The position numbers and the translations under genes were made by a program. From positions 1,056,001 to 1,120,000 of the forward strand of contig OY759599.1 in assembly GCA_963662465.1 (NCBI GenBank): DNA of 64,000 nt. The letters run 5' to 3'. Under the pieces are notes generated by a model. That model saw only the letters and a program-made list of their open reading frames with translations, did no database searches and was not told where the DNA came from. How positions within the stretch are numbered: the stretch's first letter is position 1; each line of letters starts with the position of its first letter. Below, in pieces: positions 1 to 64,000 of the stretch. Source of the stretch: Desulfatiglandales bacterium. GTDB taxonomy: Bacteria; Desulfobacterota; DSM-4660; Desulfatiglandales; Desulfatiglandaceae.

Positions 1-152
1 AAGGCCTTTGATTCTGTTCAAGTTCTCCGAAAAATTAAACAATCACGTTAAAAGTGTGCTAAAATGATTGGAATATAAAAAAAAGGCCTTCACAAAGGTC
101 CAAGCGGACTAAGAAATTTCCGTTTTAACACCCTATAAGGAGATTATCCCCA

Positions 153-1343
153 ATGAAAATAGTTATTCCTGTTTTCTCCGTTTTTACCGCTCTCCTCTGT
201 CCCCTGTTCTTGTCTTGCAGCGACGATAACAGCGGTCATAACTTTAATGCCCTATATGATTTGAGGCCTCTTTCCAGGGCGTTTGAGGTATTCGGCACGG
301 AATTTAAGAGTCGAGATCCTCAAATGATTCACCGGAGGTACCCTAGGCATGCCCTCATCCGATCAGAACGGGAACCGGCGCCGATTTCCCTTGGCTCCCT
401 GTCCGAGGAATCCGGCAGCATCGAAGAAATCAATGTGTTTGAATACGGGAGCAACGCCCATTTGTATTGGACAACGGCAACCGGAAAAGACGGCCTCGGA
501 AATACCATCTCAACTGCAACGCAGACGCTTGATGTTTCGGGTTTTCCCACGCGGTCCTTTTGGTACGACGTTTCCGGAAACTTCAAGTACGCCTACGATT
601 ATACATATGACGAAACCCTTTATTTAAGGACTTCCATTATCTGCTACCTTGAGGACCCCACCGACAACCCGGATGCCGGAAGAGATTTTGAAAGAACGAT
701 TATGTGGAACAAAGATGGCATACTCACAACCCGTACATTCGTTGACTATGATTCCAACGGGTTTAAACGCTATGAATATAAATGGCGATCCGCAACACCG
801 AAGAATTCCTTGAGAGGCACGGGCGGCATCGGCTATGATGAATACTATCGGGAATATGAGGCGGGTATGTTAACCTATCAGGAGGAAACTACGTTTGATT
901 CGGATGCATACCCCGTAACCATGCGCACAGACTATAACGGCGATGAAACTTATGAGGAGACCTATTCCGCAGTGACTTCAAAAACAGTAGAGGGATATCT
1001 TGAATCGGTTATTTGGAGCGAAGAGGGCTCGGACAATCAGAAGTGGAAGACAACGTTTGCTTACGATGACGATGGGCTCCTAAAGACCACCAAACATTAT
1101 GATTTTGTTGAAGATGCATTCGTCCTGGATACAATCGTTACGGATGTGTGGTACAAAAACCCCGTCAATGGACCCACGGGCGGAATTGGTGTTTATTTCG
1201 AGTCGGATGAAGAAGGAAATCCCGTGAGCGACTACGAATCAGTCGACTGGACCGCATCCCAAAAGACGCATCATTATTTTTCTTACCCGGGAGAAGAAGC
1301 CTTTCGAATCGTGGAATCCCTGGAGAGAATCCGGCTTCAATGA
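153..1343 (+). CDS. Hypothetical lipoprotein (acidic, Tyr/Thr-rich, probably beta-rich)
   Basis: 396-aa ORF; AAGGAG RBS upstream; hydrophobic N-terminus ending in a lipobox-like LFLSC. Confidence 0.7.
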   Translation: MKIVIPVFSVFTALLCPLFLSCSDDNSGHNFNALYDLRPLSRAFEVFGTEFKSRDPQMIHRRYPRHALIRSEREPAPISLGSLSEESGSIEEINVFEYGSNAHLYWTTATGKDGLGNTISTATQTLDVSGFPTRSFWYDVSGNFKYAYDYTYDETLYLRTSIICYLEDPTDNPDAGRDFERTIMWNKDGILTTRTFVDYDSNGFKRYEYKWRSATPKNSLRGTGGIGYDEYYREYEAGMLTYQEETTFDSDAYPVTMRTDYNGDETYEETYSAVTSKTVEGYLESVIWSEEGSDNQKWKTTFAYDDDGLLKTTKHYDFVEDAFVLDTIVTDVWYKNPVNGPTGGIGVYFESDEEGNPVSDYESVDWTASQKTHHYFSYPGEEAFRIVESLERIRLQ

Positions 1344-1718
1344 TTCTAATCGGTGGCACTGGGATATTTGTGAAACGGATATCCTGTTTTCGATTCTTCC
1401 ATCCCTTTTACGACCAGCTAAAATTTCTTGAACGGAATTCCGATGCCGAGCCGATTCCTCACAAAGCGCACCACCATCCTGACGCCCAAGCAGTATAGGG
1501 AGGACAGAACCCGGCATTCCTCCGGGAAATTTTAACTGCGGGCACCGGCAAAAATCTTCTGTTCCATTTCCAATCCCAATCCCATTCCCATAAAGGAGGC
1601 AGCAGAAAAACTTGCTATAGGGAAGAAGAAAGCGTAGCGCTTGACCGGGTCGGACCAAGCTACTCGTTTGATATCAAAGAGTTATTATCTCGCAACGAAA
1701 ATGTTCCCCTCAATCTTT

Positions 1719-3566
1719 TTATTTTGGCACAACAATCCTTACGCCCTTGTCAAAGAGTTTCCGTAGGATCACCAAGTGGTCAGGGTCTCGAAAATAATCG
1801 TACACACTTCGGGCTGTTTCCGGTCCAATATCAGGGATGACGTTCAAATCGCCCTCTGAGGCCATTTCCAGGTTTTCGAGACTCCCGAAATGGCTTGCCA
1901 GCTTGTGAGCGGCCTGTTCGCCAACGTGACGAATGCCCAAAGCATATAAAAAGCGTTCCAGCGTCGGACGTCTGCTTTGCTCAATAGCCCGCAGAATATT
2001 TTGCGCCGACTTGTCCCCCATGCCTTCCAGAGAGGCAAGTTGCTTCCGGGTCAACCCATAGAAATCGCTCATATCCTGAAGCAGTCCTGCCTGAACAAGT
2101 TGTAGCATCAATTTTGGGCCGACACCCCTGATATTCATCCCTTGCCGTGACACAAAATGTTCGAACCCCGCCATCTGTTTGGCCGGACAGAGAGGATTTC
2201 CGCAGCGATAGACGGCACCCCCGTCCTGATGGACCACAGGACTGCCGCACATCGGACACTGCTGGGGAAATACGAAGGGTTGTTCGGTTCCCGCGCGCCG
2301 CGACGGAATCACTTTCACAATATCGGGGATCACATCGCCGGCCCTTTCCACAAGCACCGTATCGCCGATGCGGATGTCTTTACGCGCGATCTCTCCATGA
2401 TTGTGCAAGCCGACCCGGCTGACTCGGACATCGCCTATTTCCACCGGCTCAAGAACAGCCACGGGCGTCAGCGCCCCGGTACGGCCCACTTGAATCTGAA
2501 TATCTTTCACGGTGGTGGTCGCCTGTTTCGGGGGAAATTTATACGCGATCGCCCAGCGTGGCGCCTCGGTGGTATTCCCCAACGCTTCCTGCCGGCGCAG
2601 GTGATTGACCTTCACCACCACACCGTCGATCTCGTAGGGGAGCAATCCCCGCCTGTTCTTCAAATCCTGAAACTGTTCGATCACCTCATCCATACCGTGA
2701 CAGATACGATTGAGCGGATTCACGCGCAACCCGACCCGTTTGAAATAGCCCAGTTTCTCGCAGTGAGTGACAAATTGCAGCCCTTCCACCGTTCCTGACC
2801 CGTAGAAGAAGGCATTCAGGCATCGCTGCGCCGTAACACCCGGATCTTTCTGCCGCATAGCGCCTGCCGCCGCATTTCTCGGATTTGCAAACAACTCTTC
2901 CCCGTTGTAACCCCGTTTCTCGTTTAACGCCGCAAACGCTTTCTTGTCCATATACACTTCACCCCGCACTTCCAGGCGGGCAGGAAAAACCCCTTGTTCC
3001 TGTTTCATCAGTTTGAGCGGAATGGCGCGGATGGTTTTTACATTCCCAGTGACATCTTCTCCGATAACACCATCCCCCCTGGTGGAACCCCCGGTCAAAA
3101 TTCCGTTTTCGTACACCACTTCTATCGCAATTCCATCGATTTTCGGTTCAAAAACATATTCTATCTCCCCGTGGCTGCACAGCAAATCTTTCAACCGCTT
3201 ATCGAAGTTACGCATGTCCTCTTCATTCCGCGCCTTTGCCAGACTCAACATGGGAACGGTGTGCGCAACCGTTCTAAACTCACCTGAGGCCACAGCGCCC
3301 ACGCGCTGGGTCGGTGAATCCGGCGTAATCCATTCCGGGTGTTCCTTTTCCAGGGTTTTCAGGCGCTGCACCAAACGATCATATTCGCCATCGGAGATCA
3401 CCGGGTTGTTGTCCACGTAATAGCGCTTGTTGTGATACTGGATTACTTCTCGCAGTGTTTCCATTTCCAACCGCAATTGCGCCAAATTTGCTGATGTCTG
3501 CGCAAGGCTGAGCGAAGTGAAGAACAGCAGAATGAGAAGCGTGGCAGTCGTAACGAGTCGTTTCAT
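1719..3566 (-). CDS. ligA: NAD-dependent DNA ligase (LigA family) with N-terminal signal-peptide-like extension and no BRCT domain
   Basis: HNKRYY..ISDGEYD domain Ia, EPKIDG adenylation motif, ANPRNAAAG, PRWAIAYKF, QVGRTG, C4 zinc finger, HhH repeats; ends right after the HhH region; start placed at MKRLVTT (3566). Confidence 0.9.
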   Translation of the reverse strand: MKRLVTTATLLILLFFTSLSLAQTSANLAQLRLEMETLREVIQYHNKRYYVDNNPVISDGEYDRLVQRLKTLEKEHPEWITPDSPTQRVGAVASGEFRTVAHTVPMLSLAKARNEEDMRNFDKRLKDLLCSHGEIEYVFEPKIDGIAIEVVYENGILTGGSTRGDGVIGEDVTGNVKTIRAIPLKLMKQEQGVFPARLEVRGEVYMDKKAFAALNEKRGYNGEELFANPRNAAAGAMRQKDPGVTAQRCLNAFFYGSGTVEGLQFVTHCEKLGYFKRVGLRVNPLNRICHGMDEVIEQFQDLKNRRGLLPYEIDGVVVKVNHLRRQEALGNTTEAPRWAIAYKFPPKQATTTVKDIQIQVGRTGALTPVAVLEPVEIGDVRVSRVGLHNHGEIARKDIRIGDTVLVERAGDVIPDIVKVIPSRRAGTEQPFVFPQQCPMCGSPVVHQDGGAVYRCGNPLCPAKQMAGFEHFVSRQGMNIRGVGPKLMLQLVQAGLLQDMSDFYGLTRKQLASLEGMGDKSAQNILRAIEQSRRPTLERFLYALGIRHVGEQAAHKLASHFGSLENLEMASEGDLNVIPDIGPETARSVYDYFRDPDHLVILRKLFDKGVRIVVPK

Positions 3567-3778
3567 CAGGAAGGACCGTTTGATTGGTTCATAAAGGTCT
3601 CCCACCTTCGCCCTTCGCTGCACATGGATGGTGAAGGTTTTGGCGCTGCTTTGGTGTGCAACGACAATTACACTTCCCCCTGCTCCCGGGCGAACCTGAT
3701 AAGGCTTTGCTTGGTTGCCTTCTTTCTGCAAATTGACCTTCTCTATGGCACCATCCTTTCAATTTCATTCACCAACAT

Positions 3779-4318
3779 TTACTCTACAACAGGCTGAGTC
3801 TGCTCTGTTAATTTCTGTTGCAGCCAGAGATTTACCAGCGTATCAACCTTCACACCACGCCGACGCGCTTGCTTTTCCACGGATGTCAGCAAGTCTAACT
3901 CAATCGGCATAGCACATGTGATTACAAACTCAACATCAGGCGCATCGGGGTTGTCAACGTCTGTAAAGTCGTGAGTATCCCAGTACTCTCCCATCTTCTT
4001 CAGTGAATCCGCTTTTGAAATACTGCTTAATTTATTTGCGGCATAAGTCTTTTGCTCCTTCTTGCTCATGTCACGTACACTAATAATGATTGCTGTTTTT
4101 GTTTCGGGTTTATAAACAAAAAATACTGATAAATATCGTCCACCAAAGCTCTGTCCAAAACCAGCATACACATCATTCCCTTCAGTATGACCTTTCTCAG
4201 CAAATCGAATACGAGGCTTACTGAGCAAAACTTGACGTACTTCTCGTACTGTTACATGATGTCTGGATTCAAGTTTATCTTCAATGTAATCAGGACAAAC
4301 GATGTAGTGAATTTGCAT
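3779..4318 (-). CDS. BrnT-like toxin fused in frame to CopG/BrnA-like antitoxin (probable 1-nt frameshift fusion)
   Basis: N-half GRYLSVFF..IISVRDMSKKEQKTY is BrnT/DUF497-like; C-half EYWDTHDFTD..ARRRG..LVNLWLQQKL is CopG-antitoxin-like; internal AAGGAG RBS and ATG at 4044. Confidence 0.75.
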   Translation of the reverse strand: MQIHYIVCPDYIEDKLESRHHVTVREVRQVLLSKPRIRFAEKGHTEGNDVYAGFGQSFGGRYLSVFFVYKPETKTAIIISVRDMSKKEQKTYAANKLSSISKADSLKKMGEYWDTHDFTDVDNPDAPDVEFVITCAMPIELDLLTSVEKQARRRGVKVDTLVNLWLQQKLTEQTQPVVE

Positions 4319-4395
4319 ATCATTTTAATCCTTTCGTGGCTCGGTTAGCTCAGGGACGGGCCTATCTTCATTGGCTGAAACGATGATCATGGCCA

Positions 4396-4872
4396 TCTTT
4401 TCGCTCTTGCCATGAGTGGCTCTTAGCTACAATCCCCTTTTTGACTATGAAAACGACCATATAGGCCGAAAATAGGACCTTGTTTTCATCATATTATCAA
4501 TCATCCTAAATTGTTAGCTTGGTCCGACCCGAGCTCAATATAATGTCTTGAGCAATTTCTTCACAGAAATATGTCCGACAAATAAAGCCCGATTATACGA
4601 TTTTGATTTGAATAATTCATTCATTGTTTTGAAATCATCATTAGAGGTCTCGATCCAATGATTCTTTATCTTTTCAATGTCGTTGTGATTCATTTCTTGT
4701 TTTGTCAATTGATATTCACCTAACCCGGAATATAATGTCTTTTCACTCTTCCCATGGGTAGTCCCTGGCTATAATATCCCATTTTTGACTATGAAAACAA
4801 TCATATAGGGCGGAAATTGGTCCCCTTTTTCATCCTATTGCCAATCATTCTATCTGGTCAGCTTGGCCCGAC
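4396..4872 (-). repeat. Two diverged ~135-bp direct repeats (4396-4528, 4738-4872), each an element end plus a truncated Y1/RAYT-like transposase start
   Basis: Shared TTTTTGACTATGAAAAC..CATATAGG..GCTTGGyCCGAC; minus-strand stubs MARAKRWP* (ATG 4413) and MGRVKRHYIPG* (ATG 4755). Confidence 0.7.
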
Positions 4873-5333
4873 AACTTTTTGAAATCCCGCCTGGCCTTGC
4901 GTTCGCACAGCCCGGCCCCAAAACGGTTGGGAAAATCAGCGGTCCTAATCCGTTCTCCTGCTGACCGGGCATTTAAGATAACATTTTGCCCTTCGTTGGT
5001 TTTGATAGTAGCCCAGTAAGCCTGAATTCTTTCGTCGCCTACTTTTCGTAAGGATGAATCGTCTTCAATCCAACCATGAAATGATTGTGGCACTGGTTGA
5101 AGATTTCAGAATGTACCCCAGTCCTTTCATCTATGACTTCGCTTAACGATTCGCAGATTTCGGTTAATGATTTCTTAATGATTTTCAAGCCGGTCACTAA
5201 ATTTAACGATTCCCTCCTCGAAACACATACCGCGTACCCCGCCCTTTACCGACGACCCCACCCCACATGCAGGATTACCTTTGACATTAGCTCCTGCCAA
5301 ATACAAGTTAGCAGTATTTATCGCGATATCTGA

Positions 5334-5978
5334 CTATTGAGTCAGGCTTTTCATGAAGCCACAATCAAGCACATTATCATTACCATAAAACTTGAAATTT
5401 AAGGTATCACCAACCTGTCGAACAGAAATAACCCCGTTTGTAGCATTATTATCAAGACAATAGTAACCATAAACAAGATTGATTGAAAGAATTTGGCCCC
5501 AAATAGCACTTTCCCAACCATTAATTTGATCTATTCCTGCACTTGTTAAGAGAGATTCATAAGGATGGCCAACAATTTTTCCAGTAACAAAGCTTGCCAA
5601 CCAAGAACTATTGCCACTCTTACACTCAAAAAACCATTCCGTCCGACCATCAAATAAAGCAGATCCTTTTAGTGTACAATCACTGCCATACGTACCTGAG
5701 GTCAATCCTTCAACAAAATTGCCGTTTACACCATGCAAAGATTTAAGATAAACAATCTGTTCTTGTAAATCGGTAACCCCCTGTTCCAGATTGGTGATGG
5801 CAGTACTGTTTTCTGTTGCTTTGGTTGTTTGTAGGGTACCATCAGGAAATTGAATACCCTGATCTGTTAAGCGAGTGCCAGCATCTATTACAGGCGCTGT
5901 AAAGATTATTACCACAAATGAAAACAGCGCCAACAACGAAACACCTTTTCCGTAGATAAATCTGCCAATGATTGCCAT
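5334..5978 (-). CDS. Hypothetical secreted protein with GIQFPDGTLQTT fibre-type motif and short coiled coil
   Basis: AAAGGAG RBS before ATG 5978; signal-peptide-like N-terminus; AT-rich relative to surroundings. Confidence 0.7.
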   Translation of the reverse strand: MAIIGRFIYGKGVSLLALFSFVVIIFTAPVIDAGTRLTDQGIQFPDGTLQTTKATENSTAITNLEQGVTDLQEQIVYLKSLHGVNGNFVEGLTSGTYGSDCTLKGSALFDGRTEWFFECKSGNSSWLASFVTGKIVGHPYESLLTSAGIDQINGWESAIWGQILSINLVYGYYCLDNNATNGVISVRQVGDTLNFKFYGNDNVLDCGFMKSLTQ

Positions 5979-6185
5979 GTTTTTATCTCCTTTCATTTTT
6001 TAGAATATGAGCCTCTTGCAAAATGCTAACTGAGGCTGTAAGTTTTACTGGAAGTTTTTCGGGAGAGCCAAAGAGCGTGGCTGTTGGAGCAGTTTTGGTC
6101 AACTTTCCGGGTTTGATGACGATTTTTGGACATACTCCACCCTCGTCTTCAGTGATATACACTAAAACGTAGGGTTATAAGGAAG

Positions 6186-7325
6186 CTATGTGACGAGGCG
6201 TAGCAGTTGATCTGCTGTGAGGGCCAGGATTCCGAACATCAAGTGGGCCATCACTTTGACATGCCCTCGCACACGAACATTTTTGCCCTCGAATTCATCT
6301 TTCAGTCGACCGTTCACCCTTTCAACATTGGAACGTTCGTTGTAACGACGGTCCTCGGGCATCTCAAAGTTAATAACTTTGAGCCGTTTGGCTTCCCACT
6401 TCAGCTCCTCCTTCAGTTTTGTGTTTCTGCGGGGATTGATGTCTATAATCGGCACGTGGCCGATGGACTGACTGTGTTCCCTAATGATGGGGGCGTCATA
6501 GGCCGAGTCCATTAGGTCATACAAGTTCGTGACCCTTGTCCGAGATATCTCTGCCAGGGGTAAGGCTACTTGACTGTCATGCAGTGAGGCTGATGTCAGA
6601 ATGCAACTGACAGGAATATGACCGTCGGCTGCGTCAATGTGCAACTTATAACCAATCCAACTCTCCATGTATCCTTTGCTATTCTTCTTGGTTCCGACAT
6701 CGCAGGCATTGGGAAGGTCGTCCAACATCTCTTCCAAACACATCTCTTTCTGTCGCTCAAGGCGCGTAGGCTCACTAATTTTCTCTTCTTCTTTCTTTGT
6801 TCGACCGCGCTTCTTCTTCGGCTTATTCTCAGCCACAATTTCTTTTTTCGCCGGCTTTTCACGGCCCTCTATCTCTGTCGAATCTCGTGAAATGTGCCCA
6901 ACTATCACATTGGACACCGTCCCATTTATCATCGCTTCATGCACTCGTGTGGGTAATTGGGTCATAGAAAACTCGGCAAATGCCCTTGAAAAGGTCGATT
7001 CACTGGGAATATCCCGACCCTTTTCCCATCCGCAGATTCGCAAAAGCTTCTGGTCGCTTGACAATCTATCCAGCAAATATCGGGTTGTCGGCATATTGTA
7101 TACGGCCTTTGCTACAAAAGCCCGAGCTATAGCTGCCCGTTCTTTACGATTCCGCCCAGGCAATCCGCTCATACACGGGACAAATTCTTCTATCCTTATA
7201 AGTTCCAATATGCCGACAAGTAAACGCTGTTTTGCACTTAACTCCCCAACTATGTCTTCGATCCACGGAAAAAGGTCCATCTGCACTCGATACCAATATT
7301 GCGAAATATTCTCCAAAAAACCCAT
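6186..7325 (-). CDS. DDE transposase
   Basis: PSESTFSR, ISRDST, GYKLH, LMDSAYD, YNERSNVERVNGRLK motifs; GGAGG RBS before ATG 7325. Confidence 0.9.
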   Translation of the reverse strand: MGFLENISQYWYRVQMDLFPWIEDIVGELSAKQRLLVGILELIRIEEFVPCMSGLPGRNRKERAAIARAFVAKAVYNMPTTRYLLDRLSSDQKLLRICGWEKGRDIPSESTFSRAFAEFSMTQLPTRVHEAMINGTVSNVIVGHISRDSTEIEGREKPAKKEIVAENKPKKKRGRTKKEEEKISEPTRLERQKEMCLEEMLDDLPNACDVGTKKNSKGYMESWIGYKLHIDAADGHIPVSCILTSASLHDSQVALPLAEISRTRVTNLYDLMDSAYDAPIIREHSQSIGHVPIIDINPRRNTKLKEELKWEAKRLKVINFEMPEDRRYNERSNVERVNGRLKDEFEGKNVRVRGHVKVMAHLMFGILALTADQLLRLVT

Positions 7326-7410
7326 ATTCGAGCGACCTCCGATCCAAAACACCTTAACTTCCGAAACAGATGTAACTACACACAATTATTACGCTAAGTC
7401 AATAAAATAT

Positions 7411-7621
7411 CAGTAATTCTCATCATGGCTGTGGATTTTCAATCGGGTTCCCCCGTTCTTCGTGGGAACGGTTGTTGGGACGCTCTGGGTCCTGTATCAA
7501 ACCCTCATAGGGTTGAAGGAAACAAAATTCACGCAGGGCGCAGAGCGTCCAGATGTAGTTTCCTACGCAAAACGTGGGGAAGCGGAATGAGGAACTGCTG
7601 ATCTCAAAATGAGAATTGCTG
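7411..7621. mobile_element. MITE (IS4-like ends) nested in the IS upstream of the transposase, containing REP-like hairpins
   Basis: CAGTAATTCTCA (7411-7422) and TGAGAATTGCTG (7610-7621) inverted repeats; flanks ATAAAATAT / AGAAAAGAT (7 of 9 match); internal GGACGCTCTG..CAGAGCGTCC inverted pair. Confidence 0.55.
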
Positions 7622-7767
7622 AGAAAAGATCAACGCAAATGTATTTTGCAAGAGGCTCAATACTTCTTCTTCAATTTCCTCCCTGTTCTCCGTTGATTTC
7701 TGGAGCATCATTTTCAAAGCCATATTCGCTTGTTCAAGAAGTTCTGTTTTAGATTCAAGTTCCCTCT

Positions 7768-7922
7768 GGCTCATCGTGGATTCGCGTGAGATTTGGCTTC
7801 TGAGCCGATTGTAGGTGCGACTTCAGTCGCACATTAAGCCGACCCTGTGCGACTGAAGTCGCACCTACAGCCCGAACCGAAACAATCTCAAAGCGCGATT
7901 TCACGTTAATCCGCGATGAACC
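7768..7922. mobile_element. 155-bp MITE with ISL3-like ends and 8-bp target site duplication
   Basis: Imperfect IRs GGCTCATCGTGGATTCGCGTGAGAT / GGTTCATCGCGGATTAACGTGAAAT; TTCCCTCT duplicated at 7760-7767 and 7923-7930. Confidence 0.85.
7810..7869. repeat. GTAG-type REP doublet (REPIN)
   Basis: TGTAGGTGCGACTTCAGTCGCACA (7810-7833) and its exact inverse (7846-7869). Confidence 0.85.
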
Positions 7923-8808
7923 TTCCCTCTTTCCTCGTTCAAGTTTTTTAACAGATTCGATTTCTTTTGTGATGTCCTTCCCATAGACCGCCAGTTGAAT
8001 GACTTTCCCCGTATTGTCAAATATGGGATACACATTGCTGTCAAAAATGGTCTTTCCTCTCTTATCCGTAAACTGGGAGGGTTTTCCTGTTTTAATGACC
8101 CTGTCAAGCTTGGGTTTCCTGGATTTGGCCAGTTCCATGGGCATGATATCATAGACGCATTTGCCGATAAATTCCTCAATATCCATTCCAAATTTTTTGG
8201 CCACGATGGAATTACCGGCAAGAACCGTCCCGTCAAAATCCAGCAACGCCATGCTGTCGGTGGGAGCATTTAAGAGGGCTTTTAACTGCTGGTTTGAAGT
8301 CTCAAGTTCCGACAACACCTCGGCGTATGCCTTTTTCAGTCGATCCTCAATTTTCTTTTTATGAAAGGCAATCTCTATAGACGCTTTGATTTCAGCCGGT
8401 TCAAAAGGTTTCAGAAGATACCCATGGGGCTCCACATTTATCGCCCGCTGAACAATTTCATCGTTCCCATAGCCGGTCACAAAAACGACAGCGCAATCGA
8501 TCGACCCCATGATTATTTCAGCAGCTTTGGTTCCATCGATTCCTCCCGGCATGACAATGTCCATCAAGATCACATCAGGCTTCAGTTCGGCCGCCATTTC
8601 GACAGCTTCTTCACCGGAACCGACAACCCCTACAACCTCGTAATCCAAGTCCAGTGCAATCTCTTCGAGTTCTTCTAAGATGATATAGTCATTATCAACA
8701 ATCATTATCTTGAGCGTTCTTTAAGACCTCTGATTCTGCTGACATCACGAATAGTTGCCTGTTAATGATACATCTGCCAGTCTTCTATCAGTCCAAAATA
8801 ATGGCACT

Positions 8809-8836
8809 GTAGAGACAAGGCATGCCTTGTCTCTAC
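8809..8836. repeat. GTAG-type REP, perfect 28-bp palindrome
   Basis: GTAGAGACAAGGCATGCCTTGTCTCTAC in an intergenic position. Confidence 0.8.
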
Positions 8837-8882
8837 TTTCTCCTCCATTTGCGCGGTTGCAGCTGGTGAAAACCTGTCGGCG

Positions 8883-10025
8883 CTACAGGATATCCCCTGC
8901 CCATAATGCTTCAAGAAACATCTGCCATGGCAGAACTTCCAACGTGGAATTCAGCCTTTTGGGTTCCTTTTCCAATGAAACAATAATCGTCCGTTTTACG
9001 GCATGTTCCTCCAACAGCGCCTTCAGGCCTCTTGTATGACCCTCATGTACTCTCCGGGTCCCTTTGACCTCTATCGCCACATTCATGTCGCCCAGAATGA
9101 AGTCTACCTCAAAACCGGTGCTGGTTCGCCAGTAGCGGATATCAAGCTCAGGATTTCGGTAGGCTTGGTAGGCCTTAAGCTCCATCAGAATATAGTGTTC
9201 AAAGGAATGGCCGAACTCGGAAGTGCCGGCTTTGGGCATGCGACGGGCCAGATAATTAGACACCCCAACATCAAAAAGATAGAATTTTTCAGTTTCAATC
9301 AGGCGCCTTCTATTTGCCTTTCGCCACGGTGATACCCTGAATCCTAACAGGGTATCTTCCAAAATCTGAAAATAGTTTTTCACAACCTTGGCGCTGACGC
9401 CTGTTTCCCTGCCAACATTGGTGTAGTTCAGCAATTCACCGGAAGTCAGTGCGGCAACCCGCAGAAATTCGGAAAATGCGGGGATGTTCTGAGTAACGGC
9501 CTCTGTTGCGATTTCTTCTTTCAGATAGTCCGCCACGTAGGATCTGAGGTCCCGAACAGGATCAGGAGACAGGAAATGGGGAGGCAGGAGGCCTGAAATA
9601 AAGACCTGTTCCAAATCAAAGCCTTCTGTTTCAATCCAGGCGAGAGGGGCCATCACATATCGCCAGGCTCGGCCGGCAAGGAGATTGGCGTGTCCCCGTC
9701 TCAGCTTACGGGCACTTGATCCTGTCATGATGAAAGAAATTCCGGTGTTCTCAATCAGCCAATGGATTTCGTTGAGCAGATCGGGAACCATTTGAATTTC
9801 GTCAATGACAATAAACCCTTCATGGCCCTGATAACGCTCACGCAGCAGTGACGGGTGTGACGCATAGTCGGCAAACAGGTCCGTCTTGAGCAGATCGATT
9901 AGAACTGCATCGGGAAAACGCTGATTGACCCAATAGGTTTTGCCTGTTCTGCGAGGACCCCAAAGGAAAGCGGAACGATTAGGCGGCAATTCAATATTCA
10001 GGAGTCTGTCTTTGATAATTTTCAT
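8883..10025 (-). CDS. AAA+ ATPase (AAA_14) with DUF4143 and C-terminal nuclease-like domain
   Basis: Walker A GPRRTGKT, Walker B VIDEIQ, MTGSSAR, KFYLFDVG, YWRT..EVDFIL..AIEVK. Confidence 0.88.
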   Translation of the reverse strand: MKIIKDRLLNIELPPNRSAFLWGPRRTGKTYWVNQRFPDAVLIDLLKTDLFADYASHPSLLRERYQGHEGFIVIDEIQMVPDLLNEIHWLIENTGISFIMTGSSARKLRRGHANLLAGRAWRYVMAPLAWIETEGFDLEQVFISGLLPPHFLSPDPVRDLRSYVADYLKEEIATEAVTQNIPAFSEFLRVAALTSGELLNYTNVGRETGVSAKVVKNYFQILEDTLLGFRVSPWRKANRRRLIETEKFYLFDVGVSNYLARRMPKAGTSEFGHSFEHYILMELKAYQAYRNPELDIRYWRTSTGFEVDFILGDMNVAIEVKGTRRVHEGHTRGLKALLEEHAVKRTIIVSLEKEPKRLNSTLEVLPWQMFLEALWAGDIL

Positions 10026-10443
10026 ATGTTGGCAATATTATCCGGATAATATTGCATGTCAAGTCAAAAATTCCCCGAGACCCATTCCCATCATTTCCAA
10101 TCGGCATAAAATGCATTGACAATAACCCATAACCTAATTAGAATGCTTGAGATTCTCGGCAAGAAGCCGGTACGCGTCATAAGCGCAGCGCAGTCCACAA
10201 TAGAATACGGATTATCACATTTCAGCCATGAAGGCGATCCCCCCTTACTTGTAAGAAGGTGTGCTTTTATGGCTTTTTTTTGCGTTTTAATCCCCGGAAA
10301 TCCGACCCATGACCGGAACTTTAAATGCTTTGAAAAAACAAGATAATCAGCATAACAACGGAAATTCATTGGTAAAACAACTTAAAACTTAAAACCTGAA
10401 ACTTACAACCGCGGCTTGCCGCTTTAGAACTAAGGAGACGCTG

Positions 10444-12048
10444 ATGGATCAATTATCAAAAAAGGTGTTTCGATTCATTCATTTTTGGGTTCTCATCCTG
10501 TGCGGATTGCTGCTTTTGCCGTCTGGTGTTTGGGCGCAAAATCAGGCAAAGAGCATCCGAATTGCGGACGGCAAAGGAGACTGGGGTTATCCCAATCCCT
10601 ATCAACATTATCCCAGGGGGGCCGGGTTTTTGAGAATGGCCTGGGTTTTCGACACCCTGGTCTGGAAAGACGACAAGGGTGATATTCCGGCCCTGGCCAA
10701 ATCATGGCGATACGATCCCGAGACCCTGAGCTTCATTTTTAAACTCCAGGAAGGGGTTTTGTGGCATGACGGAAAACCCTTTACCGCGGGGGATGTGGTG
10801 TTCACCATTGAATACTTCAAAAAACATCCCTACCAGTGGGCAAGCGTGGATCAAGTGGCCGGCGCCGAGGCCCTGGGACCCCATGAGGTATCCATCAAGC
10901 TCAAGGGACCCTATGCGCCTTTCATGACCTACATCGGGGGGACCATGCCCATCATTCCCCAACATATCTGGGAAAAAGTGGATGATCCGAAAAGGTATCA
11001 TGCGCCGGAGGCTTACATCGGATGCGGCCCCTTCAAATTCGTGGATTTTGACAATGCCAAGGGGACATACCTCTATGAGGCCAATGAGAATTATTACCTA
11101 GGAAAACCCGCCGTCGATCGGTTGATCTACATCAAAGCCAAAAACCCTTTGATGACCCTTTTGAGTGGAAAGGCGGATCTGGTGAACATCAAACCCGATA
11201 TGGCCAAGCCACTGGAAAAAAAGGGGATGGTGATTTTGGAAAATCCAAGGGGCTGGAACAAAAAGTTGATGATCAACCATCAAAAACCACCCCTGAACGA
11301 CAAACGCTTTCGAAAGGCCCTGGCCTATGCCATCGATCAGCAGGAGATTATTGACAAGGCCCACAGGGGTTTCGGGTCCCCCGCTTCCTTTGGACTACTT
11401 TCCCCCGATCACCCGTTTTTTAATCCCGAAACGCCTAAGTACCCACACAATCCGAAACGGGCCGAGGAAATCCTGGTTTCACTGGGATATCAAAAAAACA
11501 AAGGCGGATATTTTGAAAAAAACGGTGTTTCCTTGAAACTGGAAGTGCTGGCCTCGAACATCACCGTGGCGGGGCAATCCACATCGGATCGGGATGGCGA
11601 GGTGCTGAAAAAACAGCTTCAGGATGTCGGCATCCAGGTGGACCTGGTGAACCTTGAGCAGGCCACGGCGGATTCAAAGGTCAGAAACTGGGATTTTGAT
11701 CTGACCATCACGGGGCATGGGGGTCTGCTGGGAGACCCCATGATTCTGGACCTCATGATCAGCCCCAAACTTGCGGGTTCCGTCAATTCCGCCCGTTACG
11801 GGGGCAACCAGGCGCTTCTTGAACTGTTGACATCCCAAATGACGGAAATGGACTTGCAAAAGCGAAAAGAACTGGTATACAAAATACAGGAAATTTACGC
11901 CGATGAACTTCCGGCCATCTCGCTCTATTACCCGGCCTCCATGACAGCCTATAACCCTAAAGCAGGGATCGTGTGGTATTACACCAAGGGGGGGATTGCC
12001 CTGGGCATCCCCATCGCGCAAAACAAGATGAGTCTCATTCAACCGTAA
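10444..12048 (+). CDS. ABC transporter substrate-binding protein, peptide/nickel family (SBP_bac_5)
   Basis: Signal peptide; PALAKSW, WHDGKPFTAGDVVFT, GCGPFKF, FRKALAYAID; AAGGAG RBS. Confidence 0.9.
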   Translation: MDQLSKKVFRFIHFWVLILCGLLLLPSGVWAQNQAKSIRIADGKGDWGYPNPYQHYPRGAGFLRMAWVFDTLVWKDDKGDIPALAKSWRYDPETLSFIFKLQEGVLWHDGKPFTAGDVVFTIEYFKKHPYQWASVDQVAGAEALGPHEVSIKLKGPYAPFMTYIGGTMPIIPQHIWEKVDDPKRYHAPEAYIGCGPFKFVDFDNAKGTYLYEANENYYLGKPAVDRLIYIKAKNPLMTLLSGKADLVNIKPDMAKPLEKKGMVILENPRGWNKKLMINHQKPPLNDKRFRKALAYAIDQQEIIDKAHRGFGSPASFGLLSPDHPFFNPETPKYPHNPKRAEEILVSLGYQKNKGGYFEKNGVSLKLEVLASNITVAGQSTSDRDGEVLKKQLQDVGIQVDLVNLEQATADSKVRNWDFDLTITGHGGLLGDPMILDLMISPKLAGSVNSARYGGNQALLELLTSQMTEMDLQKRKELVYKIQEIYADELPAISLYYPASMTAYNPKAGIVWYYTKGGIALGIPIAQNKMSLIQP

Positions 12049-12320
12049 ACCGGCAACCGTAAACCGTGAACGGTTACAGCTGAAGTTCCAAAACGCAAAA
12101 TGGCTACAGTAGGTGTAGTCAAACACAACGTCAACTTAACCCCTTCATAATATTATAATTTTAATGGATATTTTTTCTGCCGGTTTTGATGTGTAGCAAT
12201 AATGTTTATGAGCATCCCCTTTCCCGGCGGGTTTAAGCCTTTCTTTCCTCTATATCTATAACTCAAAATAAATGTGTGATTTCGCATAGTTACTTAACCC
12301 TGTCTGATTCTCCTGATTTT

Positions 12321-12337
12321 CCGGCATTACCATTGCA
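12321..12337 (+). promoter_or_regulatory. Sigma-54 (-24/-12) promoter for the Hdr/Nuo operon
   Basis: CCGGCATTACCATTGCA has GG-N10-GC spacing, ~150 bp upstream of the first operon gene. Confidence 0.6.
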
Positions 12338-12485
12338 GTATCTCCGTATGTAATACATCGTCAGACGCACCACCTTCATTTCGAGAACGGACCACTCTCA
12401 TTGTTTCAGCTTCCGTCCGTTGCTACTGACGGTCTAAAAGTTTAGATGTCCGGCAAATAACAGCCCACCCAAAGGAGACCTTACC

Positions 12486-13808
12486 ATGAGACCAGATAAT
12501 TACTCCGACGGAAACAACATTGAAAAGGTGGCAGGGTTCCAGGTCCTTGAAAACCCATGCGTTTGGATGCGAGCGGGCGTGGTCAATTTCCGCATCTGCG
12601 AAAACCGTTACGACTGTGTCAACTGTGATTTTGATCGTAGCATGAGAAGGGCCATGACGGCGCAAGCGCCCCCGAAAGGGCGTGCGGCGCAGTTGGGCTG
12701 GGCCCGTGAGATGCGTCTAAAATATACGGGCGTCTTTAAGCCGTGTCGCTATTTTCTGACGGGAAAGCTGGGTCCGCCGGGACGATGCGAAAGGGATTAT
12801 GACTGTGATGGTTGCCCTATTGATATGATGTTGGGCTACCAACCCTTAACAACGGCCATTACCGAAGCGGAAAGCGCCCTGAAAGTCGAAGTAAGGCCCG
12901 AAATCCGGAATTCAGAACATTCCGGAAAGGAATGCATTTGGATGCGGGCAGGCGTGGTCAATTTTCACCTGTGCGAAAGCGATTACGATTGTTACCATTG
13001 CCTGTTCGATAGAAATATGCGCGAGGCCATGACCGCCCAATCGCCTTCTCAGGTCGAGGCAACATCATTATCTTGGGAAGATCGAATACAAAGCAGATTT
13101 GAAACCCTTGGCAACGAGTGCATTTACTTCATGGCCGGCCGAATTGATACACCAAAGGTTTGCCTTCAAAATTATGCATGTTTCTCTTGTCCGGTTCACC
13201 AAAAGCTGGCCGACCCAAACCGTGTCGCACCGATCCCCTTACACCCACCAAGCGTCCAAATGTCTTCCGGGTTCAGAGTCGCCGATGGTTATTATTATCA
13301 TTACGGCCACAGCTGGGTGCATGTCATTCACGGGGGATGCGTACGGATTGGGATCGATGATTTTATGGCAAAAGTATTCGGTCGGGCAAAACGAATTGAT
13401 TTGCCGCCAAATGACACGCCATTAAAACAGGGACACGTGGGATGGGTGTTGGCCCGAAACGGCCACAGGGCGCCCGTTCAATCACCCCTTTCAGGAAAGG
13501 TTCTGGCGGTTAATCGAAAAGTCCTCGATGATCCCGGTCAAATTCATGAAGATCCCTATGAAAACGGCTGGTTGTTCCACCTGGAACCTTCATTCCTGAG
13601 GCAGGAGTCTCAGATGCTCTATTCTGGAAAAACAAGCCGGCAATGGATTGAAAGAGAACATCAGGGGCTTCTCCAATTGATGGGACCCGAATATGAACGA
13701 TTGGCAGCCACGGGGGCGGAAACCATCGGAGACCTGTTTGGCGCCTGCCCCGAGTTGGGATGGACCCGGCTGGTGCAGCAATTTTTACGCACCGGCGAAA
13801 AAAAATAA
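12486..13808 (+). CDS. Two Cys-rich repeats fused to a GcvH-like domain lacking the lipoyl lysine
   Basis: 2x CxWMRAGVVNFxxCxxxYDCxxCxFD..CxYFxxG..CxxxYxCxxCP; GcvH-like HSWV..RIGIDDF..SPLSGKVLAVN..DPYENGW; AAGGAG RBS. Confidence 0.85.
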   Translation: MRPDNYSDGNNIEKVAGFQVLENPCVWMRAGVVNFRICENRYDCVNCDFDRSMRRAMTAQAPPKGRAAQLGWAREMRLKYTGVFKPCRYFLTGKLGPPGRCERDYDCDGCPIDMMLGYQPLTTAITEAESALKVEVRPEIRNSEHSGKECIWMRAGVVNFHLCESDYDCYHCLFDRNMREAMTAQSPSQVEATSLSWEDRIQSRFETLGNECIYFMAGRIDTPKVCLQNYACFSCPVHQKLADPNRVAPIPLHPPSVQMSSGFRVADGYYYHYGHSWVHVIHGGCVRIGIDDFMAKVFGRAKRIDLPPNDTPLKQGHVGWVLARNGHRAPVQSPLSGKVLAVNRKVLDDPGQIHEDPYENGWLFHLEPSFLRQESQMLYSGKTSRQWIEREHQGLLQLMGPEYERLAATGAETIGDLFGACPELGWTRLVQQFLRTGEKK

Positions 13809-13862
13809 CATCAACGGAAATTGCCAAAATTTTAAACCTGCAATGACATAGGGGAGAACGCC

Positions 13863-14258
13863 ATGAGAAGAGAAACCACCGGTTCCGTTCTGGTTGTGGG
13901 GGGAGGGATTGCCGGGATGCAGTCCGCTCTGGATCTTGCCAACTCAGGATATTACGTATACCTATTAGAAAAGAGCCCATCCATCGGGGGGGCCATGGCG
14001 CAGCTGGACAAGACCTTTCCCACCAACGACTGCGCCATGTGAATCATTTCTCCTAAACTGGTCGAGGTCGGCCGGCACTTGAACATTGAACTGATCACCT
14101 ATTCGGATCTGGAATCCGTGGAAGGATCCGCTGGGAATTTCAAAGTAAAAATCAAAAAACGCGCTCGAAGCATTGACATGAGCCGCTGCACCGGATGCGG
14201 CAGTTGCATTGAGCATTGTCCGGTAACCCATCAGGCAGTTAACTTCGGCCAGGCATAA
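13863..14258 (+). CDS. hdrA: Selenoprotein: N-terminal part of a split HdrA (FAD-binding start plus one 4Fe-4S motif), 131 aa; UGA at 14040-14042 read as Sec; absent from the ORF track
   Basis: [75 protein letters not shown]; near-identical to the start of the 21598 gene. Confidence 0.85.
14058..14075 (+). promoter_or_regulatory. Putative bacterial SECIS hairpin
   Basis: CTGGTCG-AGGT-CGGCCGG stem-loop 15 nt after UGA; identical in the second hdrA. Confidence 0.65.
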
Positions 14259-14333
14259 CCGCATTAAACGGCGAACGACGCACCAAAAATGGCTTAAACC
14301 GCGGCTTGCCGCTTTCATGGAGTTTTTTCTAAA

Positions 14334-14855
14334 ATGAATGAAACCCATCCCATTCTAAATGATGCTCCTTTGGCCATCGATTATCTGGCCTTGGACCGGC
14401 TGGTGGAGGAGAGGTTTAACAACGACAAAGAAAACCTGATTATGATCCTTCAGGCCATTCAGGCCCAATACAATTATCTTCCACAACCTACACTGGCTTA
14501 TCTTTCCGAAAAAATAGAAATTCCCCTGAGCCGTATTTACGGAGTGGCCACCTTTTACAGCACCTTCAGCCTTGAACCCCGAGGGAAAAACATCATCAGC
14601 ATCTGCCTGGGCACCGCCTGTCATGTGCGGGGCGCCGGGAGGGTGCTGGAACGGATTGAAGACATCTTGCACGTGGAAAACGGAGAAACCACCGAGGATG
14701 GGTTGTTTACCCTGGAATCAGTTCGGTGCATCGGTTGTTGCAGTCTGGGCCCGGTGGTCAAAATAAATGAAGATGTGCATGGCCGAATCGCTTCGGAGAA
14801 CCTGACGCAGATTCTGAATCATTACGGGGAATCCAAAATAAAACAGGGCGGATGA
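14334..14855 (+). CDS. nuoE: NuoE/HydC-like 2Fe-2S subunit
   Basis: GVATFYSTF, CLGTACHVRG, CIGCCSLGP. Confidence 0.9.
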   Translation: MNETHPILNDAPLAIDYLALDRLVEERFNNDKENLIMILQAIQAQYNYLPQPTLAYLSEKIEIPLSRIYGVATFYSTFSLEPRGKNIISICLGTACHVRGAGRVLERIEDILHVENGETTEDGLFTLESVRCIGCCSLGPVVKINEDVHGRIASENLTQILNHYGESKIKQGG

Positions 14856-14856
14856 C

Positions 14857-16758
14857 ATGAAGATTCAGCAAATAACGGATATAGATGAAATAGGCCGTCA
14901 TCAAAAGGAAATTCTTTATTTTCCCGAAGTCCTCACCGTCAATATGGGAATGGCGTCCTGCGGCATTGCGGCCGGCGCCGATAAAACCTTTGGGCGGGCC
15001 GCAGCCGAATTCGGTGAAAGCAAGGATATTCAGCTTCGAAAAACCGGTTGTCTGGGGTTTTGCGAAATGGAGCCCCTGGTGGAAATCTTTAAAAAAGGCG
15101 CTCCCAGGATTGTTTATAAAAACGTCACACAAGATAAAATCGCGGATATCATCAGCGGGTATTCGGAGGGCCGGTTTGACAAAAAACAGATACTGGGACA
15201 GATGCGCGATCCCCGGTCCCTGCTGGAAACGGAAGACCCGAATCCCCTTGAAGGCGTTGAACCCGTTCCGGATATCCCCATTCTGGAAGACATTCCGTTT
15301 TATAAACAGCAGATCAAGATCGCTTTACGCAACTGCGGTTACATTGACCCCGAGCGTATTGAAGAGTACATGGCCAAAGGCGGCTACAAGGCGTTTCTTT
15401 TGGCCCTCAAAGCCGATGCGCCTAAAAGCATTATCGCCGCCATCAAGGACTCGGGGCTGCGGGGGCGGGGGGGCGGCGGTTTTCCAACGGGGGCCAAATG
15501 GGAGAGTTGCGCGGCCCATGAGGGAGAACGCTTTATCATCTGCAACGCCGACGAGGGAGACCCCGGAGCCTACATGGATCGCAGCATCCTGGAAGGGGAT
15601 CCCCATTCCATTATTGAAGGCATGCTCATCGCGGGTCTGGCCATCGGCGCCAACAGCGGATTTCTCTATGTGCGAAACGAATATCCCCTGGCCGTGAAAC
15701 GGCTGGTCACGGCAATACGCCAGGCCACGGGTTACGGTCTTTTGGGGCACAACATCGCGGGTTCCAATTTTTCCTTTGAGATAAAAATATCCACCGGCGC
15801 GGGGGCCTTTGTTTGTGGTGAATCAACGGCGCTGATGGCTTCCCTTGAAGGGGAAGTGGGTCGTCCCAGGGCCAAATACATCCATACGGCGGAAAAAGGA
15901 TTTCGGGATAGCCCCTCCAACCTGAACAACGTGGAAACCTATGCCAATGTGCCGGCCATCCTATTAAAAGGCGCCGAATGGTTCTCCCAATTGGGAACCG
16001 ACAATAGCAAAGGAACAAAAGTATTCAGCCTGGTGGGCAAAATCAAAAATACGGGTCTCGTGGAAGTGCCCATGGGGACCAGCCTGCGCAGCATTATCTA
16101 TGACATGGGGGGCGGAATTCCCAAAAAGAAAGTCTTCAAGGCCGTGCAGACCGGCGGCCCTTCGGGGGGCTGTATTCCGGACCAATTTTTGGATCTGGGG
16201 GTTGACTTTGATGCCTTGAAAAAGGTGGGGTCCATCATGGGGTCCGGCGGCATGATCGTCATGGACCAGGATACCTGCATGGTGGACGTGGCCCGGTATT
16301 TCCTGGATTTTCTCAAGGAGGAATCCTGTGGCCAGTGCAACCCCTGCCGGGAAGGGATTAAACGGATGCTGGAAGTGCTGACTCGCATCTGCGATGGAGA
16401 AGGCCGGGAAGGAGACATTGAACTGCTGCAAGAGTTGGGCGGCATGGTCCGGAAGTTTTCTCTCTGCGGCCTGGGCACTTCGGCCCCCAATCCGGTGTTG
16501 ACCACCATCCGTTATTTCAGGGACGAGTATGAGGCCCATATTCGGGACAAAAAATGTCCGGCCGGGGTTTGCAAAACCCTGTTTCATTACGAAATTGACG
16601 AAAACGCCTGCACCGGTTGCCGGCTGTGCGCCCTCAAATGCCCCCAGGAAGCCATTACCGGAGAAAAGAAAAAACCCCATCAGCTGGCGCAGGAAAAATG
16701 CATCAAGTGCGGCATCTGTTATGAGGTGTGCAAATTTGGCGCGATTGTAATTGCTTAG
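14857..16758 (+). CDS. nuoF: NuoF/HydB-like NAD(H)/FMN-binding subunit with N-terminal thioredoxin-like 2Fe-2S and C-terminal 2x4Fe-4S domains
   Basis: SGLRGRGGGGFPTG, CNADEGDPGAYMDR, GAGAFVCGE, ESCGQCNPCREG, CTGCRLC, CIKCGIC. Confidence 0.92.
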   Translation: MKIQQITDIDEIGRHQKEILYFPEVLTVNMGMASCGIAAGADKTFGRAAAEFGESKDIQLRKTGCLGFCEMEPLVEIFKKGAPRIVYKNVTQDKIADIISGYSEGRFDKKQILGQMRDPRSLLETEDPNPLEGVEPVPDIPILEDIPFYKQQIKIALRNCGYIDPERIEEYMAKGGYKAFLLALKADAPKSIIAAIKDSGLRGRGGGGFPTGAKWESCAAHEGERFIICNADEGDPGAYMDRSILEGDPHSIIEGMLIAGLAIGANSGFLYVRNEYPLAVKRLVTAIRQATGYGLLGHNIAGSNFSFEIKISTGAGAFVCGESTALMASLEGEVGRPRAKYIHTAEKGFRDSPSNLNNVETYANVPAILLKGAEWFSQLGTDNSKGTKVFSLVGKIKNTGLVEVPMGTSLRSIIYDMGGGIPKKKVFKAVQTGGPSGGCIPDQFLDLGVDFDALKKVGSIMGSGGMIVMDQDTCMVDVARYFLDFLKEESCGQCNPCREGIKRMLEVLTRICDGEGREGDIELLQELGGMVRKFSLCGLGTSAPNPVLTTIRYFRDEYEAHIRDKKCPAGVCKTLFHYEIDENACTGCRLCALKCPQEAITGEKKKPHQLAQEKCIKCGICYEVCKFGAIVIA

Positions 16759-16877
16759 GAGCTGTTAGCCGTTAGCTATTAGCAGCCCACTAGTCCAGAG
16801 TGAACGCCATAGGGCCTAAGGGCTAATGCTGACAGCTAAACCTAATTTCTAACAGCTAACAGCTAAGAGGACGAGCC

Positions 16878-19800
16878 ATGGTAAAATTTACGATCAATGA
16901 CAAGGAAGTGTATGGAGAGGAAGGCCAATATATCCTCGACGTGGCCAAAAAGGCCGGCATTGAAATTCCCACCCTCTGCCATCATGAAGCCCTGGAACCC
17001 GCGGGCATGTGTAGATTATGCACCGTTGAACTCTTTGACGGGCGCAGAACCAAATTTGTGACCGCTTGCAACTATCCCATCTGGGAAGGGATGGAAGTTT
17101 TTACGGATACCGAATCCATCATCGAGGGCCGTAAACTCATTGTGGAGCTACTGCTGGCCCGGTGTCCCGATGTGCCGGTGATTAAAGACCTGGCCCAAAA
17201 ATACGGCATTTCAAAGCCCCGGTTTTTGGAAGAGGGTGATGATTGCATTCTCTGCGGCCTTTGTGTTCGCATGTGCGAAAAGGTGGGCAACAGTGCCATC
17301 AGCTTCACGGGCCGCGGGGTAGAGATGAAGGTGGATACGCCTTTTTCCGTGCAGACCGAATTCTGTATGGGGTGTGGGGCGTGTGCCTCGGTCTGTCCCA
17401 CCGGGCATATCAAACTTGAAGACATTGCCAGACATCAGGTGAAACCCATTCCATCGGAATACGACATGGGCCTGAAAGGCCGCAAGCCCATTTACGTGCC
17501 CTATGCCCAGGCGATCCCCAATACGCCCGTTATTGACCGGGACATGTGCATGCATTTCAAGACCGGCGCTTGCCAGGTATGTACGGAATTCTGCGGGGTA
17601 GATGCCATTGATCATATGCAGCAGGACGAAACCATTGAACTGGAAGTGGGTTCCATTATTCTGGCCCCCGGATTTCAACCTTTTGACCCCTCCAGGCTGA
17701 CCCATTACGGATACGGTCGGCATTCCAATGTGATGACATCAATGGAGCTTGAGCGCATTCTGTCCGCCTCCGGACCCACCCTGGGTCATCTCACGCGGCC
17801 TTCCGATGGGGGGGAACCCAAGAAGATTGCCTGGATCCAGTGCGTGGGAAGCCGGGAAGAGAACCGCTGCAATCACGGATATTGTTCTTCCGTATGTTGC
17901 ATGTACGCCATTAAGGAGGCGGTCATCGCCAAGGAGCATGCGGCCGGCGATCTCGATTGCGCTATTTTTTTCATGGACATGCGCACGGGGGAAAAAGAGT
18001 TTGACCGGTATTTCATACGCGCACGGGATGAAATGGGTGTACGGTTCATCCGTTCGCGCATTCATAGCATTGACAAGAAGCCCAATGGTTCTGAAGACCT
18101 TCAAATTACCTATGTGTCGGAAGACGGGCATCGCAAGATGGAATTGTTTGATATGGCCGTGCTTTCCATTGGCCTTGAACCTTCGGAAAGTCTTCCTGAA
18201 TTGGCGTCCACATTGCAAATTGAGCTGGATGCGGACGGCTTTGTGAAAACCCAGGGAGAGATGCCCACCGAAACCACCCGCCGGGGCGTTTTTTCCTGCG
18301 GCGCCGCCTGTGGTCCCAAAGATATCCCCCAGTCCGTGGTAGATGCCTCAGCATCGGCCGCGGCTTCTGCCGTGCTTCTGGTCGATTCTCGAAATACACG
18401 GGTGCGGAAAAAGGAATATCCTGAAGAGAGGCTCATAACCGCGGAAAAGCCTCGCATCGGCGTGTTTGTCTGCCATTGCGGCATCAATATCAGCAGTGTG
18501 GTGGATGTTCCCGCCGTGCGGGATTATGCAAAAACCCTTCCCGGCGTAGTCCATGTGGCGGACAATCTATTTACCTGCAGTCAGGATACACAGCTTTCCA
18601 TACAGAAGACGATTCGAGAAAAGGGCCTGAACCGGGTGGTGGCGGCGGCATGCACGCCCCGCACCCACGAACCCCTGTTTCAAGAGACCCTTCGGGAGGC
18701 CGGGTTGAACCCCTATCTCTTTGAATTTGCAAATATTCGAGATCAGGATGCCTGGGTGCATAAAAATGATCCCGAGGCGGCCACGGAAAAGGCCATGGAC
18801 CTGGTGCGTATGGCGGTCTCAAAGGCGGCATTGCTGGAACCCATCCAACCGCTGGCCCTGGAAGTTTGTCCGACGGCCCTCGTGGTGGGCGGCGGCATCG
18901 CCGGCATGAATGCGGCACTCAACTTGGGGGATCAAGGATTTTACACCTACCTGGTGGAGAAAAATGAGCAGCTTGGGGGCCAGGCGCGAAACCTCTCTCA
19001 AACCTGGAAGATTGCTGATGCACAAAAATACCTGGCCCAATTATGCCGTAAGGTTTTAAACCAAGCCAACATCGAAGTGTTGACCGGCGCTGAGATTAAA
19101 AATGTTATGGGCTTTGTGGGGAATTTCAGGACCACCCTCAACCATAAAGGAGGTGAAAAGACATTAAATCATGGCGTCGTCGTTCTGGCCACCGGAGGCC
19201 ATGCCTTTGAGACGCGGGAATACCTTCGCGGCCAAAGCGATCGGGTCACCTGCTGGCACGAATTGACGGATCTCTTTACAAAGGAGCCCGAGCGCCTGGA
19301 AAAGGCCGATACGGTTGCGTTCATCCAGTGTGTGGGATCCCGTGAGCCAAAACGTCCTTACTGCTCTAAAATCTGTTGCACCGCCTCGATTCTGCAGGCC
19401 ATTGGGTTAAAAAAACAGAAACCGAGTTTGAATGTATATATCCTGTATCGGGAAATTCGAACCCCCGGCCAACGGGAACACCTGTATCGGGAAGCCCGTT
19501 CCCTGGGCGTGGTGTTCATCCGCTATACGCTGGATCATAAACCGGTGGTAACACAGGTTTATGATGGCTATGAAGAAAAATTGAATATTCTGGTGAAAGA
19601 TCGCATCCTGGGGTTGCCCCTTAGCATCAGGGCGGATTATGTGAATCTGGCGACCGCCATTTTGCCCGAAGCGCACCAGGCATTGGCACAATTTCTCAAA
19701 GTGCCGTTAAATGAAGACGGCTTTTTTATGGAGGCCCACGTAAAACTGCGGCCGGTTGATTTTTCTTCCGACGGCGTATTTGTCTGCGGTCTGGCCCATT

Positions 19801-20726
19801 ATCCAAAATCCCTCGAAGAATCCATCTCCCAGGCCCAGGCCGCCGCCATGCGGGCCGCCGGCGTGTTGGCCCGAAAAACCATTTCCGTGGAACCCATCAT
19901 CAGCGTGGTGGATCAGACCCGATGCGTGGGTTGCGGCCTGTGTGAAGCAACTTGCGCCTTCGGCGCTATTCGGCTGGTCGCGATTTCGGAAAAAGGATAC
20001 CGGGCCGAAAATAATCCGGCCCTGTGTAAAGGATGTGGGCTTTGCGCGGCATCGTGCCCTCAAAAGGCCATCGACATGATGCATTATCGCGACCGGCAAT
20101 TCCACGCGGCCATTGATGCGGGGGGCCTTACCGCACGCCGGTTCAAAACAAAACGCGCGCAACAAGCCGAAATCGACGCTTTCAAAGTCGTTTCAGGATA
20201 TCAATTGGCCGATGATCGCTACTATCATCGGGGCCACAGCTGGGTTCGCCTTGAGCGCGGCGGCCGCGTCAAAGTGGGAATGGATGATTTCATGGCCAGA
20301 ACATTTGGACAGGCTAAAAAATTCCTGTTGCCTGAAAAAGGCGCAATTCTGGGGCAAGACCGGAAGGGTTTTGCCTTCAGGCGTAACGGCCATTCAGCAA
20401 CAGTTTTATCTCCCGTGACGGGAAAAGTTTTTTATGTGAACCGAAAAGCCCTGGAAAACCCTGAACTCATACACCTGGATCCTTACGGCGAAGGCTGGCT
20501 TTTAATTCTGGACCCCCTGATTCTGAGAATGGATTTGAGCCATCTCTACAAAAAAGAGCAGAGTATCAATTGGCTGGAAGACGAAAACCGAAAACTCCTG
20601 GGACTTCTGGGTCCGGAGTATGAAAAACTGGCAGCCACAGGTGCCGCCCCGCTACCGGATTTGTTTGGAAACTTTCCCGAAATCGGATGGGATAATCTGG
20701 TCAAGACGTTTTTGCACAGCAGCTAG
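16878..20726 (+). CDS. hdrA: Fusion: NuoG/HydA-like Fe-S N-terminus + HdrA (remainder of module 1 and complete module 2) + C-terminal lipoyl-less GcvH-like domain
   Basis: [72 protein letters not shown]; then HSWV..VGMDDF..SPVTG..DPYGEGW. Confidence 0.88.
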
Positions 20727-20751
20727 TCTAACCCCTACCTTGGAGGAACAC

Positions 20752-21519
20752 ATGAACGACACATTCGAACCAAAGATACTGGCCTTTCTATGTAACTGGT
20801 GCGCCTATGCGGGGGCCGATCTCGCCGGCGTATCACGGCTCCAATATCCCTCCGGTATACGGGTCATCCGCACCATGTGCTCGGGCCGGGTGGACCCACT
20901 CTTTGTGCTGAAGGGGTTAAGTTCCGGTTTTGACAGCGTTCTGGTCAGCGGTTGACACATCGGCGAATGCCATTACCTGTATGGTAATGTTCATCTGGCC
21001 AGACACCTGGAAGTGGTTGAATATCTCCTGGATTTATCGGGTATTGGACGTGAACGCATGGGGCTGAAGTGGATCAGCGCCGCGGAAGGAAAAGAGTTTG
21101 CCGAGTATGTCAAGGAATTCAGCGATAAAACCAGAAGCCTGGGGCCCTTTAACGCGGACAGGTATGGCCTTGAACTGGCCGCCTGTGAACGGGCCCTGGA
21201 CTCGCCGAGGTTGCGATGGCTCATGGGAATGGAAATCCAGCTGACTGAAAAGGAAAATGTTTTTCACGAAAAAATTGAAAAAGCCCGTTATACCGAGCTG
21301 CTTCAAAAGGCGGGTGTTTCAGAATATGAAAAGGCATTAATTGGGGAATCCCTCAAAGACGGCCCTCTTTCGGTCAGGGAGATCGCCTTAAAAACCGGTC
21401 TTTCGGTCCATTGCGTGTCGTCCCGGCTGGGTGAACTGGAGCGTCTCCATCAGGCGGAACTGGGTCAATATCAGGCGTATGTCCCCCTGTTTGCCAATTC
21501 GGCCGTAACGATGACCTGA
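20752..21519 (+). CDS. mvhD: MvhD/FlpD-like 2Fe-2S selenoprotein with C-terminal HTH-like extension (UGA at 20953-20955 = Sec), 255 aa
   Basis: [32 protein letters not shown] (canonical GCHxGxCHY); joins ORFs 20620..20955 and 21013..21519 in one frame; GGAGG RBS. Confidence 0.88.
20971..20989 (+). promoter_or_regulatory. Putative bacterial SECIS hairpin
   Basis: Perfect 7-bp stem CATTACC-TGTAT-GGTAATG starting 15 nt after UGA, G in the apical loop. Confidence 0.7.
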
Positions 21520-21597
21520 CCCCAAAAGAAGGCCGAGGTTGAATCTGTTTTATACCCCGGGATAGCGCAATGACGCATATGCGAAACGGAGGAAAAA

Positions 21598-24500
21598 ATG
21601 CCCCTTAAAATAGATCATGAAAAAGTGGGCGCCGTTATGGTGATCGGCGCCGGCATCGCCGGCATGCAGGCGGCCCTGGATCTGGCGGGCGCGGGTTACT
21701 ATGTTCACCTGTTGGATCGTTCGCCCAGCATTGGCGGCATGATGGCCCAGTTGGACAAGACCTTCCCCACCAATGACTGCGCCATGTGAATTATTTCTCC
21801 CAAACTGGTCGAGGTCGGCCGGCATTTGAATATCAATATCATTACGAATTCGGAAGTGGAAGCCCTGGAAGGGGTCCCGGGGAATTTTTCAGTCAAGCTC
21901 AAGAATTATCCACGCGCCATTGATCCTGACAAATGCACCGGGTGCGGACAATGCAGCCAGGCATGTCCGGTGACGGCCATCAATGAATTTAATTGCGGCC
22001 TGGATCTCAGAGCCGCCACCTACATTCAATACGCCCAGGCCGTGCCCCTCGCCTACGCCATTGACCGGGAGGTCTGTATCGGATGCGGATTGTGCCAGAA
22101 AATTTGTCTGGCCGGGGCTGTTTGTTATGATGAGCAACCCAGAAAAACCCAACTGGCGGTGGGGGCGTTGGTGCTGGCCATGGGGATGGAAGTTTTTGAC
22201 GCCGCAACCCTTGAGGCATACAGCTATTCAAAATCCCCCAATATTGTAACCAGCCTTGAGTTTGAACGTATTTTAAGCGCCTCCGGGCCATATGCGGGGC
22301 ATCTCACCCGGCCCTATGACCGGGAAGAACCGCAAAAAATTGCATGGTTGCAATGTGTCGGGTCCCGCAGCCAGAATGGGGGCCATCCCTATTGTTCCTC
22401 GGTCTGCTGCATGTACGCCATTAAGGAAGCGGTTATCTCTAAGGAGCATGCCCGCGGCGATCTCGATGCCGCCATATTTTTTATGGATATGCGCACCTGC
22501 GGGAAGGATTTTGAAGAATACTACCACCGCGCCGAATATGAACACGGCGTCCGGTTTATCCGGTCACGGGTTCACAGCGTGAATCCGGTGGGAGACGGGG
22601 ACCTGGAAATTGATTATGTGGATGAAAAAGGGCGCTGCAGAACGGAAATTTTCAACCTGGTGGTATTGTCCGTTGGATTTCAGGTGGGAATGGAAACCGT
22701 CCAACTGGCCCATCGTCTGGGCGTTGAACTGGATCACTACCATTTTGTCCGGACGGGCAGTTTTCAGCCGGTGAGTACGAATCGTCCCGGGGTTTATGTT
22801 TGCGGTACCCTTCAGAGTCCCAAGGATATCCCCCAGTCGGTCATGGAAGCCTCCGCCGCCGCCGCGGCCGCAAGCACCCTCTTGAGCGACAGACGCTGGT
22901 CCCAAACCCGGACCCAGACCATGCCCCCGGAAACCAACGTTTTCGGCGAACCACCCCGCATCGGCGTTTTTGTATGTCAGTGCGGCATTAATATCGGTGG
23001 CATTGTCAACATCCCCGAAGTCGTGGCATACGCTCGATCACTCCCCCATGTGGTGTACACGGAAGACAACCTCTACACCTGTTCCCAGGATACACAGGTT
23101 AAAATGTCACAGGTCATTCGTGAGCAGGGCATCAACCGGGTGGTGGTAGCCGCTTGTACGCCCAAAACCCATGAACCCCTGTTCCAGGAAACATTGCAAA
23201 ACGCGGGACTTAACAAGTACCTGTTTGAGATGGCCAACATTCGGAACCAGGATTCCTGGGTACACAGCCGTCATCCGAATCTTGCCACTGAAAAAGCCAA
23301 GGATCTCATCCGAATGGCCGTTGCCAAGGCAGCCCTCCTTGAAGCCCTGCCCGAGATCGAACTGGATCTGAATCCGGTATCCCTGGTTATCGGCGGCGGC
23401 GTGGCGGGTATGACCGCGGCGAAAAATCTGGCTGAACAGGGATATGTCGTCCATCTGGTGGAGCGGTCCCATATCCTTGGCGGCCAGGCCAACAACCTTT
23501 TCAAAACATGGCAGGGGGAAGACATTCAGGGATTTCTCCAAACCCTCATTCAAAGTGTTGAAAACAATCCCCTGATTCATTTGCACCGGTCCACGGAGTT
23601 AACCCGGGTCGATGGCTTTGTGGGCAATTTTCAATCGGTGTTGACCCCTTCCCATGGGGAGGCGATCCACCTGGACCATGGCATCGCCATTGTTGCCACG
23701 GGGGGGAAAGAGTTTAAGCCCTCAAGCTATCTTTATGGGCAGGATCCACGGGTGCTCACCCAGCTGGAACTGGATAGAAAATTCATCGAGAAGGATCTGG
23801 ATCCGGCAAAAATCGCCACGGCCGTCTTTGTGCAATGCGTTGGCAGCCGCGAACCGGAGCGCCCTTATTGCAGTCGCGTGTGCTGCACCCACACACTGGG
23901 AAACGCCCTGGAGCTGAAACAACGCAATCCTCAGATGAGCATTTTCGTATTGTATCGGGATCTCAGGACCTACGGGAAAAGAGAAGATCTTTATCTCCGC
24001 GCCCGAAAAGAAGGCATTGTTTTCATACGATACGATCTGGAAGATAAACCGACGGTTGCATCCGGGGAAAAGACCCTCGAAATTATTGCGCCGGATCCCA
24101 TTCTGGAAAAACCCATCAGAATTGAAACAGATTTGCTGATCCTGGCAACGGCCATAGTGCCGGAGCCGGAAGGGGCATTGGCCAATTTTTTCAAAATTCC
24201 CGTCAACGATCAGGGATTCTTTATTGAAGCCCATGCCAAACTGCGACCGGTTGATTTTGCCACCGAAGGGGTTTTCCTCTGCGGCCTGGCCCATTACCCC
24301 AAATCACTGGATGAAAGCATTGCGCAAGCCCTGGCCGCCGCCTCCCGGGCATCCGGGCTGCTGGCTTCGGGCAAGGTCTCCATCAGCGGCACGGTCGCCC
24401 AGGTCAATCCTCGATGGTGCTCCCGATGTGGTGTTTGCGAAAACATCTGCCCCTTCAACGCCCCTTCCCTTGCCGAAGACGGACCGGCTGAAATCAATGC

Positions 24501-24609
24501 CGTACTTTGCAAGGGGTGCGGCTTGTGCATCGCATCGTGTCGCAGCGGCGCCATTCACCTGAAAGGATTTGATGAATCGCAGATTATGGCCATGATCGGT
24601 CAGGTTTAA
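21598..24609 (+). CDS. hdrA: Double-module HdrA-like flavo-Fe-S selenoprotein (UGA at 21787-21789 = Sec), 1003 aa
   Basis: VIGAGIAG..TNDCAM-UGA-IISPK; two QCVGSR..YCSxVCC modules; IGVFVCQCG; terminal ferredoxin motifs; ORFs 21598..21789 and 21826..24609 are in the same frame. Confidence 0.9.
21805..21822 (+). promoter_or_regulatory. Putative bacterial SECIS hairpin
   Basis: Same CTGGTCGAGGTCGGCCGG hairpin as 14058-14075, at the same distance from UGA. Confidence 0.65.
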
Positions 24610-25450
24610 AAACCAATGGTCCATTCGCGTGGATCTGGCGTTGGCGCGCCACAACCTGGGATTTCCGGTCATTTTCCCCATTGTGCGCATTTCCGAAAAT
24701 AAGGATCTTTCCAGCCGACTGCCTTGCGACAGCCTGCCCATCAAAGCTGATCTCAGGTCGTCTCTTGTTATAGAGGATTCCCGACTCAAAAGGCGGGTTC
24801 ACAGCAGGCCGATTAATGAATACTGCTTTTCAGAAAGGTTCTGCGAGCCCTCTTTCCCCATATAGAGGTTCGTCAGTTTTTGGCTCATTCGGTCTCGGGA
24901 GAACTCTTGGTGCCTCATCCTTCCATGCCACATTTCCCAAGATTTCGTAAAACTGCCGGATGAATTGTTTCGTTCTGAGGGAAACCTTCCATAGGAAGGA
25001 TGATATAGGAAGTCTTCACTTTTGGATTAACAATCTGAAAATGGCGCGACCACAAAATGTAGTGGTCTCAAACATTTGCCGAAAGCGGTTTTCAAATACG
25101 GACCGGATGTAATATGTGGTACGTATATCAACACTTTAGCCACCTGATGTATGTTGGATTACCCATTTTATGTAATCCAGAAAACTGCCAATTTCATGCA
25201 TCGATCGGCACCGATTTCGCTCCCCTCCCAATGATGGTATCACAACTATTCGACTACGATAAATCGGTTGAGATATCATTCCGAACGAACAGCATTCTGA
25301 AATCAACAAAACTGGTGGGGAGGTGGTGATCCCGTGCTAGAAGCCACCTGACGATTTTATTTAATTGGTGACAGGCCAATCCTGCCGTCAAAAGGACTGT
25401 GTAATCCGTAACCGTCCCTCCCCATATTTCCTCTGTTGATCTAATAGACG

Positions 25451-26752
25451 TCAACTTTTCAATTTCTTTATCATTGAACGCAGTTCTTCGATCTCAGCCT
25501 GTTGTTTCTTAAGTTGTTTCTCAAATTGATGTTGTTGCTCCTTCATGAGGTTTTTCTGGTCCTGATTTTCAGTCTTCAACTCCTTAACAGCTTCAACGAG
25601 CACGGCCGTGAGTTTGGTATAGGACACGCCCTTGAACCCATTCGCATCCTCGGAAACCAGTTCCGGTATGGTTTTTTCCACATCTTGAGCTACAAGCCCG
25701 ATATGCTTTCCATTTTCAAAACCTGCGTTCGGAAATGCATTTTTTTTCCATTCGTAGGTAACTCCCTGAAGGCTGGCCACCTTTTCCAGGGAAGATTTCA
25801 GGGGCTGAATATTTTGTTTCCATCTCTGGTCTGAACTGCTGTAGCTGGCGGTTGCTCTGAAGGCACCGTTTATCACTACGTTTCGAGTTTCAAAGTCACC
25901 CCAGATGAGCGGTTCGGCATCATTGGAATTATGGATATAGAGTTTGTTGCTCCCGGTTTCACTATATCCGGCGCTTTTCCCCAAGAAAACGTTTCCCGAA
26001 CCCGTTGCATTACTATATCCGGCAGAGTGTCCGATAAATGTATTATAGTCGCCACTGGTATGTTGGTGCCCATTCGAAGTACCCAGAAAAACATTGCCAC
26101 TTGCATTGGCATTTTGGTATCCTGAATGGTATCCGAGAAAAACATTCGAACTCCCTAGTAGGTTGCCTTCTCCCGCGGATTTGCCAAGAAAGACATTATA
26201 AGTGCCTCCTGTACTATCATAGCCCGCGTAAGCACCCACAAATGTGTTGTTGTTGGATGTGTTGTCATGTCCTGCATTAGACCCTAGAAAAGTATTAAAG
26301 TCACCGCTTACATTGGTTCGCCCCGAAAGTCGTCCCAAAAAGGTGTTGTCATATCCTGTGGTGTTGTGATTACCTGAACTTGAACCCAGAAAGGTATTGT
26401 TGTTTCCTTGATTTAAATATCCGGCATAATACCCCATTGCAATGACACTGCTTCCTGTGTTGCCACGCCCAGCATAGTATCCCATAAAGCAGTTGGCCGA
26501 GGTCGTATTGTTTCTTCCTGAATCTGCGCCGTAAAAAGAGTTTTGGCTTCCAGTACTGCTGGCACCTGCATTCATACCGTAGTAAGTGTTGCTGTCGATT
26601 TCCGAACCACGAATTTCAATTGTAGCGTCCTCTATGGTTTTTGCAGCGTTAGTTGTTCCAACGGGTTTGGTTTCTGTTTCTTCCTCCGCAAAGAGATTTC
26701 CAGCACAGAACAGAAATGCCAAAAGGATTGAAACGAGGATAGATTTTTTCAT
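25451..26752 (-). CDS. Secreted fibre/adhesin-like protein with ~14-aa NTFxGxxAG repeats and C-terminal peptidase S74 intramolecular chaperone
   Basis: Signal peptide; repeated NTFLGxxAGxxN; SSDQRWKQNI..GLVAQDVE..VSYTKLTAVLVEAVKEL; terminal coiled coil; AGGAGG RBS. Confidence 0.85.
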   Translation of the reverse strand: MKKSILVSILLAFLFCAGNLFAEEETETKPVGTTNAAKTIEDATIEIRGSEIDSNTYYGMNAGASSTGSQNSFYGADSGRNNTTSANCFMGYYAGRGNTGSSVIAMGYYAGYLNQGNNNTFLGSSSGNHNTTGYDNTFLGRLSGRTNVSGDFNTFLGSNAGHDNTSNNNTFVGAYAGYDSTGGTYNVFLGKSAGEGNLLGSSNVFLGYHSGYQNANASGNVFLGTSNGHQHTSGDYNTFIGHSAGYSNATGSGNVFLGKSAGYSETGSNKLYIHNSNDAEPLIWGDFETRNVVINGAFRATASYSSSDQRWKQNIQPLKSSLEKVASLQGVTYEWKKNAFPNAGFENGKHIGLVAQDVEKTIPELVSEDANGFKGVSYTKLTAVLVEAVKELKTENQDQKNLMKEQQHQFEKQLKKQQAEIEELRSMIKKLKS

Positions 26753-27446
26753 TTTTTATCCCTCCTAAAAGTTAACAAGTCTCGAAGATTATAAATGCTC
26801 ATCTAAACCTAATGAAGGGTAAAAAAATTAAGTCTGTTTGTCAAGGTCTATGAGCAGGAAGATTTTGTTCAACCCCATTCAGTCAATAGTATCAGATAGT
26901 TTATGGAAAAACTGATCAAACGTCTCCGGATGATGTATGTAATGGGCAAGAGTTGCCTCAATCCGGGGGTTAACAGTGCTGATCAAATTGTGACATTTTT
27001 GAGAATCCCTATCGCATTGTTTACGTTAGAGGAATTGTTTCTGAATGTTTTTTTAATTCAGGTTAATATATGGGTCTTATTTCGTTCATGTTCCTTACGT
27101 TCTTTGGGGAGAATATTTCCTCTAATTTGAAAAAATTCCAGCCTTACCTTGACTCACTTTTTATGCAAAAACAAAAAATATCGAAAAGATCGAAAAAGTT
27201 GTGATATCATCAAATCAGAGGGCTTGAACGAACGTTGAGATTGATTCAGTACCTCAAGTCTTGCGTTGGTTGCATAAATTGAGAATATCTGATTTTTTTT
27301 TACATGTCAAAAACCTACAATGTGCCTTATGTATCTTAGATTGTCACCGCCGGATTGCTGTAGTCACAGTCAAAAGCCCAACGACCACAATATATATGGG
27401 TGGCTATACTTTTGTTTAAACGGTCCCGGAAGAAGTGTACTTCGGC

Positions 27447-27923
27447 CTTGATTATCCTTTCGGTCATTTTCCTTCCAGGTTTAAATGAACACGGCCTATT
27501 ATCTGTTATCCCCGCAGGACAGTATAAGCCCCATCGGGGTGACAGACAGTCGCTCGGCAATTCATTGCCGATTGGCTGGAACGATGATCAAGGTCCAAAA
27601 TTCCAAGTTGCGGCAACCTGGCATGAATTTTAGGCATGCCTTGAGGGTGGGGATGTTTGACTGCTGCTTCTATTCCGCTTAAGTTGATGGGGAGGCTACA
27701 TGTATCTCAGGCCTGAAGGGCCGTGACATATCAACCCAGGGCAACGCCCTGGGAAAAGGTTGCAAGGGTTGTTGAGCCCTGTAAGGGCGTGACATACCGC
27801 TTCAGGGCTGGATCAGAAAGGTATCAATTTAGTCGCGAAGCTCTAAGAGTCCGCCCTTTGCCGGGCAGACACACAGGTCTGCCCTTAAAAGCAATATCGA
27901 CGTTGGCCGAAAGGATGATCAAG
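27447..27923. repeat. Segment bounded by 20-bp imperfect inverted repeats with several internal hairpin/REP-like motifs
   Basis: CTTGATTATCCTTTCGGTCA (27447-27466) vs TGGCCGAAAGGATGATCAAG (27904-27923); internal CCCAGGGC-AAC-GCCCTGGG and GGGCAGAC-N6-GTCTGCCC. Confidence 0.4.
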
Positions 27924-28803
27924 ACTGTTGTTTCATTCTCAGAAGAACGTCGTCAACCGTGCCATTGAAAGGCCCGGGGTTTTCCAGTTTAATGGATGCC
28001 AGCGCTGCTGCGAATTTCAAGGAATCCAAAGCATTGTGATCCATTCTGCGACAAAGATAGGCGCTAAAAGTGGTATCCCCCCTTCCGGTTCTTGACAAAA
28101 CATGCCGGTTTGAGAACTTTTCAAAATAGGTTTTCCCGCCGTATCGCAGGAGTACGCCGTCCGATCGCGTGATGAGGGTTTCCCGGCTGCCCCATTCTTC
28201 CAGAATCAAAGCGGCTTTTTCCAGATTGTCAGTTCCCGTGAGCAATTTGGCTTCCATCACATCCAGCTTAACTTTTTCAGCGATGGTCAGGATCTCCTTC
28301 TTTTGTGGGGCATCCCGTAACTGAATCTTCTGCGTGACGGGATCCAGGAAGCGTACGGATCCCTGCATATCAATGGAAAGGCGATGCCCCTTTTCATTCA
28401 GGGTTTTCACGAGATTAAAATTGAAATCCTCACCGGTAACGGGGCATAAGTGAATAAGCTGGGCATTAATTTCGGGCATTTCTTCAAAAGTGATAGGGCC
28501 TGCACTCTTTTCCTGATATATTTCACGAAGATCCATGTTTTTAGATGGATGCGTTATTGTCAGCCGAGTGGTTTCCGTAGCTGGAAGCGCGAATACCGCC
28601 ACGCCCTTTTCTGTTAGAGGCGTAATAAATGATGCCTCATTTTTTGCAAATTTGGTGACCAATGCCGTCCGTTTTCCGATAGCGGCTGCCGTCATGGCAG
28701 CAAAAAATACCGCGCCACCCGAAGTATTCTTGGGTGTTCCTTCAAAGGGAACGATATGATTAAGGGACATATGGCCGATAAAGACAATGTCATACAATTT
28801 CAC
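27919..28803 (-). CDS. PfkB/ribokinase-family carbohydrate kinase
   Basis: SGGAVFFAA N-terminal motif; RTGRGDTTF anion-hole motif; AAGGAG RBS before GTG 28803. Confidence 0.85.
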   Translation of the reverse strand: MKLYDIVFIGHMSLNHIVPFEGTPKNTSGGAVFFAAMTAAAIGKRTALVTKFAKNEASFITPLTEKGVAVFALPATETTRLTITHPSKNMDLREIYQEKSAGPITFEEMPEINAQLIHLCPVTGEDFNFNLVKTLNEKGHRLSIDMQGSVRFLDPVTQKIQLRDAPQKKEILTIAEKVKLDVMEAKLLTGTDNLEKAALILEEWGSRETLITRSDGVLLRYGGKTYFEKFSNRHVLSRTGRGDTTFSAYLCRRMDHNALDSLKFAAALASIKLENPGPFNGTVDDVLLRMKQQS

Positions 28804-28934
28804 GGTTACTCCTTGTCTGCATATAACAATATGAAATAAATAAAAAAATTGGCTCTTCATGTTTTTTTAAAAAGAGACTTTATCTCAGGCAAAAAGGAAT
28901 TGCAAATGATATCGATTTAATTTGATCTGACTCC

Positions 28935-30482
28935 TTAAGGCTTGGACGCGAGAAGCGTCATGGTGATGGAAAAACCGTGCGGTGACAGGTTTTTTGCATG
29001 GACGGTCCCGCCACAGGCCTGAACGCAGGTCTTTACAATGGCAAGCCCCAGGCCTACCCCCCCGCTCTTGCGGTTTCGTGCAGCCTCCGGCCGATAAAAG
29101 GGTTCGAACAGGCGACCAATGGAAGCTTCGGGAACGCCGGGGCCATGGTCGGTTATGGCGATCAGGACTTTGTCGCTGTCCCTTTGGGCCGTGATCTCAA
29201 TGGGTCCTTCATGGCCGGCGTATCGCACGGCGTTCCTCAAAACGTTTGAAAGGGCCCGGCGAAGCAGGCCATCAACGGCCCACACGGAAATGTCCTCATC
29301 CACATGGTTCACAATCGTCACTTCCTTGCCCCCTTCCCGTTCCATGCATGCAAGGATTGCGGGCAGCAGGGGGACGGTTGCGGCCGCCACTCTGTCAGAA
29401 CCGATTTCGGCCCTGGTGAAGCTCAACAGTTCGTTGATCAGGTTGGACATGTGGTGGACTTCCTCTGAAATGTCCTTTAGACGCTCCAGATCTTCCCCTT
29501 TCAAGCGTTGTTCGAAAATACCTAAGCCCAGTGCCATGCGCGCAATGGGAGAGGCCAGTTCATGGGCCATGTCGCCCAGAAATCGTTTCTGCCCCATAAT
29601 ATGGGTTTCCAACTGACCCGACATGTGATTGATGGCCGCACCGAGTCTTCCGATTTCATCGGCCCTTTGTTCTTTAACATGGATATTGAAATTGCCCCGT
29701 GCGATTTCTTCGGCCACTTGGGTGATACGGACAATGGGCCGGGTGATGCTTTTGACCAGGGGAATCCATAAAAGGATGGACACCGCCAGCACAATGCCCG
29801 CCAGCAACAGCCACGGCACAGGGTTGAAAAACAGGCCGTTTCCGGTGATGGATGGGGAAGCGGCCAACAGAAAGAGGGTTATGGGTGGTTCTTGACGACG
29901 ATCTCGAAAAGGAAACGGCACCGAGGCCCAGTAGCGGGTAGGATTCGAGGTTCGCAACAGGTAAGTGAAACGAAGTTCTTCGGGCGGCGGCAGGGGAGGC
30001 ATGGGAAAACGGCCGACGGCCGTATTCTCCCGGGAGGCAAAGGATGGCGGTCCCGGGTGTTTCGGGGGGCCGCCGGGGGCAGGCCGTCTACCGTGACCGG
30101 ACGGGGGATGTGGAGGAAGTTGGTGTACCGACTTAAGATTGCTCTCGCTTCGGTGCAGGGCATCGGTTACCCCGGCCGGAATCATGCGATTGGCCCCCGC
30201 CAGTATCCGTCCATCCGACCGGCAGAGAAGAAGTTCCAGATCATAGGCTTTTCCGAACCGCTTAAGGATCGAACCCCACTCATAGTAGTCCGAGTCATAG
30301 AGTTCCCGAAGGATCACCTGTCCCAGGCCCTTCCCCTGACCCCCGAGGCCGCTGATCAGGGCGGATTCTGCCCGAAACCGGAAATCCAGGTTGAAAATCC
30401 CGGCCACGATCCCGATTAACAATACCAGGCTCATGAGGAACCAGAGGAGAATTTTCAGAAAAAGGGAACGTCTGGGGTTCAT
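28935..30482 (-). CDS. Sensor histidine kinase (CpxA-like: 2 TM, Pro-rich periplasmic region, HAMP, HisKA, HATPase)
   Basis: DMAHELASP H-box, NVLRNAVRY N-box, DHGPGV, GGVGLGLAI. Confidence 0.92.
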   Translation of the reverse strand: MNPRRSLFLKILLWFLMSLVLLIGIVAGIFNLDFRFRAESALISGLGGQGKGLGQVILRELYDSDYYEWGSILKRFGKAYDLELLLCRSDGRILAGANRMIPAGVTDALHRSESNLKSVHQLPPHPPSGHGRRPAPGGPPKHPGPPSFASRENTAVGRFPMPPLPPPEELRFTYLLRTSNPTRYWASVPFPFRDRRQEPPITLFLLAASPSITGNGLFFNPVPWLLLAGIVLAVSILLWIPLVKSITRPIVRITQVAEEIARGNFNIHVKEQRADEIGRLGAAINHMSGQLETHIMGQKRFLGDMAHELASPIARMALGLGIFEQRLKGEDLERLKDISEEVHHMSNLINELLSFTRAEIGSDRVAAATVPLLPAILACMEREGGKEVTIVNHVDEDISVWAVDGLLRRALSNVLRNAVRYAGHEGPIEITAQRDSDKVLIAITDHGPGVPEASIGRLFEPFYRPEAARNRKSGGVGLGLAIVKTCVQACGGTVHAKNLSPHGFSITMTLLASKP

Positions 30483-31192
30483 GATGATGTCTCATTCAAA
30501 GGGGGTATGAAAAGATATCCAACCCTGCGTACTGTGCGGATGAATCGGGGGTTTTTGGGGGTATCGCCCAGTTTTCCGCGCAAGGAGGAGATATGCATGT
30601 CAATGGACCGGTCAAACACATCGAAATTCCGGTCGGCCACCACATCCAGAAGCTGTTCACGGCTCAAGGCCCTTCCCCTGGCCTTTGCCAGACACTGTAG
30701 GAGCTGGTATTCAATGGGCGTCAGATCAAGACGATTTCCGTCTAAAAAGGCTTCATGGGCGTCCTCGTTGAGATGTAGGCTTCCGAAGCACAACTCAGTT
30801 TTTTTCGGCACGTCCGGCGTTATTTGGGACCGTCTGATCACCGAACGGAGACGGGCCAGCAGTTCACGCGTTGAAAAGGTTTTGGGCAGGTAGTCGTCGG
30901 CTCCCATCTCAAGCCCCACGATCCGGTCGGTTTCGTCTCCCCGGGAGGTCAGCATCAGGACCGGAACAAGGGATTCGGCGCGCAATTGTCTGAGTAATTC
31001 GAATCCGTCCATTTCCGGCAGCATTACGTCCAGGATGACTGCATGATAGTCTTTTCCAAGTGCTTTTTTAAGGCCTTCCGTTCCGGTGTGTGCGCTCTCC
31101 ACTTCATACCCCATGGCGCCGAGATATTCCCGTATCAGCCGACATAACTTCTCATCATCATCAATAATCAATATCCGCTCACCGCCGCTCAT
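30479..31192 (-). CDS. OmpR-family response regulator (CpxR-like), coupled to the kinase
   Basis: IIDDD, ILDVMLP, GADDYLPK, winged helix DRSIDMHISSLRGKL..IRTVRRVGY; stop overlaps kinase start. Confidence 0.92.
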   Translation of the reverse strand: MSGGERILIIDDDEKLCRLIREYLGAMGYEVESAHTGTEGLKKALGKDYHAVILDVMLPEMDGFELLRQLRAESLVPVLMLTSRGDETDRIVGLEMGADDYLPKTFSTRELLARLRSVIRRSQITPDVPKKTELCFGSLHLNEDAHEAFLDGNRLDLTPIEYQLLQCLAKARGRALSREQLLDVVADRNFDVFDRSIDMHISSLRGKLGDTPKNPRFIRTVRRVGYLFIPPLNETSS

Positions 31193-31255
31193 GATATTCC
31201 CCCCTGACGTTTTAGAAACCAGGATACCTTGAAATGTAATGTTATGAGAACCTTT

Positions 31256-31332
31256 TTTACAAAACATTTACAAAACCTTGAAAAATTACTCAAACGGATT
31301 TTACAAGCAGTTGATCGATTGAAGCAAATGAA
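31256..31332 (+). promoter_or_regulatory. Promoter family 1, copy 1 (TTTAC direct-repeat box)
   Basis: TTTACAAAACATTTACAAAACCTTGAAAA identical in five intergenic regions; lies between divergent regulators. Confidence 0.75.
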
Positions 31333-31428
31333 AACGGCAATAATTGACGGTATTGTTAAGCTTTTATAAAGTTGATTGCATCGTTGTTACGAATGGTATA
31401 AATAACAGGGTGTTGAATTGTTGAAGAG

Positions 31429-32178
31429 GTGGACACAAGGGTGAGACATGGAGAAACCAACTTGTCAAACATGAAAATTCTGATTGTCGATGATGATAAA
31501 AGACTGTGCGGACTTGTGGCGGACTACCTGGAGCCCATGGGGTATGCGGTAAAAAAAGCCCATAACGGGCCGGAAGGACTGAAAATGATCCTTGAGGGGG
31601 ACTTCCATGCGGTTATCCTGGACGTGATGATGCCGCAAATGGACGGATTCGAGGTGTTAAAACGAGTGCGCAAGGAATCCGACATACCGGTTTTGATGCT
31701 GACGGCCCGAGGTGATGAGACGGACAGAATCGTAGGGCTTGAGTTGGGAGCGGATGATTATTTACCCAAGACCTTTTCTTCACGGGAGCTTTTGGCGCGT
31801 CTTCGTGCGGTCACGCGCCGATATGACGTATCCGAACGCAGGGCCGCGGATTCTGGTAACATATTGATATTCGGCAGTTTGCAAATCGAGAAAGAGTCCC
31901 GAACCGTTCGTATGGATGACAAAACCCTGAACCTGACCCCTCTCGAATACGATTTATTGACGAGTCTTGCCGATTCCGCCGGACGGGTTCTGACGCGGGA
32001 TCAACTTCTGGATGCCGTTGCCGGACGGAATTATGAGGTTTTTGATCGCTCCGTGGATGTCCATATCTCCCTGTTGCGGCGCAAGCTCGGGGAAAATCCC
32101 CGCAAGCCCGGATTCATTCAAACGGTCAGAAGCGTCGGCTATATGTTTAAGGCCCCCGAAGATCAAACATCATGTTAA
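31429..32178 (+). CDS. OmpR-family response regulator (second CpxR-like paralogue; start may be ATG 31471)
   Basis: MKILIVDDD, ILDVMMP, GADDYLPKTFS, DRSVDVHISLLRRKLG..IQTVRSVGY. Confidence 0.92.
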   Translation: MDTRVRHGETNLSNMKILIVDDDKRLCGLVADYLEPMGYAVKKAHNGPEGLKMILEGDFHAVILDVMMPQMDGFEVLKRVRKESDIPVLMLTARGDETDRIVGLELGADDYLPKTFSSRELLARLRAVTRRYDVSERRAADSGNILIFGSLQIEKESRTVRMDDKTLNLTPLEYDLLTSLADSAGRVLTRDQLLDAVAGRNYEVFDRSVDVHISLLRRKLGENPRKPGFIQTVRSVGYMFKAPEDQTSC

Positions 32179-32207
32179 TTATTTTTGGTTGCTGTTTCCC
32201 AGGGGGA

Positions 32208-33590
32208 TTATTCTCCAGAGCTTCGCGTGTAATGTAGCATAGGAATGTGCTTAAGAATCGATGCGACAATTTTTTTCGTGATGTCGTCCTGCAACTGGAA
32301 AATGTCCGCCAATTCACCGTCGTATTTCTCGGCCCAAAGGTGATTTCCCGTAACGCCGTCGATCAGCTGAGCTGTCACCCGGAGCCTGTTCCCCGCCTTG
32401 CGGACACTCCCTTCGAGAATATACCGAACGCCCAGTTCACTGCTGATGTTTTTAATGTTGGCGGATGTGTCGCGATATGAAAAGCTTGATGTCCTGGAAA
32501 CCACGAAAAGGGAATCGAAATGGGACAGGCGCGTGGTGATGTCTTCACTGAGTCCATCTGAAAAATATTCCAACTCCGGATCACCGCTCATACTGACAAA
32601 GGGGAGTACGGCAATGGCGGGTTTGTCGGGCAACCCCTCATCTCCCTGGGATTCCGAACCACCCCCCTCCATGACGACCCGGTATACCCGCAGGGGATCC
32701 TGAATGTTTTTGACGGCGTGTTCCCCCTGATATTCAAACCGCCAGGGGAGCTTGTTCTTCACCTGGTCGTATGCGGTGCCCGAGATGCTGATGCCGCCGC
32801 CGTCCGCCAGTCCCTCGATTCTGGCGGCTATGTTGATCCCATCTCCGTAGATTTTCTTCCCCTGTTGAATCACGTCTCCTAAATTGACGCCGATTCGGAA
32901 TTCCATTCTGCGATTTTTGGGAAGATCCGCGTTTTTCCCTTTGAGCTCCTCCTGGATCCTGACCGCACATGCCACCGCATCCACGACGCTTGAAAATTCC
33001 AATAACATATTGTCCCCCGGGGAGTCCACCACCCGAGCACTGTATTGGTGGACGAGAGAGGAAATGACGGCACGGTAATGGTTCAAGGTTTGCACAGTGG
33101 CAATCTCATCCTCACCCATTAAACGGCTGTATCCCTTGACATCCGCGCTGAGAATCGCCGTGAGCTTGCGCCTGGCCGGATGGCGTGATTCATCGAGGAG
33201 GTGTTCTTCCCCAAACCCGGACCCCGCCCCGGTGCGGCGCAGAACCGCTTTGATCCTGCCGATCACTTCCCGGGGACTGAAGGGTTTACAGATATAATCA
33301 TCCGCACCCAGTTCCAGTCCCAGCAATCGATCGATTTCCTCCACCCGGGCTGTCACCATGATGATGGGCACGTTTGAAAAGGTTCGGATCTCCTTGCAGA
33401 TATCGAGTCCGTCCCGCCCGGGCAGCATAAGATCGAGCAGGATCAGGTCGGGATTTCGCTCCCGCACCCAGGGCGCCACCTCAAGACCGTCGGTAAGACA
33501 AAAGGGTGTAAATCCCGATTGTTTCAGATAATCGATCAAAATTCCGGCCAGCTTTTCCTCGTCTTCAACCACTAAAATTGTACGACTCAA
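32208..33590 (-). CDS. Chimeric protein: BaeR-like receiver + class III adenylate/guanylate cyclase + TolB-like N-domain (no TPRs)
   Basis: ILLDLMLP..DDYICKPFSPRE; ILSADVKGYS..GDN..FRIGVNLGDV..GDGINIAARIE; KPAIAVLPF..YILEGSVR..LWAEKYD. Confidence 0.85.
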   Translation of the reverse strand: MSRTILVVEDEEKLAGILIDYLKQSGFTPFCLTDGLEVAPWVRERNPDLILLDLMLPGRDGLDICKEIRTFSNVPIIMVTARVEEIDRLLGLELGADDYICKPFSPREVIGRIKAVLRRTGAGSGFGEEHLLDESRHPARRKLTAILSADVKGYSRLMGEDEIATVQTLNHYRAVISSLVHQYSARVVDSPGDNMLLEFSSVVDAVACAVRIQEELKGKNADLPKNRRMEFRIGVNLGDVIQQGKKIYGDGINIAARIEGLADGGGISISGTAYDQVKNKLPWRFEYQGEHAVKNIQDPLRVYRVVMEGGGSESQGDEGLPDKPAIAVLPFVSMSGDPELEYFSDGLSEDITTRLSHFDSLFVVSRTSSFSYRDTSANIKNISSELGVRYILEGSVRKAGNRLRVTAQLIDGVTGNHLWAEKYDGELADIFQLQDDITKKIVASILKHIPMLHYTRSSGE

Positions 33591-35068
33591 TGTGCTCCTC
33601 CCGCCGGCGGCAGTTCGATTTTGAACGAAACACCCCCCAGGTCCGAAGATTCGGCGACAATGGTTCCTTCATGGGCTTCCACAATTTTTTTACAGATGGC
33701 CAATCCCAATCCCGCACCTCCCAAAGCACGGTTGCGAGAGGTTTCCACCCGGTACAGGCGTTCGAAAAGCCTTTCTATTTCAGCTGGACCCACACCCGGT
33801 GCGCTATCCTGCCAGATGATGGTGAGCATAGGGTCGGTCCTCTCCAATTCGATATGGACTTGTCCACCGTGATCCGTGTATTTTAAGGAGTTGCTCAACA
33901 GGTTCTCAAAAAGCTGCTGCAAACGCCCGGGATCTCCGAATAGCTCAAATTCTCCTTCAGGGGGTCGGTTTAAGATTATGGATATGGCTTTTTCGGAAAA
34001 TCTGGTTCTGAATGATTCCACGGTCTCACCCAGAAGGGCAGCCAGGTCCAGATTCTCTTTCCGGTAAGCCAATGCACCCATATCAGACAGGGAGAGCTGA
34101 AAAAGATCGCCCACAAGCCGGTCCAGTTGCATAACTTCAGCGTGCAAAGAGCTTAGCGCTTCGGGAGTCACGGGCCGGATATTATCCTGAAGCGCTTCAA
34201 TTTCACCCCGCAGCACGGCCAGCGGCGTGCGAAGCTCATGGGAGACATCACCCACCAGCTGTCGCCGCATTTTTTCATTGCGCTCAAGGGTGTCCGCCAG
34301 GGTGTTAAAATCCCGTATGAGCCGACCCAGCTCATCCTTTGCCCCCACAGGGAGTCTGGTATCATAATGCCCGGCGGTCAGGCGATGTGTCCCGGCCGCC
34401 AAAGTCTTGATGCGCTTCACCATCTGTCGAGCCAGCGGAAGCGAGAGCAGTGCGGCGACGCAGGCCGTCAACAGAGCGATGATAAAGAAAGCGCGTTTCT
34501 GGGTCTTGACAAAGCGAAGCTGTAAGTTTTCGGTGAGATGCCGCTGCAAGATGAGCCCCAGAGATCCCACCGGTTTATGGTTATATCGCAATTCAATGGT
34601 CTTCATGGGGTCCGGATGATTGGGAGGGCCGAAAAGCGTCTTTCCGTCGCCATCCATCAGCATAATCCGAGCCCCGAATGGCCTTCTTCCTTCAGGCACA
34701 TCATGGGGGGGTGGTCGGTTTGCCATGCCCGGCGCTAACGGTGGTGGACGTCCCTGGGGCCCACCCGGCCTGTCTGACTTCGAAAAGCCGACATTCCGTC
34801 TCGAATGTAAGTCTTCCGGCATGGCATCCTTAAGGAAATTGTTCAAAAACCTGGGGTTATCACGCACAAACCCCCAGCCTCCGGTTTCCGCATAGGCTTT
34901 TTCCAAAGATCCGGCCAGCGTTTCAAGCTGTTTTTCTTCCATGGTGTTGACGTAATTTAAAAACCCGCGGTTAAAGCTGTATTGAATGAGAAATACCATA
35001 CTGACGACCACAATACCGATGGCCACCAGGAGGTTCAGAAAAAATTTGGTTGTCAGGCTCAATTTCAT
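33587..35068 (-). CDS. Sensor histidine kinase (BaeS-like)
   Basis: SFNRGFLNYVN, HAMP, DVSHELRTPL, NLLSNSLKYTD, QDSAPGV, GGAGLGLAI; start placed at MKLSLTTK. Confidence 0.9.
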   Translation of the reverse strand: MKLSLTTKFFLNLLVAIGIVVVSMVFLIQYSFNRGFLNYVNTMEEKQLETLAGSLEKAYAETGGWGFVRDNPRFLNNFLKDAMPEDLHSRRNVGFSKSDRPGGPQGRPPPLAPGMANRPPPHDVPEGRRPFGARIMLMDGDGKTLFGPPNHPDPMKTIELRYNHKPVGSLGLILQRHLTENLQLRFVKTQKRAFFIIALLTACVAALLSLPLARQMVKRIKTLAAGTHRLTAGHYDTRLPVGAKDELGRLIRDFNTLADTLERNEKMRRQLVGDVSHELRTPLAVLRGEIEALQDNIRPVTPEALSSLHAEVMQLDRLVGDLFQLSLSDMGALAYRKENLDLAALLGETVESFRTRFSEKAISIILNRPPEGEFELFGDPGRLQQLFENLLSNSLKYTDHGGQVHIELERTDPMLTIIWQDSAPGVGPAEIERLFERLYRVETSRNRALGGAGLGLAICKKIVEAHEGTIVAESSDLGGVSFKIELPPAGGAH

Positions 35069-35215
35069 AATGTTCAGGGTTCCCTTACCCCGGATACGCC
35101 ATAAGTGCCGGTTAGGATTTTCGGTTTGCAGATAAAACCATTTTTCGGACCAACGGGAGAAGGATTTGAAAAACATTCCCCATGGTCGAAAATATTTTAC
35201 ACTACTTTGAGCATC

Positions 35216-35280
35216 AATATAAACAATGAATGTAAAGAAATTTTGTCATTCTGGAATAAAATTGTAAAGATCCTGTAAAA
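35216..35280 (-). promoter_or_regulatory. Promoter family 2 copy, upstream of the BaeS-like kinase
   Basis: Reverse complement TTTTAC..ACAATTTT..ACAAAATTTCTTTACATTCATTGTTTATATT closely matches 51899-51963. Confidence 0.65.
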
Positions 35281-35554
35281 AAAATGTTCAGAAATCATGA
35301 CATCCTGTCCATCAAGAACAGCATATTGCGCGAGGGAGAAACGTCTATAGGTTTAAAAGATTATTTTATAGGGCAGGTCCATCAGGGGGAGGTAGCTTAG
35401 CCAGCCTATCAGATGCTTCTCATTCCAGACTTTAGCGGCCTCGGCATCCGTGCGCGGCCCTGAACGTGCGCTCGTGTCTGGATCGCCTTCGTTATAGGGC
35501 GTGCGAAAAATCAATACGGGGAATGTGGATCCAAGGGGTGGTTTCCACAGGTTA

Positions 35555-35712
35555 GGGAACTGGAAGAAAATAATATACGTATATCGTGCAGAACTTTTGT
35601 TCGTCTTCAAGGCGTGATGGCAGGTGCATAGTGGGCTATGTGCCTGTTATCACAACGTAGAAGACGGGCAAAAGGGCAAACAGGATGCGTAGATTATTTT
35701 TTGGAAGTTCCC
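35555..35712. mobile_element. 158-bp hairpin MITE
   Basis: GGGAACT..AAAATAAT / ATTATTTT..AGTTCCC ends, TTA on both flanks, nested internal inverted repeats (CTTTTGTTCGTCTTC / GAAGACGGGCAAAAG; GTGATGGCAGGTGCATAG / CTATGTGCCTGTTATCAC). Confidence 0.65.
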
Positions 35713-35898
35713 TTAGCGCGTAGTATCACGCCATCGCGCATGGGAATCGATACGTTCGACTCAATGATATAGTCACTTTGATTTTGGGCATCGTTACCAT
35801 GACAACCGTTGTTTTCCTCCTTCGGATTTTCGGAGCGCCGATACAGGTCGCTCCGACCTTTGAGAAATGCCCAGTCTTCGGTGCCATGTGCTTTGTGT

Positions 35899-38781
35899 CT
35901 AAGTGTTCCGCCGGCGGGTTATTGGGCGAATGCCCGCGGCGGCCATCAGGAGAATGAAAAGGATCATCCCCCATTCCGACAGGGTGGGGATCGGCGCCGC
36001 GGTCACCCCCACATTTCCGGGATCCACGATTTCGCCGTTTTGGATCCCGTCCTGATCGCCTTCTCCGCCGTCGGTCAAAATCAGGACAAAGGTATTGTCC
36101 CCGTCGTCCAGCCCTTCCACATTCCCGTAAGGGGTGTAGGCGCCGGTTTGCGCGTCGAACTTGTAGAAAACGGATCCCGCTGAAATGTTTTCGGTCATAG
36201 TGAAAACCATACGGATTGTCCCGCCCTGCGGCACATTCACCACTTTGAAGTCCATAAGGCCCCACGGAAAGGTGGTATCGACCGGCAGGGTTCCGCCGGC
36301 CTCCCCGCTGTCCATGGAGAGCGCATAGGGTCCGCCCGTCGTCCGCTCAATTTGCATGCGGCATCCGGCCGCCGGTCCTTCGGCAAAAACGGCGTCGGCC
36401 GTTCCCTGAACCACGGTGCAGGTTTCCCCCGCAATGGTCATGGTTCCGGTTCGGGGCGGGTTTTGGGAACCGTTTTCAGCGACCCGGTAGGTCACGGTTC
36501 CCTTCCCCGTGCTCCGGGTTCCGTCGGTGATGCTGATCCAGTCATTGTTGGAAGCGGCGGTCCACTGGCAAACCGCATCAATGGTGACCGCAACCGTTCG
36601 GTCGGCCATGGCCTCCGGGCCGTATTGAACATTTGTGGGGTTGATCACCGCCTGGCAAGTGCTCCACTGGGCGTAGAGGGTCACATTGGCTTCGGGCATG
36701 TCAAATTTTTCTCCCGGGTTGTAAGAGGTGCCGCTGCCGTCCGGTGTCGTGTTCCAGTGGCTGAAGGTCGCGTCGGTTTTCACCAGGGTCCCTTTATCCA
36801 GTACCGTGACCTCATCTCCCTGCTGGTAGGCCTTGTCGTCGGTGGGGGATTCGCCCCCGGTATTGCCGTTGCCGTTGTAGGTCACCCGGTAGGTGGGGGC
36901 AAAATTGGCGGTGACGCTCTTCGCCTCGTCCATGGTGAGGGTGGCCGGATTGTTCGAACCCGTAAGTGCACCCGACCAGTCGGTAAAGGTGTAATGGGCG
37001 TTGGCGTTGGCGGTCAATTCAACCTGTTCCCCATGTTCGTACTGAACCTTATCGGGATTTTTGGTCACCGTGCCGCCCGCTGCCGGATTCGCGGTGGTGG
37101 TGAGGGAATACACGTTGATGCTCCAGTGCGCATAGAGCCTGTGATTCTCGGCAGTGTCCACAGGGGTGCTGGATGTCACCTGCGTCCCACCCGTAGCGAC
37201 CGTGAACCACCCGGCAAAGGTGTACCCGGCATGACTGGTCGTCGCCAGATCCCCATAAGTTTCGCCGTACGTCACCGACTTTTCTTCCGGTACGGGAGTG
37301 CTCCCGCCGTTGGCGTCGAAGGTCACTGTGTACTCATTGGCTGTCCACTGGGCGTAAAGGGTCACATTGGCGCCGGGCATGTTGAAGGAGTCTCCCGGGT
37401 TGTAAGGCGCGCCGCCGCCGTTTGCCGCCGTGTTCCAGTTTTTGAAGGTATGGCCGGTTTTGACCAGGGTCCATTTATCTAGAACCTCGACCTTTTCCCC
37501 CTGCTGGTAGGCATTGCTGTCGCAGAGGGCTTTACCGCTGGTATTGCCGTTGCCGTCATAGGTCACTCGGTAGGTGGGGAACGTATAGGCTCCGATGGTG
37601 GGGCTGGTGGGCTGCCGAAGCGCCCCCCGTTGGTCCGTGGTGATTTTGTCGGCTTCCTGCACCGTGGGCACATTATCCCAGTCGGTGAGTTTGTGAGGAT
37701 TATTGTCGTTGTCAAGAAAATAGTAGTATCCGCCCGCGGCATTGTAATAGACGTACGCGCCGCCGAATACCGCCGGGCAGGATGAATTGAGCACCGCCAT
37801 GGTTTGGGTGGGACCGCCGTTGTCTTCCAGGGGTCCCAGATCCCCGGCCGTGTAAGCGTCGGTATTGTTGGGCGCCAGGTTATTTCCGGAAATTGTTCCG
37901 TATGCGTCGCCATACCAGGTGTAATAGGCAGTGGCAGCATCGCTATTGACATCAACGTATACGTCGCCTCCATCTGGAGCCGAGTTATTGACGACGATGC
38001 TGTTCAACAGGTAGCAGTGACCACCGCTTTGATATATTCCACCACCACCCAGATCGGCCGTATTGCCGCTGACGGTGCAGTTGGTCAGGGTCGCCGTTCC
38101 TGAGACAAATATCCCCCCGCCTCTACGAGAGCGGGAGCCTCCGGCAGTGTTCCCGCTGACGGTGCAGTTGGTCAGGGTCGCCGTTCCTGAGACATATATC
38201 CCCCCGCCTGAACCGATTTGGTTAAAGCCTTCGGCAGTGTTTCCGCTGATAGTGCAGTTGGTCAGGGTCGCCGTTCCTGAGACATATATCCCCCCGCCAG
38301 CATAGTAAGCCTTGGACCCGGACACCGTGACCGCATCCATCTTCAGGGTGCTGCCCGAAAAATAAATCGCCCCCCCATACCTAGTAACACTACCTCCGTT
38401 AACGGCCATATTGGAAATATTGACCGTCTTGTCGGCGGCGTCAATGTTGAACACACGCCACGGGCTCCCACCCGGGGTCGGAACCCGCACCGTCACGCAC
38501 GTCCCGCTCCCGGCCATGTTGGCCCCGTTGATGGTGAGGCTTTTATCGGTAATCTCCAATTCTGACTCAATCTCGATGGTCTCTGAACCGTTAGACAGAT
38601 TAAAGGTAATGATGTCGTCGTCCTCTGCATCGATAATGGCCTGGCGCAGGGTTCCCAAACCCGAATCGCCATTGTTGGTCACCACAATCGTATCGGCCCA
38701 TGCGATGCCACTCATCCCCAGGCTCAAAAACAACACCAAAATCACTCCCGTCAAAAAGCTGTAGATTCCACCTGTACGCAT
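35899..38781 (-). CDS. Large surface protein: beta-helix repeats, InlB-B/Flg_new-type repeats, BACON-like domain, IPTL-CTERM sorting signal
   Basis: Signal peptide; GGGIxVSGTATLTNCTxSGNTA x3; VTYxGNG..TLYAQW repeats; C-terminal IPTLSEWGMILFILLMAAAGI..RRR. Confidence 0.88.
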   Translation of the reverse strand: MRTGGIYSFLTGVILVLFLSLGMSGIAWADTIVVTNNGDSGLGTLRQAIIDAEDDDIITFNLSNGSETIEIESELEITDKSLTINGANMAGSGTCVTVRVPTPGGSPWRVFNIDAADKTVNISNMAVNGGSVTRYGGAIYFSGSTLKMDAVTVSGSKAYYAGGGIYVSGTATLTNCTISGNTAEGFNQIGSGGGIYVSGTATLTNCTVSGNTAGGSRSRRGGGIFVSGTATLTNCTVSGNTADLGGGGIYQSGGHCYLLNSIVVNNSAPDGGDVYVDVNSDAATAYYTWYGDAYGTISGNNLAPNNTDAYTAGDLGPLEDNGGPTQTMAVLNSSCPAVFGGAYVYYNAAGGYYYFLDNDNNPHKLTDWDNVPTVQEADKITTDQRGALRQPTSPTIGAYTFPTYRVTYDGNGNTSGKALCDSNAYQQGEKVEVLDKWTLVKTGHTFKNWNTAANGGGAPYNPGDSFNMPGANVTLYAQWTANEYTVTFDANGGSTPVPEEKSVTYGETYGDLATTSHAGYTFAGWFTVATGGTQVTSSTPVDTAENHRLYAHWSINVYSLTTTANPAAGGTVTKNPDKVQYEHGEQVELTANANAHYTFTDWSGALTGSNNPATLTMDEAKSVTANFAPTYRVTYNGNGNTGGESPTDDKAYQQGDEVTVLDKGTLVKTDATFSHWNTTPDGSGTSYNPGEKFDMPEANVTLYAQWSTCQAVINPTNVQYGPEAMADRTVAVTIDAVCQWTAASNNDWISITDGTRSTGKGTVTYRVAENGSQNPPRTGTMTIAGETCTVVQGTADAVFAEGPAAGCRMQIERTTGGPYALSMDSGEAGGTLPVDTTFPWGLMDFKVVNVPQGGTIRMVFTMTENISAGSVFYKFDAQTGAYTPYGNVEGLDDGDNTFVLILTDGGEGDQDGIQNGEIVDPGNVGVTAAPIPTLSEWGMILFILLMAAAGIRPITRRRNT

Positions 38782-38859
38782 TTTTATTCCTCCTCCGTAG
38801 CAAATTGAGCGTAGTCCGCAAATACCCGTCCGCTAAAAACAAGGGTCCGGGATGAAAAG

Positions 38860-38998
38860 GGTGCATCCGCGGTTTCTGACATGTGCGGCTAAAGCCGCAC
38901 CTACAGCACTTCGAAAACAGTACGACGGAACGGTAGGTGCGAAGTTATTCGCACCGTGACGGATGAGTCGCTGTTCTGTTTGAAACATCGGATGCACC
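38860..38998. mobile_element. MITE-like element enclosing two GTAG REPs
   Basis: 22-bp imperfect IRs GGTGCATCCGCGGTTTCTGACA / TGTTTGAAACATCGGATGCACC; REPs at 38882-38904 and 38933-38954 related to 7810-7869. Confidence 0.6.
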
Positions 38999-39314
38999 TG
39001 ACGGAAACCCCGCCAATTGCATGCTTCGCAAAAAGACGCCGGCAGCATCTTATATTTGTCGCATGCTGCGGCAAAAGCTTTTATAAGCCTTGGCGGAGGC
39101 GGGCATCAGAGTGACTGGTGTTCAGACCTCGGTCCGGTTTTCTTTGAACGAAATCCCGTCGGAAATGCCGATTAGTGAAAAAACATATATTCCGTGATTT
39201 CCCTTGTGTCAAGGGGAAAATATGCGGGTATTTTCCGTTCACCGTTGGTCAAGGTTCCCTCCCCTGTTTCTTCAAATGAAAAAAATCCCATGGGTCCTTC
39301 CATGAAAACCCATT

Positions 39315-39395
39315 TTTACAAAACATTTACAAAACCTTGAAAAGCCCCTGATAAAGGATTTACGAACGGGTGATAGATTGAAGGCAATATGAAAA
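39315..39395 (+). promoter_or_regulatory. Promoter family 1, copy 2 (upstream of DUF4956 operon)
   Basis: Identical 29-bp core plus CCTGATAAAGGATTTACGAAC. Confidence 0.75.
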
Positions 39396-39420
39396 TTGAA
39401 TTGATGGCCATGAGGAATGA

Positions 39421-40107
39421 TTGATGCCTGACATACTGACACTGCAAACCACTTCGGCGCACCCGACGCTGATCACCGTAATCTATATGGTAATGATGTC
39501 TTTTCTGCTGTCCGTTCTGGTGGCAATGACCTATGAAAAAACATTCCGCGGACTTTCCTATTCCAGAAATTTTGTTCAGGCTCTGGTGCTTGCTTCCATT
39601 GTGGCGGCAACCGTCATGCAGGCCATCGGCGACAGTCTGGCCAGCGGCCTTGGCATGATGGGAGCGCTGGCCATCATCCGTTTCCGTACCGGCCTGAAAG
39701 ATCCCAGAGACATTATTTTCATGTTCGCATCCCTGGCTTCCGGTATTTCCTGCGGTGTGGGGGCCTGTTATATTGCCGTTGTCGGCACCTTGGGCTTTTG
39801 CATTTCGGCCTTTATTCTATATCTTTCACCTTTCGGTCAAACGAGTTGTTTTGACGGCATGCTGCGATTTAATATGGAAAATGATGCAAAAGACAAAGGA
39901 CTTTTAGGGGATATTTTAAAAAAGAACTGTCAAAAATTCGCCCTGATCACGCTTCGGGATGCCGCTCAGGGAAAACGTCTGGACTATGCCTATCATATTA
40001 AGATGAAAAGAGGGCGGGACATGGCCCAACTGGTGGACGAGCTCAATGCCATCGCCCATATCGGAGGCGTTAACCTTCTACTTCAAGAGACAACAGTGGA
40101 ACTCTAG
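39421..40107 (+). CDS. DUF4956-family membrane protein
   Basis: YSRNFVQAL, GLGMMGALAIIRFRTGLKDPRDI motif; several TM helices plus soluble C-terminal domain. Confidence 0.8.
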   Translation: MMPDILTLQTTSAHPTLITVIYMVMMSFLLSVLVAMTYEKTFRGLSYSRNFVQALVLASIVAATVMQAIGDSLASGLGMMGALAIIRFRTGLKDPRDIIFMFASLASGISCGVGACYIAVVGTLGFCISAFILYLSPFGQTSCFDGMLRFNMENDAKDKGLLGDILKKNCQKFALITLRDAAQGKRLDYAYHIKMKRGRDMAQLVDELNAIAHIGGVNLLLQETTVEL

Positions 40108-40126
40108 TACTCCAGGGAGATCAACA

Positions 40127-42118
40127 ATGCGAAAAAGAAAATTGCTTTGGCTGGTATGGATTCTGGCATTTTTGATCATCGCCAAAATCAATATGGACGG
40201 GAGTCAGGAAAACACGGCTTTTCAGGGGATTGCCGAAAGTCGTGAGGTGATTGTCAATTCGGAGAATGCCGTTGAAATCCGCAATATCCATGTCGCACCG
40301 GGTCAGTCAATAGAAAAAGGCCGGCTGCTGGTGGCGCTGGAACGCCGGGAGCTGACGCTTAAGATCAACGAAATCTCCCACCGCCTGGAGGAACTCAAGT
40401 TGCAGGGGGGGGTAGACCGTGACGGCATTCGGTCTCAAATCGTCGAGTTCCAGGCAGAGCAAAAAATAATCATCGCCCGGGCGGATCATGAAATCAACCG
40501 GCTCCAGTCCCGATTGGCCCTGAACAAAGAACTGACCCAAGGGCTGACAAGCCTGGCGCCGGAAGACCGGAATGACAAAAAACGCAGCCCCGTTGAAACG
40601 GAAATCAAGAATCTGAAAGAGGAAAAGCGACTGAAGCGCTCACAAATTCAGTTGCGAATTAATGCGCTTAAAAAGCAGCTTTCTTCACCGGAAAAGCCGG
40701 TAGATATCAGGACACAAAGCCTGGAAAAGGAACTGGCCTTATTGCTGACGGAAAAAAAGAAGCTGCTGGTGTATGCCCAAATGGATGCCGTGGTGGGGTC
40801 GATTCTATGCAAGGTGGGGGAAAAAGTATCGCCCTTTGTTCCGATCCTGACCCTGTACCGGCCATCCCCTTCTTTTGTAAAGGCATATATCCACGAGGCC
40901 GTGCATCACAGGGCCAAAGTGGGAGAAACAGTGACGCTTGTATCCCAGAGTGGCAGAAGGAAACGCGTGACGGGGAAAATCGAGGGGACCGGTTCCCGGA
41001 TTGTGGAATACCCCGTAAGGCTCCAAAAAAGGCCCGACCTTGTGATACTGGGACGGGAGGTGGAAATCCGTCTTCCGGAGGGAAATCCGTTCCTGCTGGG
41101 AGAAAAGGTGATGGTCTATCCTTTGAAAAGGACGGAAAACCGGTATCTGGCCTGGATAAAAAAGAAAGTCAGCCCGTGGCTGGGGTTGAACCTTTTTGCG
41201 GCGGAGCCGGAAAACTCGGATCAAAAGCGAAACGTACCCGTTGATATTCAACGGTCCGCTTCCCTGAATGATATTCCCGAAATTGAGGCATCCGGCCTGA
41301 TTTACCTGCCGGATCTGAACCGCTTTCTTCTGATCAGCGATGAGACAAAACAGATGGCGCCCGTGCTTTACCTGATGGATCCCGACGGCGTTATTCGAAG
41401 CCAAACCCGAATTCGAGGGATGGATGCCATTGATGATATGGAGGCCATATGCGCGGATGCGTCCGGCAATATCTTTCTTGCCGGTTCACAGAGCCGGAAA
41501 AAGGACGGTACGCTCCCGGACAACCGAAAGATCCTGGCAAAAATCAAAAGAACCGGAACCGATTTTGAGATTTTGAAACGATGTTATCTCTTCGATCTGC
41601 TGAAAAATGCCGCCGGGAAAAATCGTGACGCACAGTGGGCCCGCTTTATCAAGAGTGGGGACATTGAAATTGAAGGGATGTTTTACGAGCAGCAGGACCT
41701 GTATCTGGGATTTAAAAAACCGCTTAAAGACGGACGGGCTGTTATATTGAGAATCAGAGAGATTGAAAAGGCCCTGGAAGAGAACCGGATTCGCCCGGAT
41801 CGGGTGGACATCCGGTGGGAATTGGACTTGCAAAGTGATGATTCCAAGAAAGGAGCGGGAATTTCAGATTTGCTCTTTCATGACAACCGGCTGTATGTGC
41901 TCTTCAGAGCGAGAAAAAAGGGCTGCCGAACAGGTATGCTGCGGATATTTGATGCGGAGGGAATCCTGATGGAAGAATACGGTTTCGGGAATCTGAATCC
42001 GGAAGGCATTGCCTTTTGTAAAGACCCCATGGATGCAAAAAAAAGGAATCTTGTGATCACTTTTGACGGCGGCGGCAAAAATCCTTCAAAAATGCTCCGG
42101 ATCGGAGTCCCGAAATGA
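40127..42118 (+). CDS. HlyD-like periplasmic adaptor fused to a C-terminal beta-propeller-like domain
   Basis: N-terminal TM; VAPGQSIEKGRLL half-lipoyl motif, long coiled coil, KVGEKVSPF; then EASGL..ISDE, DMEAI, EIEGM, NPEGI repeats; GGGAG RBS before ATG 40127. Confidence 0.75.
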   Translation: MRKRKLLWLVWILAFLIIAKINMDGSQENTAFQGIAESREVIVNSENAVEIRNIHVAPGQSIEKGRLLVALERRELTLKINEISHRLEELKLQGGVDRDGIRSQIVEFQAEQKIIIARADHEINRLQSRLALNKELTQGLTSLAPEDRNDKKRSPVETEIKNLKEEKRLKRSQIQLRINALKKQLSSPEKPVDIRTQSLEKELALLLTEKKKLLVYAQMDAVVGSILCKVGEKVSPFVPILTLYRPSPSFVKAYIHEAVHHRAKVGETVTLVSQSGRRKRVTGKIEGTGSRIVEYPVRLQKRPDLVILGREVEIRLPEGNPFLLGEKVMVYPLKRTENRYLAWIKKKVSPWLGLNLFAAEPENSDQKRNVPVDIQRSASLNDIPEIEASGLIYLPDLNRFLLISDETKQMAPVLYLMDPDGVIRSQTRIRGMDAIDDMEAICADASGNIFLAGSQSRKKDGTLPDNRKILAKIKRTGTDFEILKRCYLFDLLKNAAGKNRDAQWARFIKSGDIEIEGMFYEQQDLYLGFKKPLKDGRAVILRIREIEKALEENRIRPDRVDIRWELDLQSDDSKKGAGISDLLFHDNRLYVLFRARKKGCRTGMLRIFDAEGILMEEYGFGNLNPEGIAFCKDPMDAKKRNLVITFDGGGKNPSKMLRIGVPK

Positions 42119-43389
42119 GAATTTTTTTCTTGAGTATGTTGTGGGGTCTCTGTTTCATGCTGTTCACGCCTGTTTGTCAGTGTGAAACGCCCATTCGAAT
42201 CAGTGATTTTCTGTCCGGCGCTTCAACGGATGACTTTCTGCCGGCAGAGAAAGAGGTCCTTTCCTTTTTGGAGAAAAATCAGGACGCGCCTTTTTTGAAT
42301 GAGTTGGAATTCCGGTTGAACGTTGATGAGTTTGATTACGATCGGCAGGAGTTTGCCATCCGTTTCAAAACCCGGAGCTTTGGTGAAATGCGGGATCTCA
42401 AAAAGCTTGCCCTTGCAGGCATGGCATCCCAGGAAGCACAATACGGACTGCTGCTCCAGCGGGCCTTGAAAAGGAGATATGATATTGTTCTTGAATACCT
42501 TTACTGCCGTGAAATGATCACCGCTTATGGGGAACTGACGAAAGTGTGTGAAGATCGGCTTCATGTGCTTAAAAGGAGTTCAGAGGTTCCAGGCGTGGAT
42601 CCGTTGAAACTCAGTTATGCGCTTGTGGATGCTGAAAACGATCTACTGGATGTGGAGATGGAAACCGAAAGGTTAAAAGACCGTTCCAGGCTGATTTCCG
42701 ATGAAATCCGGAGAGATATGGGGACGAACAGCCCCATTGCCTTTGAAAATGAAAAAAGAGTGGCGATAAATGACATTACAAATGAGATTCGGCAAATTGC
42801 CGAAGTTCCGGCGGTGACAGCCGAAATTCAAAGCGCCCAAAAAAAAGCTGATCTGGCGGCGGCCCGTTATGCGCTGGAAAAATCGCGGAATGGCGCGTGG
42901 TTCAGCTTTATTGAAACCGCCTACGATCTGGAACAACGGTATGATTTTGAAAAAGCCTTTTCCATTGGATTCGGCATTACAATACCCATCGGCACAACGA
43001 GCAGGCCGGAGATGCGGGAAAAAAAGCTAAAGGAATTGAATGCCAAAAGGGTCTGCGAAATGCTCAAACAACGGAACCGGGACGAGACGCTCCGTCTTTC
43101 AAATGAGTTGCTGCACTTGATTCGCCGGTATGAACGCTTTTACGAAAAAAAGCGATCCAGCGGTGGAAAATGCCACTACGATGTCTGGCAACGCACGGAG
43201 GGAACTGATCCCATGATTTTGCTGAAAATCAGGGAATCCATGTTGAAAAAACAGATCGGGAAAACAAAGCGCCTCTTTGAAATCTTCAGGTGCTACACCA
43301 ACCTGCTGGATGTTTCCGGAAAACTGCTCGAAAAACCGTTTAGAAATTATCTGACCCATGCCCGGGAGCATTTCGAATTCCATGTCTGA
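42115..43389 (+). CDS. TolC-like outer-membrane channel candidate
   Basis: Signal peptide; two repeats of a beta-strand pair followed by long helices (FSIGFGITIPI); stop-start overlap with the HlyD-like gene. Confidence 0.55.
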   Translation: MRIFFLSMLWGLCFMLFTPVCQCETPIRISDFLSGASTDDFLPAEKEVLSFLEKNQDAPFLNELEFRLNVDEFDYDRQEFAIRFKTRSFGEMRDLKKLALAGMASQEAQYGLLLQRALKRRYDIVLEYLYCREMITAYGELTKVCEDRLHVLKRSSEVPGVDPLKLSYALVDAENDLLDVEMETERLKDRSRLISDEIRRDMGTNSPIAFENEKRVAINDITNEIRQIAEVPAVTAEIQSAQKKADLAAARYALEKSRNGAWFSFIETAYDLEQRYDFEKAFSIGFGITIPIGTTSRPEMREKKLKELNAKRVCEMLKQRNRDETLRLSNELLHLIRRYERFYEKKRSSGGKCHYDVWQRTEGTDPMILLKIRESMLKKQIGKTKRLFEIFRCYTNLLDVSGKLLEKPFRNYLTHAREHFEFHV

Positions 43390-44164
43390 GATGCCCTCCT
43401 TGCTGGAACGTTATGAGTTGAAATTCGTCATACCGGAGCGCATGGTGGATTCCATTTCCGATTTTGCTTCGGTTTATTGCAGGCCCGACCGCCATTCGGA
43501 ACAAAGCCCGGACGGATTTTATTCCGTTTACAGCCTTTATTTTGATTCCCCGGATTTTCTTTTCCTCCGAAGAAGGCAGGAGGGGGTGGCAAACCGATTC
43601 AATATGCGGGTTCGCACCTATAACAAAGACAGCGGGATGCCCTGTTTTCTCGAAGTCAAACAGAAAAGAGACGGGATCACTCGAAAATACCGGACAAAGG
43701 TTGAAGATGAAAACTGGGAGTGCATACTGGAAAGGGCGGACCGCGGATATCGGGGGGTTGGCGAAAAAGAGAATGCCGACCTTTTTGTCCGACTGGCCTG
43801 TTCCTACGGGGCTTCACCTAAGGTGCTTACCTCTTACCGCCGAAAAGCCTGGGTTTCGGTGGTGGATGACTACGCGCGTGTCACCTTTGACAGGGAACTG
43901 AGATGTCAGCCCGAAGAACGATGCATGCTTATTCCCGATTCCCGACGCATGACTGCTTATGATAACAGCACCCTGTTCGCTTCTGAATGCAGTATTGTTC
44001 TGGAACTGAAATGTTATGCCGCCAAAGTTCCCTTGTGGATGCTGGACCTGATCCGATATTTTGATCTTTGTCGGTGCAGTTTTTCAAAATATGTGAACAG
44101 CATGAGCGCCATATGGGAACAATGGGGCTACGACCGGGGAGACAGGACGGCCGCGGTACAGTGA
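43382..44164 (+). CDS. VTC-domain (polyphosphate polymerase-like, TTM fold) protein
   Basis: RYELKF, VYSLYFDS, RVRTY, FLEVKQK, YRRKAW, RVTFD, VLELK, FSKY motifs. Confidence 0.88.
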   Translation: MSEMPSLLERYELKFVIPERMVDSISDFASVYCRPDRHSEQSPDGFYSVYSLYFDSPDFLFLRRRQEGVANRFNMRVRTYNKDSGMPCFLEVKQKRDGITRKYRTKVEDENWECILERADRGYRGVGEKENADLFVRLACSYGASPKVLTSYRRKAWVSVVDDYARVTFDRELRCQPEERCMLIPDSRRMTAYDNSTLFASECSIVLELKCYAAKVPLWMLDLIRYFDLCRCSFSKYVNSMSAIWEQWGYDRGDRTAAVQ

Positions 44165-44198
44165 AACCTACGGGCTTTCTGAAAAATGAAAATTCATT

Positions 44199-44278
44199 TT
44201 TACAAAACATTTACAAAACCTTGAAAAGCTCCTGATAAAGGATTTACGAACAGATGATATATTGAGGGCAGCATGAAA
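44199..44278 (+). promoter_or_regulatory. Promoter family 1, copy 3 (upstream of first cotH)
   Basis: Identical 29-bp core plus CCTGATAAAGGATTTACGAAC. Confidence 0.75.
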
Positions 44279-44330
44279 GCGGATGCTTGGGTAACGATTC
44301 CAACAAAAAATCAAACAGGGGAGTTGAATT

Positions 44331-46361
44331 ATGGAAAGAACAAAATGGAAAGTAAAAACTTATTTTACATCTCTAAAGGTCATGGGAGCAGTTTTTTCCG
44401 TGCTGCTGCTTGTGGGGCTGTTTTACAGTCATGCGCGTGCGGCTTCGGAGGCGCCGGACATCAAACTAAACGGCATGGATGACTTGACCACCCTCGCATC
44501 TACCGACACCCTTACAGCCACCATCCAAATGGATGCGGGCGATCAGATGGGAGAACCGGCCGATTGGTGGATTGTCGCTCAAACGCCCATGGGATGGTAT
44601 TATTATGAATATCCCGACGGCTGGAATTCGGGTGGGGACGACATAGCGGATCTTAAGCCCGCTTATCAGGGCGCTCTTTTCAACCTGACGGATCCCATGG
44701 CGGTTCTGCGCGTGTCCGGACTTCCGGTGGGAAACTATGTATTCTATTTCGGGATTGACACCACGGTAAACGGTGTGATGGATGAAGGGTCCCTGGTGTA
44801 CGACCAGGTTGCTTTGCAGGTGGTGGAAGCTACAACTCCCGTTCTTTCATATATTTTTCCGGCAACGACCTATGCAGGTGCTTCCGATCAGACGCTTACC
44901 CTGTTGGGAAGCAATTTCGTGGAGGGGGCTACCGTGAATTTCAATGGTGTCAGCCGTGAAGCCACGGTTGTCAGTTCGACGCATCTCACGACCGAAATCA
45001 CGGCGGAAGAGCTGACCGATGCCGGCACGTATTCCGTCAGCGTCGCCAACGGAGGTGAAACGTCGGAGAGTCTCAATTTTACACTCCTCACCGTGACATT
45101 CGGTGAGACAGACATCGATGTTCCGGATTGGACCGCCGCGACCCATGAAAAGCTGGAGACGGAAGAGATCATCGCCAACCTGGATACGGTCTTCGATACA
45201 ACCCAGGTTCAACGCATGGATATCACCATTGACGCCGCTAACTGGAGCGTGATGCAGAGCAACCTGGCCGGCCTCAAAGCGCAAGTCGGGGGATCAACTG
45301 ATTTTTCATTGATGGATGATCCCATCGATGTTCCTTGTGATATCGAATACAACGGCAAGCAATGGTATCGGGTCGGTATCCGCTTCAAGGGCAATTCCAG
45401 TCTTTATGGCGCCAACAGCAACAAACTGCCTTTTAAACTCAACTTCGATAAATTCGAGGATATTTATCCGGCCATCAACAACCAGCGCTTCTATGGGTTT
45501 AAAAAGTTCAGTCTCAAAAATAACTGCAAGGACGCGTCGGAAATCCACGAATTGACGGCATCTGAACTTTTCCGTGATTTCGGCCTGAAAAGCTCCCATA
45601 CCGCTTTTTACAAGCTCTATGTGGATGTAGGCGGCGGGCCTGTTTATTTTGGGCTTTATACCCTGGTGGAGGAAGTGGACGACACCGTCATTAAAACCCA
45701 ATACAACGATAACGACGGCAATCTCTACAAGCCCGAGGAGGATGCGGCGACCTTCGCAACGGGCACTTTCAACACCTATGAATTTAGCAAGAAGACCAAT
45801 GAGAGCGATTTGGACTACAGCGATGTACAGGCGCTTTATGATGCTCTGAACTCCGATCTTCGCGTAACGGATCCAAGCACCTGGAAAACCAACCTTGAGG
45901 CAATTTTGGATGTTCCCGTCTTCCTCAAATGGTTTGCGGCGAATAATGTGCTCCAGAATTGGGACACCTATGGCGTCATGCCCCACAACTATTATCTGTA
46001 TCGGAATCCTGACACCCAGCTTTTCGAATGGATACCCTGGGACAACAACGAAGCCCTCGAACGGCGCTGCCTGAGTCTGGACGCGTCGGAAGTGACATCC
46101 CAATGGCCGCTGCTCCGCTACCTGCTGGATGATTCGGATTACGCGGAACAGTACCGGCAAAACGTGCATGAATTCGCCGAAAGCCTTTTCAATGCCACGC
46201 GGATGGCGCCTCTTTATGATGCCCTGGCGGCCTTGATAGAGGATGCGGTCCTGAGCGAAACCGCGGGCTATACCTTCACATCACCCAGGCAATTTTCCGA
46301 GGCTATCTCCACGCTGAAGGCCCATGTTACGGCTCGCGAGACGGCGGCTCTGGCATTTTAG
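44331..46361 (+). CDS. cotH: Secreted CotH-family kinase (N-terminal module A + IPT/TIG-like + CotH)
   Basis: Signal peptide; VGIRFKGNSS, KLPFKLNFD, GLYTLVEEVD, GNLYKP, WDTY..HNYYLY, WIPWDNNE. Confidence 0.88.
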   Translation: MERTKWKVKTYFTSLKVMGAVFSVLLLVGLFYSHARAASEAPDIKLNGMDDLTTLASTDTLTATIQMDAGDQMGEPADWWIVAQTPMGWYYYEYPDGWNSGGDDIADLKPAYQGALFNLTDPMAVLRVSGLPVGNYVFYFGIDTTVNGVMDEGSLVYDQVALQVVEATTPVLSYIFPATTYAGASDQTLTLLGSNFVEGATVNFNGVSREATVVSSTHLTTEITAEELTDAGTYSVSVANGGETSESLNFTLLTVTFGETDIDVPDWTAATHEKLETEEIIANLDTVFDTTQVQRMDITIDAANWSVMQSNLAGLKAQVGGSTDFSLMDDPIDVPCDIEYNGKQWYRVGIRFKGNSSLYGANSNKLPFKLNFDKFEDIYPAINNQRFYGFKKFSLKNNCKDASEIHELTASELFRDFGLKSSHTAFYKLYVDVGGGPVYFGLYTLVEEVDDTVIKTQYNDNDGNLYKPEEDAATFATGTFNTYEFSKKTNESDLDYSDVQALYDALNSDLRVTDPSTWKTNLEAILDVPVFLKWFAANNVLQNWDTYGVMPHNYYLYRNPDTQLFEWIPWDNNEALERRCLSLDASEVTSQWPLLRYLLDDSDYAEQYRQNVHEFAESLFNATRMAPLYDALAALIEDAVLSETAGYTFTSPRQFSEAISTLKAHVTARETAALAF

Positions 46362-46381
46362 ACTGACCGGGCGGCTTTGGT

Positions 46382-46412
46382 CATCGTTCCCACGCGGAGC
46401 GTGGGAACGATG
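46382..46412. repeat. REP-like palindrome, may also act as an RNA hairpin between genes
   Basis: CATCGTTCCCACGC-GGA-GCGTGGGAACGATG, 14-bp perfect stem. Confidence 0.75.
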
Positions 46413-46479
46413 CGCCTGACAATGAAAGCGGATCCTGAGTGACGATATCTTTGGAAACCATAAAAAGGGGTTGGATTGA

Positions 46480-48057
46480 ATGATGGAAAAGAGAAGATCG
46501 AAATCAAAAGCTTATTGTTCATCCGTAAACCTCATGGCCGCAATATTTTCCATACTGCTGCTATTGGGGCTCTTTCACTGCCATTCGTGGGCCGCCTCGG
46601 CGGCGCCGGATATCAAAGTGAACGGCGTGGATGAATTGACCACCCTCACAACCACCAGCACCCTCACGGCGACCATCCAAATGGACGCCGGAGAACAGAC
46701 CGGAGAGCAGGCCGACTGGTGGATTGTCGCTGAAACGCCCATGGGGTGGTATTATTATGGATATCCCGACGGATGGTATTTGGGTGGAAACGGCATAGAA
46801 GATCTTAAGCCTGCTTACCAGGGTTCCCTTTTCAAGCTGACGGATCCCCTGGAGGTATTGCGGATATCAGCGCTTCCGGTCGGAGATTATGTGTTTTATT
46901 TCGCTGTGGACACGACGGTAAACGGTGTGGTGGATGAAGGGGGGCTATCCTACGACCTGGTTGCCTTCGAGGTGGTGGAAGCGATGGAAACCGTATCCTA
47001 CCCCGTGGTGGATACCGGCCAGACCGCCTGTTATGATGATAATGGAGACGAAATCAGCTGCCCTGAATCGGGTGATGCTTTTGCCGGCCAGGATGCCCAG
47101 CATGAGGGCTTTCAGTTCAGCTACACCGACAATGGCAATGGCGCCATTACCGATAATGTCACCGGCCTGATGTGGCAGCAGACCCCCGGTAATAGGGGCT
47201 TAAGTCGGCAAGAGGCGGTTGACTATTGTGAATCCCTGGAACTGGCGGGCTTTGATGACTGGCGCATACCCACCTTGAAGGAGTTGTTTTCCATCAGTGA
47301 CTTTTCAAAAGGATGGCCCTATTTGAATACGGACTATTTCGATCTGGCCGGAACAAGCGTCAGTAAAGATGAACAATATTGGGCGGATTCTTACGTGGGC
47401 ATGACCGTAGAGGGTGGCTCGGAAGCAGCTTTCGGCGTGAATCACGGCACGGGTCATATCAAGGCTTATCCGGCCAAGGTCTCCGGTCCCATGGGAAATT
47501 ATGTGCGTGCCGTTCGCGGAAACACGTATGGCGTCAATGAATTCGTGGACAATGGCGACGGCACCATCACCGACAATGCCACGGGGTTGATGTGGCAACA
47601 GGCGGACAGCGGCAGCGGCATGGATTGGGAAGATGCCCTGGCTTACGCCGAGAGTGCCACGCTGGCTGGGTACAATGACTGGCGTCTGCCCAATATCAAG
47701 GAACTCCAGAGCATCGTCGATTACACCCATTCCCCCAGTGCAAGCGAGGCGGCCAACCTTGGACCCGCCATTGATACGGATTATTTCCAAATCACCGAAC
47801 TTCCCTCCGGCACGACGAACACCACCACCGATTATGGCTACTTCTGGAGCAGCACGAGCGCCTATTTCGGTGGGGACAGTCCTGAATATTACTATGCCTG
47901 GTATGTGGCCTTTGGAACCGCAGTGGACGGTAATGGTGATGATTTTCATGGCGCCGGCGCCGTCCGATTTGACACAAAGGCCGAAGACGGACCTCTGGGA
48001 GAAGGCGGTGAGCGGTATTACAATTATGTCCGCCTGGTGCGCGACGCGAACAATTAA
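46480..48057 (+). CDS. Secreted protein: module A + two DUF1566/Lcl C-terminal domains
   Basis: VVDTGQTACY; 2x DNGxGxITDNxTGLMWQQ..DWRxPxxKEL; C-terminal YVRLVR. Confidence 0.88.
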   Translation: MMEKRRSKSKAYCSSVNLMAAIFSILLLLGLFHCHSWAASAAPDIKVNGVDELTTLTTTSTLTATIQMDAGEQTGEQADWWIVAETPMGWYYYGYPDGWYLGGNGIEDLKPAYQGSLFKLTDPLEVLRISALPVGDYVFYFAVDTTVNGVVDEGGLSYDLVAFEVVEAMETVSYPVVDTGQTACYDDNGDEISCPESGDAFAGQDAQHEGFQFSYTDNGNGAITDNVTGLMWQQTPGNRGLSRQEAVDYCESLELAGFDDWRIPTLKELFSISDFSKGWPYLNTDYFDLAGTSVSKDEQYWADSYVGMTVEGGSEAAFGVNHGTGHIKAYPAKVSGPMGNYVRAVRGNTYGVNEFVDNGDGTITDNATGLMWQQADSGSGMDWEDALAYAESATLAGYNDWRLPNIKELQSIVDYTHSPSASEAANLGPAIDTDYFQITELPSGTTNTTTDYGYFWSSTSAYFGGDSPEYYYAWYVAFGTAVDGNGDDFHGAGAVRFDTKAEDGPLGEGGERYYNYVRLVRDANN

Positions 48058-48100
48058 AGGAACAAACCGGTATTGACAACCCATAAAAGGAGATAAAACC

Positions 48101-48382
48101 ATGAAGACCATTAAAAAAATCGCTATCGCAGGTGTGATATTCAGCTTGTGTACCGTAAACGCATTTGGAGCGGATACTGAAAAACAGCGGCCTGGGGGAC
48201 GACATCAGGGGCCGCCGCCGGAGGCCTACACCGCCTGCGAAGACAAAGCCGCGGGCGATACGGCTGAGTTTGTAAGCCCCCATGGGGATACGGTAACGGG
48301 CGTTTGTGAACAGGAAGGCGATCGGATGGTCCTGCGCCCTGATAATCCGCCTCCTGACAACAGGGAAAAGGGGAAGAACTGA
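48101..48382 (+). CDS. Small exported protein with GPPPEA..C..C motif
   Basis: AAGGAG RBS; signal peptide; two Cys in the mature part. Confidence 0.75.
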   Translation: MKTIKKIAIAGVIFSLCTVNAFGADTEKQRPGGRHQGPPPEAYTACEDKAAGDTAEFVSPHGDTVTGVCEQEGDRMVLRPDNPPPDNREKGKN

Positions 48383-48469
48383 TTGGAACAGAAAACCGCG
48401 CCAAGGTCTTTTTGCCTGTTCATAAACAGCGGAAGAAACCTATGCGGCAATCATTAAATCTGAAGTAGT

Positions 48470-48507
48470 TCCCAGCATCCACATTTCTCTTTCGGTGGGT
48501 GCTGGGA
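48470..48507. terminator. Probable terminator hairpin
   Basis: TCCCAGCATCCAC..GTGGGTGCTGGGA stem downstream of the operon. Confidence 0.5.
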
Positions 48508-48589
48508 TGGATATTCAACAATTCAGCGGCGATAATTCTGATTTCAGTGTTGTTCTGGATACCGATGGTTAGAAACATCGCCAGGCCCC

Positions 48590-48714
48590 TTTCCCGCATG
48601 ACCGACGCATCGGACGGCGTTCCTCAAAATGTTTGACAGGGTACGGCGAAGAAGGTTGTCAACACCCCAGATGGAAGCATCGTCAACCACACGCTTCAGA
48701 ATCTTCACCTCCTC
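48590..48714 (-). pseudogene. Histidine kinase N-box fragment joined to promoter family 1 copy 4
   Basis: LLRRTLSNILRNAVRCVGHAG resembles LLRRALSNVLRNAVRYAGHEG of 28935..30482. Confidence 0.7.
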
Positions 48715-48795
48715 TTTACAAAACATTTACAAAACCTTGAAAAGACCCTGATAAAGGATTTACGAACAAATGACACATTGAAGGCAGCATGAAAA
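48715..48795 (+). promoter_or_regulatory. Promoter family 1, copy 4 (upstream of second cotH)
   Basis: Identical 29-bp core plus CCTGATAAAGGATTTACGAAC. Confidence 0.75.
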
Positions 48796-48847
48796 TGGAT
48801 ACTTGGGTAACGATTCCAACAAAAAAATTAAACAGGGGGATTGAATC

Positions 48848-50845
48848 ATGGAAAAGACAAGATGGAAAGCAAAAGCTTATTATGCTCCTGTAAACGCCAT
48901 GGCTGCCATATTTTCCGTGCTATTGCTGTTGGGTGTGCTCTACAGCCATTCCTGGGCCGCTTCGGCGGCGCCGGATATCAAACTGATGCGCGACGCAAGC
49001 AGCACGGAATCTACGGATATCTATATAAACCAAAATGACGGCAACTGCGGTGAAAAGAGTCCTTGTTATTCAACCATTCAGGCTGGGATTGATGCCGCCA
49101 ACGATGCGTCGACGGTAAACATCGCTCAGGGGACCTATACCGAATCGTTGTCTCTTAACTCGCCGAAAACCATAACGCTGAAGGGCGGATGGAATGATGA
49201 CTTTTCGGCGCAGGAAAACATCACCGTGATCCAGGCCCCAAAGGTCGGCAATGGTGGTACACTCAAGATGCGGGATATCGTTATCAGGCCGGTGGTGGAA
49301 GCCACACCCGTTCTTTCATACCTTTTTCCGGCAACAACCTATGCAGGCGCTTCCGATCAGACACTTACCCTGTTGGGAAGCAATTTCGTGGAGGGGGCTA
49401 CTGTTAATTTCAACGGTGTCAGTCGTGAAACCACGCTTGTCAGCGCTACTCATCTTACGACCGAAATAACGGCGACGGAATTGGCCAATGCCGGTACTTA
49501 TTCCGTGAGCGTCACCAACCCCGGGGCCGGCGGTAAAACCTCCGGCAGTCTGAATTTCACACTACTCGCCTTGACATTCGGTGAAACGGATATTTCGACG
49601 CCGGATTGGACCGCCGCCACCCATGAAAAACTGGACGCGGAAGAGATCATGGCCAACATGGATACGGTCTTCGATACAGCCCAGGTTCAACGCATGGATA
49701 TTACCATCGACGCCGCTAACTGGAGCGTGATGCAAAGCAACCTGGCCGATCTCAAAGCGCAACTGGGGGGATCAAATGATTTTTCATTGATGGATGATCC
49801 CATCGATGTGCCTTGTGATATCGAGTACAACGGCAAGCAATGGTATCGGGTCGGTATCCGGTTCAAGGGGAATTCCAGTCTTTATAGTGCCAACAGCAAC
49901 AAACTCCCTTTTAAACTCAATTTCGATAAATTCGAGGATATTTATCCCCCCATCAAAAACCAGCGATTCTATGGATTTAAAAAGTTTAGTCTTAAGAGCA
50001 ATTACAAGGACGAGTCGGAAATCCACGAATTGACGGCATCCGAACTCTACCGTGATTTTGGCCTGAAAAGCTCACATGCCGCTTTCTACAAGCTCTATGT
50101 GGATGTAGGTGGCGGGCCTGTTTACTTCGGGCTTTATACCCTGGTGGAGGAAGTGGACGACACCGTCATTAAAACCCAGTACAACGATAACGACGGCAAC
50201 CTTTACAAGCCCGAGGAGGATGCGGCGACCTTCGCAACCGGAACTTTCAACACCTATGAATTTGCCAAGAAGACCAATGAGAGCGACTTGGACTACAGCG
50301 ATGTGCAGGCGCTTTATGATGTTCTGAACTCCGATCTTCGCGTGACGGATGCAGGCGCCTGGAAAACCAACCTTGAGATGATTTTGGACGTTCCCGTTTT
50401 CCTCAAATGGTTTGCGGCGAATAATGTACTCCAGAATTGGGACACCTATGGCGTCATGCCCCATAACTATTACCTGTACCGTAATCCCGACACCCAGCGC
50501 TTCGAATGGATCCCCTGGGATAACAACGAAGCTCTGGTTTCCAACCCGCGTTGTCTGAGTCTGAACGCATCGGAAGTGACATCCCAGTGGCCGATTCTCC
50601 GCTACCTGCTGGATGATTCTGCTTATGCGGAACAGTACCGACAAAACGTGCATGAATTCGCTACCAACCTGTTCAATGCCACGCGGATGGCGTCTCTTTA
50701 TGATGCCCGGGCGGCCTTGATAGAGGATGCCGTCCTGAGCGAAAGTGCGGACTATACCTTCACATCACGCAGGCAATTTTCCGAGGCTATCTCCGCTCTG
50801 AAGGCCCATGTTGCGGCCCGTGAGACGGCGGCTTTGGCATATTAG
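48848..50845 (+). CDS. cotH: Secreted CotH-family kinase, paralogue with a different N-terminal module
   Basis: Near-identical to 44331..46361 after VVEA; N-module CGEKSPCYSTIQAGIDAA..IAQGTYTE..LKGGWN. Confidence 0.88.
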   Translation: MEKTRWKAKAYYAPVNAMAAIFSVLLLLGVLYSHSWAASAAPDIKLMRDASSTESTDIYINQNDGNCGEKSPCYSTIQAGIDAANDASTVNIAQGTYTESLSLNSPKTITLKGGWNDDFSAQENITVIQAPKVGNGGTLKMRDIVIRPVVEATPVLSYLFPATTYAGASDQTLTLLGSNFVEGATVNFNGVSRETTLVSATHLTTEITATELANAGTYSVSVTNPGAGGKTSGSLNFTLLALTFGETDISTPDWTAATHEKLDAEEIMANMDTVFDTAQVQRMDITIDAANWSVMQSNLADLKAQLGGSNDFSLMDDPIDVPCDIEYNGKQWYRVGIRFKGNSSLYSANSNKLPFKLNFDKFEDIYPPIKNQRFYGFKKFSLKSNYKDESEIHELTASELYRDFGLKSSHAAFYKLYVDVGGGPVYFGLYTLVEEVDDTVIKTQYNDNDGNLYKPEEDAATFATGTFNTYEFAKKTNESDLDYSDVQALYDVLNSDLRVTDAGAWKTNLEMILDVPVFLKWFAANNVLQNWDTYGVMPHNYYLYRNPDTQRFEWIPWDNNEALVSNPRCLSLNASEVTSQWPILRYLLDDSAYAEQYRQNVHEFATNLFNATRMASLYDARAALIEDAVLSESADYTFTSRRQFSEAISALKAHVAARETAALAY

Positions 50846-50936
50846 ACTGCCCGGACGGCCTTGATGATTGCCATCATATGCCTGCATATTTTGGCTGAAA
50901 ACATTGATTTTGTGAAAACTGGGCTAAGGAGAAGAA

Positions 50937-51809
50937 ATGGAACTTACGAAAACCCTTAATTTAGGTGAAATTATTTTACTCCTATTCATCCTCTCAACAT
51001 CCATGTTTTTGACAGCCTGCGAAGAGGAGGATGTGAAAACGCTCAGTTCACAGCGGGATCGTGAGATCCTCATCGATGGAAAGGATCCGGAGTGGCAGGG
51101 CGTTATGCAATATTATGATGAAAAATCGAGAACCGTGGTCAGTTTCCTTCACGATGAAAAATATTTGTTCATGAGACTTGCTTCAAACGATCGCAACATC
51201 CAGCGACAGATTCTGGTGCAGGGTCTTACCGTGTGGTTTGAACAACCCCATGAAGGGAATCGAAAAACAGGCGTCCATTTTCCGGTGGGCCTTCCCCGCG
51301 AAAAGAGAATGTCAATGTTTCAGAGACCGCCGGAAGAAGAAACAAGAACAGAAAAAGATCCTAAAAACAGAGATGATGGTTTGCTTGAAAAAGGCCTGGT
51401 TGAAATTCAGTTATGGGGACCGGGAGAATATGAGCAAAAAACAATGCCATTCAAAGAAATGGAAAAGTTTGATGTGGCGGTAAAAATCGGCAAGACGGAA
51501 AAAAACCTCATATACGAACTCAAGTTGCCGTTTACCCAAAGCGATATGAGCCGGTTTGGGCTGTTAAAGCCGGGCAAAAAAGGGATTCGGGTGGGTTTTC
51601 AGACCGGTGATGGTGAAGAAAAGAAGGGAAGATCCATGGACACCCAACCCTCCAATGGCAAACAACGCTCCGAAGGTCGCGGGGGACGTGGGATGGGGGG
51701 CGGCATGAAAGGGGGTGCGCCGGATCGAAAAGAGGGGAAACCCGAAGGCCGGCGGATCGAACCACTGGAACTGTGGGTGACGTTAACATTTGCCGAAAAT
51801 GGAGATTAA
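50937..51809 (+). CDS. Hypothetical lipoprotein with Gly/Arg-rich C-terminal segment
   Basis: AAGGAG RBS; lipobox FLTAC; IDGKDPEW motif. Confidence 0.75.
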   Translation: MELTKTLNLGEIILLLFILSTSMFLTACEEEDVKTLSSQRDREILIDGKDPEWQGVMQYYDEKSRTVVSFLHDEKYLFMRLASNDRNIQRQILVQGLTVWFEQPHEGNRKTGVHFPVGLPREKRMSMFQRPPEEETRTEKDPKNRDDGLLEKGLVEIQLWGPGEYEQKTMPFKEMEKFDVAVKIGKTEKNLIYELKLPFTQSDMSRFGLLKPGKKGIRVGFQTGDGEEKKGRSMDTQPSNGKQRSEGRGGRGMGGGMKGGAPDRKEGKPEGRRIEPLELWVTLTFAENGD

Positions 51810-51898
51810 ACAAGCCATCGGAATCAACACAAACGGATCTGAAATACACAGTCGATATGCGGAAAACGAGACCCATTTTACAACAACAAAGCAAACAG

Positions 51899-52016
51899 TT
51901 TTACAAAAGCTTAACAATTTTTTTCGGAATCAACAAAATTCCTTTACATTCATTGTTTATATTACAGTCAAAACTGCGGGGGATCGTCCCCCGGGAAACA
52001 GCAACCCAAATAAACC
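51899..52016 (+). promoter_or_regulatory. Promoter family 2 plus conserved leader hairpin, upstream of the Spy-like gene
   Basis: Matches reverse complements of 35216-35280 and 53651-53769; GGGGGA-TCG-TCCCCC hairpin then GGGAAACAGCAA. Confidence 0.65.
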
Positions 52017-52029
52017 AAGGAGGTACATC

Positions 52030-52572
52030 ATGACTTCGAGACTCGGAAAAAAAATCGGTACGGGGATAATGGCTTTTCTATTCACAATATGCTTTATTCC
52101 CGCAATTTCGGGGGCATTCGCACCTGGAGACGGAAGACAAGAGAGTGGGTTTCACAGGAGCGGCCATCGCGGGCCAGGTCTGGGAATCTGGCGGGATTCG
52201 CGAATGGTTCAAAAACTGGGCCTTACGCCGGATCAGGTCAAACAGATTCGGGATGCGGATTTTACCTTCCGTGAAAAGCATCTGGTCTTGAAAGCACAAC
52301 TCGACGGCTTGCGATTGCAAATGGATAAGGCCTTTTCCCAAGATGTCGTTGACGATAAAGCCGTCCTTAAAACGGCGCAAACAATTTCAGAGGTAAAAGG
52401 AAAACTGTTTGTCAGGGAAATAGAAGCCCTTCTAACCCTTGGGAAAATTCTAAATGCGGATCAAATCAAAAAGCTGAAGTTCTATGACATGCCTCAGAAA
52501 GGGAAAGGGCTGACGCAGTGTCTAAAACAACTCTCAGACCGTCGTTTTATGGAAAAAGTTGACGATCTGTAG
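52030..52572 (+). CDS. Spy/CpxP/ZraP-like periplasmic helical protein
   Basis: AAGGAGG RBS; signal peptide; KLGLTPDQ..ILNADQ paired LTxxQ-like motifs. Confidence 0.78.
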   Translation: MTSRLGKKIGTGIMAFLFTICFIPAISGAFAPGDGRQESGFHRSGHRGPGLGIWRDSRMVQKLGLTPDQVKQIRDADFTFREKHLVLKAQLDGLRLQMDKAFSQDVVDDKAVLKTAQTISEVKGKLFVREIEALLTLGKILNADQIKKLKFYDMPQKGKGLTQCLKQLSDRRFMEKVDDL

Positions 52573-52622
52573 TTCATTGGGCCGAATTTGAAAAGGTCAA
52601 CGCTGATAAAGGAGAAAAAACA

Positions 52623-52850
52623 ATGAAAGGCAAGGCAAGACGCATCTTAGACGTCTGGGGTTACTATCGCCTCTCAACCCTACTCCTGCTGATGATCATC
52701 TTTTTGGTTTTTGCGGGGTTTGTATGTTCATCAGCCAGCGGGGCCGGCTTTGACAGGGGTCTCCAGCCAGGATGTTCGGCCATGGGACCAGATTACATCC
52801 CGTCCGGGACACGGGTATCGGACCTATGGCATACTCCCATACCTTTTTAA
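52623..52850 (+). CDS. Small hypothetical membrane protein (possibly a remnant)
   Basis: AAGGAG RBS; one hydrophobic segment. Confidence 0.4.
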   Translation: MKGKARRILDVWGYYRLSTLLLLMIIFLVFAGFVCSSASGAGFDRGLQPGCSAMGPDYIPSGTRVSDLWHTPIPF

Positions 52851-53036
52851 AGAAGTTCAGATCGATAATTTGGGTAGTCCCTGTAGAACAGTGCATGTCA
52901 ATAATTTCAGCATGTTGCATATGATGTCTGCTGGCAGATCTTGACACAAAATCAGGCGTTTGCAAGGTAATGCGGGGCAAGTACCTCCACCAACCTGCAT
53001 TGCTTTGTAGGGACTACCGAATTGTTGAAAAGGCCG

Positions 53037-53228
53037 ACACAAGGGTGAAACATGGAGAAACCAAAGTCGTCAAACATGAAAATTCTGATTGTCGATGATG
53101 ATAAAAGACTGTGCGGACTACCTGGAGCCCATGGGGTATGAGGTAAAAAAAGCCCACAACGGGCAGGATCGGCGCAAGCTCGGGGAAAATCCCCGCTACC
53201 CCGGATTCATTCAAACAGTCAGAAGCGA
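53037..53228 (+). pseudogene. Collapsed remnant of the 31429..32178 response regulator
   Basis: 5' part (ATGAAAATTCTGATTGTCGATGATGATAAAAGACTGTGCGGACT..) joined to the 3' part (CGGCGCAAGCTCGGGGAAAATCCCCGC..CAGAAGCG) with a large internal deletion. Confidence 0.85.
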
Positions 53229-53615
53229 AAGAATCTCTTTCAATTCATTTCCCATCAGGGGTTTCATGATCACGGCCTTAATGCCCATTTGCGCGGCCTC
53301 TTCTTTGGAAAAATTGATGTCGGATCCCGTACACATGATAATAGGTATGCTTTTTCGGATCTTCACGATTTCGAGAGCCAGCCGGTCCCCCGTCATGATC
53401 GGCATATTCATATCGGTGATGACCAGATTAAAATCGAACCGTTTTCGTTGGAAATGATCCAAAGCCTCCATTGGATCTGTTTGGAAATCGACCTGATATC
53501 CCAAATGCTCAAGCATTTCGCATGCCACATTTCCAACCATCCAATCGTCGTCTACCAAGAGAATTTTCTTCCTGCCGTTTGAGGATTTCCGTGCCTTCTT
53601 TTTGCAAGGATACAT
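53211..53615 (-). CDS. Stand-alone receiver domain protein (resembles the C-terminus of hybrid kinases)
   Basis: ILLVDDD, VITDMNMP, IIMCTG, IMKP. Confidence 0.75.
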   Translation of the reverse strand: MYPCKKKARKSSNGRKKILLVDDDWMVGNVACEMLEHLGYQVDFQTDPMEALDHFQRKRFDFNLVITDMNMPIMTGDRLALEIVKIRKSIPIIMCTGSDINFSKEEAAQMGIKAVIMKPLMGNELKEILSLLTV

Positions 53616-53650
53616 CCGTTGTTTCCCCCATGTTGATGGTGTATTTCAGA

Positions 53651-53769
53651 TTAATTATTTTTGCTTGCTGTTTCCCAGGGGGATTATTCCCCGGAGCTTC
53701 GCATGTAATATAGCAGGGGAATGTAAAGGGATTTTGTTGATCACGTTAAGCTTTTGTAAAATTGTAAAG
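53651..53769 (-). promoter_or_regulatory. Promoter family 2 plus leader hairpin copy
   Basis: Reverse complement TTTTACAAAAGCTTAAC..CAACAAAATCCCTTTACATTC..GGGGAATAATCCCCCTGGGAAACAGCAA; also matches 32176-32248. Confidence 0.65.
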
Positions 53770-53779
53770 TAGACGAGAT

Positions 53780-53905
53780 GGGTCCCTTATGACCGGCGCA
53801 TTGGACGGCGTTTCTCAAAACGTTTGAAAGTGCCCGGCGAAGAAGGTTGTCAACGGCCTAGACGGAAATATTGTCAACCACACGGTTCAGAATCTTCACC
53901 TCCTC
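53780..53905 (-). pseudogene. Second copy of the histidine kinase N-box fragment joined to promoter family 1
   Basis: Highly similar to 48590-48714 with the same junction TTCAGAATCTTCACCTCCTC-TTTAC. Confidence 0.7.
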
Positions 53906-53975
53906 TTTACAAAACATTTACAAAACCTTGAAAAATCCCTCAAAAGGATTTTACAAACAAGTGATAGGTTGAATC
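53906..53975 (+). promoter_or_regulatory. Promoter family 1, copy 5 (upstream of EF-hand gene)
   Basis: Identical 29-bp core. Confidence 0.75.
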
Positions 53976-54038
53976 GAAACGGTGAAGGTGTTTCGAATAA
54001 CGGTGGTCATCAAACAAAAAGGAATGGAAGGAAGTTTT

Positions 54039-54482
54039 ATGATGGGAAAGATAAAATTGATATTAAATGTCCTGTGTTTTACCGTCATAACAATGAATTC
54101 CGCATTTGCCTTGGAGAGCGCTGGGGAAAATTCTTCACAGAGCATGATTGAACGTCATGACCGGGATGGCGACAACAGGGTATCCATGGAAGAATTCCCA
54201 GGTCCGGATGATCATTTCATCCGCATGGATCTGGACGGCGATGGCTTCATCAATCAGGAAGAAGCCCGACAGGCCCCTCGACCTGACGGGCAGGAAGGCC
54301 GCGTACCAGGCAAATTCACGGAAGATGATGGCGATGGAGACGGGGTTGTTTCCCGCACCGAGTTCTCGGGGCCGGCCGATCATTTTGACCGACTGGATTT
54401 GAATGGAGATGGCGCCATCCAGGAAAGCGAAGCGCGGCAGAGTCCTCCCGGCATGGCACGCTCAAACCAAAGGAATCGGTGA
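54039..54482 (+). CDS. Exported EF-hand calcium-binding protein (4 loops)
   Basis: DRDGDNRVSMEE, DLDGDGFINQEE, DGDGDGVVSRTE, DLNGDGAIQESE; signal peptide. Confidence 0.85.
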   Translation: MMGKIKLILNVLCFTVITMNSAFALESAGENSSQSMIERHDRDGDNRVSMEEFPGPDDHFIRMDLDGDGFINQEEARQAPRPDGQEGRVPGKFTEDDGDGDGVVSRTEFSGPADHFDRLDLNGDGAIQESEARQSPPGMARSNQRNR

Positions 54483-55174
54483 ACGAATCCATGAGCCAAA
54501 AAACGGTTTTATTAATTGCCGGGACCACGGAAATCTATTTAGACTTAAAGCATATTTTGGAACGGGACCATGTCCTCATCCGTCGGATTGAACGCTGGGA
54601 GAGCAAACAATCCCTTTCCGAAACCGACGGCCCTCAGCTGATTGTGCTCTATTGCTCCGGATCGGGAGTGGACGGGCTGAACGTATGTCAGGAGATCCGT
54701 GGGCGATATTCGGGGCTTCTGGTTCTTGTTTCAGAATACAGAGACGAACAGTTTCATGTCCTTGCATTGGGTTTGGGCGCGGATGCCTCTCTCCCCGCAT
54801 CAGCAGGTGCGCCGCTGGTGGCGGCAAATATCAGAGCGTTGTTGCGACGGTTTGTGCCTGCCGGACCTTCGTCGGTGCTGATTTTCGGCGAGTTGATGGT
54901 CAATGCCAACAGGCGGGATGTCTTTGTGGCGGGTCGGGCGGTACAGCTTTCCACCATCGAATTTCAACTTTTCTGGTGTCTTTGCCAAAAACCCGGGCTT
55001 GTGGTCACCCGCGATGAAATTTTCCTCGAAATTTATCACGCGGCCTATAACGGATACGACCGCAATATTGATCTGTATGTGTCACGAATCCGGCAGAAAA
55101 TCGGGGATGACCCCACGTTCCCCCGTTACTTGAAAACCGTCCGCGGTGTCGGGTATCAATTTGTGGGGGAGTAG
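54479..55174 (+). CDS. Atypical OmpR/RstA-like regulator with degenerate receiver
   Basis: Intact winged helix (YNGYDRNIDLYVSRIRQKIGDD..LKTVRGVGY); receiver lacks the acidic pair, phospho-Asp (LIVLY) and conserved Lys. Confidence 0.8.
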   Translation: MNESMSQKTVLLIAGTTEIYLDLKHILERDHVLIRRIERWESKQSLSETDGPQLIVLYCSGSGVDGLNVCQEIRGRYSGLLVLVSEYRDEQFHVLALGLGADASLPASAGAPLVAANIRALLRRFVPAGPSSVLIFGELMVNANRRDVFVAGRAVQLSTIEFQLFWCLCQKPGLVVTRDEIFLEIYHAAYNGYDRNIDLYVSRIRQKIGDDPTFPRYLKTVRGVGYQFVGE

Positions 55175-55361
55175 CTCCGGCAGACTGTCGGCCAATTTCA
55201 AAATCGTTTCCCGGGAAATCAGATCACACCATGATACAAATTGTTACCTCCCAGTGACAATACCGCTATAAAGTATCCGTTAAACAGGACGATATAAAAA
55301 ACATGGAAAGACGGTCTATCAATTAAGACTCACCCAAAAAATAATTTCAAGGAGGTCAAAC

Positions 55362-55838
55362 ATGATCAATAGTATCGACAGCACAAACAGCACCATGTCC
55401 ATGATGCGCAGTGGTTCCATGGAAAGGCATCAGCCGCCTCCGGGCAAAGATGTTTTCCAAACGACGGACTCAGATCGAGACGGTCTGGTTTCCAGGTCCG
55501 AACTTGAGACCCTGGCGAAGGGCATTGAGGAAATTACCGGGTCCAGTATCGACGTTGATGAAGCGCTCAGCAGTTTTGATGCCGATGAGGATGGGGCCTT
55601 AAGCGGTGAGGAGTTGAAGGAATTTATGGAGAACAACGGATTTGCTCCACCTGGGATGTTCCAGAATGATAAAGGAGAAGCCGTGAGGATGCTGCCACCG
55701 CCTCCGCCCTCTTCTGAACATGCGATTTCGGCCTATGACGATAATTCAGGAGAAGATCAAATAGAGCAATTGATCGCGTTGTTGAAGGAGCAGAATGGTG
55801 ATAGCTGGGAAGTCTCTTCCGTTGATGTTACCGCTTGA
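55362..55838 (+). CDS. EF-hand domain protein with Pro-rich segments
   Basis: AAGGAGG RBS; DSDRDGLVSRSE and DADEDGALSGEE loops. Confidence 0.82.
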   Translation: MINSIDSTNSTMSMMRSGSMERHQPPPGKDVFQTTDSDRDGLVSRSELETLAKGIEEITGSSIDVDEALSSFDADEDGALSGEELKEFMENNGFAPPGMFQNDKGEAVRMLPPPPPSSEHAISAYDDNSGEDQIEQLIALLKEQNGDSWEVSSVDVTA

Positions 55839-55974
55839 GAGTGAAATTTCCTGCCTTTTCATAAAACCTGATCAAAATCCGTATCGGCTGTGGGACATGC
55901 GTCAAAACCTGTCCCACAGATGTTAGTGCCTTGCCCTTCAACCGATGTTTGAAAACACGGAATTTCCGGGTCCA

Positions 55975-56170
55975 TTCCATCAAAAATCAGCGTTTTTATG
56001 GTTTTAAAAAATTCAGTCTCAAGAACAACTGCAAGGACGCGTCGGCCATTCACGAATTGACGGCCTCTGAACTTTACCGTGATTTTGGCCTGAAAAGCTC
56101 ACATGCCGCTTTCTACAAGCTCTATGTGGATACCGGCAACGGGCCTGTTTACTTCGGGCTTTATACCCTG
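55975..56170 (+). pseudogene. Internal fragment of a third cotH copy
   Basis: IKNQRFYGFKKFSLKNNCKDASAIHELTASELYRDFGLKSSHAAFYKLYVD..YFGLYTL nearly identical to both cotH genes. Confidence 0.85.
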
Positions 56171-56397
56171 TCGCTGACGCCCACTTTGATCGATGCCGCT
56201 CGGGGTTGACCATTATCAAGTATCCAGATCTGGCGACCATTACCGAAAATATCTCTTTTTTCATGGTTTTCCTTTGTCCGTTTGGGAGGGCCGGGCAAAA
56301 GCGAATCCATCAGTAAAGGGCGTCCATTTGTACACTTGACAGATGTCCTGTTTAAGAGAGCTTGATAAATAAGGTGATACATCCAGTTGTTGTAGTA

Positions 56398-56429
56398 AAA
56401 TTTCCTTATAGGAAACTTTTTGGTTGACA
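56398..56429. promoter_or_regulatory. Palindromic operator next to a -35 element upstream of the XRE regulator
   Basis: TTTCCT-TAT-AGGAAA (56401-56415) followed by TTGACA (56424-56429). Confidence 0.45.
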
Positions 56430-56532
56430 AACAGGATAAAGGTCTATTATTTTTCTTCTAAAATGAAATATATGCTTTTTTTAAGTAAACTTATTGATAG
56501 GTCTTTTTCGCAATCGCGAAGGGAATAGACAC

Positions 56533-57096
56533 ATGATTCCGGAATCGGAAATCGGAAAAAACATACGGCGAATACGAAAAGAAAGGGGTTTGACTCTCGA
56601 GGATGTGGCTCAAAAAGCCGGTTTCAGCAGGGGGTATTTGTCCAAAGTGGAGCATTCGGACAAAGCGCCCCCCGTTTCAACCCTGCTGAACATTTCGGAA
56701 GCACTTCATGTGAGCGTCTCTGAGATTCTAGGGGAAGTTCAGGAGCAACCCTCGTGTTCTCTGGTCAGATTGGCTGAACGCCAGCTCATGGCCCGCGGCG
56801 CCACCATGTTCGGGTATTCTTATGAGACGCTTGCCCATAAGTACCCTCAAAAACATATGGAACCCTATATTCTGACCATCCCCAAGGAATTGGCGCAGAC
56901 CCCCCTTTTTCAGCACAAAGGGGAAGAGATGATGATGATTCTGGAAGGGAGTATGAATTTTTTTCACGGGGAAAATGAATATGTGATGCACAAAGGGGAT
57001 TGCATCTATTTCGATTCGGGTATTTCCCACCGGGGTATCTCAGTGGGTGAGGGCGCCGTTAAGGTTCTGATGGTTATTTTTTCACCCCTGGGTTGA
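56533..57096 (+). CDS. XRE-family HTH regulator with cupin domain
   Basis: IRRIRKERGLTLEDVAQKAGFSRGYLSKVE; HKGEE..GDCIYFDSGISH. Confidence 0.9.
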   Translation: MIPESEIGKNIRRIRKERGLTLEDVAQKAGFSRGYLSKVEHSDKAPPVSTLLNISEALHVSVSEILGEVQEQPSCSLVRLAERQLMARGATMFGYSYETLAHKYPQKHMEPYILTIPKELAQTPLFQHKGEEMMMILEGSMNFFHGENEYVMHKGDCIYFDSGISHRGISVGEGAVKVLMVIFSPLG

Positions 57097-57109
57097 GGAG
57101 TTTGAATTT

Positions 57110-58060
57110 ATGGAACAGCGTCATTTGAAACAGATCGGTGTACTGGGCGCCGGTCTTATGGGACATGGCATCGCACAAATATTTGCACGACACGGGTTAA
57201 CGGTCAATCTTTTTGATATTGATTCCAAAATGCTTGATTCCGCTCCCGAGCGCATCCGCCGAAACTTTGAACCCTTCATTCGTCTGAAAATGGCCGGTCC
57301 TGAAGATGTTGAAAATACCTTGGCCCATATTCATCTCTGCCAAAGCCTGGATGAATTCTGCCGGGGGGTGGATCTGATCATTGAAGCGGTGAGTGAACGG
57401 CTCGAAGTCAAACGCCGGATATTTTCCCAACTGGAAGAAAAAGTTTCTTCGGATACAATCCTGGCGAGCAATACCTCCGCCATCAGCATCAGCGAAATTG
57501 CCCATGATACCCACTATCCCGAGCGGATACTGGGAACCCATTTCTGGAACCCGCCCCATGTCATTCCCTGTGTAGAGGTCATCAAAGGTAACGAAACCAG
57601 TTCACAGGTATTTGATACGGTCTATGGACTCCTTCTGGACGTGGGTAAAAAGCCGGTAAAGGTTCTTAAAGACGTACCCGGTTTTCTAGGGAACCGAATG
57701 CAGCACGCCCTCTGGCGCGAGGCCATCAAACTGGTAGAAGAGGGCATTGCCGCGCCCCAGGATGTGGATGACGTGGTGCGCTACGGATTCGGCATCAGGC
57801 TGGCATTCCTGGGGCCATTGCAGACCGCCGATTTGGCGGGTCTTGACCTGACTTGTCTTATTCAGAAAGATCTGTTTCCCCATTTGGACCGTTCCACGGC
57901 GCCTTCGTCAATTTTGGAGCGCAAAGTTCAGGAAGGAGATCTTGGCGTCAAAACGGGCCGCGGGTTTCATGACTGGCCCCCTGAAGTCATTCGGCAGGTT
58001 ATACCGGTTCGGGATGAAGTGCTGTTGCGGCTCATTGAACAGGTAAAAGCATTCGAATGA
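57110..58060 (+). CDS. 3-hydroxyacyl-CoA dehydrogenase family protein
   Basis: GAGLMGHGIA, IIEAVSE, ASNTS, THFWNPPH, PGFLGNR, GVKTGRGF. Confidence 0.92.
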   Translation: MEQRHLKQIGVLGAGLMGHGIAQIFARHGLTVNLFDIDSKMLDSAPERIRRNFEPFIRLKMAGPEDVENTLAHIHLCQSLDEFCRGVDLIIEAVSERLEVKRRIFSQLEEKVSSDTILASNTSAISISEIAHDTHYPERILGTHFWNPPHVIPCVEVIKGNETSSQVFDTVYGLLLDVGKKPVKVLKDVPGFLGNRMQHALWREAIKLVEEGIAAPQDVDDVVRYGFGIRLAFLGPLQTADLAGLDLTCLIQKDLFPHLDRSTAPSSILERKVQEGDLGVKTGRGFHDWPPEVIRQVIPVRDEVLLRLIEQVKAFE

Positions 58061-58097
58061 AACATCGGGTCCGGCTTGAGGTATCGGAGGATTTCTC

Positions 58098-58958
58098 ATG
58101 AATGAAATCGCCGTCTTTTTTCTGCACGGTCTAGCCTACGCAGGCTTATTGTTCCTTGTTTCCTCCGGGCTCACGCTGGTGTTCGGCATGATGAGCGTAT
58201 TGAACTTCGCACATGCATCGTTTTACATGCTGGGGGCTTATTTCGCCTACTGGCTGCTTCAGGTAACTGGAAATTTCTGGCTGGCGCTGCTCATCAGTCC
58301 ACTGCTGCTGCTGATCATTGGCGCCCTGGTGGAGCGATTTCTCCTGCGAAAGGTCCATGTGCTGGGGCATGTCCATGAACTGCTTTTGACCTTTGGTCTG
58401 GCCTACATTATCGACGAGGGCGTCAAATTGATCTGGGGAACGGACCCCCACGCCATCATCATCAGCGGATTTCTGGCGGGGACGGTAAACATTATGGGCA
58501 TCACCTACCCGGTGTACCGCCTTTTTGTTTTCGGTGTGTCGGTGGCCCTGGGTCTGCTCATGTGGCTGATTCTGTTTAAGACCCGAATCGGTATCATCGT
58601 TCGCGCTGCTGTGGAAGACAGTCCCATGGTGGGGTCACTGGGCATTAATGTTCCGTTTGTGTTCATGGGCGTTTTTTCGGTGGGTGCCGCCCTGTCGGGT
58701 TTGGCGGGGGTTACCGCGGGACCACTGCTCAGTGTGGACCCGGGCATGGCGGGTGCGATTCTGGTGGATGCATTCGTTGTGATTGTGGTGGGCGGCATGG
58801 GCAGTCTGGGGGGAGCGGTCCTGGCCTCCTTCATTATCGGAGAACTTCAGGCCTTCGGGGTGCTGCTGTTTCCGGATTTTTCCCTGGCGCTGATCTATAT
58901 GCTCATGGCGGCGGTTCTGATTATTCGGCCGGAAGGCCTCTTTGGGGAGAAGCAATGA
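58098..58958 (+). CDS. livH: Branched-chain amino acid-type ABC permease
   Basis: GLTLVFG..NFAH, VVGGMGSLGGA, RPEGLFG. Confidence 0.9.
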   Translation: MNEIAVFFLHGLAYAGLLFLVSSGLTLVFGMMSVLNFAHASFYMLGAYFAYWLLQVTGNFWLALLISPLLLLIIGALVERFLLRKVHVLGHVHELLLTFGLAYIIDEGVKLIWGTDPHAIIISGFLAGTVNIMGITYPVYRLFVFGVSVALGLLMWLILFKTRIGIIVRAAVEDSPMVGSLGINVPFVFMGVFSVGAALSGLAGVTAGPLLSVDPGMAGAILVDAFVVIVVGGMGSLGGAVLASFIIGELQAFGVLLFPDFSLALIYMLMAAVLIIRPEGLFGEKQ

Positions 58959-59977
58959 TGGCGCGCAGGCATATCTCCGTTTCCAGTTTCGGTGTGTGGG
59001 CTGTATTTCTTGCGGCGGCCATGCTGCCGTGGATTATCCAAGGATATCAACTGCGTCTCATGACCGAAGTCATCATCTTTTCCCTTTTTGCGGTGAGTTA
59101 TAATCTCCTTTTGGGCTACGCGGGTCTCCTCTCCTTTGGCCATGCCATGTTTTTTGGCACCGGCGCATTTGCCGTGGCCATCCTGCTCGAACATTTTTCG
59201 GGCCTTCCCCTCCTTTTGGCTGTGACCCTGGCCACGGCCGTGACGACTTTGGCGGGCTTTTTGGTGGGATGCCTTTTGCTTCGTGTCAAAGGGACACCCT
59301 TTGCGCTGTTGACACTGGCATTTAATGCCCTGTTTTACGCCATCGCCGTCAAATGGTCCGGTCTCACCGGTGGCGATGATGGACTGATTATTGACCCCCC
59401 GAAGCTCGATCTGTGGCTGGTAACCCTGGACCCCGCCAAAGGCCCGGATTTCTATTATCTGACCCTGGCGATTTTGGGGCCGGTGATGCTTTTTTGCTGG
59501 TATTTCACGCACACGGCCATGGGGCGTACGGTTCTTCTGATGCGTGAAAATGAGGACCGCATGCGTTTTCTCGGATACAATACGCTTCTGGTCCGTTTAA
59601 ACCTTTTCACCCTGACCGCGGGATTGGCCGGTTTGGCGGGTTCTTTCTACAGCCTTTTTTTTGCCTTTGTCTCCGTTGATGCCATCAGCATTGAAATGAC
59701 CACCACGGTGCTGCTTATGACGTTTATCGGGGGCACGGGGCATTTTGTAGGCCCCATTCTGGGGGTTGGTGTATTTACCTATCTTCAGAATTTTCTCAGC
59801 GAATTGACCGAAAACTGGCCTTTAATCATGGGAGTGCTGTTCATTCTCATGGTGTTGTTTACTCCCGGCGGGCTGGTGGGTATCATCAGAGGGATGGCTG
59901 GATGGTTACAATCCCGAAAAAAAATACGGGGCCTGCCGAAAGGAGAAAACAGTCGTCATGTCCATTCTGGAAGCTAA
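58955..59977 (+). CDS. livM: Branched-chain amino acid-type ABC permease
   Basis: NLLLGYAGLLSFGHA, TGGDDGL, RENEDR, IGGTG..GPILG. Confidence 0.9.
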   Translation: MMARRHISVSSFGVWAVFLAAAMLPWIIQGYQLRLMTEVIIFSLFAVSYNLLLGYAGLLSFGHAMFFGTGAFAVAILLEHFSGLPLLLAVTLATAVTTLAGFLVGCLLLRVKGTPFALLTLAFNALFYAIAVKWSGLTGGDDGLIIDPPKLDLWLVTLDPAKGPDFYYLTLAILGPVMLFCWYFTHTAMGRTVLLMRENEDRMRFLGYNTLLVRLNLFTLTAGLAGLAGSFYSLFFAFVSVDAISIEMTTTVLLMTFIGGTGHFVGPILGVGVFTYLQNFLSELTENWPLIMGVLFILMVLFTPGGLVGIIRGMAGWLQSRKKIRGLPKGENSRHVHSGS

Positions 59978-60704
59978 GGGGATTGAAAAGGATTTCTCGG
60001 GGCTGAAAGTCCTTACCGGGGTGGACTTTCAGGTGGCGGCGGGTGAGCGTTTTGCCATCATTGGACCCAACGGGGCGGGAAAAACCACCTTGTTCAATAT
60101 TTTGAGTGGGGCCTTTTCCCCTACCAGAGGAAATGTTTTGTTCAAAGGAAAAGACATTTCAGGAAAGCCTCCCCATCAGCGCAACCGCCTGGGTATGTCC
60201 AGATCCTTTCAGATTACCAATGTATTCCGGGAACTTTCGGTGTTTGACAATGTGATGGCGGGGGTGCGGTCCCGGGCGGGGTTGCGCTGCCATTTCTTTC
60301 GCCGTCCTCTTAAGAATCGTAAGCTGCGGGATCGTACCGAGGAAATTTTAAAGCAGGTGGGTCTCCTGGATGAACGGGATACCCCGGCCCATGAACTGGC
60401 TTACGGACAGCAGCGGGCGCTGGAAATGGGAATTACCCTGTCAACCATGCCGGATTTGATCCTTCTGGACGAACCCACCGCCGGCATGAGTCGGCAGGAG
60501 ACGGAAGACGCCATTCAAATGATCCGACGGGTCACCCAATCGAAGACCTGTATCATCATTGAACATGACATGAACGTGGTTTTTTCTTTGGCCGACCGAA
60601 TTTCCGTGCTTCATTACGGGGTGATTCTGGCCTGCGGCCTACCGGACGATATTCGCAACGATCAGCGGGTGAAAGATGCCTATCTGGGACAGGACAGCCA
60701 ATGA
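59958..60704 (+). CDS. livG: ABC ATP-binding subunit
   Basis: GPNGAGKTT, LAYGQQR, LLDEPTAG, IEHDM, AYLG. Confidence 0.92.
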   Translation: MSILEAKGIEKDFSGLKVLTGVDFQVAAGERFAIIGPNGAGKTTLFNILSGAFSPTRGNVLFKGKDISGKPPHQRNRLGMSRSFQITNVFRELSVFDNVMAGVRSRAGLRCHFFRRPLKNRKLRDRTEEILKQVGLLDERDTPAHELAYGQQRALEMGITLSTMPDLILLDEPTAGMSRQETEDAIQMIRRVTQSKTCIIIEHDMNVVFSLADRISVLHYGVILACGLPDDIRNDQRVKDAYLGQDSQ

Positions 60705-61411
60705 TTCTGGAAATTAAAGACCTTCACGCCTATTACGGAGAAAGCCACATTCTGCAGTCTGTGGACCTGGCTTTGGATCAAGGGGAACTGGTTTGTCTGC
60801 TGGGCCGAAACGGGGTGGGCAAGTCCACGACCCTGAAAAGCATCATGGGGCTGGTCCCTCCCAGAAATGGCAGCGTGTTGTTCCATGGACGGCAGCTGGC
60901 CGGTTTGGCCCCGTATCAAATTGCCCGTCTGGGGGTGGGTTACGTACCTGAAGAGCGCCAGATTTTCAAAGGGCTCACGGTCCTGGAGAATTTGATGATC
61001 GGTATCAAAAAGGCGCATGTCCAAACGGACCGGGATCCCTGGAGCGTCGAAATGATATTTGAAATGTTCACCCGGCTGGGTGAACGTCGCCATCAAAAGG
61101 GCGGACATCTTTCCGGCGGTGAGCAGCAGATGCTCACCGTTGCACGCACCCTCATGGGAAACCCCGAGCTGATTCTGGTGGATGAACCGACTGAAGGGCT
61201 GGCGCCTCTGGTGGCCGACAGCGTTTTAAGAATGCTCGGCACCATCAGCCATTCGGGGGTGACCATTTTGATGGTGGAACAAAACTACAAAGCTGCCCTC
61301 AAAATGGCAGGCAGTTTTTACATTATGAGTAAAGGTCGAATGATCTTTCATGGAGACGGCAAGGCACTGGTGGCCGCCGAAGACATACGGAAAAAATATC
61401 TGGAGGTCTAG
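60701..61411 (+). CDS. livF: ABC ATP-binding subunit
   Basis: GRNGVGKST, LSGGEQQML, VDEPTEGLAP, VEQN. Confidence 0.92.
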   Translation: MILEIKDLHAYYGESHILQSVDLALDQGELVCLLGRNGVGKSTTLKSIMGLVPPRNGSVLFHGRQLAGLAPYQIARLGVGYVPEERQIFKGLTVLENLMIGIKKAHVQTDRDPWSVEMIFEMFTRLGERRHQKGGHLSGGEQQMLTVARTLMGNPELILVDEPTEGLAPLVADSVLRMLGTISHSGVTILMVEQNYKAALKMAGSFYIMSKGRMIFHGDGKALVAAEDIRKKYLEV

Positions 61412-61501
61412 TTTATGCGGGAGGTGATGAAAAGGGATTGAGGAATCGGATGGTGAGGGAAAAAACCTGAAATTTTAAAAAATCAAATGGGAGGTAGCAA
61501 A

Positions 61502-62710
61502 ATGAAGAGACTGCTGACAATCTGTATCGGGCTTTTAACGGTCTTCATGCTGGCGACAACAGCCATGGCTGAGGGGACCATAAAAATTGCCGTGGTTGAG
61601 CCCCTTTCCGGAAACTTCAAAGACATCGGAGACCGTTATTTGGAAGGTGTGCAGTATGCCGCCAAAATGATCAATGAAAACGGTGGACTTCTGGGGAAAA
61701 AGGTCGAAGTCATTCCCATGGACAGTGAATTGAAACCCGCGGTTGCCGTGCGAAAGGCCACCAAATTGATGATGAAGGACGGCGTCAACTTCTTCGTGGG
61801 GGGGACAGGCAGTTCGGTGGGCGGCGCCATGTCGGTTCTGGCCGGCAAGAAAAACGCCATAATGCTCAGTTATGGCATGGCAGCCACGAGTCTCACCGGA
61901 GAAAAATGCAGCCGCAACTTCTTCCGAGCCTGTGCTACCACCGACAATCAGTCCTATGCCCTGGCCCACTGGGTGGCTGATCAGAAATTCAAGAAAGTCT
62001 TCTGTATTGCGCAGGACTACTCCTTCGGAAAACAGGCCGTGGACGCATTTGTGAGCAAACTCAAGGAACTCAATCCTGAAGCCGAAATCGTGGGAACGGC
62101 GATGCACCCCACCGGCACCAAGGATTTTGCCCCTTATGTGAGCCAGATCATCTCATCGGGCGCCGAGGTGGTGTTTACCTCCAACTGGGGAAATGATCTC
62201 ACCCTGCTCCTCAAACAGGCTAAGCCGCTGGGATTGAAGGCCAGGTTTGCCTGCTATTATCTCAATGACGAAAACGCCATTCAAGTGGTGGCTGACGATG
62301 ACGCGGTCGTCGGCAGTGTGACCGCCGAGATCTATATGTTGACCATTCCCACTGAAGCCAACAAGAAGTTCGTGGAGATGTTCAAAAAGACCGAGGGGCA
62401 CTACCCCACCTGGCTGCGTGGCAAATCTTATCTGGCCACCGCTTTTCTTTTCAAAGCCATTGAGAAAGCCGGCAGTACGGACGTGGACAAAGTGATTGCG
62501 GCATGGGAAGGCCTGGTTTACGATGGCCCGGCCGGAAAATGGACCATGCGGGCATGTGATCATCAGGCCCAGATGCCGGTGTGGATCGCTGAAATTGTCA
62601 AAAGCAATCCTTATTTTAAGCACGCTTATGTGGGCACACCCGAGGAAGTGTCTCCTGAAAAGGTGGCAGTCCCTTGTGATAAGACCGGTTGCCCCGGTTT
62701 TGCAAAATAG
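61502..62710 (+). CDS. LivK/Peripla_BP_6-type substrate-binding protein
   Basis: GGGAGG RBS before ATG 61502; signal peptide; INENGGLLGKKVE, AQDYSFG, KDFAPYVSQI, MRACDHQ. Confidence 0.9.
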   Translation: MKRLLTICIGLLTVFMLATTAMAEGTIKIAVVEPLSGNFKDIGDRYLEGVQYAAKMINENGGLLGKKVEVIPMDSELKPAVAVRKATKLMMKDGVNFFVGGTGSSVGGAMSVLAGKKNAIMLSYGMAATSLTGEKCSRNFFRACATTDNQSYALAHWVADQKFKKVFCIAQDYSFGKQAVDAFVSKLKELNPEAEIVGTAMHPTGTKDFAPYVSQIISSGAEVVFTSNWGNDLTLLLKQAKPLGLKARFACYYLNDENAIQVVADDDAVVGSVTAEIYMLTIPTEANKKFVEMFKKTEGHYPTWLRGKSYLATAFLFKAIEKAGSTDVDKVIAAWEGLVYDGPAGKWTMRACDHQAQMPVWIAEIVKSNPYFKHAYVGTPEEVSPEKVAVPCDKTGCPGFAK

Positions 62711-62845
62711 TGCTGTTTGAAAAATATGATTCTTTGCCTCCATTCTGATCCGTGACGAATGGAGGCGACCCTGTTTTGAAAAGAATCGGTTTATGGGCGA
62801 CACAGGGCCGCACATTAAGAAAATCCGGAGATACCCGAGAAAATT

Positions 62846-63781
62846 ATGAATACTATTTCACCCAACAAGAGAATATTTACCGCAGCCGTCACCGGCGCTA
62901 TTCATACCCCCAGCATGTCTCCCCACTTACCGGTGACCCCGGATGAGATCATTGCGGATGTCATGAGTGTCTACGAAGCGGGAGGTGCGGTGGCCCACGT
63001 ACATGTCCGTGACCCGGCGACCGGTATGCCCAATGCGGACCAGGAGACCTTTAGATATATCGCCTCTGAAGTCAAAAAGCGCTGCGATATTATTCTTTGC
63101 ACCACCACCGGCGGTCGGTTGGGCGAACCGGTGGAAAACCGGGTTCGCGTGGTCAACTCCCTGAGTCCGGAACTGGCCTCTTTAAATGCCGGCTCTCTCA
63201 ATTTTGCCCTCTTTCATGTGGCGGATAAATTTCCCGACTGGAAATACGATTGGGAAAAGGATTATCTGGCTGGAACAGAGGACTTCATCTTTCCGAACAC
63301 CTTTTATACCATGCGGAAATTTTTGGAGAACTTTGCTCAGCAGGGGACCAAACCCGAATTTGAGATTTATGATGCGGGTATGATCAACAACGTAGCCCAT
63401 TTGATACAGTCAGGTCACATCAAACCACCAGTGTATCTACAGTTTGTGCTGGGGATTTTGGGTGGTATACCCGCTTCCGTGGAAAATTTGGTTAATCTCT
63501 TAAATGAAGCGCAACGGCGTATCGGGAAATTTGTGTGGTCGGTATGCGCGGCCGGGCGCCACCAGTTTCCAATGGTCACGCAGGCGCTGATCATGAACGG
63601 TAACGGCCGGGTGGGACTTGAAGATAATCTGTACCTGGAAAAGGGTGTCCTGGCGAAGAACAGCGGTGAGCAGGTGTCCAAAATCATCCGTATTGCCCGG
63701 GAGCTGGGTATTACACCTGCGACCCCTGGAGAGGCCAGAGAAATTCTGGGTCTAAAGGGCCTGGATAAGGTTGGTTTTTGA
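62846..63781 (+). CDS. Beta-keto acid cleavage enzyme (BKACE/DUF849, Kce family)
   Basis: TAAVTGA, PVTPDEI, AHVHVRD (HxH), SLNAGSLNF, PEFEIYD, RVGLEDN. Confidence 0.92.
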   Translation: MNTISPNKRIFTAAVTGAIHTPSMSPHLPVTPDEIIADVMSVYEAGGAVAHVHVRDPATGMPNADQETFRYIASEVKKRCDIILCTTTGGRLGEPVENRVRVVNSLSPELASLNAGSLNFALFHVADKFPDWKYDWEKDYLAGTEDFIFPNTFYTMRKFLENFAQQGTKPEFEIYDAGMINNVAHLIQSGHIKPPVYLQFVLGILGGIPASVENLVNLLNEAQRRIGKFVWSVCAAGRHQFPMVTQALIMNGNGRVGLEDNLYLEKGVLAKNSGEQVSKIIRIARELGITPATPGEAREILGLKGLDKVGF

Positions 63782-64000
63782 GAAAGCGCTTCTTACATTA
63801 CGGATGACCCGCTCAAAAAAATGGCAGCATAGGTTCAAGGATCGATTATTCGTACCGGAGCGCCTGAATGGGATCCAACCGGGCGGCCTTTCGTGCCGGA
63901 AAATAGCCGAAGATGACGCCGACTGCGGCGGAAAAGCCAAAGGCCGTGGCAACAATGCCCGGCTGAAAGATAAACGGGATGCCGAGGAGGTTGCTCCCCC

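Follow-up and report, generated by a model that had tools for sequence, protein, structure and literature searches.

Sulfate reducers carry many HdrA paralogues. In the window, the 64,000-nt stretch analysed here from contig C1 of the genome under study (G000), seven genes on one strand combine HdrA modules with NuoEFG-like subunits and with domains resembling the H-protein of glycine cleavage. The first-pass annotation of this DNA proposed a new redox complex with H-domains as docking or regulatory adaptors. Is the gene set such a complex, its H-domains leading to an electron acceptor? Or, do these domains tie a known type of enzyme to its regulation? The features of the locus are as follows.

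10444..12048, + strand: family-5 ABC substrate-binding protein (SBP) gene
12102..12120, + strand: upstream activator site, a palindrome with the core CTACA-N5-TGTAG, some 220 nt before the promoter
12321..12337, + strand: sigma-54 (-24/-12) promoter motif
12486..13808, + strand: GcvL, 440 aa, with two 8-Cys units, a lysine-less H-protein fold and a helical extension of about 55 aa
13863..14258, + strand: HdrA N-terminal piece (HdrA-N), 131 aa, with FAD-binding GxGxxG, CxxU (Sec60) and one CxxCxxCxxxC
14334..14855, + strand: NuoE/BamG/BfuC-like [2Fe-2S] subunit
14857..16758, + strand: NuoF/BamH/BfuB-like FMN subunit, five B2-site ligands (C474, C512, H561, C567, C572)
16878..20726, + strand: chimera of 1282 aa, NuoG' (BamI-like) joined to the rest of a tandem HdrA and a GcvL domain
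20190..20723, + strand: fused lysine-less GcvH-like domain, residues ~1105-1282 of the 1282-aa protein
20752..21519, + strand: MvhD, 255 aa, Sec68, with a C-terminal extension (BamF-like) weakly matching winged-helix families
21598..24609, + strand: tandem HdrA (BamE-type), hdrA2, 1003 aa, Sec64, Lys motif in module 1 only

The seven co-oriented genes (12486-24609) are all judged real and, as first described, stand behind a sigma-54-like promoter motif. An in-frame UGA lies at a conserved Cys position in three of them (U60 of hdrA-N, U68 of mvhD and U64 of hdrA2), which therefore require selenocysteine read-through. The four HdrA modules originally counted are present, but they are organised as two tandem proteins of BamE type, of which the first is divided between two genes. 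In each tandem HdrA only the first module keeps the Lys of CCMYAIK, module 2 having no Lys at that place. The NuoF-like subunit has two C-terminal [4Fe-4S] motifs, BfuC and BfuA partners, and the five Cys/Cys/His/Cys/Cys B2 ligands, assigned by spacing without alignment to a solved protein. These ligands, including the diagnostic His, are shared with the Bfu bifurcating enzymes (PMC9304861), although no third-substrate (output) module is assigned here.

A close likeness is that to BamEFGHI of the class II benzoyl-CoA reductase (BCRII) of Geobacter metallireducens (bioRxiv 10.64898/2026.04.10.717634). Both have a NuoE/F/G'-type Bfu module, a tandem HdrA (BamE) whose first module alone has the bifurcation Lys, and a long MvhD, here with an extension that weakly resembles a winged helix. 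BamF exceeds an ordinary MvhD by more than 100 aa and includes a winged helix; the 255 aa found here fit that length, and the winged-helix matches are below cut-off (HTH, E 0.002). There are also differences. The Sec is at residue 68 of MvhD here and near residue 19 in BamF, the operon has two tandem HdrAs, one of them split and fused to a BamI-like NuoG', and the sections consulted of that description give no counterpart of the H-like domains. The operon proteins are 40-60% identical to G000's own bamE/G/H/I-type gene products. In HdrABC-MvhD(AG) of methanogens (PDB 5odc, 7bkb, 8rvu) the HdrA cores and MvhD match strongly, whereas the HdrA here is tandem and permuted and the operon is without HdrB/C or hydrogenase.

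On this homology, the redox part is predicted to work like a BamE-I input and bifurcation module, minus the output subunit. NuoEF/NuoG' would take up electrons from NADH and ferredoxin, and the BamF-like MvhD would relay them to the first FAD in each tandem HdrA; HdrA-N would act in trans to complete the split HdrA. That a catalytic partner is missing, as noted from the beginning, is a conserved trait. CCG (HdrB/BamD), AFOR (BamB), DsrC and NiFe-hydrogenase had no match within the window, no formate dehydrogenase was found among its 40 ORF translations scanned against Pfam, and hdrB, bamB and bamD occur in 0 of 22 fusion loci. The combination that defines a class II benzoyl-CoA reductase, an AOR-family tungsten BamB with BamC and BamD in the cluster, is missing from the operon. 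A search for bamBCD, hdrBC and dsrC elsewhere in the genome, which the annotation had suggested, found all of them outside the operon, with bamBCD-type sets at C1:2.258, 5.074 and 7.954 Mb.

Is the NuoEFG-HdrA-GcvH assembly nevertheless a coherent complex? This part of the proposal does not hold, because NuoEF is present in only 1 of the 22 fusion loci and was gained by recombination. The HdrA N-terminal piece is 92% identical to a paralog at G000:C1:6361707. A breakpoint lies near residue 360 of the 1282-aa chimera (about nt 17950); it is weakly bridged by overlapping contigs in X1, possibly the source sample, and is supported by a sister genome and P0006. The 5' ~4 kb was acquired by recombination from a paralogous split-hdrA/nuoEFG/hdrCB operon, which explains why the exact seven-gene set is found only in G000 and this one sister genome. 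The operon is best described as encoding a known type of electron-splitting enzyme module that has undergone recent recombination, the NuoEFG part being a late addition.

The fusion itself is neither an assembly artefact nor a product of decay. One X1 contig crosses the HdrA-GcvL junction with 0 differences, and the two X4 contigs that bridge it, from a separate study, show 118 and 178 differences. RNA run X7 contained relatives only (for example, 170 differences over 20310-21500). The HdrA-GcvH-like fusion is found in a further 17 sequence clusters and is retained across proteins that are 52-95% identical. The dN/dS of the fused H-domain (0.13 against G010, 0.08 against L146) indicates purifying selection similar to that on the HdrA core.

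These figures bear on the simplest account, that the fusion is a neutral passenger of local gene duplication and the operon another spare hdrA paralogue. The fused domain and the neighbouring free domains do form one subclade (support 0.88), and hdrA paralogues are many in G000, with 7 to 13 per sulfate reducer in the literature. Yet fusions of this kind arose with other enzymes as well: the H-domain is also joined to an HdrA-MvhD (QmoB-like) protein, a NarI-Fe/S protein, an NAD-dependent epimerase and a protein that reads as acetyl-CoA synthetase, each at a separate tree position. We consider the passenger account improbable and, on the substitution rates, largely refuted by purifying selection. 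Fusion searches found no GcvL joined to M54 (archaemetzincin), kinase or regulator, and several long apparent GcvL fusions were rejected as upstream ORF extensions.

The H-domain does occur both free and fused to HdrA, as first reported, with PF01597 above cut-off in the 440-aa and 1282-aa proteins. In both, Gly replaces the lipoyl-Lys, and they are predicted to carry no lipoate. Among 16 fusions this column has Gly in 15 and Ser in one; of the 94 rows aligned, 3 have Lys there, as do 6 of the 139 representatives with a detectable motif (150 were taken). GcvL shares the fold of glycine cleavage GcvH (PDB 1dxm, 1onl; Z 17.1, rmsd 1.4 Å over 131 residues) but is without the lipoyl-Lys and has N-terminal Cys units and a C-terminal helical extension. 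It falls below the cut-offs of the NCBIfam models not_gcvH (TIGR03077, 51 bits against 144) and GcvH_rel_desulf (NF045810, 27 bits against 150), and the true gcvH-gcvP genes of G000 are located elsewhere in the genome. LbpA of sHdr sulfur oxidation (PMC6067878) has a similar fold and hdr-like gene company; however, 95 of 95 LbpA retain the lipoyl-Lys and maturation genes, and neither is present here.

Lysine-less H-domains are present in 79 of 301 sampled genomes of the phylum, about a quarter, and their public clusters are auto-named glycine cleavage H protein. No report linking them with HdrA, archaemetzincin or NrfD was found in the mainly open-access literature searched. A single-sequence fold model of the 440-aa GcvL was of low confidence (pLDDT 31.6). 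The 8-Cys unit of GcvL had no fold match in a whole-model search, which is not evidence of a new fold, since one domain filled the match list; the best Atlas match (0.80) is unnamed, and zf-CHY, the only profile match, is below cut-off (E 5e-4).

Could the H-domains join the bifurcating module to an electron acceptor, which might be the Cys-rich GcvL itself as an Fe-S or disulfide carrier? The second Cys quartet, conserved in 88-89 of 94 rows, would suit a carrier; the first four cysteines are invariant in alignment A3 by construction, its rows having been selected with that motif. GcvL with a doubled Cys unit was found in 8 of 126 family members, always directly upstream of an hdrA gene (8/8); in each case where the end of that hdrA gene can be seen, it has the fusion. 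The fused domain comes after HdrA's C-terminal ferredoxin domain, a position fitting an acceptor dock, but in BCRII the C-terminal ferredoxin domain is on the input side (bioRxiv 10.64898/2026.04.10.717634). The H-domain is also found on enzymes that do not bifurcate and on membrane-anchored proteins that have no cysteines, and its constant partners are signalling genes. Acceptor docking is accordingly the doubtful half of the proposed adaptor role and is not supported, because the domain travels with a trio of PAS kinase, sigma-54 regulator and archaemetzincin protease and is fused to such other enzymes; the regulatory half fits the gene context.

The trio is present in 60 of the 80 closest GTDB loci with GcvL, 11 of 22 metagenome loci and 29 of 40 hand-picked phylum loci, against 2/80, 0/22 and 2/40 for NuoF. 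M54 occurs in 75 of 79 GcvL-positive genomes and 44 of 222 others, kin in these counts not being independent; 10 of the 40 phylum loci have GcvL without a neighbouring M54, and four of the 79 genomes are without any M54. Desulfonema magnum and Desulfosarcina variabilis are among the named carriers of the cassette. HdrA is found in 19 of 27 long loci and HybA/NrfD-type modules in 13 of 40. The promoter motif at 12321..12337, GGCW-N6-TTGC, also precedes 74 of 106 family genes, against 4 on the antisense strand (redundant loci included). The activator site, at -205 to -220 in relatives, is found with at most one mismatch in 20 of 59 upstream regions (shuffled mean 0.8), and in 33 of 76 loci with the regulator type of the G000 trio and 0 of 39 others. 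The copy at 12102..12120 is the only activator-type site paired with a sigma-54 motif in G000.

In G000 the probable cognate trio lies 4.2 Mb from the operon. It shares 72-85% identity with the L146 trio, and short remnants of hdrA2 and of the SBP gene lie on its flanks. The SBP homologue of L146 (80%) sits after the trio, downstream of the operon. The kinase and regulator at G000:C1:5278405-5281320 are the probable activator of the operon, in trans.

Regulatory hydrogenases pair with PAS kinases (HupUV with HupT, HoxBC with HoxJ), and by analogy the HdrA pair could be a dedicated redox sensor without catalytic output, its flavins reporting the NADH/ferredoxin state to the kinase via the fused H-domain and the Cys-finger GcvL. 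The un-split fusion operons lack both an NAD(H) input module and an output subunit and are co-oriented with the trio, which stands immediately before or after them in 11 of 22 loci; several of the remaining loci are cut by contig ends. The kinase (PAS, HisKA, HATPase) is predicted from its domain list to be soluble, with a weak Rossmann match at its N-terminus (E 0.0003 in one homologue), and HdrA proteins near family loci often have an inserted receiver domain. Against this, two selenoprotein HdrAs of ~1000 aa with intact bifurcation motifs would be a costly sensor, and the extension resembling BamF points to an input module of BamGHI type as its docking partner. HdrA is also absent from many GcvL/trio loci, and the operon is the regulator's target, so its product is more likely output than sensor. 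We regard the sensor as unlikely, if slightly less so than the acceptor dock.

We favour, at a probability of about 55%, a BamE-I-like electron input and bifurcation module, induced via sigma-54 and with no output-subunit gene in the operon (the output subunit may be encoded elsewhere), whose H-domains are a regulatory interaction module. The lipoate-free H-domain probably connects the enzyme with a regulatory circuit and not with an electron acceptor. It would lie off the route to the acceptor and serve as the protein-interaction module of the PAS kinase/sigma-54 regulator/archaemetzincin circuit. The free Cys-finger GcvL, encoded by the gene that opens the regulated operon, is a putative metal- or redox-sensitive feedback component, and the fused copy may be a tag that brings HdrA into this circuit, either for docking or for turnover by proteolysis. 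Co-location with the trio could reflect co-regulation alone, and redox enzymes as most of the fusion partners and neighbours suggest that a structural role in electron transfer would also suit.

Three things are new here: the family of HdrA fusions, its origin as a chimera, and the activator site. The chimera is an example of bifurcating modules swapped by homologous recombination inside hdrA. The fusion, together with a defined promoter and activator site, links one HdrA to a specific kinase, regulator and protease, and its regulation is therefore directly testable. Archaeal archaemetzincins showed no activity on many test substrates (PMC3427221), and the GcvL family is a source of candidate archaemetzincin partners. 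A bolder and speculative extension makes the orphan tandem-HdrA/MvhD operon a flavin-based redox sensor, with lysine-less H-domains as a general docking code that wires HdrA, QmoB-like, NarI-Fe/S and NrfD modules to PAS kinase, sigma-54 activator and archaemetzincin. If true, it would mean a signalling use of an electron-bifurcating scaffold and a natural partner for a bacterial archaemetzincin.

The source genome is complete (8.16 Mb), with the window at positions 1056001-1120000 of its contig C1. The seven co-oriented genes reported by the first-pass annotation are all present on the + strand of the window, at 12486-24609:

12486-13808, +, gcvL (lysine-less GcvH-like protein)
13863-14258, +, hdrA-N
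14334-14855, +, nuoE
14857-16758, +, nuoF
16878-20726, +, nuoG'-hdrA-GcvL (1282 aa)
20752-21519, +, mvhD
21598-24609, +, hdrA2

Three of these genes are intact only when a UGA codon, at a conserved Cys position in each, is decoded as selenocysteine. Genes for HdrB/BamD, BamB, DsrC and hydrogenase are absent from the window and present elsewhere in the genome. Beyond the operon, the - strand at 25451-26752 encodes a repeat-rich protein that contains a Peptidase_S74 chaperone domain. A gene for a VTC-domain protein, two for CotH kinases and one with an Lcl C-terminal repeat lie within 43358-50845.

Both HdrA proteins are tandem and BamE-type, and in each the CCMYAIK Lys is present in module 1 alone. 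They share these traits with BamE, in which, according to a preprint (bioRxiv 10.64898/2026.04.10.717634), the Lys is confined to module 1 and the second FAD is considered non-bifurcating. NuoF has residues spaced like the five B2 ligands that PMC9304861 gives as a feature of bifurcating BfuB, an assignment made by spacing. The MvhD extension is 125 aa with a weak winged-helix match; in class II benzoyl-CoA reductase the winged-helix extension of BamF touches BamI (same preprint). HdrA-N carries one ferredoxin motif and its partner motif follows the NuoG' part of the 1282-aa protein; because the two are divided in this way, the proteins probably reassemble. The operon would work like BamE-I, the electron module of class II benzoyl-CoA reductase, yet is not such a reductase.

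Is this gene set a coherent NuoEFG, HdrA and GcvH complex, as first proposed? Over residues 1-360 the 1282-aa protein shows 88-97% identity to a paralogue at C1:6364622; over residues 361-1080 it shows 38-72% to that paralogue and 58-85% to the un-split fusion protein of a relative, locus L146. The paralogous operon, which lacks GcvL and has hdrC-hdrB as its last genes, carries counterparts of hdrA-N, nuoE and nuoF at 92% identity. Trees of 26 sequences, from which 5 of the 17 fetched donor loci are absent (unlabelled by the ORF caller), place segment 195-355 within donor-type proteins and segment 400-1075 within un-split fusions, with support of 0.99-1.0 for the key branches. On sequence grounds the operon is a chimera, as the disagreement of the segment trees reflects. 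The NuoG'-HdrA form is common, matched in 67 of 201 order-level genomes; the ~1290-aa form occurs among them in the source genome and its sister G010 only. The proposed complex is not supported: nuoE/F, acquired by recombination, are in 1 of 22 fusion loci, some of them redundant (L069/L151, L148/L149) and some ended by contig ends. The claimed lack of a catalytic partner does hold, with hdrB, bamB and bamD in 0/22. The ancestral operon is therefore gcvL - hdrA::gcvL - mvhD - hdrA, without input or output module, and recombination then placed an input module in cis.

The fusion itself is genuine rather than an artefact or decay product. HdrA::GcvL occurs in 15 other 90%-identity clusters, 52-95% identical to the window protein, and a later search found two more; NuoG' is absent from 13 of the first 15. 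In L146 hdrA continues un-split through a Sec codon, and contigs of a second study bridge the HdrA-GcvL junction. The fused domain has a dN/dS of 0.13 in the comparison with G010 and 0.08 with L146, similar to the HdrA core (0.14), and all seven genes have values of at most 0.30 against G010. Set beside these values, a fused GcvL that is a neutral passenger seems very improbable.

Both H-like domains exceed the Pfam GCV_H cut-off and neither reaches the NCBIfam GcvH cut-offs. Aligned to the genome's true GcvH, both have Gly at the lipoyl-Lys position. An AlphaFold model of GcvL built on a 94-row alignment (pLDDT 87.1, pTM 0.76) matches H-proteins (Z 17.1, rmsd 1.4 A), with an 8-Cys unit N-terminal to the fold and helices C-terminal. 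GcvL has the GcvH fold but is not GcvH; nor is it LbpA, which keeps the Lys in 95/95 proteins (PMC6067878). That GcvL is a dock to an acceptor, or a carrier, we consider unlikely. Elsewhere, at C1:4709813-4710622 (L007:6813-7622), a truncated true GcvH runs on in one ORF into a C-terminal piece of GcvP2, apparently what a deletion left of a second glycine-cleavage operon.

The suspected sigma-54 promoter is borne out across the family, its motif lying 5' of 74/106 GcvL family genes (4 antisense). At 205-220 nt 5' of this motif is a palindrome whose core reads CTACA-N5-TGTAG (12102-12120 in the window); it is found at up to one mismatch in 20/59 non-redundant upstream regions (shuffled mean 0.8, maximum 3). 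It occurs in 33/76 loci with a regulator at least 60% identical to that at C1:5278405-5279751 and in 0/39 others, and the window holds the genome's sole palindrome and sigma-54 promoter pair. This regulator, its PAS kinase and an M54 archaemetzincin are 85, 75 and 72% identical to the L146 trio, which is directly 3' of the operon. In the source genome the trio is flanked by a 50-nt hdrA2 piece and a 106-nt piece of the ABC substrate-binding gene; in G010 it lies ~30 kb downstream of the operon. Together, site co-occurrence, trio identity, these remnants and the G010 position mark the regulator as the operon's likely cognate activator, which would act in trans. The substrate-binding gene (window 10444-12048) has no permeases, which sit after the trio at C1:5.275-5.278 Mb. 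Directly 5' of the displaced kinase, integrase-like and phage-like ORFs, as judged from sequence alone, occupy C1:5281916-5290076 and may mark the rearrangement.

GcvL occurs in 79 of 301 phylum genomes. Kinase, sigma-54 regulator and M54 are found together in 60/80, 11/22 and 29/40 loci of three sets, the last hand-picked across families. M54 is present in 75/79 GcvL genomes vs 44/222 others, its HExxH and Cys residues invariant across 95 aligned rows. Redox neighbours differ: HdrA clusters in one class, Fe-S/NrfD/cytochrome modules in another (13/40). A dedicated redox sensor role for the operon's HdrA is improbable, if the least so of the alternatives.

Further fusion partners of GcvL are HdrA-MvhD proteins, a NarI-Fe/S protein, epimerases and an acetyl-CoA-synthetase-like protein, the last identified from sequence, not by profile. 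A 68-domain tree separates QmoB-like and Acs-like fusions from HdrA fusions, whose clade is without support. The QmoB-like HdrA-MvhD fusions, a separate family with a molybdopterin-dinucleotide-binding domain (L211, L212, L213; P0048, P0051, P0177), are located in metVF-hdrA clusters. NAD-dependent epimerases are joined to a Cys unit and GcvL (L151:14528-16969, L158, L159), immediately 3' of hdrA2 in some fusion operons; the acetyl-CoA-synthetase-like and NarI/Fe-S membrane fusions are L235:5176-7815 and P0174. Tandem HdrAs with a response-regulator-like receiver domain inserted past the N-terminal piece (L049:15205-18648, L052, L053, L072, L086, L089), roughly at the point at which the NuoEFG cassette interrupts HdrA in the window, often adjoin GcvL cassettes. 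A second kinase/regulator/M54/GcvL cassette in the source genome (C1:5056682-5081400; L001, L002) is divergent from nuoEFG-hdrCBA-mvhD-metVF, after which comes bamBCD-hdrA-mvhD; the cassette's regulator is of a type without the window operon's activator site.

We favour, at a probability of roughly 0.55, a reading in which the trio's two-component system would induce the Bfu (HydABC-type bifurcating) and HdrA electron module, which would serve an output encoded elsewhere. GcvL domains are predicted to be the interaction module of this regulatory circuit, and the fused copy would tag HdrA into it. Our literature search found nothing on the lysine-less GcvL family, and the operon is a variant attached to an undescribed regulatory system.

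Follow-up and report, generated by a model that had tools for sequence, protein, structure and literature searches.

How could an operon that encodes a periplasmic adaptor and an outer-membrane duct, together with a VTC-domain enzyme, operate without a pump? This question is raised by positions 39421-55838 of a 64,000-nt stretch of DNA (the window) from Desulfatiglandales bacterium (GCA_963662465.1, contig OY759599.1, forward strand 1,056,001-1,120,000). The original prediction was that the enzyme and a DUF4956 membrane protein feed polyphosphate into an HlyD/TolC conduit and that exported CotH kinases use it as phosphoryl donor. We compared the locus with 301 genomes of the phylum (Desulfobacterota); the genome that carries it is 8.16 Mb (G000).

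The four-gene core operon

ORF checking and Pfam found all of the genes originally named in 39421-55838, intact and on the plus strand. The core is an intact operon (39421-44164, +) for DUF4956, the HlyD-type adaptor, a TolC-fold protein, and the VTC enzyme, and overlaps of stop and start codons join the last three genes. As predicted, there was no ABC or RND gene within 39421-55838. Neither the window operon nor the listed or scanned neighbours at loci L002, L020-L023, and L026 included an RND, ABC, or MFS pump. The predicted gene content was correct but had omitted the C-terminal domain of the adaptor, two response regulators, and a 93-aa secreted protein.

The VTC enzyme (43382-44164, +; longest ORF from 43358; PF09359, E 2e-41) had no membrane segment by hydropathy and no SPX match in Pfam. 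All 10 PDB matches of its profile were Vtc4, Vtc3, or Vtc2 structures (best E 9e-18). N-terminal positions were placed by an ExExK motif, which we took as their marker. Nine Vtc4 residues are named as required for synthesis in the available text of an earlier study (10.1101/2023.01.27.525886). Alignment to 8i6v_E gave equivalents of R264, R266, K281, Y359, R361, E426, S457, and K458, and that of K200 was assigned by motif only. The synthesis residues were kept in 100-101 of 101 VTC homologues, including K458, which distinguishes active Vtc4 from Vtc2/3. Basic residues also occupy the positions that match Vtc4 K428 and R373 and, as placed by motif, R196. Hydrolases are described as having glutamates at positions that are basic in Vtc4 (PMC4641920, available text), and R18 and K218 of the window VTC take the place of two of these glutamates. 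Judged from sequence, these conserved tunnel residues support a polymerase-like enzyme of the Vtc4 type. On the other hand, E20, kept in 100/101 homologues, is likely the equivalent of the second-metal glutamate of hydrolases, which Vtc4 lacks according to the same text; its position comes from the ExExK motif, in a strand outside the printed alignment.

Compared with the eukaryotic VTC complex (yeast Vtc4/Vtc3/Vtc1; PDB 3g3q, 7ytj, 8i6v), the catalytic tunnel family and residues are common, and synthesis-coupled membrane passage may, by analogy, follow the same logic. In contrast, VTC of the bacterium stands alone as a soluble domain that lacks SPX and membrane parts and probably retains a glutamate that Vtc4 lacks, its membrane partner is DUF4956, and an adaptor and a TolC duct are added.

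The DUF4956 inner-membrane protein (39421/39424-40107, +; 227 aa; PF16316, E 1.6e-10) has about five membrane helices, four seen by hydropathy and a glycine-rich fifth from alignment, followed by a C-terminal soluble domain, which is described as ACT-like in a streptococcal homologue (PMC12345266, available text). It has basic loops at residues 36-49 and 86-97, and R86-x-R88 was invariant in 69/69 homologues. We propose DUF4956 as a candidate translocase subunit. Its profile searched against PDB gave no sequence likeness to Vtc1, any Vtc chain, or a solved channel. The homologue at L030 weakly matched MgtC (PF02308, E 4e-6), a match absent from the window protein in Pfam. MgtC, whose role in the literature is that of a regulator and not a transporter, has a similar layout of membrane domain and ACT domain, whereas the window DUF4956 has the invariant basic RFR loop, and DUF4956 stood beside VTC in every locus read.

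The adaptor (40127-42118, +) matched HlyD_D23/HlyD_3 and, in NCBIfam, MdtN (E 3e-12) and EmrA (E 3e-10), all below cut-off; its homologue at L021 clears the HlyD_D23 and HlyD_3 cut-offs. The HlyD/EmrA-type part, with an N-terminal membrane anchor, spans residues 1 to ~340. The C-terminus is a 290-residue DUF3616/phytase-like propeller-type domain (~372-663), which is missing in the L023 and L026 adaptors and free-standing in L029.

The protein encoded by 42115-43389 (+) had no Pfam match itself, and 19 of 40 scanned homologues matched PF02321. Its AlphaFold model (pLDDT 95.5) gave TolC, OprM, and OprN as top Foldseek matches (E 2e-11 to 1e-9, TM ~0.6). These results show a TolC fold, the absence of which had been set beforehand as a point of refutation. 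Two residues on the polar side of its barrel strands, R67 and R83, were conserved in 135 and 139 (R or K) of 141 homologues. Strong matches to this subfamily (E below 1e-126) were found in 5/301 genomes and adjoined VTC in all five; a sixth, weaker OEP match (E 1e-11) also adjoins VTC. These sequence matches support a dedicated duct subfamily found beside VTC and the adaptor.

Pairs of such adaptors and TolC proteins are export ducts. Tripartite efflux and type I systems (AcrAB-TolC, MacAB-TolC, EmrAB-TolC) share the anchored HlyD/EmrA-type adaptor and the TolC-fold duct, but where those have an RND, ABC, or MFS pump, the window operon encodes an enzyme and a membrane protein of 227 aa, and its adaptor bears the extra propeller-type domain.

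CotH proteins, accessory genes, and promoter boxes

The genes predicted after the core were all found: two CotH, DUF1566, lipoprotein-like, Spy-like (weak), and two EF-hand genes. CotH 1 (44331-46361, +; E 7e-63; signal segment, IPT/TIG, and CotH domain) and CotH 2 (48848-50845, +; E 2e-60) are exported kinase-like proteins, both with a hydrophobic N-terminal segment of the ordinary signal type. CotH 2 is a recent paralogue of CotH 1 (88.6% DNA identity over 1581 nt); the N-terminal domains of the two differ. A fragment of a third copy lies at 55931-56209 (+; 88% DNA identity over 194 nt). CotH matched PDB 5jd9 in sequence (E 1e-15), and its NWD/PWD motifs align to D224/D247 of 5jd9, that is, D228/D251 of B. 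subtilis (mapped by the 23-residue spacing). By this alignment, both catalytic aspartate equivalents are retained, as in Bacillus CotH kinases, which phosphorylate with ATP where characterised (PMC7821199, available text). Unlike these, the window CotH proteins are exported and multidomain and belong to a double-membraned, non-Bacillus cell.

The exported Lcl_C protein (46480-48057, +; Pfam), of which DUF1566 is the older name, shares its first 170 residues with CotH 1. The 93-aa secreted protein (48101-48382, +; GPPP motif, no Pfam match) also adjoins the cassette in L002. Further genes encode a lipoprotein-like accessory protein (50937-51809, +; LTAC at residues 25-28, no family match), a Spy/CpxP-like periplasmic protein (52030-52572, +; only Metal_resist, E 0.002, below cut-off), a stand-alone receiver-domain protein (53211-53615, -; Pfam), an exported EF-hand protein (54039-54482, +; Pfam), an OmpR-family response regulator (54479-55174, +; best NCBIfam match RstA, below cut-off), and a second EF-hand protein (55362-55838, +; Pfam). 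In G206, a Spy-like homologue leads the cassette after a similar box.

The 8.16-Mb genome has exactly 6 copies of the sequence TTTACAA-N4-TTTACAA, and 5 of these are in the window (31256, 39315, 44199, 48715, 53906). The chance expectation was 0.12 per spacing, and 11 other spacings tested gave 0-1. All derive from a single promoter segment of 68-93 nt that was duplicated (77-90% identity), so they are not independent sites. This direct repeat with an 11-bp period lies 109 nt ahead of the DUF4956 ATG (39315-39332, +) and ahead of CotH 1 (44199-44216, +), CotH 2 (48715-48732, +), and the EF-hand/regulator pair (53906-53923, +). A variant, TTTACAA-N4-TTAACAA, precedes the Spy-like gene (51900-51917, +), and another variant lies upstream of the receiver-domain gene (~53745-53765, -). 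The second EF-hand gene has neither a box nor, by hydropathy, a signal segment.

The box is likely the site of an OmpR-family regulator. Candidate regulators are encoded in a two-component cluster (28935-35176) with two sensor kinases, one BaeS-like, and three regulators; the regulator 31429-32178 follows box 31256, and the BaeS-like kinase follows a variant box at 35279. The two pstS-like genes of the genome (G000:C1 5185165, 5996303) are near none of 14 TT[TA]ACA-N5-TT[TA]ACA sites, which speaks against membership of the cassette in a phosphate-starvation (Pho) regulon. Just beyond the window end, a variant of the box precedes a complete MacAB-TolC-type ABC exporter operon with its own adaptor and duct (G000:C1 1119849-1124580, minus; Pfam was run on the same operon of sister genome G430).

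Occurrence of the cassette and the pel accessory triad

VTC was found in 14/301 genomes, CotH in 14/301, and both in 10, against 0.65 expected if independent, although kin are not independent. CotH lay 0.5-4.3 kb from VTC at 12 of 16 phylum VTC loci, that is, at all loci of genomes holding both. Adaptor and TolC genes were present at only 6/16 loci; L025, L027, L029, L032, and L033 have CotH at the VTC locus and no outer-membrane gene. G291 has VTC without DUF4956 or CotH, and 4 of the 14 CotH genomes have no VTC match, two of these four being <90% complete.

At other loci, VTC-DUF4956 is accompanied by different outer-membrane proteins: a phosphate-selective OprO/P porin at L030 (E 4e-50) and a barrel protein at L028, L046, L047, and L048 (weak Pfam matches) and L049 (gene order). 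At L028, L046, L048, and L053, and at L049 judging by gene order, VTC-DUF4956 is paired with Cthe_2159, and no CotH match was found near these five loci. A PstS-like gene lies upstream at L020 and a tyrosine-phosphatase-family gene at L029. On a Planococcus plasmid, the CotH-VTC-DUF4956 triad stands beside a family-2 glycosyltransferase.

The wide system drawn to 55838 proved too large: the Lcl, EF-hand, and Spy-like genes are neighbours that share regulation with the core and vary between loci. They are separable from the core, because G123 has a CotH-Lcl-EF-hand-two-component set without VTC or DUF4956. The sister locus L001 (98% identical) lacks most of Lcl.

The original prediction knew of no functional description of this module in bacteria. 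This holds for the adaptor/TolC form, which was not found in the literature searched, but reports on Gram-positive pel operons (PMC7112168, PMC12345266) already place the triad next to them and include phenotypes of deletion mutants. The accessory cotH-PPP(VTC)-DUF4956 genes of streptococci, clostridia, and bifidobacteria (S. intermedius SIR_1592-1594) cluster the same three families, whereas the window belongs to a double-membraned cell, includes genes for the adaptor and TolC in its operon, and gave no pel-type or glycosyltransferase match in 28 proteins scanned, both flanks included. The available text of these reports states that the triad was not found outside pel loci; the loci of this analysis show that it does occur there. 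According to the portion available of PMC12345266, S. intermedius grown in sputum medium lost over half of its aggregation when the DUF4956 or CotH homologue was deleted, a phenotype outside the cell. The two deletions shifted Pel levels in opposite directions, and that text reports no phenotype for the VTC deletion. This pattern is a poor fit to a single linear pathway. Its authors proposed cytoplasmic polyphosphate.

Readings of the cassette

Our leading reading, to which we give slightly less than an even chance, is that VTC and DUF4956 make polyphosphate and feed it through the adaptor and TolC. The conserved residues suggest that cytoplasmic VTC would move the ATP gamma-phosphate onto a growing chain. 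VTC would dock on a DUF4956 oligomer, whose basic cytoplasmic loops may pull the chain into a membrane pore, and chain growth would replace the missing pump. The adaptor would span the periplasm to the TolC-fold duct, and the polymer would reach the surface or the outside, where the propeller-type domain and exported CotH could bind or use it. The cassette would be induced, along with the Spy-like, EF-hand, and MacAB-type genes, by an OmpR-family two-component system, and this response would most likely be one to envelope or metal stress.

This export reading is supported because the VTC residues, the TolC fold, the dedicated duct, the lack of a linked pump, and the CotH linkage all fit it, the DUF4956 loops and the TolC barrel of the proposed path carry conserved basic residues, other VTC-DUF4956 loci bear a different outer-membrane protein, and the S. 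intermedius deletions act outside the cell (PMC12345266, available text). It is weakened because E20 is kept, DUF4956 is unlike Vtc1 and has a weak MgtC link, adaptor and TolC are restricted to 6/16 loci, G291 has VTC without partners, characterised CotH uses ATP (PMC7821199, available text), some CotH genomes have no VTC match, and the deletion pattern fits one pathway poorly. Thus, the original interpretation stood on the fold, the Vtc4-type and basic residues, the duct subfamily, and the tight VTC-CotH linkage but not on the extent of the system. Its weakest step, that exported CotH takes polyphosphate as phosphoryl donor, is unlikely. Equally doubtful is the fuller version, an enzyme-driven tripartite exporter whose surface CotH phosphorylate proteins or glycans with polyphosphate instead of ATP, with VTC and DUF4956 doing this in single-membrane bacteria that have no duct.

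A somewhat unlikely alternative is that the genes share a stress regulon and not one machine: cytoplasmic VTC would make or trim polyphosphate, DUF4956 would be an MgtC-like regulator, and the adaptor and TolC would work with an unlinked pump, perhaps exporting CotH-related proteins or another solute. The MgtC link, the streptococcal deletion pattern (PMC12345266, available text), the boxes common to Spy-like, EF-hand, and MacAB-TolC-type genes, and the core-free set in G123 favour this view. However, strong duct-subfamily matches occur only beside VTC, the adaptor, TolC, and VTC genes overlap, the neighbouring ABC exporter comes with an adaptor and a duct of its own, and the CotH proteins carry ordinary signal segments.

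Quite unlikely is that the same trans-envelope machine carries a short donor (tripolyphosphate, pyrophosphate, or a nucleotide), made or handed on by VTC, that feeds only CotH, which would phosphorylate surface proteins or polysaccharide with no long polymer outside. The tight CotH linkage, the retained CotH aspartates, E20 of VTC, and triads near polysaccharide genes (pel operons and the Planococcus glycosyltransferase) are consistent with it, but the Cthe_2159-paired loci do without nearby CotH, and both K458 and the basic residues at the exit speak for a polymerase. Very improbable is uptake, in which polyphosphate or organic phosphate from the surroundings, after binding or cleavage by the propeller and exported proteins, enters via an outer-membrane channel and DUF4956 and is hydrolysed or converted to nucleotide triphosphate by VTC: the OprO/P porin, the PstS-like gene at L020, the phosphatase-family gene at L029, and the phytase-like propeller would fit, but adaptor/TolC pairs export, the pstS-like genes lack the box, as would not be expected of a phosphate-starvation regulon, and the VTC tunnel looks polymerase-like.

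Bacterial polyphosphate is ascribed to cytoplasmic PPK1/PPK2. If polyphosphate export through the cassette is correct, bacteria would have a second type of polyphosphate synthase and an export route dedicated to its product. DUF4956 and the many 'polyphosphate polymerase domain' proteins would then gain a function, TolC ducts would have an inner-membrane partner of a new kind, and the power source of exported CotH kinases might be explained. If the CotH step also held, bacteria would gain kinase chemistry outside the cytoplasm. A 2026 preprint describes PPK-independent extracellular polyphosphate in B. cereus (PMC13484657, available text); this case is separate from the cassette, because B. 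cereus is said there to have no Vtc4 homologue.

Gene content and the TolC-like duct

The source genome is a single contig of 8.16 Mb with a completeness rating of 100%, and its closest named relative is a Desulfatiglandales assembly whose TolC-like protein is 98% identical. Four intact genes lie on one strand at 39421-44164 (+), in the order DUF4956 membrane protein, HlyD/EmrA-type adaptor, TolC-like protein and VTC-domain enzyme, which bears out the gene content of the operon proposed in the original prediction. The DUF4956 and adaptor genes are separated by a 19-nt gap, the adaptor, TolC-like and VTC genes overlap successively at stop and start, and tblastn found one copy of each core gene in the genome. 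Downstream follow, in order, CotH 1 (44331-46361, +), an Lcl_C (DUF1566) protein (Lcl; 46480-48057, +), a 93-aa secreted protein, CotH 2 (48848-50845, +), lipoprotein-like and Spy-like genes, a stand-alone receiver, an exported EF-hand protein, a regulator of the OmpR type, another EF-hand protein and a fragment of CotH. XopAW and lanmodulin identities for the EF-hand proteins were not adopted, as the matches fell far below the cut-off.

Pfam and NCBIfam searches with 42115-43389 gave no match, and a PDB sequence search with its profile returned nothing meaningful. A search of 50%-identity representatives gave 639 relatives (E <= 0.001), and PF02321 matched 19 of the 40 relatives scanned. Bacteroidota proteins are among the relatives. 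Folding without an alignment was unusable (pLDDT 42.8); we instead used a model based on an alignment with 141 relatives (pLDDT 95.5), in which a layout of hairpin and long helix is repeated twice. Its best Foldseek matches were TolC, OprM, OprN, CmeC and VceC (E 2e-11 to 4e-9, TM ~0.6). The model, the Foldseek matches and the relatives together exclude one condition that would have spoken against the original prediction, namely a protein without the TolC fold. At a mean identity of 22%, R67 is kept in 135 of 141 aligned rows and R83 (R or K) in 139 of 141, both on the polar face of barrel strands in the model. In a trimer they would form a basic ring, although E65 (116/141 rows) could turn this feature into a structural salt bridge.

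The adaptor has an N-terminal anchor and matched the MdtN, EmrA and HlyD models, all below the cut-off. Its conserved basic loop, EYPxRLxKRP, occurs in 5 of 7 aligned homologous barrel domains, the window's own not counted. The last 290 residues resemble DUF3616, phytase-like and SdiA-regulated proteins, from which we take the name propeller-type domain. Two other neighbourhoods (L023, L026) do not have this domain, and in a third (L029) a gene of its own next to VTC-DUF4956-CotH encodes it; it is thus a recurring but optional member. The 337-aa protein of L029 was ruled out as an adaptor because its match is limited to the propeller part. In L029 (1926-10331, genome G206), a single run comprises VTC, DUF4956, the separate propeller-type protein, CotH and a protein of 1204 aa from the tyrosine-phosphatase family.

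The VTC enzyme and its predicted role

A PDB search with the VTC sequence alone returned nothing meaningful; a profile of 101 homologues (93 close, 8 from fetched loci) matched Vtc4, Vtc2 and Vtc3 chains and no others. In the alignment with 8i6v_E, Vtc4 R264, R266, K281, Y359, R361, E426, S457 and K458 correspond to R84, R86, K101, Y160, R162, E216, S243 and K244 of our protein, and Vtc4 K200 was assigned to K22 by motif only. The Vtc4-type catalytic residues are kept in 100-101 of the 101 rows. These nine Vtc4 residues are named as required in a cryo-EM preprint (10.1101/2023.01.27.525886). K458 is missing from the inactive Vtc2 and Vtc3. The alternative is an enzyme that only hydrolyses triphosphates: according to PMC4641920, tunnel hydrolases carry an acidic patch at positions that are basic in Vtc4. 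At these positions, the N-terminal ones being assigned by motif, our protein has basic R18 and K218, and also E20, which is kept in 100/101 rows, unlike Vtc4. Despite E20, the kept catalytic residues, including the K458 equivalent, and the basic R18 and K218 make the enzyme, tentatively, look more polymerase-like than hydrolase-like. The named homologues belong to Desulfobacterota, Planctomycetes and Calditrichaeota; PMC10657179 treats VTC in eukaryotes.

DUF4956 is the most conserved core gene, with 65-89% identity over most of its best 120 matches. From averaged hydropathy and charge, the protein has five helices; the loops at 36-49 and 86-97 are basic, and alternate loops carry no charge. 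R86 and R88 are invariant in 69/69 sequences, including six distant homologues. Basic rings are described at the channel mouth of yeast VTC (10.1101/2023.01.27.525886). The likeness of the DUF4956 loops to them is only an analogy, because the DUF4956 profile found nothing meaningful in the PDB and no sequence link to Vtc1. A predicted complex of three DUF4956 copies with VTC scored 0.26 and 0.06, where the mark is 0.32, and was counted neither for nor against an interaction.

The original prediction knew of no functional description of this module in bacteria. This held for the form with adaptor and TolC: among the open-access papers listed by the literature searches, none was found that joins VTC to either. 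It needs qualifying for cotH, the polyphosphate polymerase and DUF4956, which PMC7112168 lists as pel accessory genes. For Streptococcus intermedius, PMC12345266 reports less aggregation in the DUF4956 and CotH deletions, one of which had more Pel and the other less; for the VTC deletion it reports no comparable effect. The preprint version suggests that the polymer remains cytoplasmic. In the literature searched, DUF4956 is mentioned in five papers; in two transcriptome papers it is a table entry only.

Beyond the observed gene content, TolC fold, catalytic residues, linkage and shared promoter, we infer tentatively, at somewhat under even odds, that the four-gene core has polymerase activity, assembles and exports polyphosphate. 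Use of polyphosphate by CotH is speculative and rather unlikely. The cassette would work like the yeast VTC complex and a TolC duct joined together, but it lacks a defining feature of each of these two families.

PPK1 and PPK2 are absent from the source genome, and PPK1 from five other cassette genomes. We rejected this as support for the VTC role, because PPK1 occurs in merely 27/301 genomes of the phylum and its absence is the background state. Metatranscriptome contigs (one study, three runs) match core genes, mostly at 90-99% identity, and were set aside as expression evidence because contigs cannot show transcription.

Gene neighbourhoods across genomes

Among 301 genomes of the phylum, VTC occurs in 14, CotH in 14 and both in 10, where 0.65 would be expected if they were independent, a test that kinship among the genomes overstates. 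Among the 16 VTC loci, all of which were read, CotH lies within 4.3 kb in 12, DUF4956 is adjacent in 12, and adaptor and TolC are present in 6, with no pump gene seen beside these six. Three of the four loci without DUF4956 are on contigs ending close by; the fourth is in G291, a genome in which DUF4956 had no match anywhere. The TolC profile matched 54/301 genomes, five strongly (E < 1e-126) and the others at 3e-12 or weaker, and all five strong matches adjoin VTC. Five VTC loci have CotH and no outer-membrane gene. VTC is found in 11/209 genomes of the class and 3/10 of the genus, a patchy distribution like that of an accessory island.

Outside the phylum, context came from three Gram-positive plasmid-collection records; single-protein scans of genome or metagenome contigs gave two loci each. 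VTC-DUF4956 occurs with CotH and a glycosyltransferase in Planococcus and is followed by Cthe_2159 in Paenibacillus (L053), and VTC occurs with CotH in Nonomuraea. Five other loci (L028, L046, L047, L048, L049) have VTC-DUF4956 with an outer-membrane barrel, mostly with Cthe_2159, and no CotH nearby. From these and the Paenibacillus record, Cthe_2159 may be an alternative outside partner of VTC-DUF4956. A second kind of cassette (L030 4055-11748, genome G181) comprises VTC, a thymidylate-kinase-like 597-aa protein, DUF4956, CotH and a lamin-tail protein; a gene for a phosphate-selective porin of the OprO/P kind lies divergent to it. Two VTC-domain genes stand in tandem on a 4.2-kb contig (L024, G036:C113).

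Promoter box, regulon and surrounding island

The shared promoter box, TTTACAA-N4-TTTACAA, is real, yet it is a single promoter piece copied five times. Variants precede the Spy-like gene, a BaeS-like kinase and a MacAB-TolC-type operon past the window end, and in G206, from another family, a similar box lies ahead of a Spy-like gene heading the cassette. An 11-bp direct repeat fits an OmpR-family regulator, and Spy is an envelope-stress target. A Pho-box reading was rejected, as the box is not present at the pstS-like genes of the source genome. The looser pattern TT[TA]ACA-N5-TT[TA]ACA showed no genome-wide enrichment (14 at spacing 5 vs 29 at spacing 4).

In genome G123, which is 96% complete, a two-component pair is flanked by close homologues of CotH, Lcl and the EF-hand proteins, yet neither VTC nor DUF4956 has a match; in the sister locus L001, most of Lcl is missing. 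The proposed machine is thus limited to the four core genes, usually accompanied by CotH, and the remainder is a regulon. Of the system originally drawn across 39421..55838, the core and its CotH linkage stand, whereas Lcl, the EF-hand proteins and the Spy-like protein belong to the regulon.

A complete MacAB-TolC-type ABC exporter with a box variant lies just past the window (G000:C1 1119849-1124580, -; also L051 14089-18820); in the sister genome G430 such an exporter is behind a Spy-like gene, next to the EF-hand gene. Directly behind the BaeS-like kinase, 32208-33590 (-) encodes a response regulator in which a BaeR-like receiver is fused to a cyclase domain of the adenylate/guanylate type and a TolB-like/FlgT-like tail in place of a DNA-binding domain, conserved in a related genome (L002 8852-10225). 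Remnants of the regulator at 31429-32178 occur at 53019-53227 (87% over 161 nt of the 5' region, 95% over 58 nt near the 3' end); judged by these matches, this stretch is a deleted duplicate. Recent duplication and decay in the island are evident from this stretch and from the CotH fragment at 55931-56209.

The extra domain of CotH 1 and Lcl (residues 43-143; 44331-44850 and 46480-47000) has ~4 tblastn matches elsewhere in the genome and that of CotH 2 (residues 55-148; 49000-49300) ~20; these domains may be modules of surface proteins that have been shuffled and have no Pfam name. Divergent from the cassette, 35899-38781 (-) encodes a 960-aa surface protein with a beta-helix, Listeria-Bacteroides repeats, BACON and an IPTL-CTERM sorting signal. 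A redox cluster at 12486-24609 has two glycine-cleavage-H-domain proteins beside NuoF-like and HdrA-like proteins, one such domain being fused to a 1282-aa Fe-S/flavin oxidoreductase.
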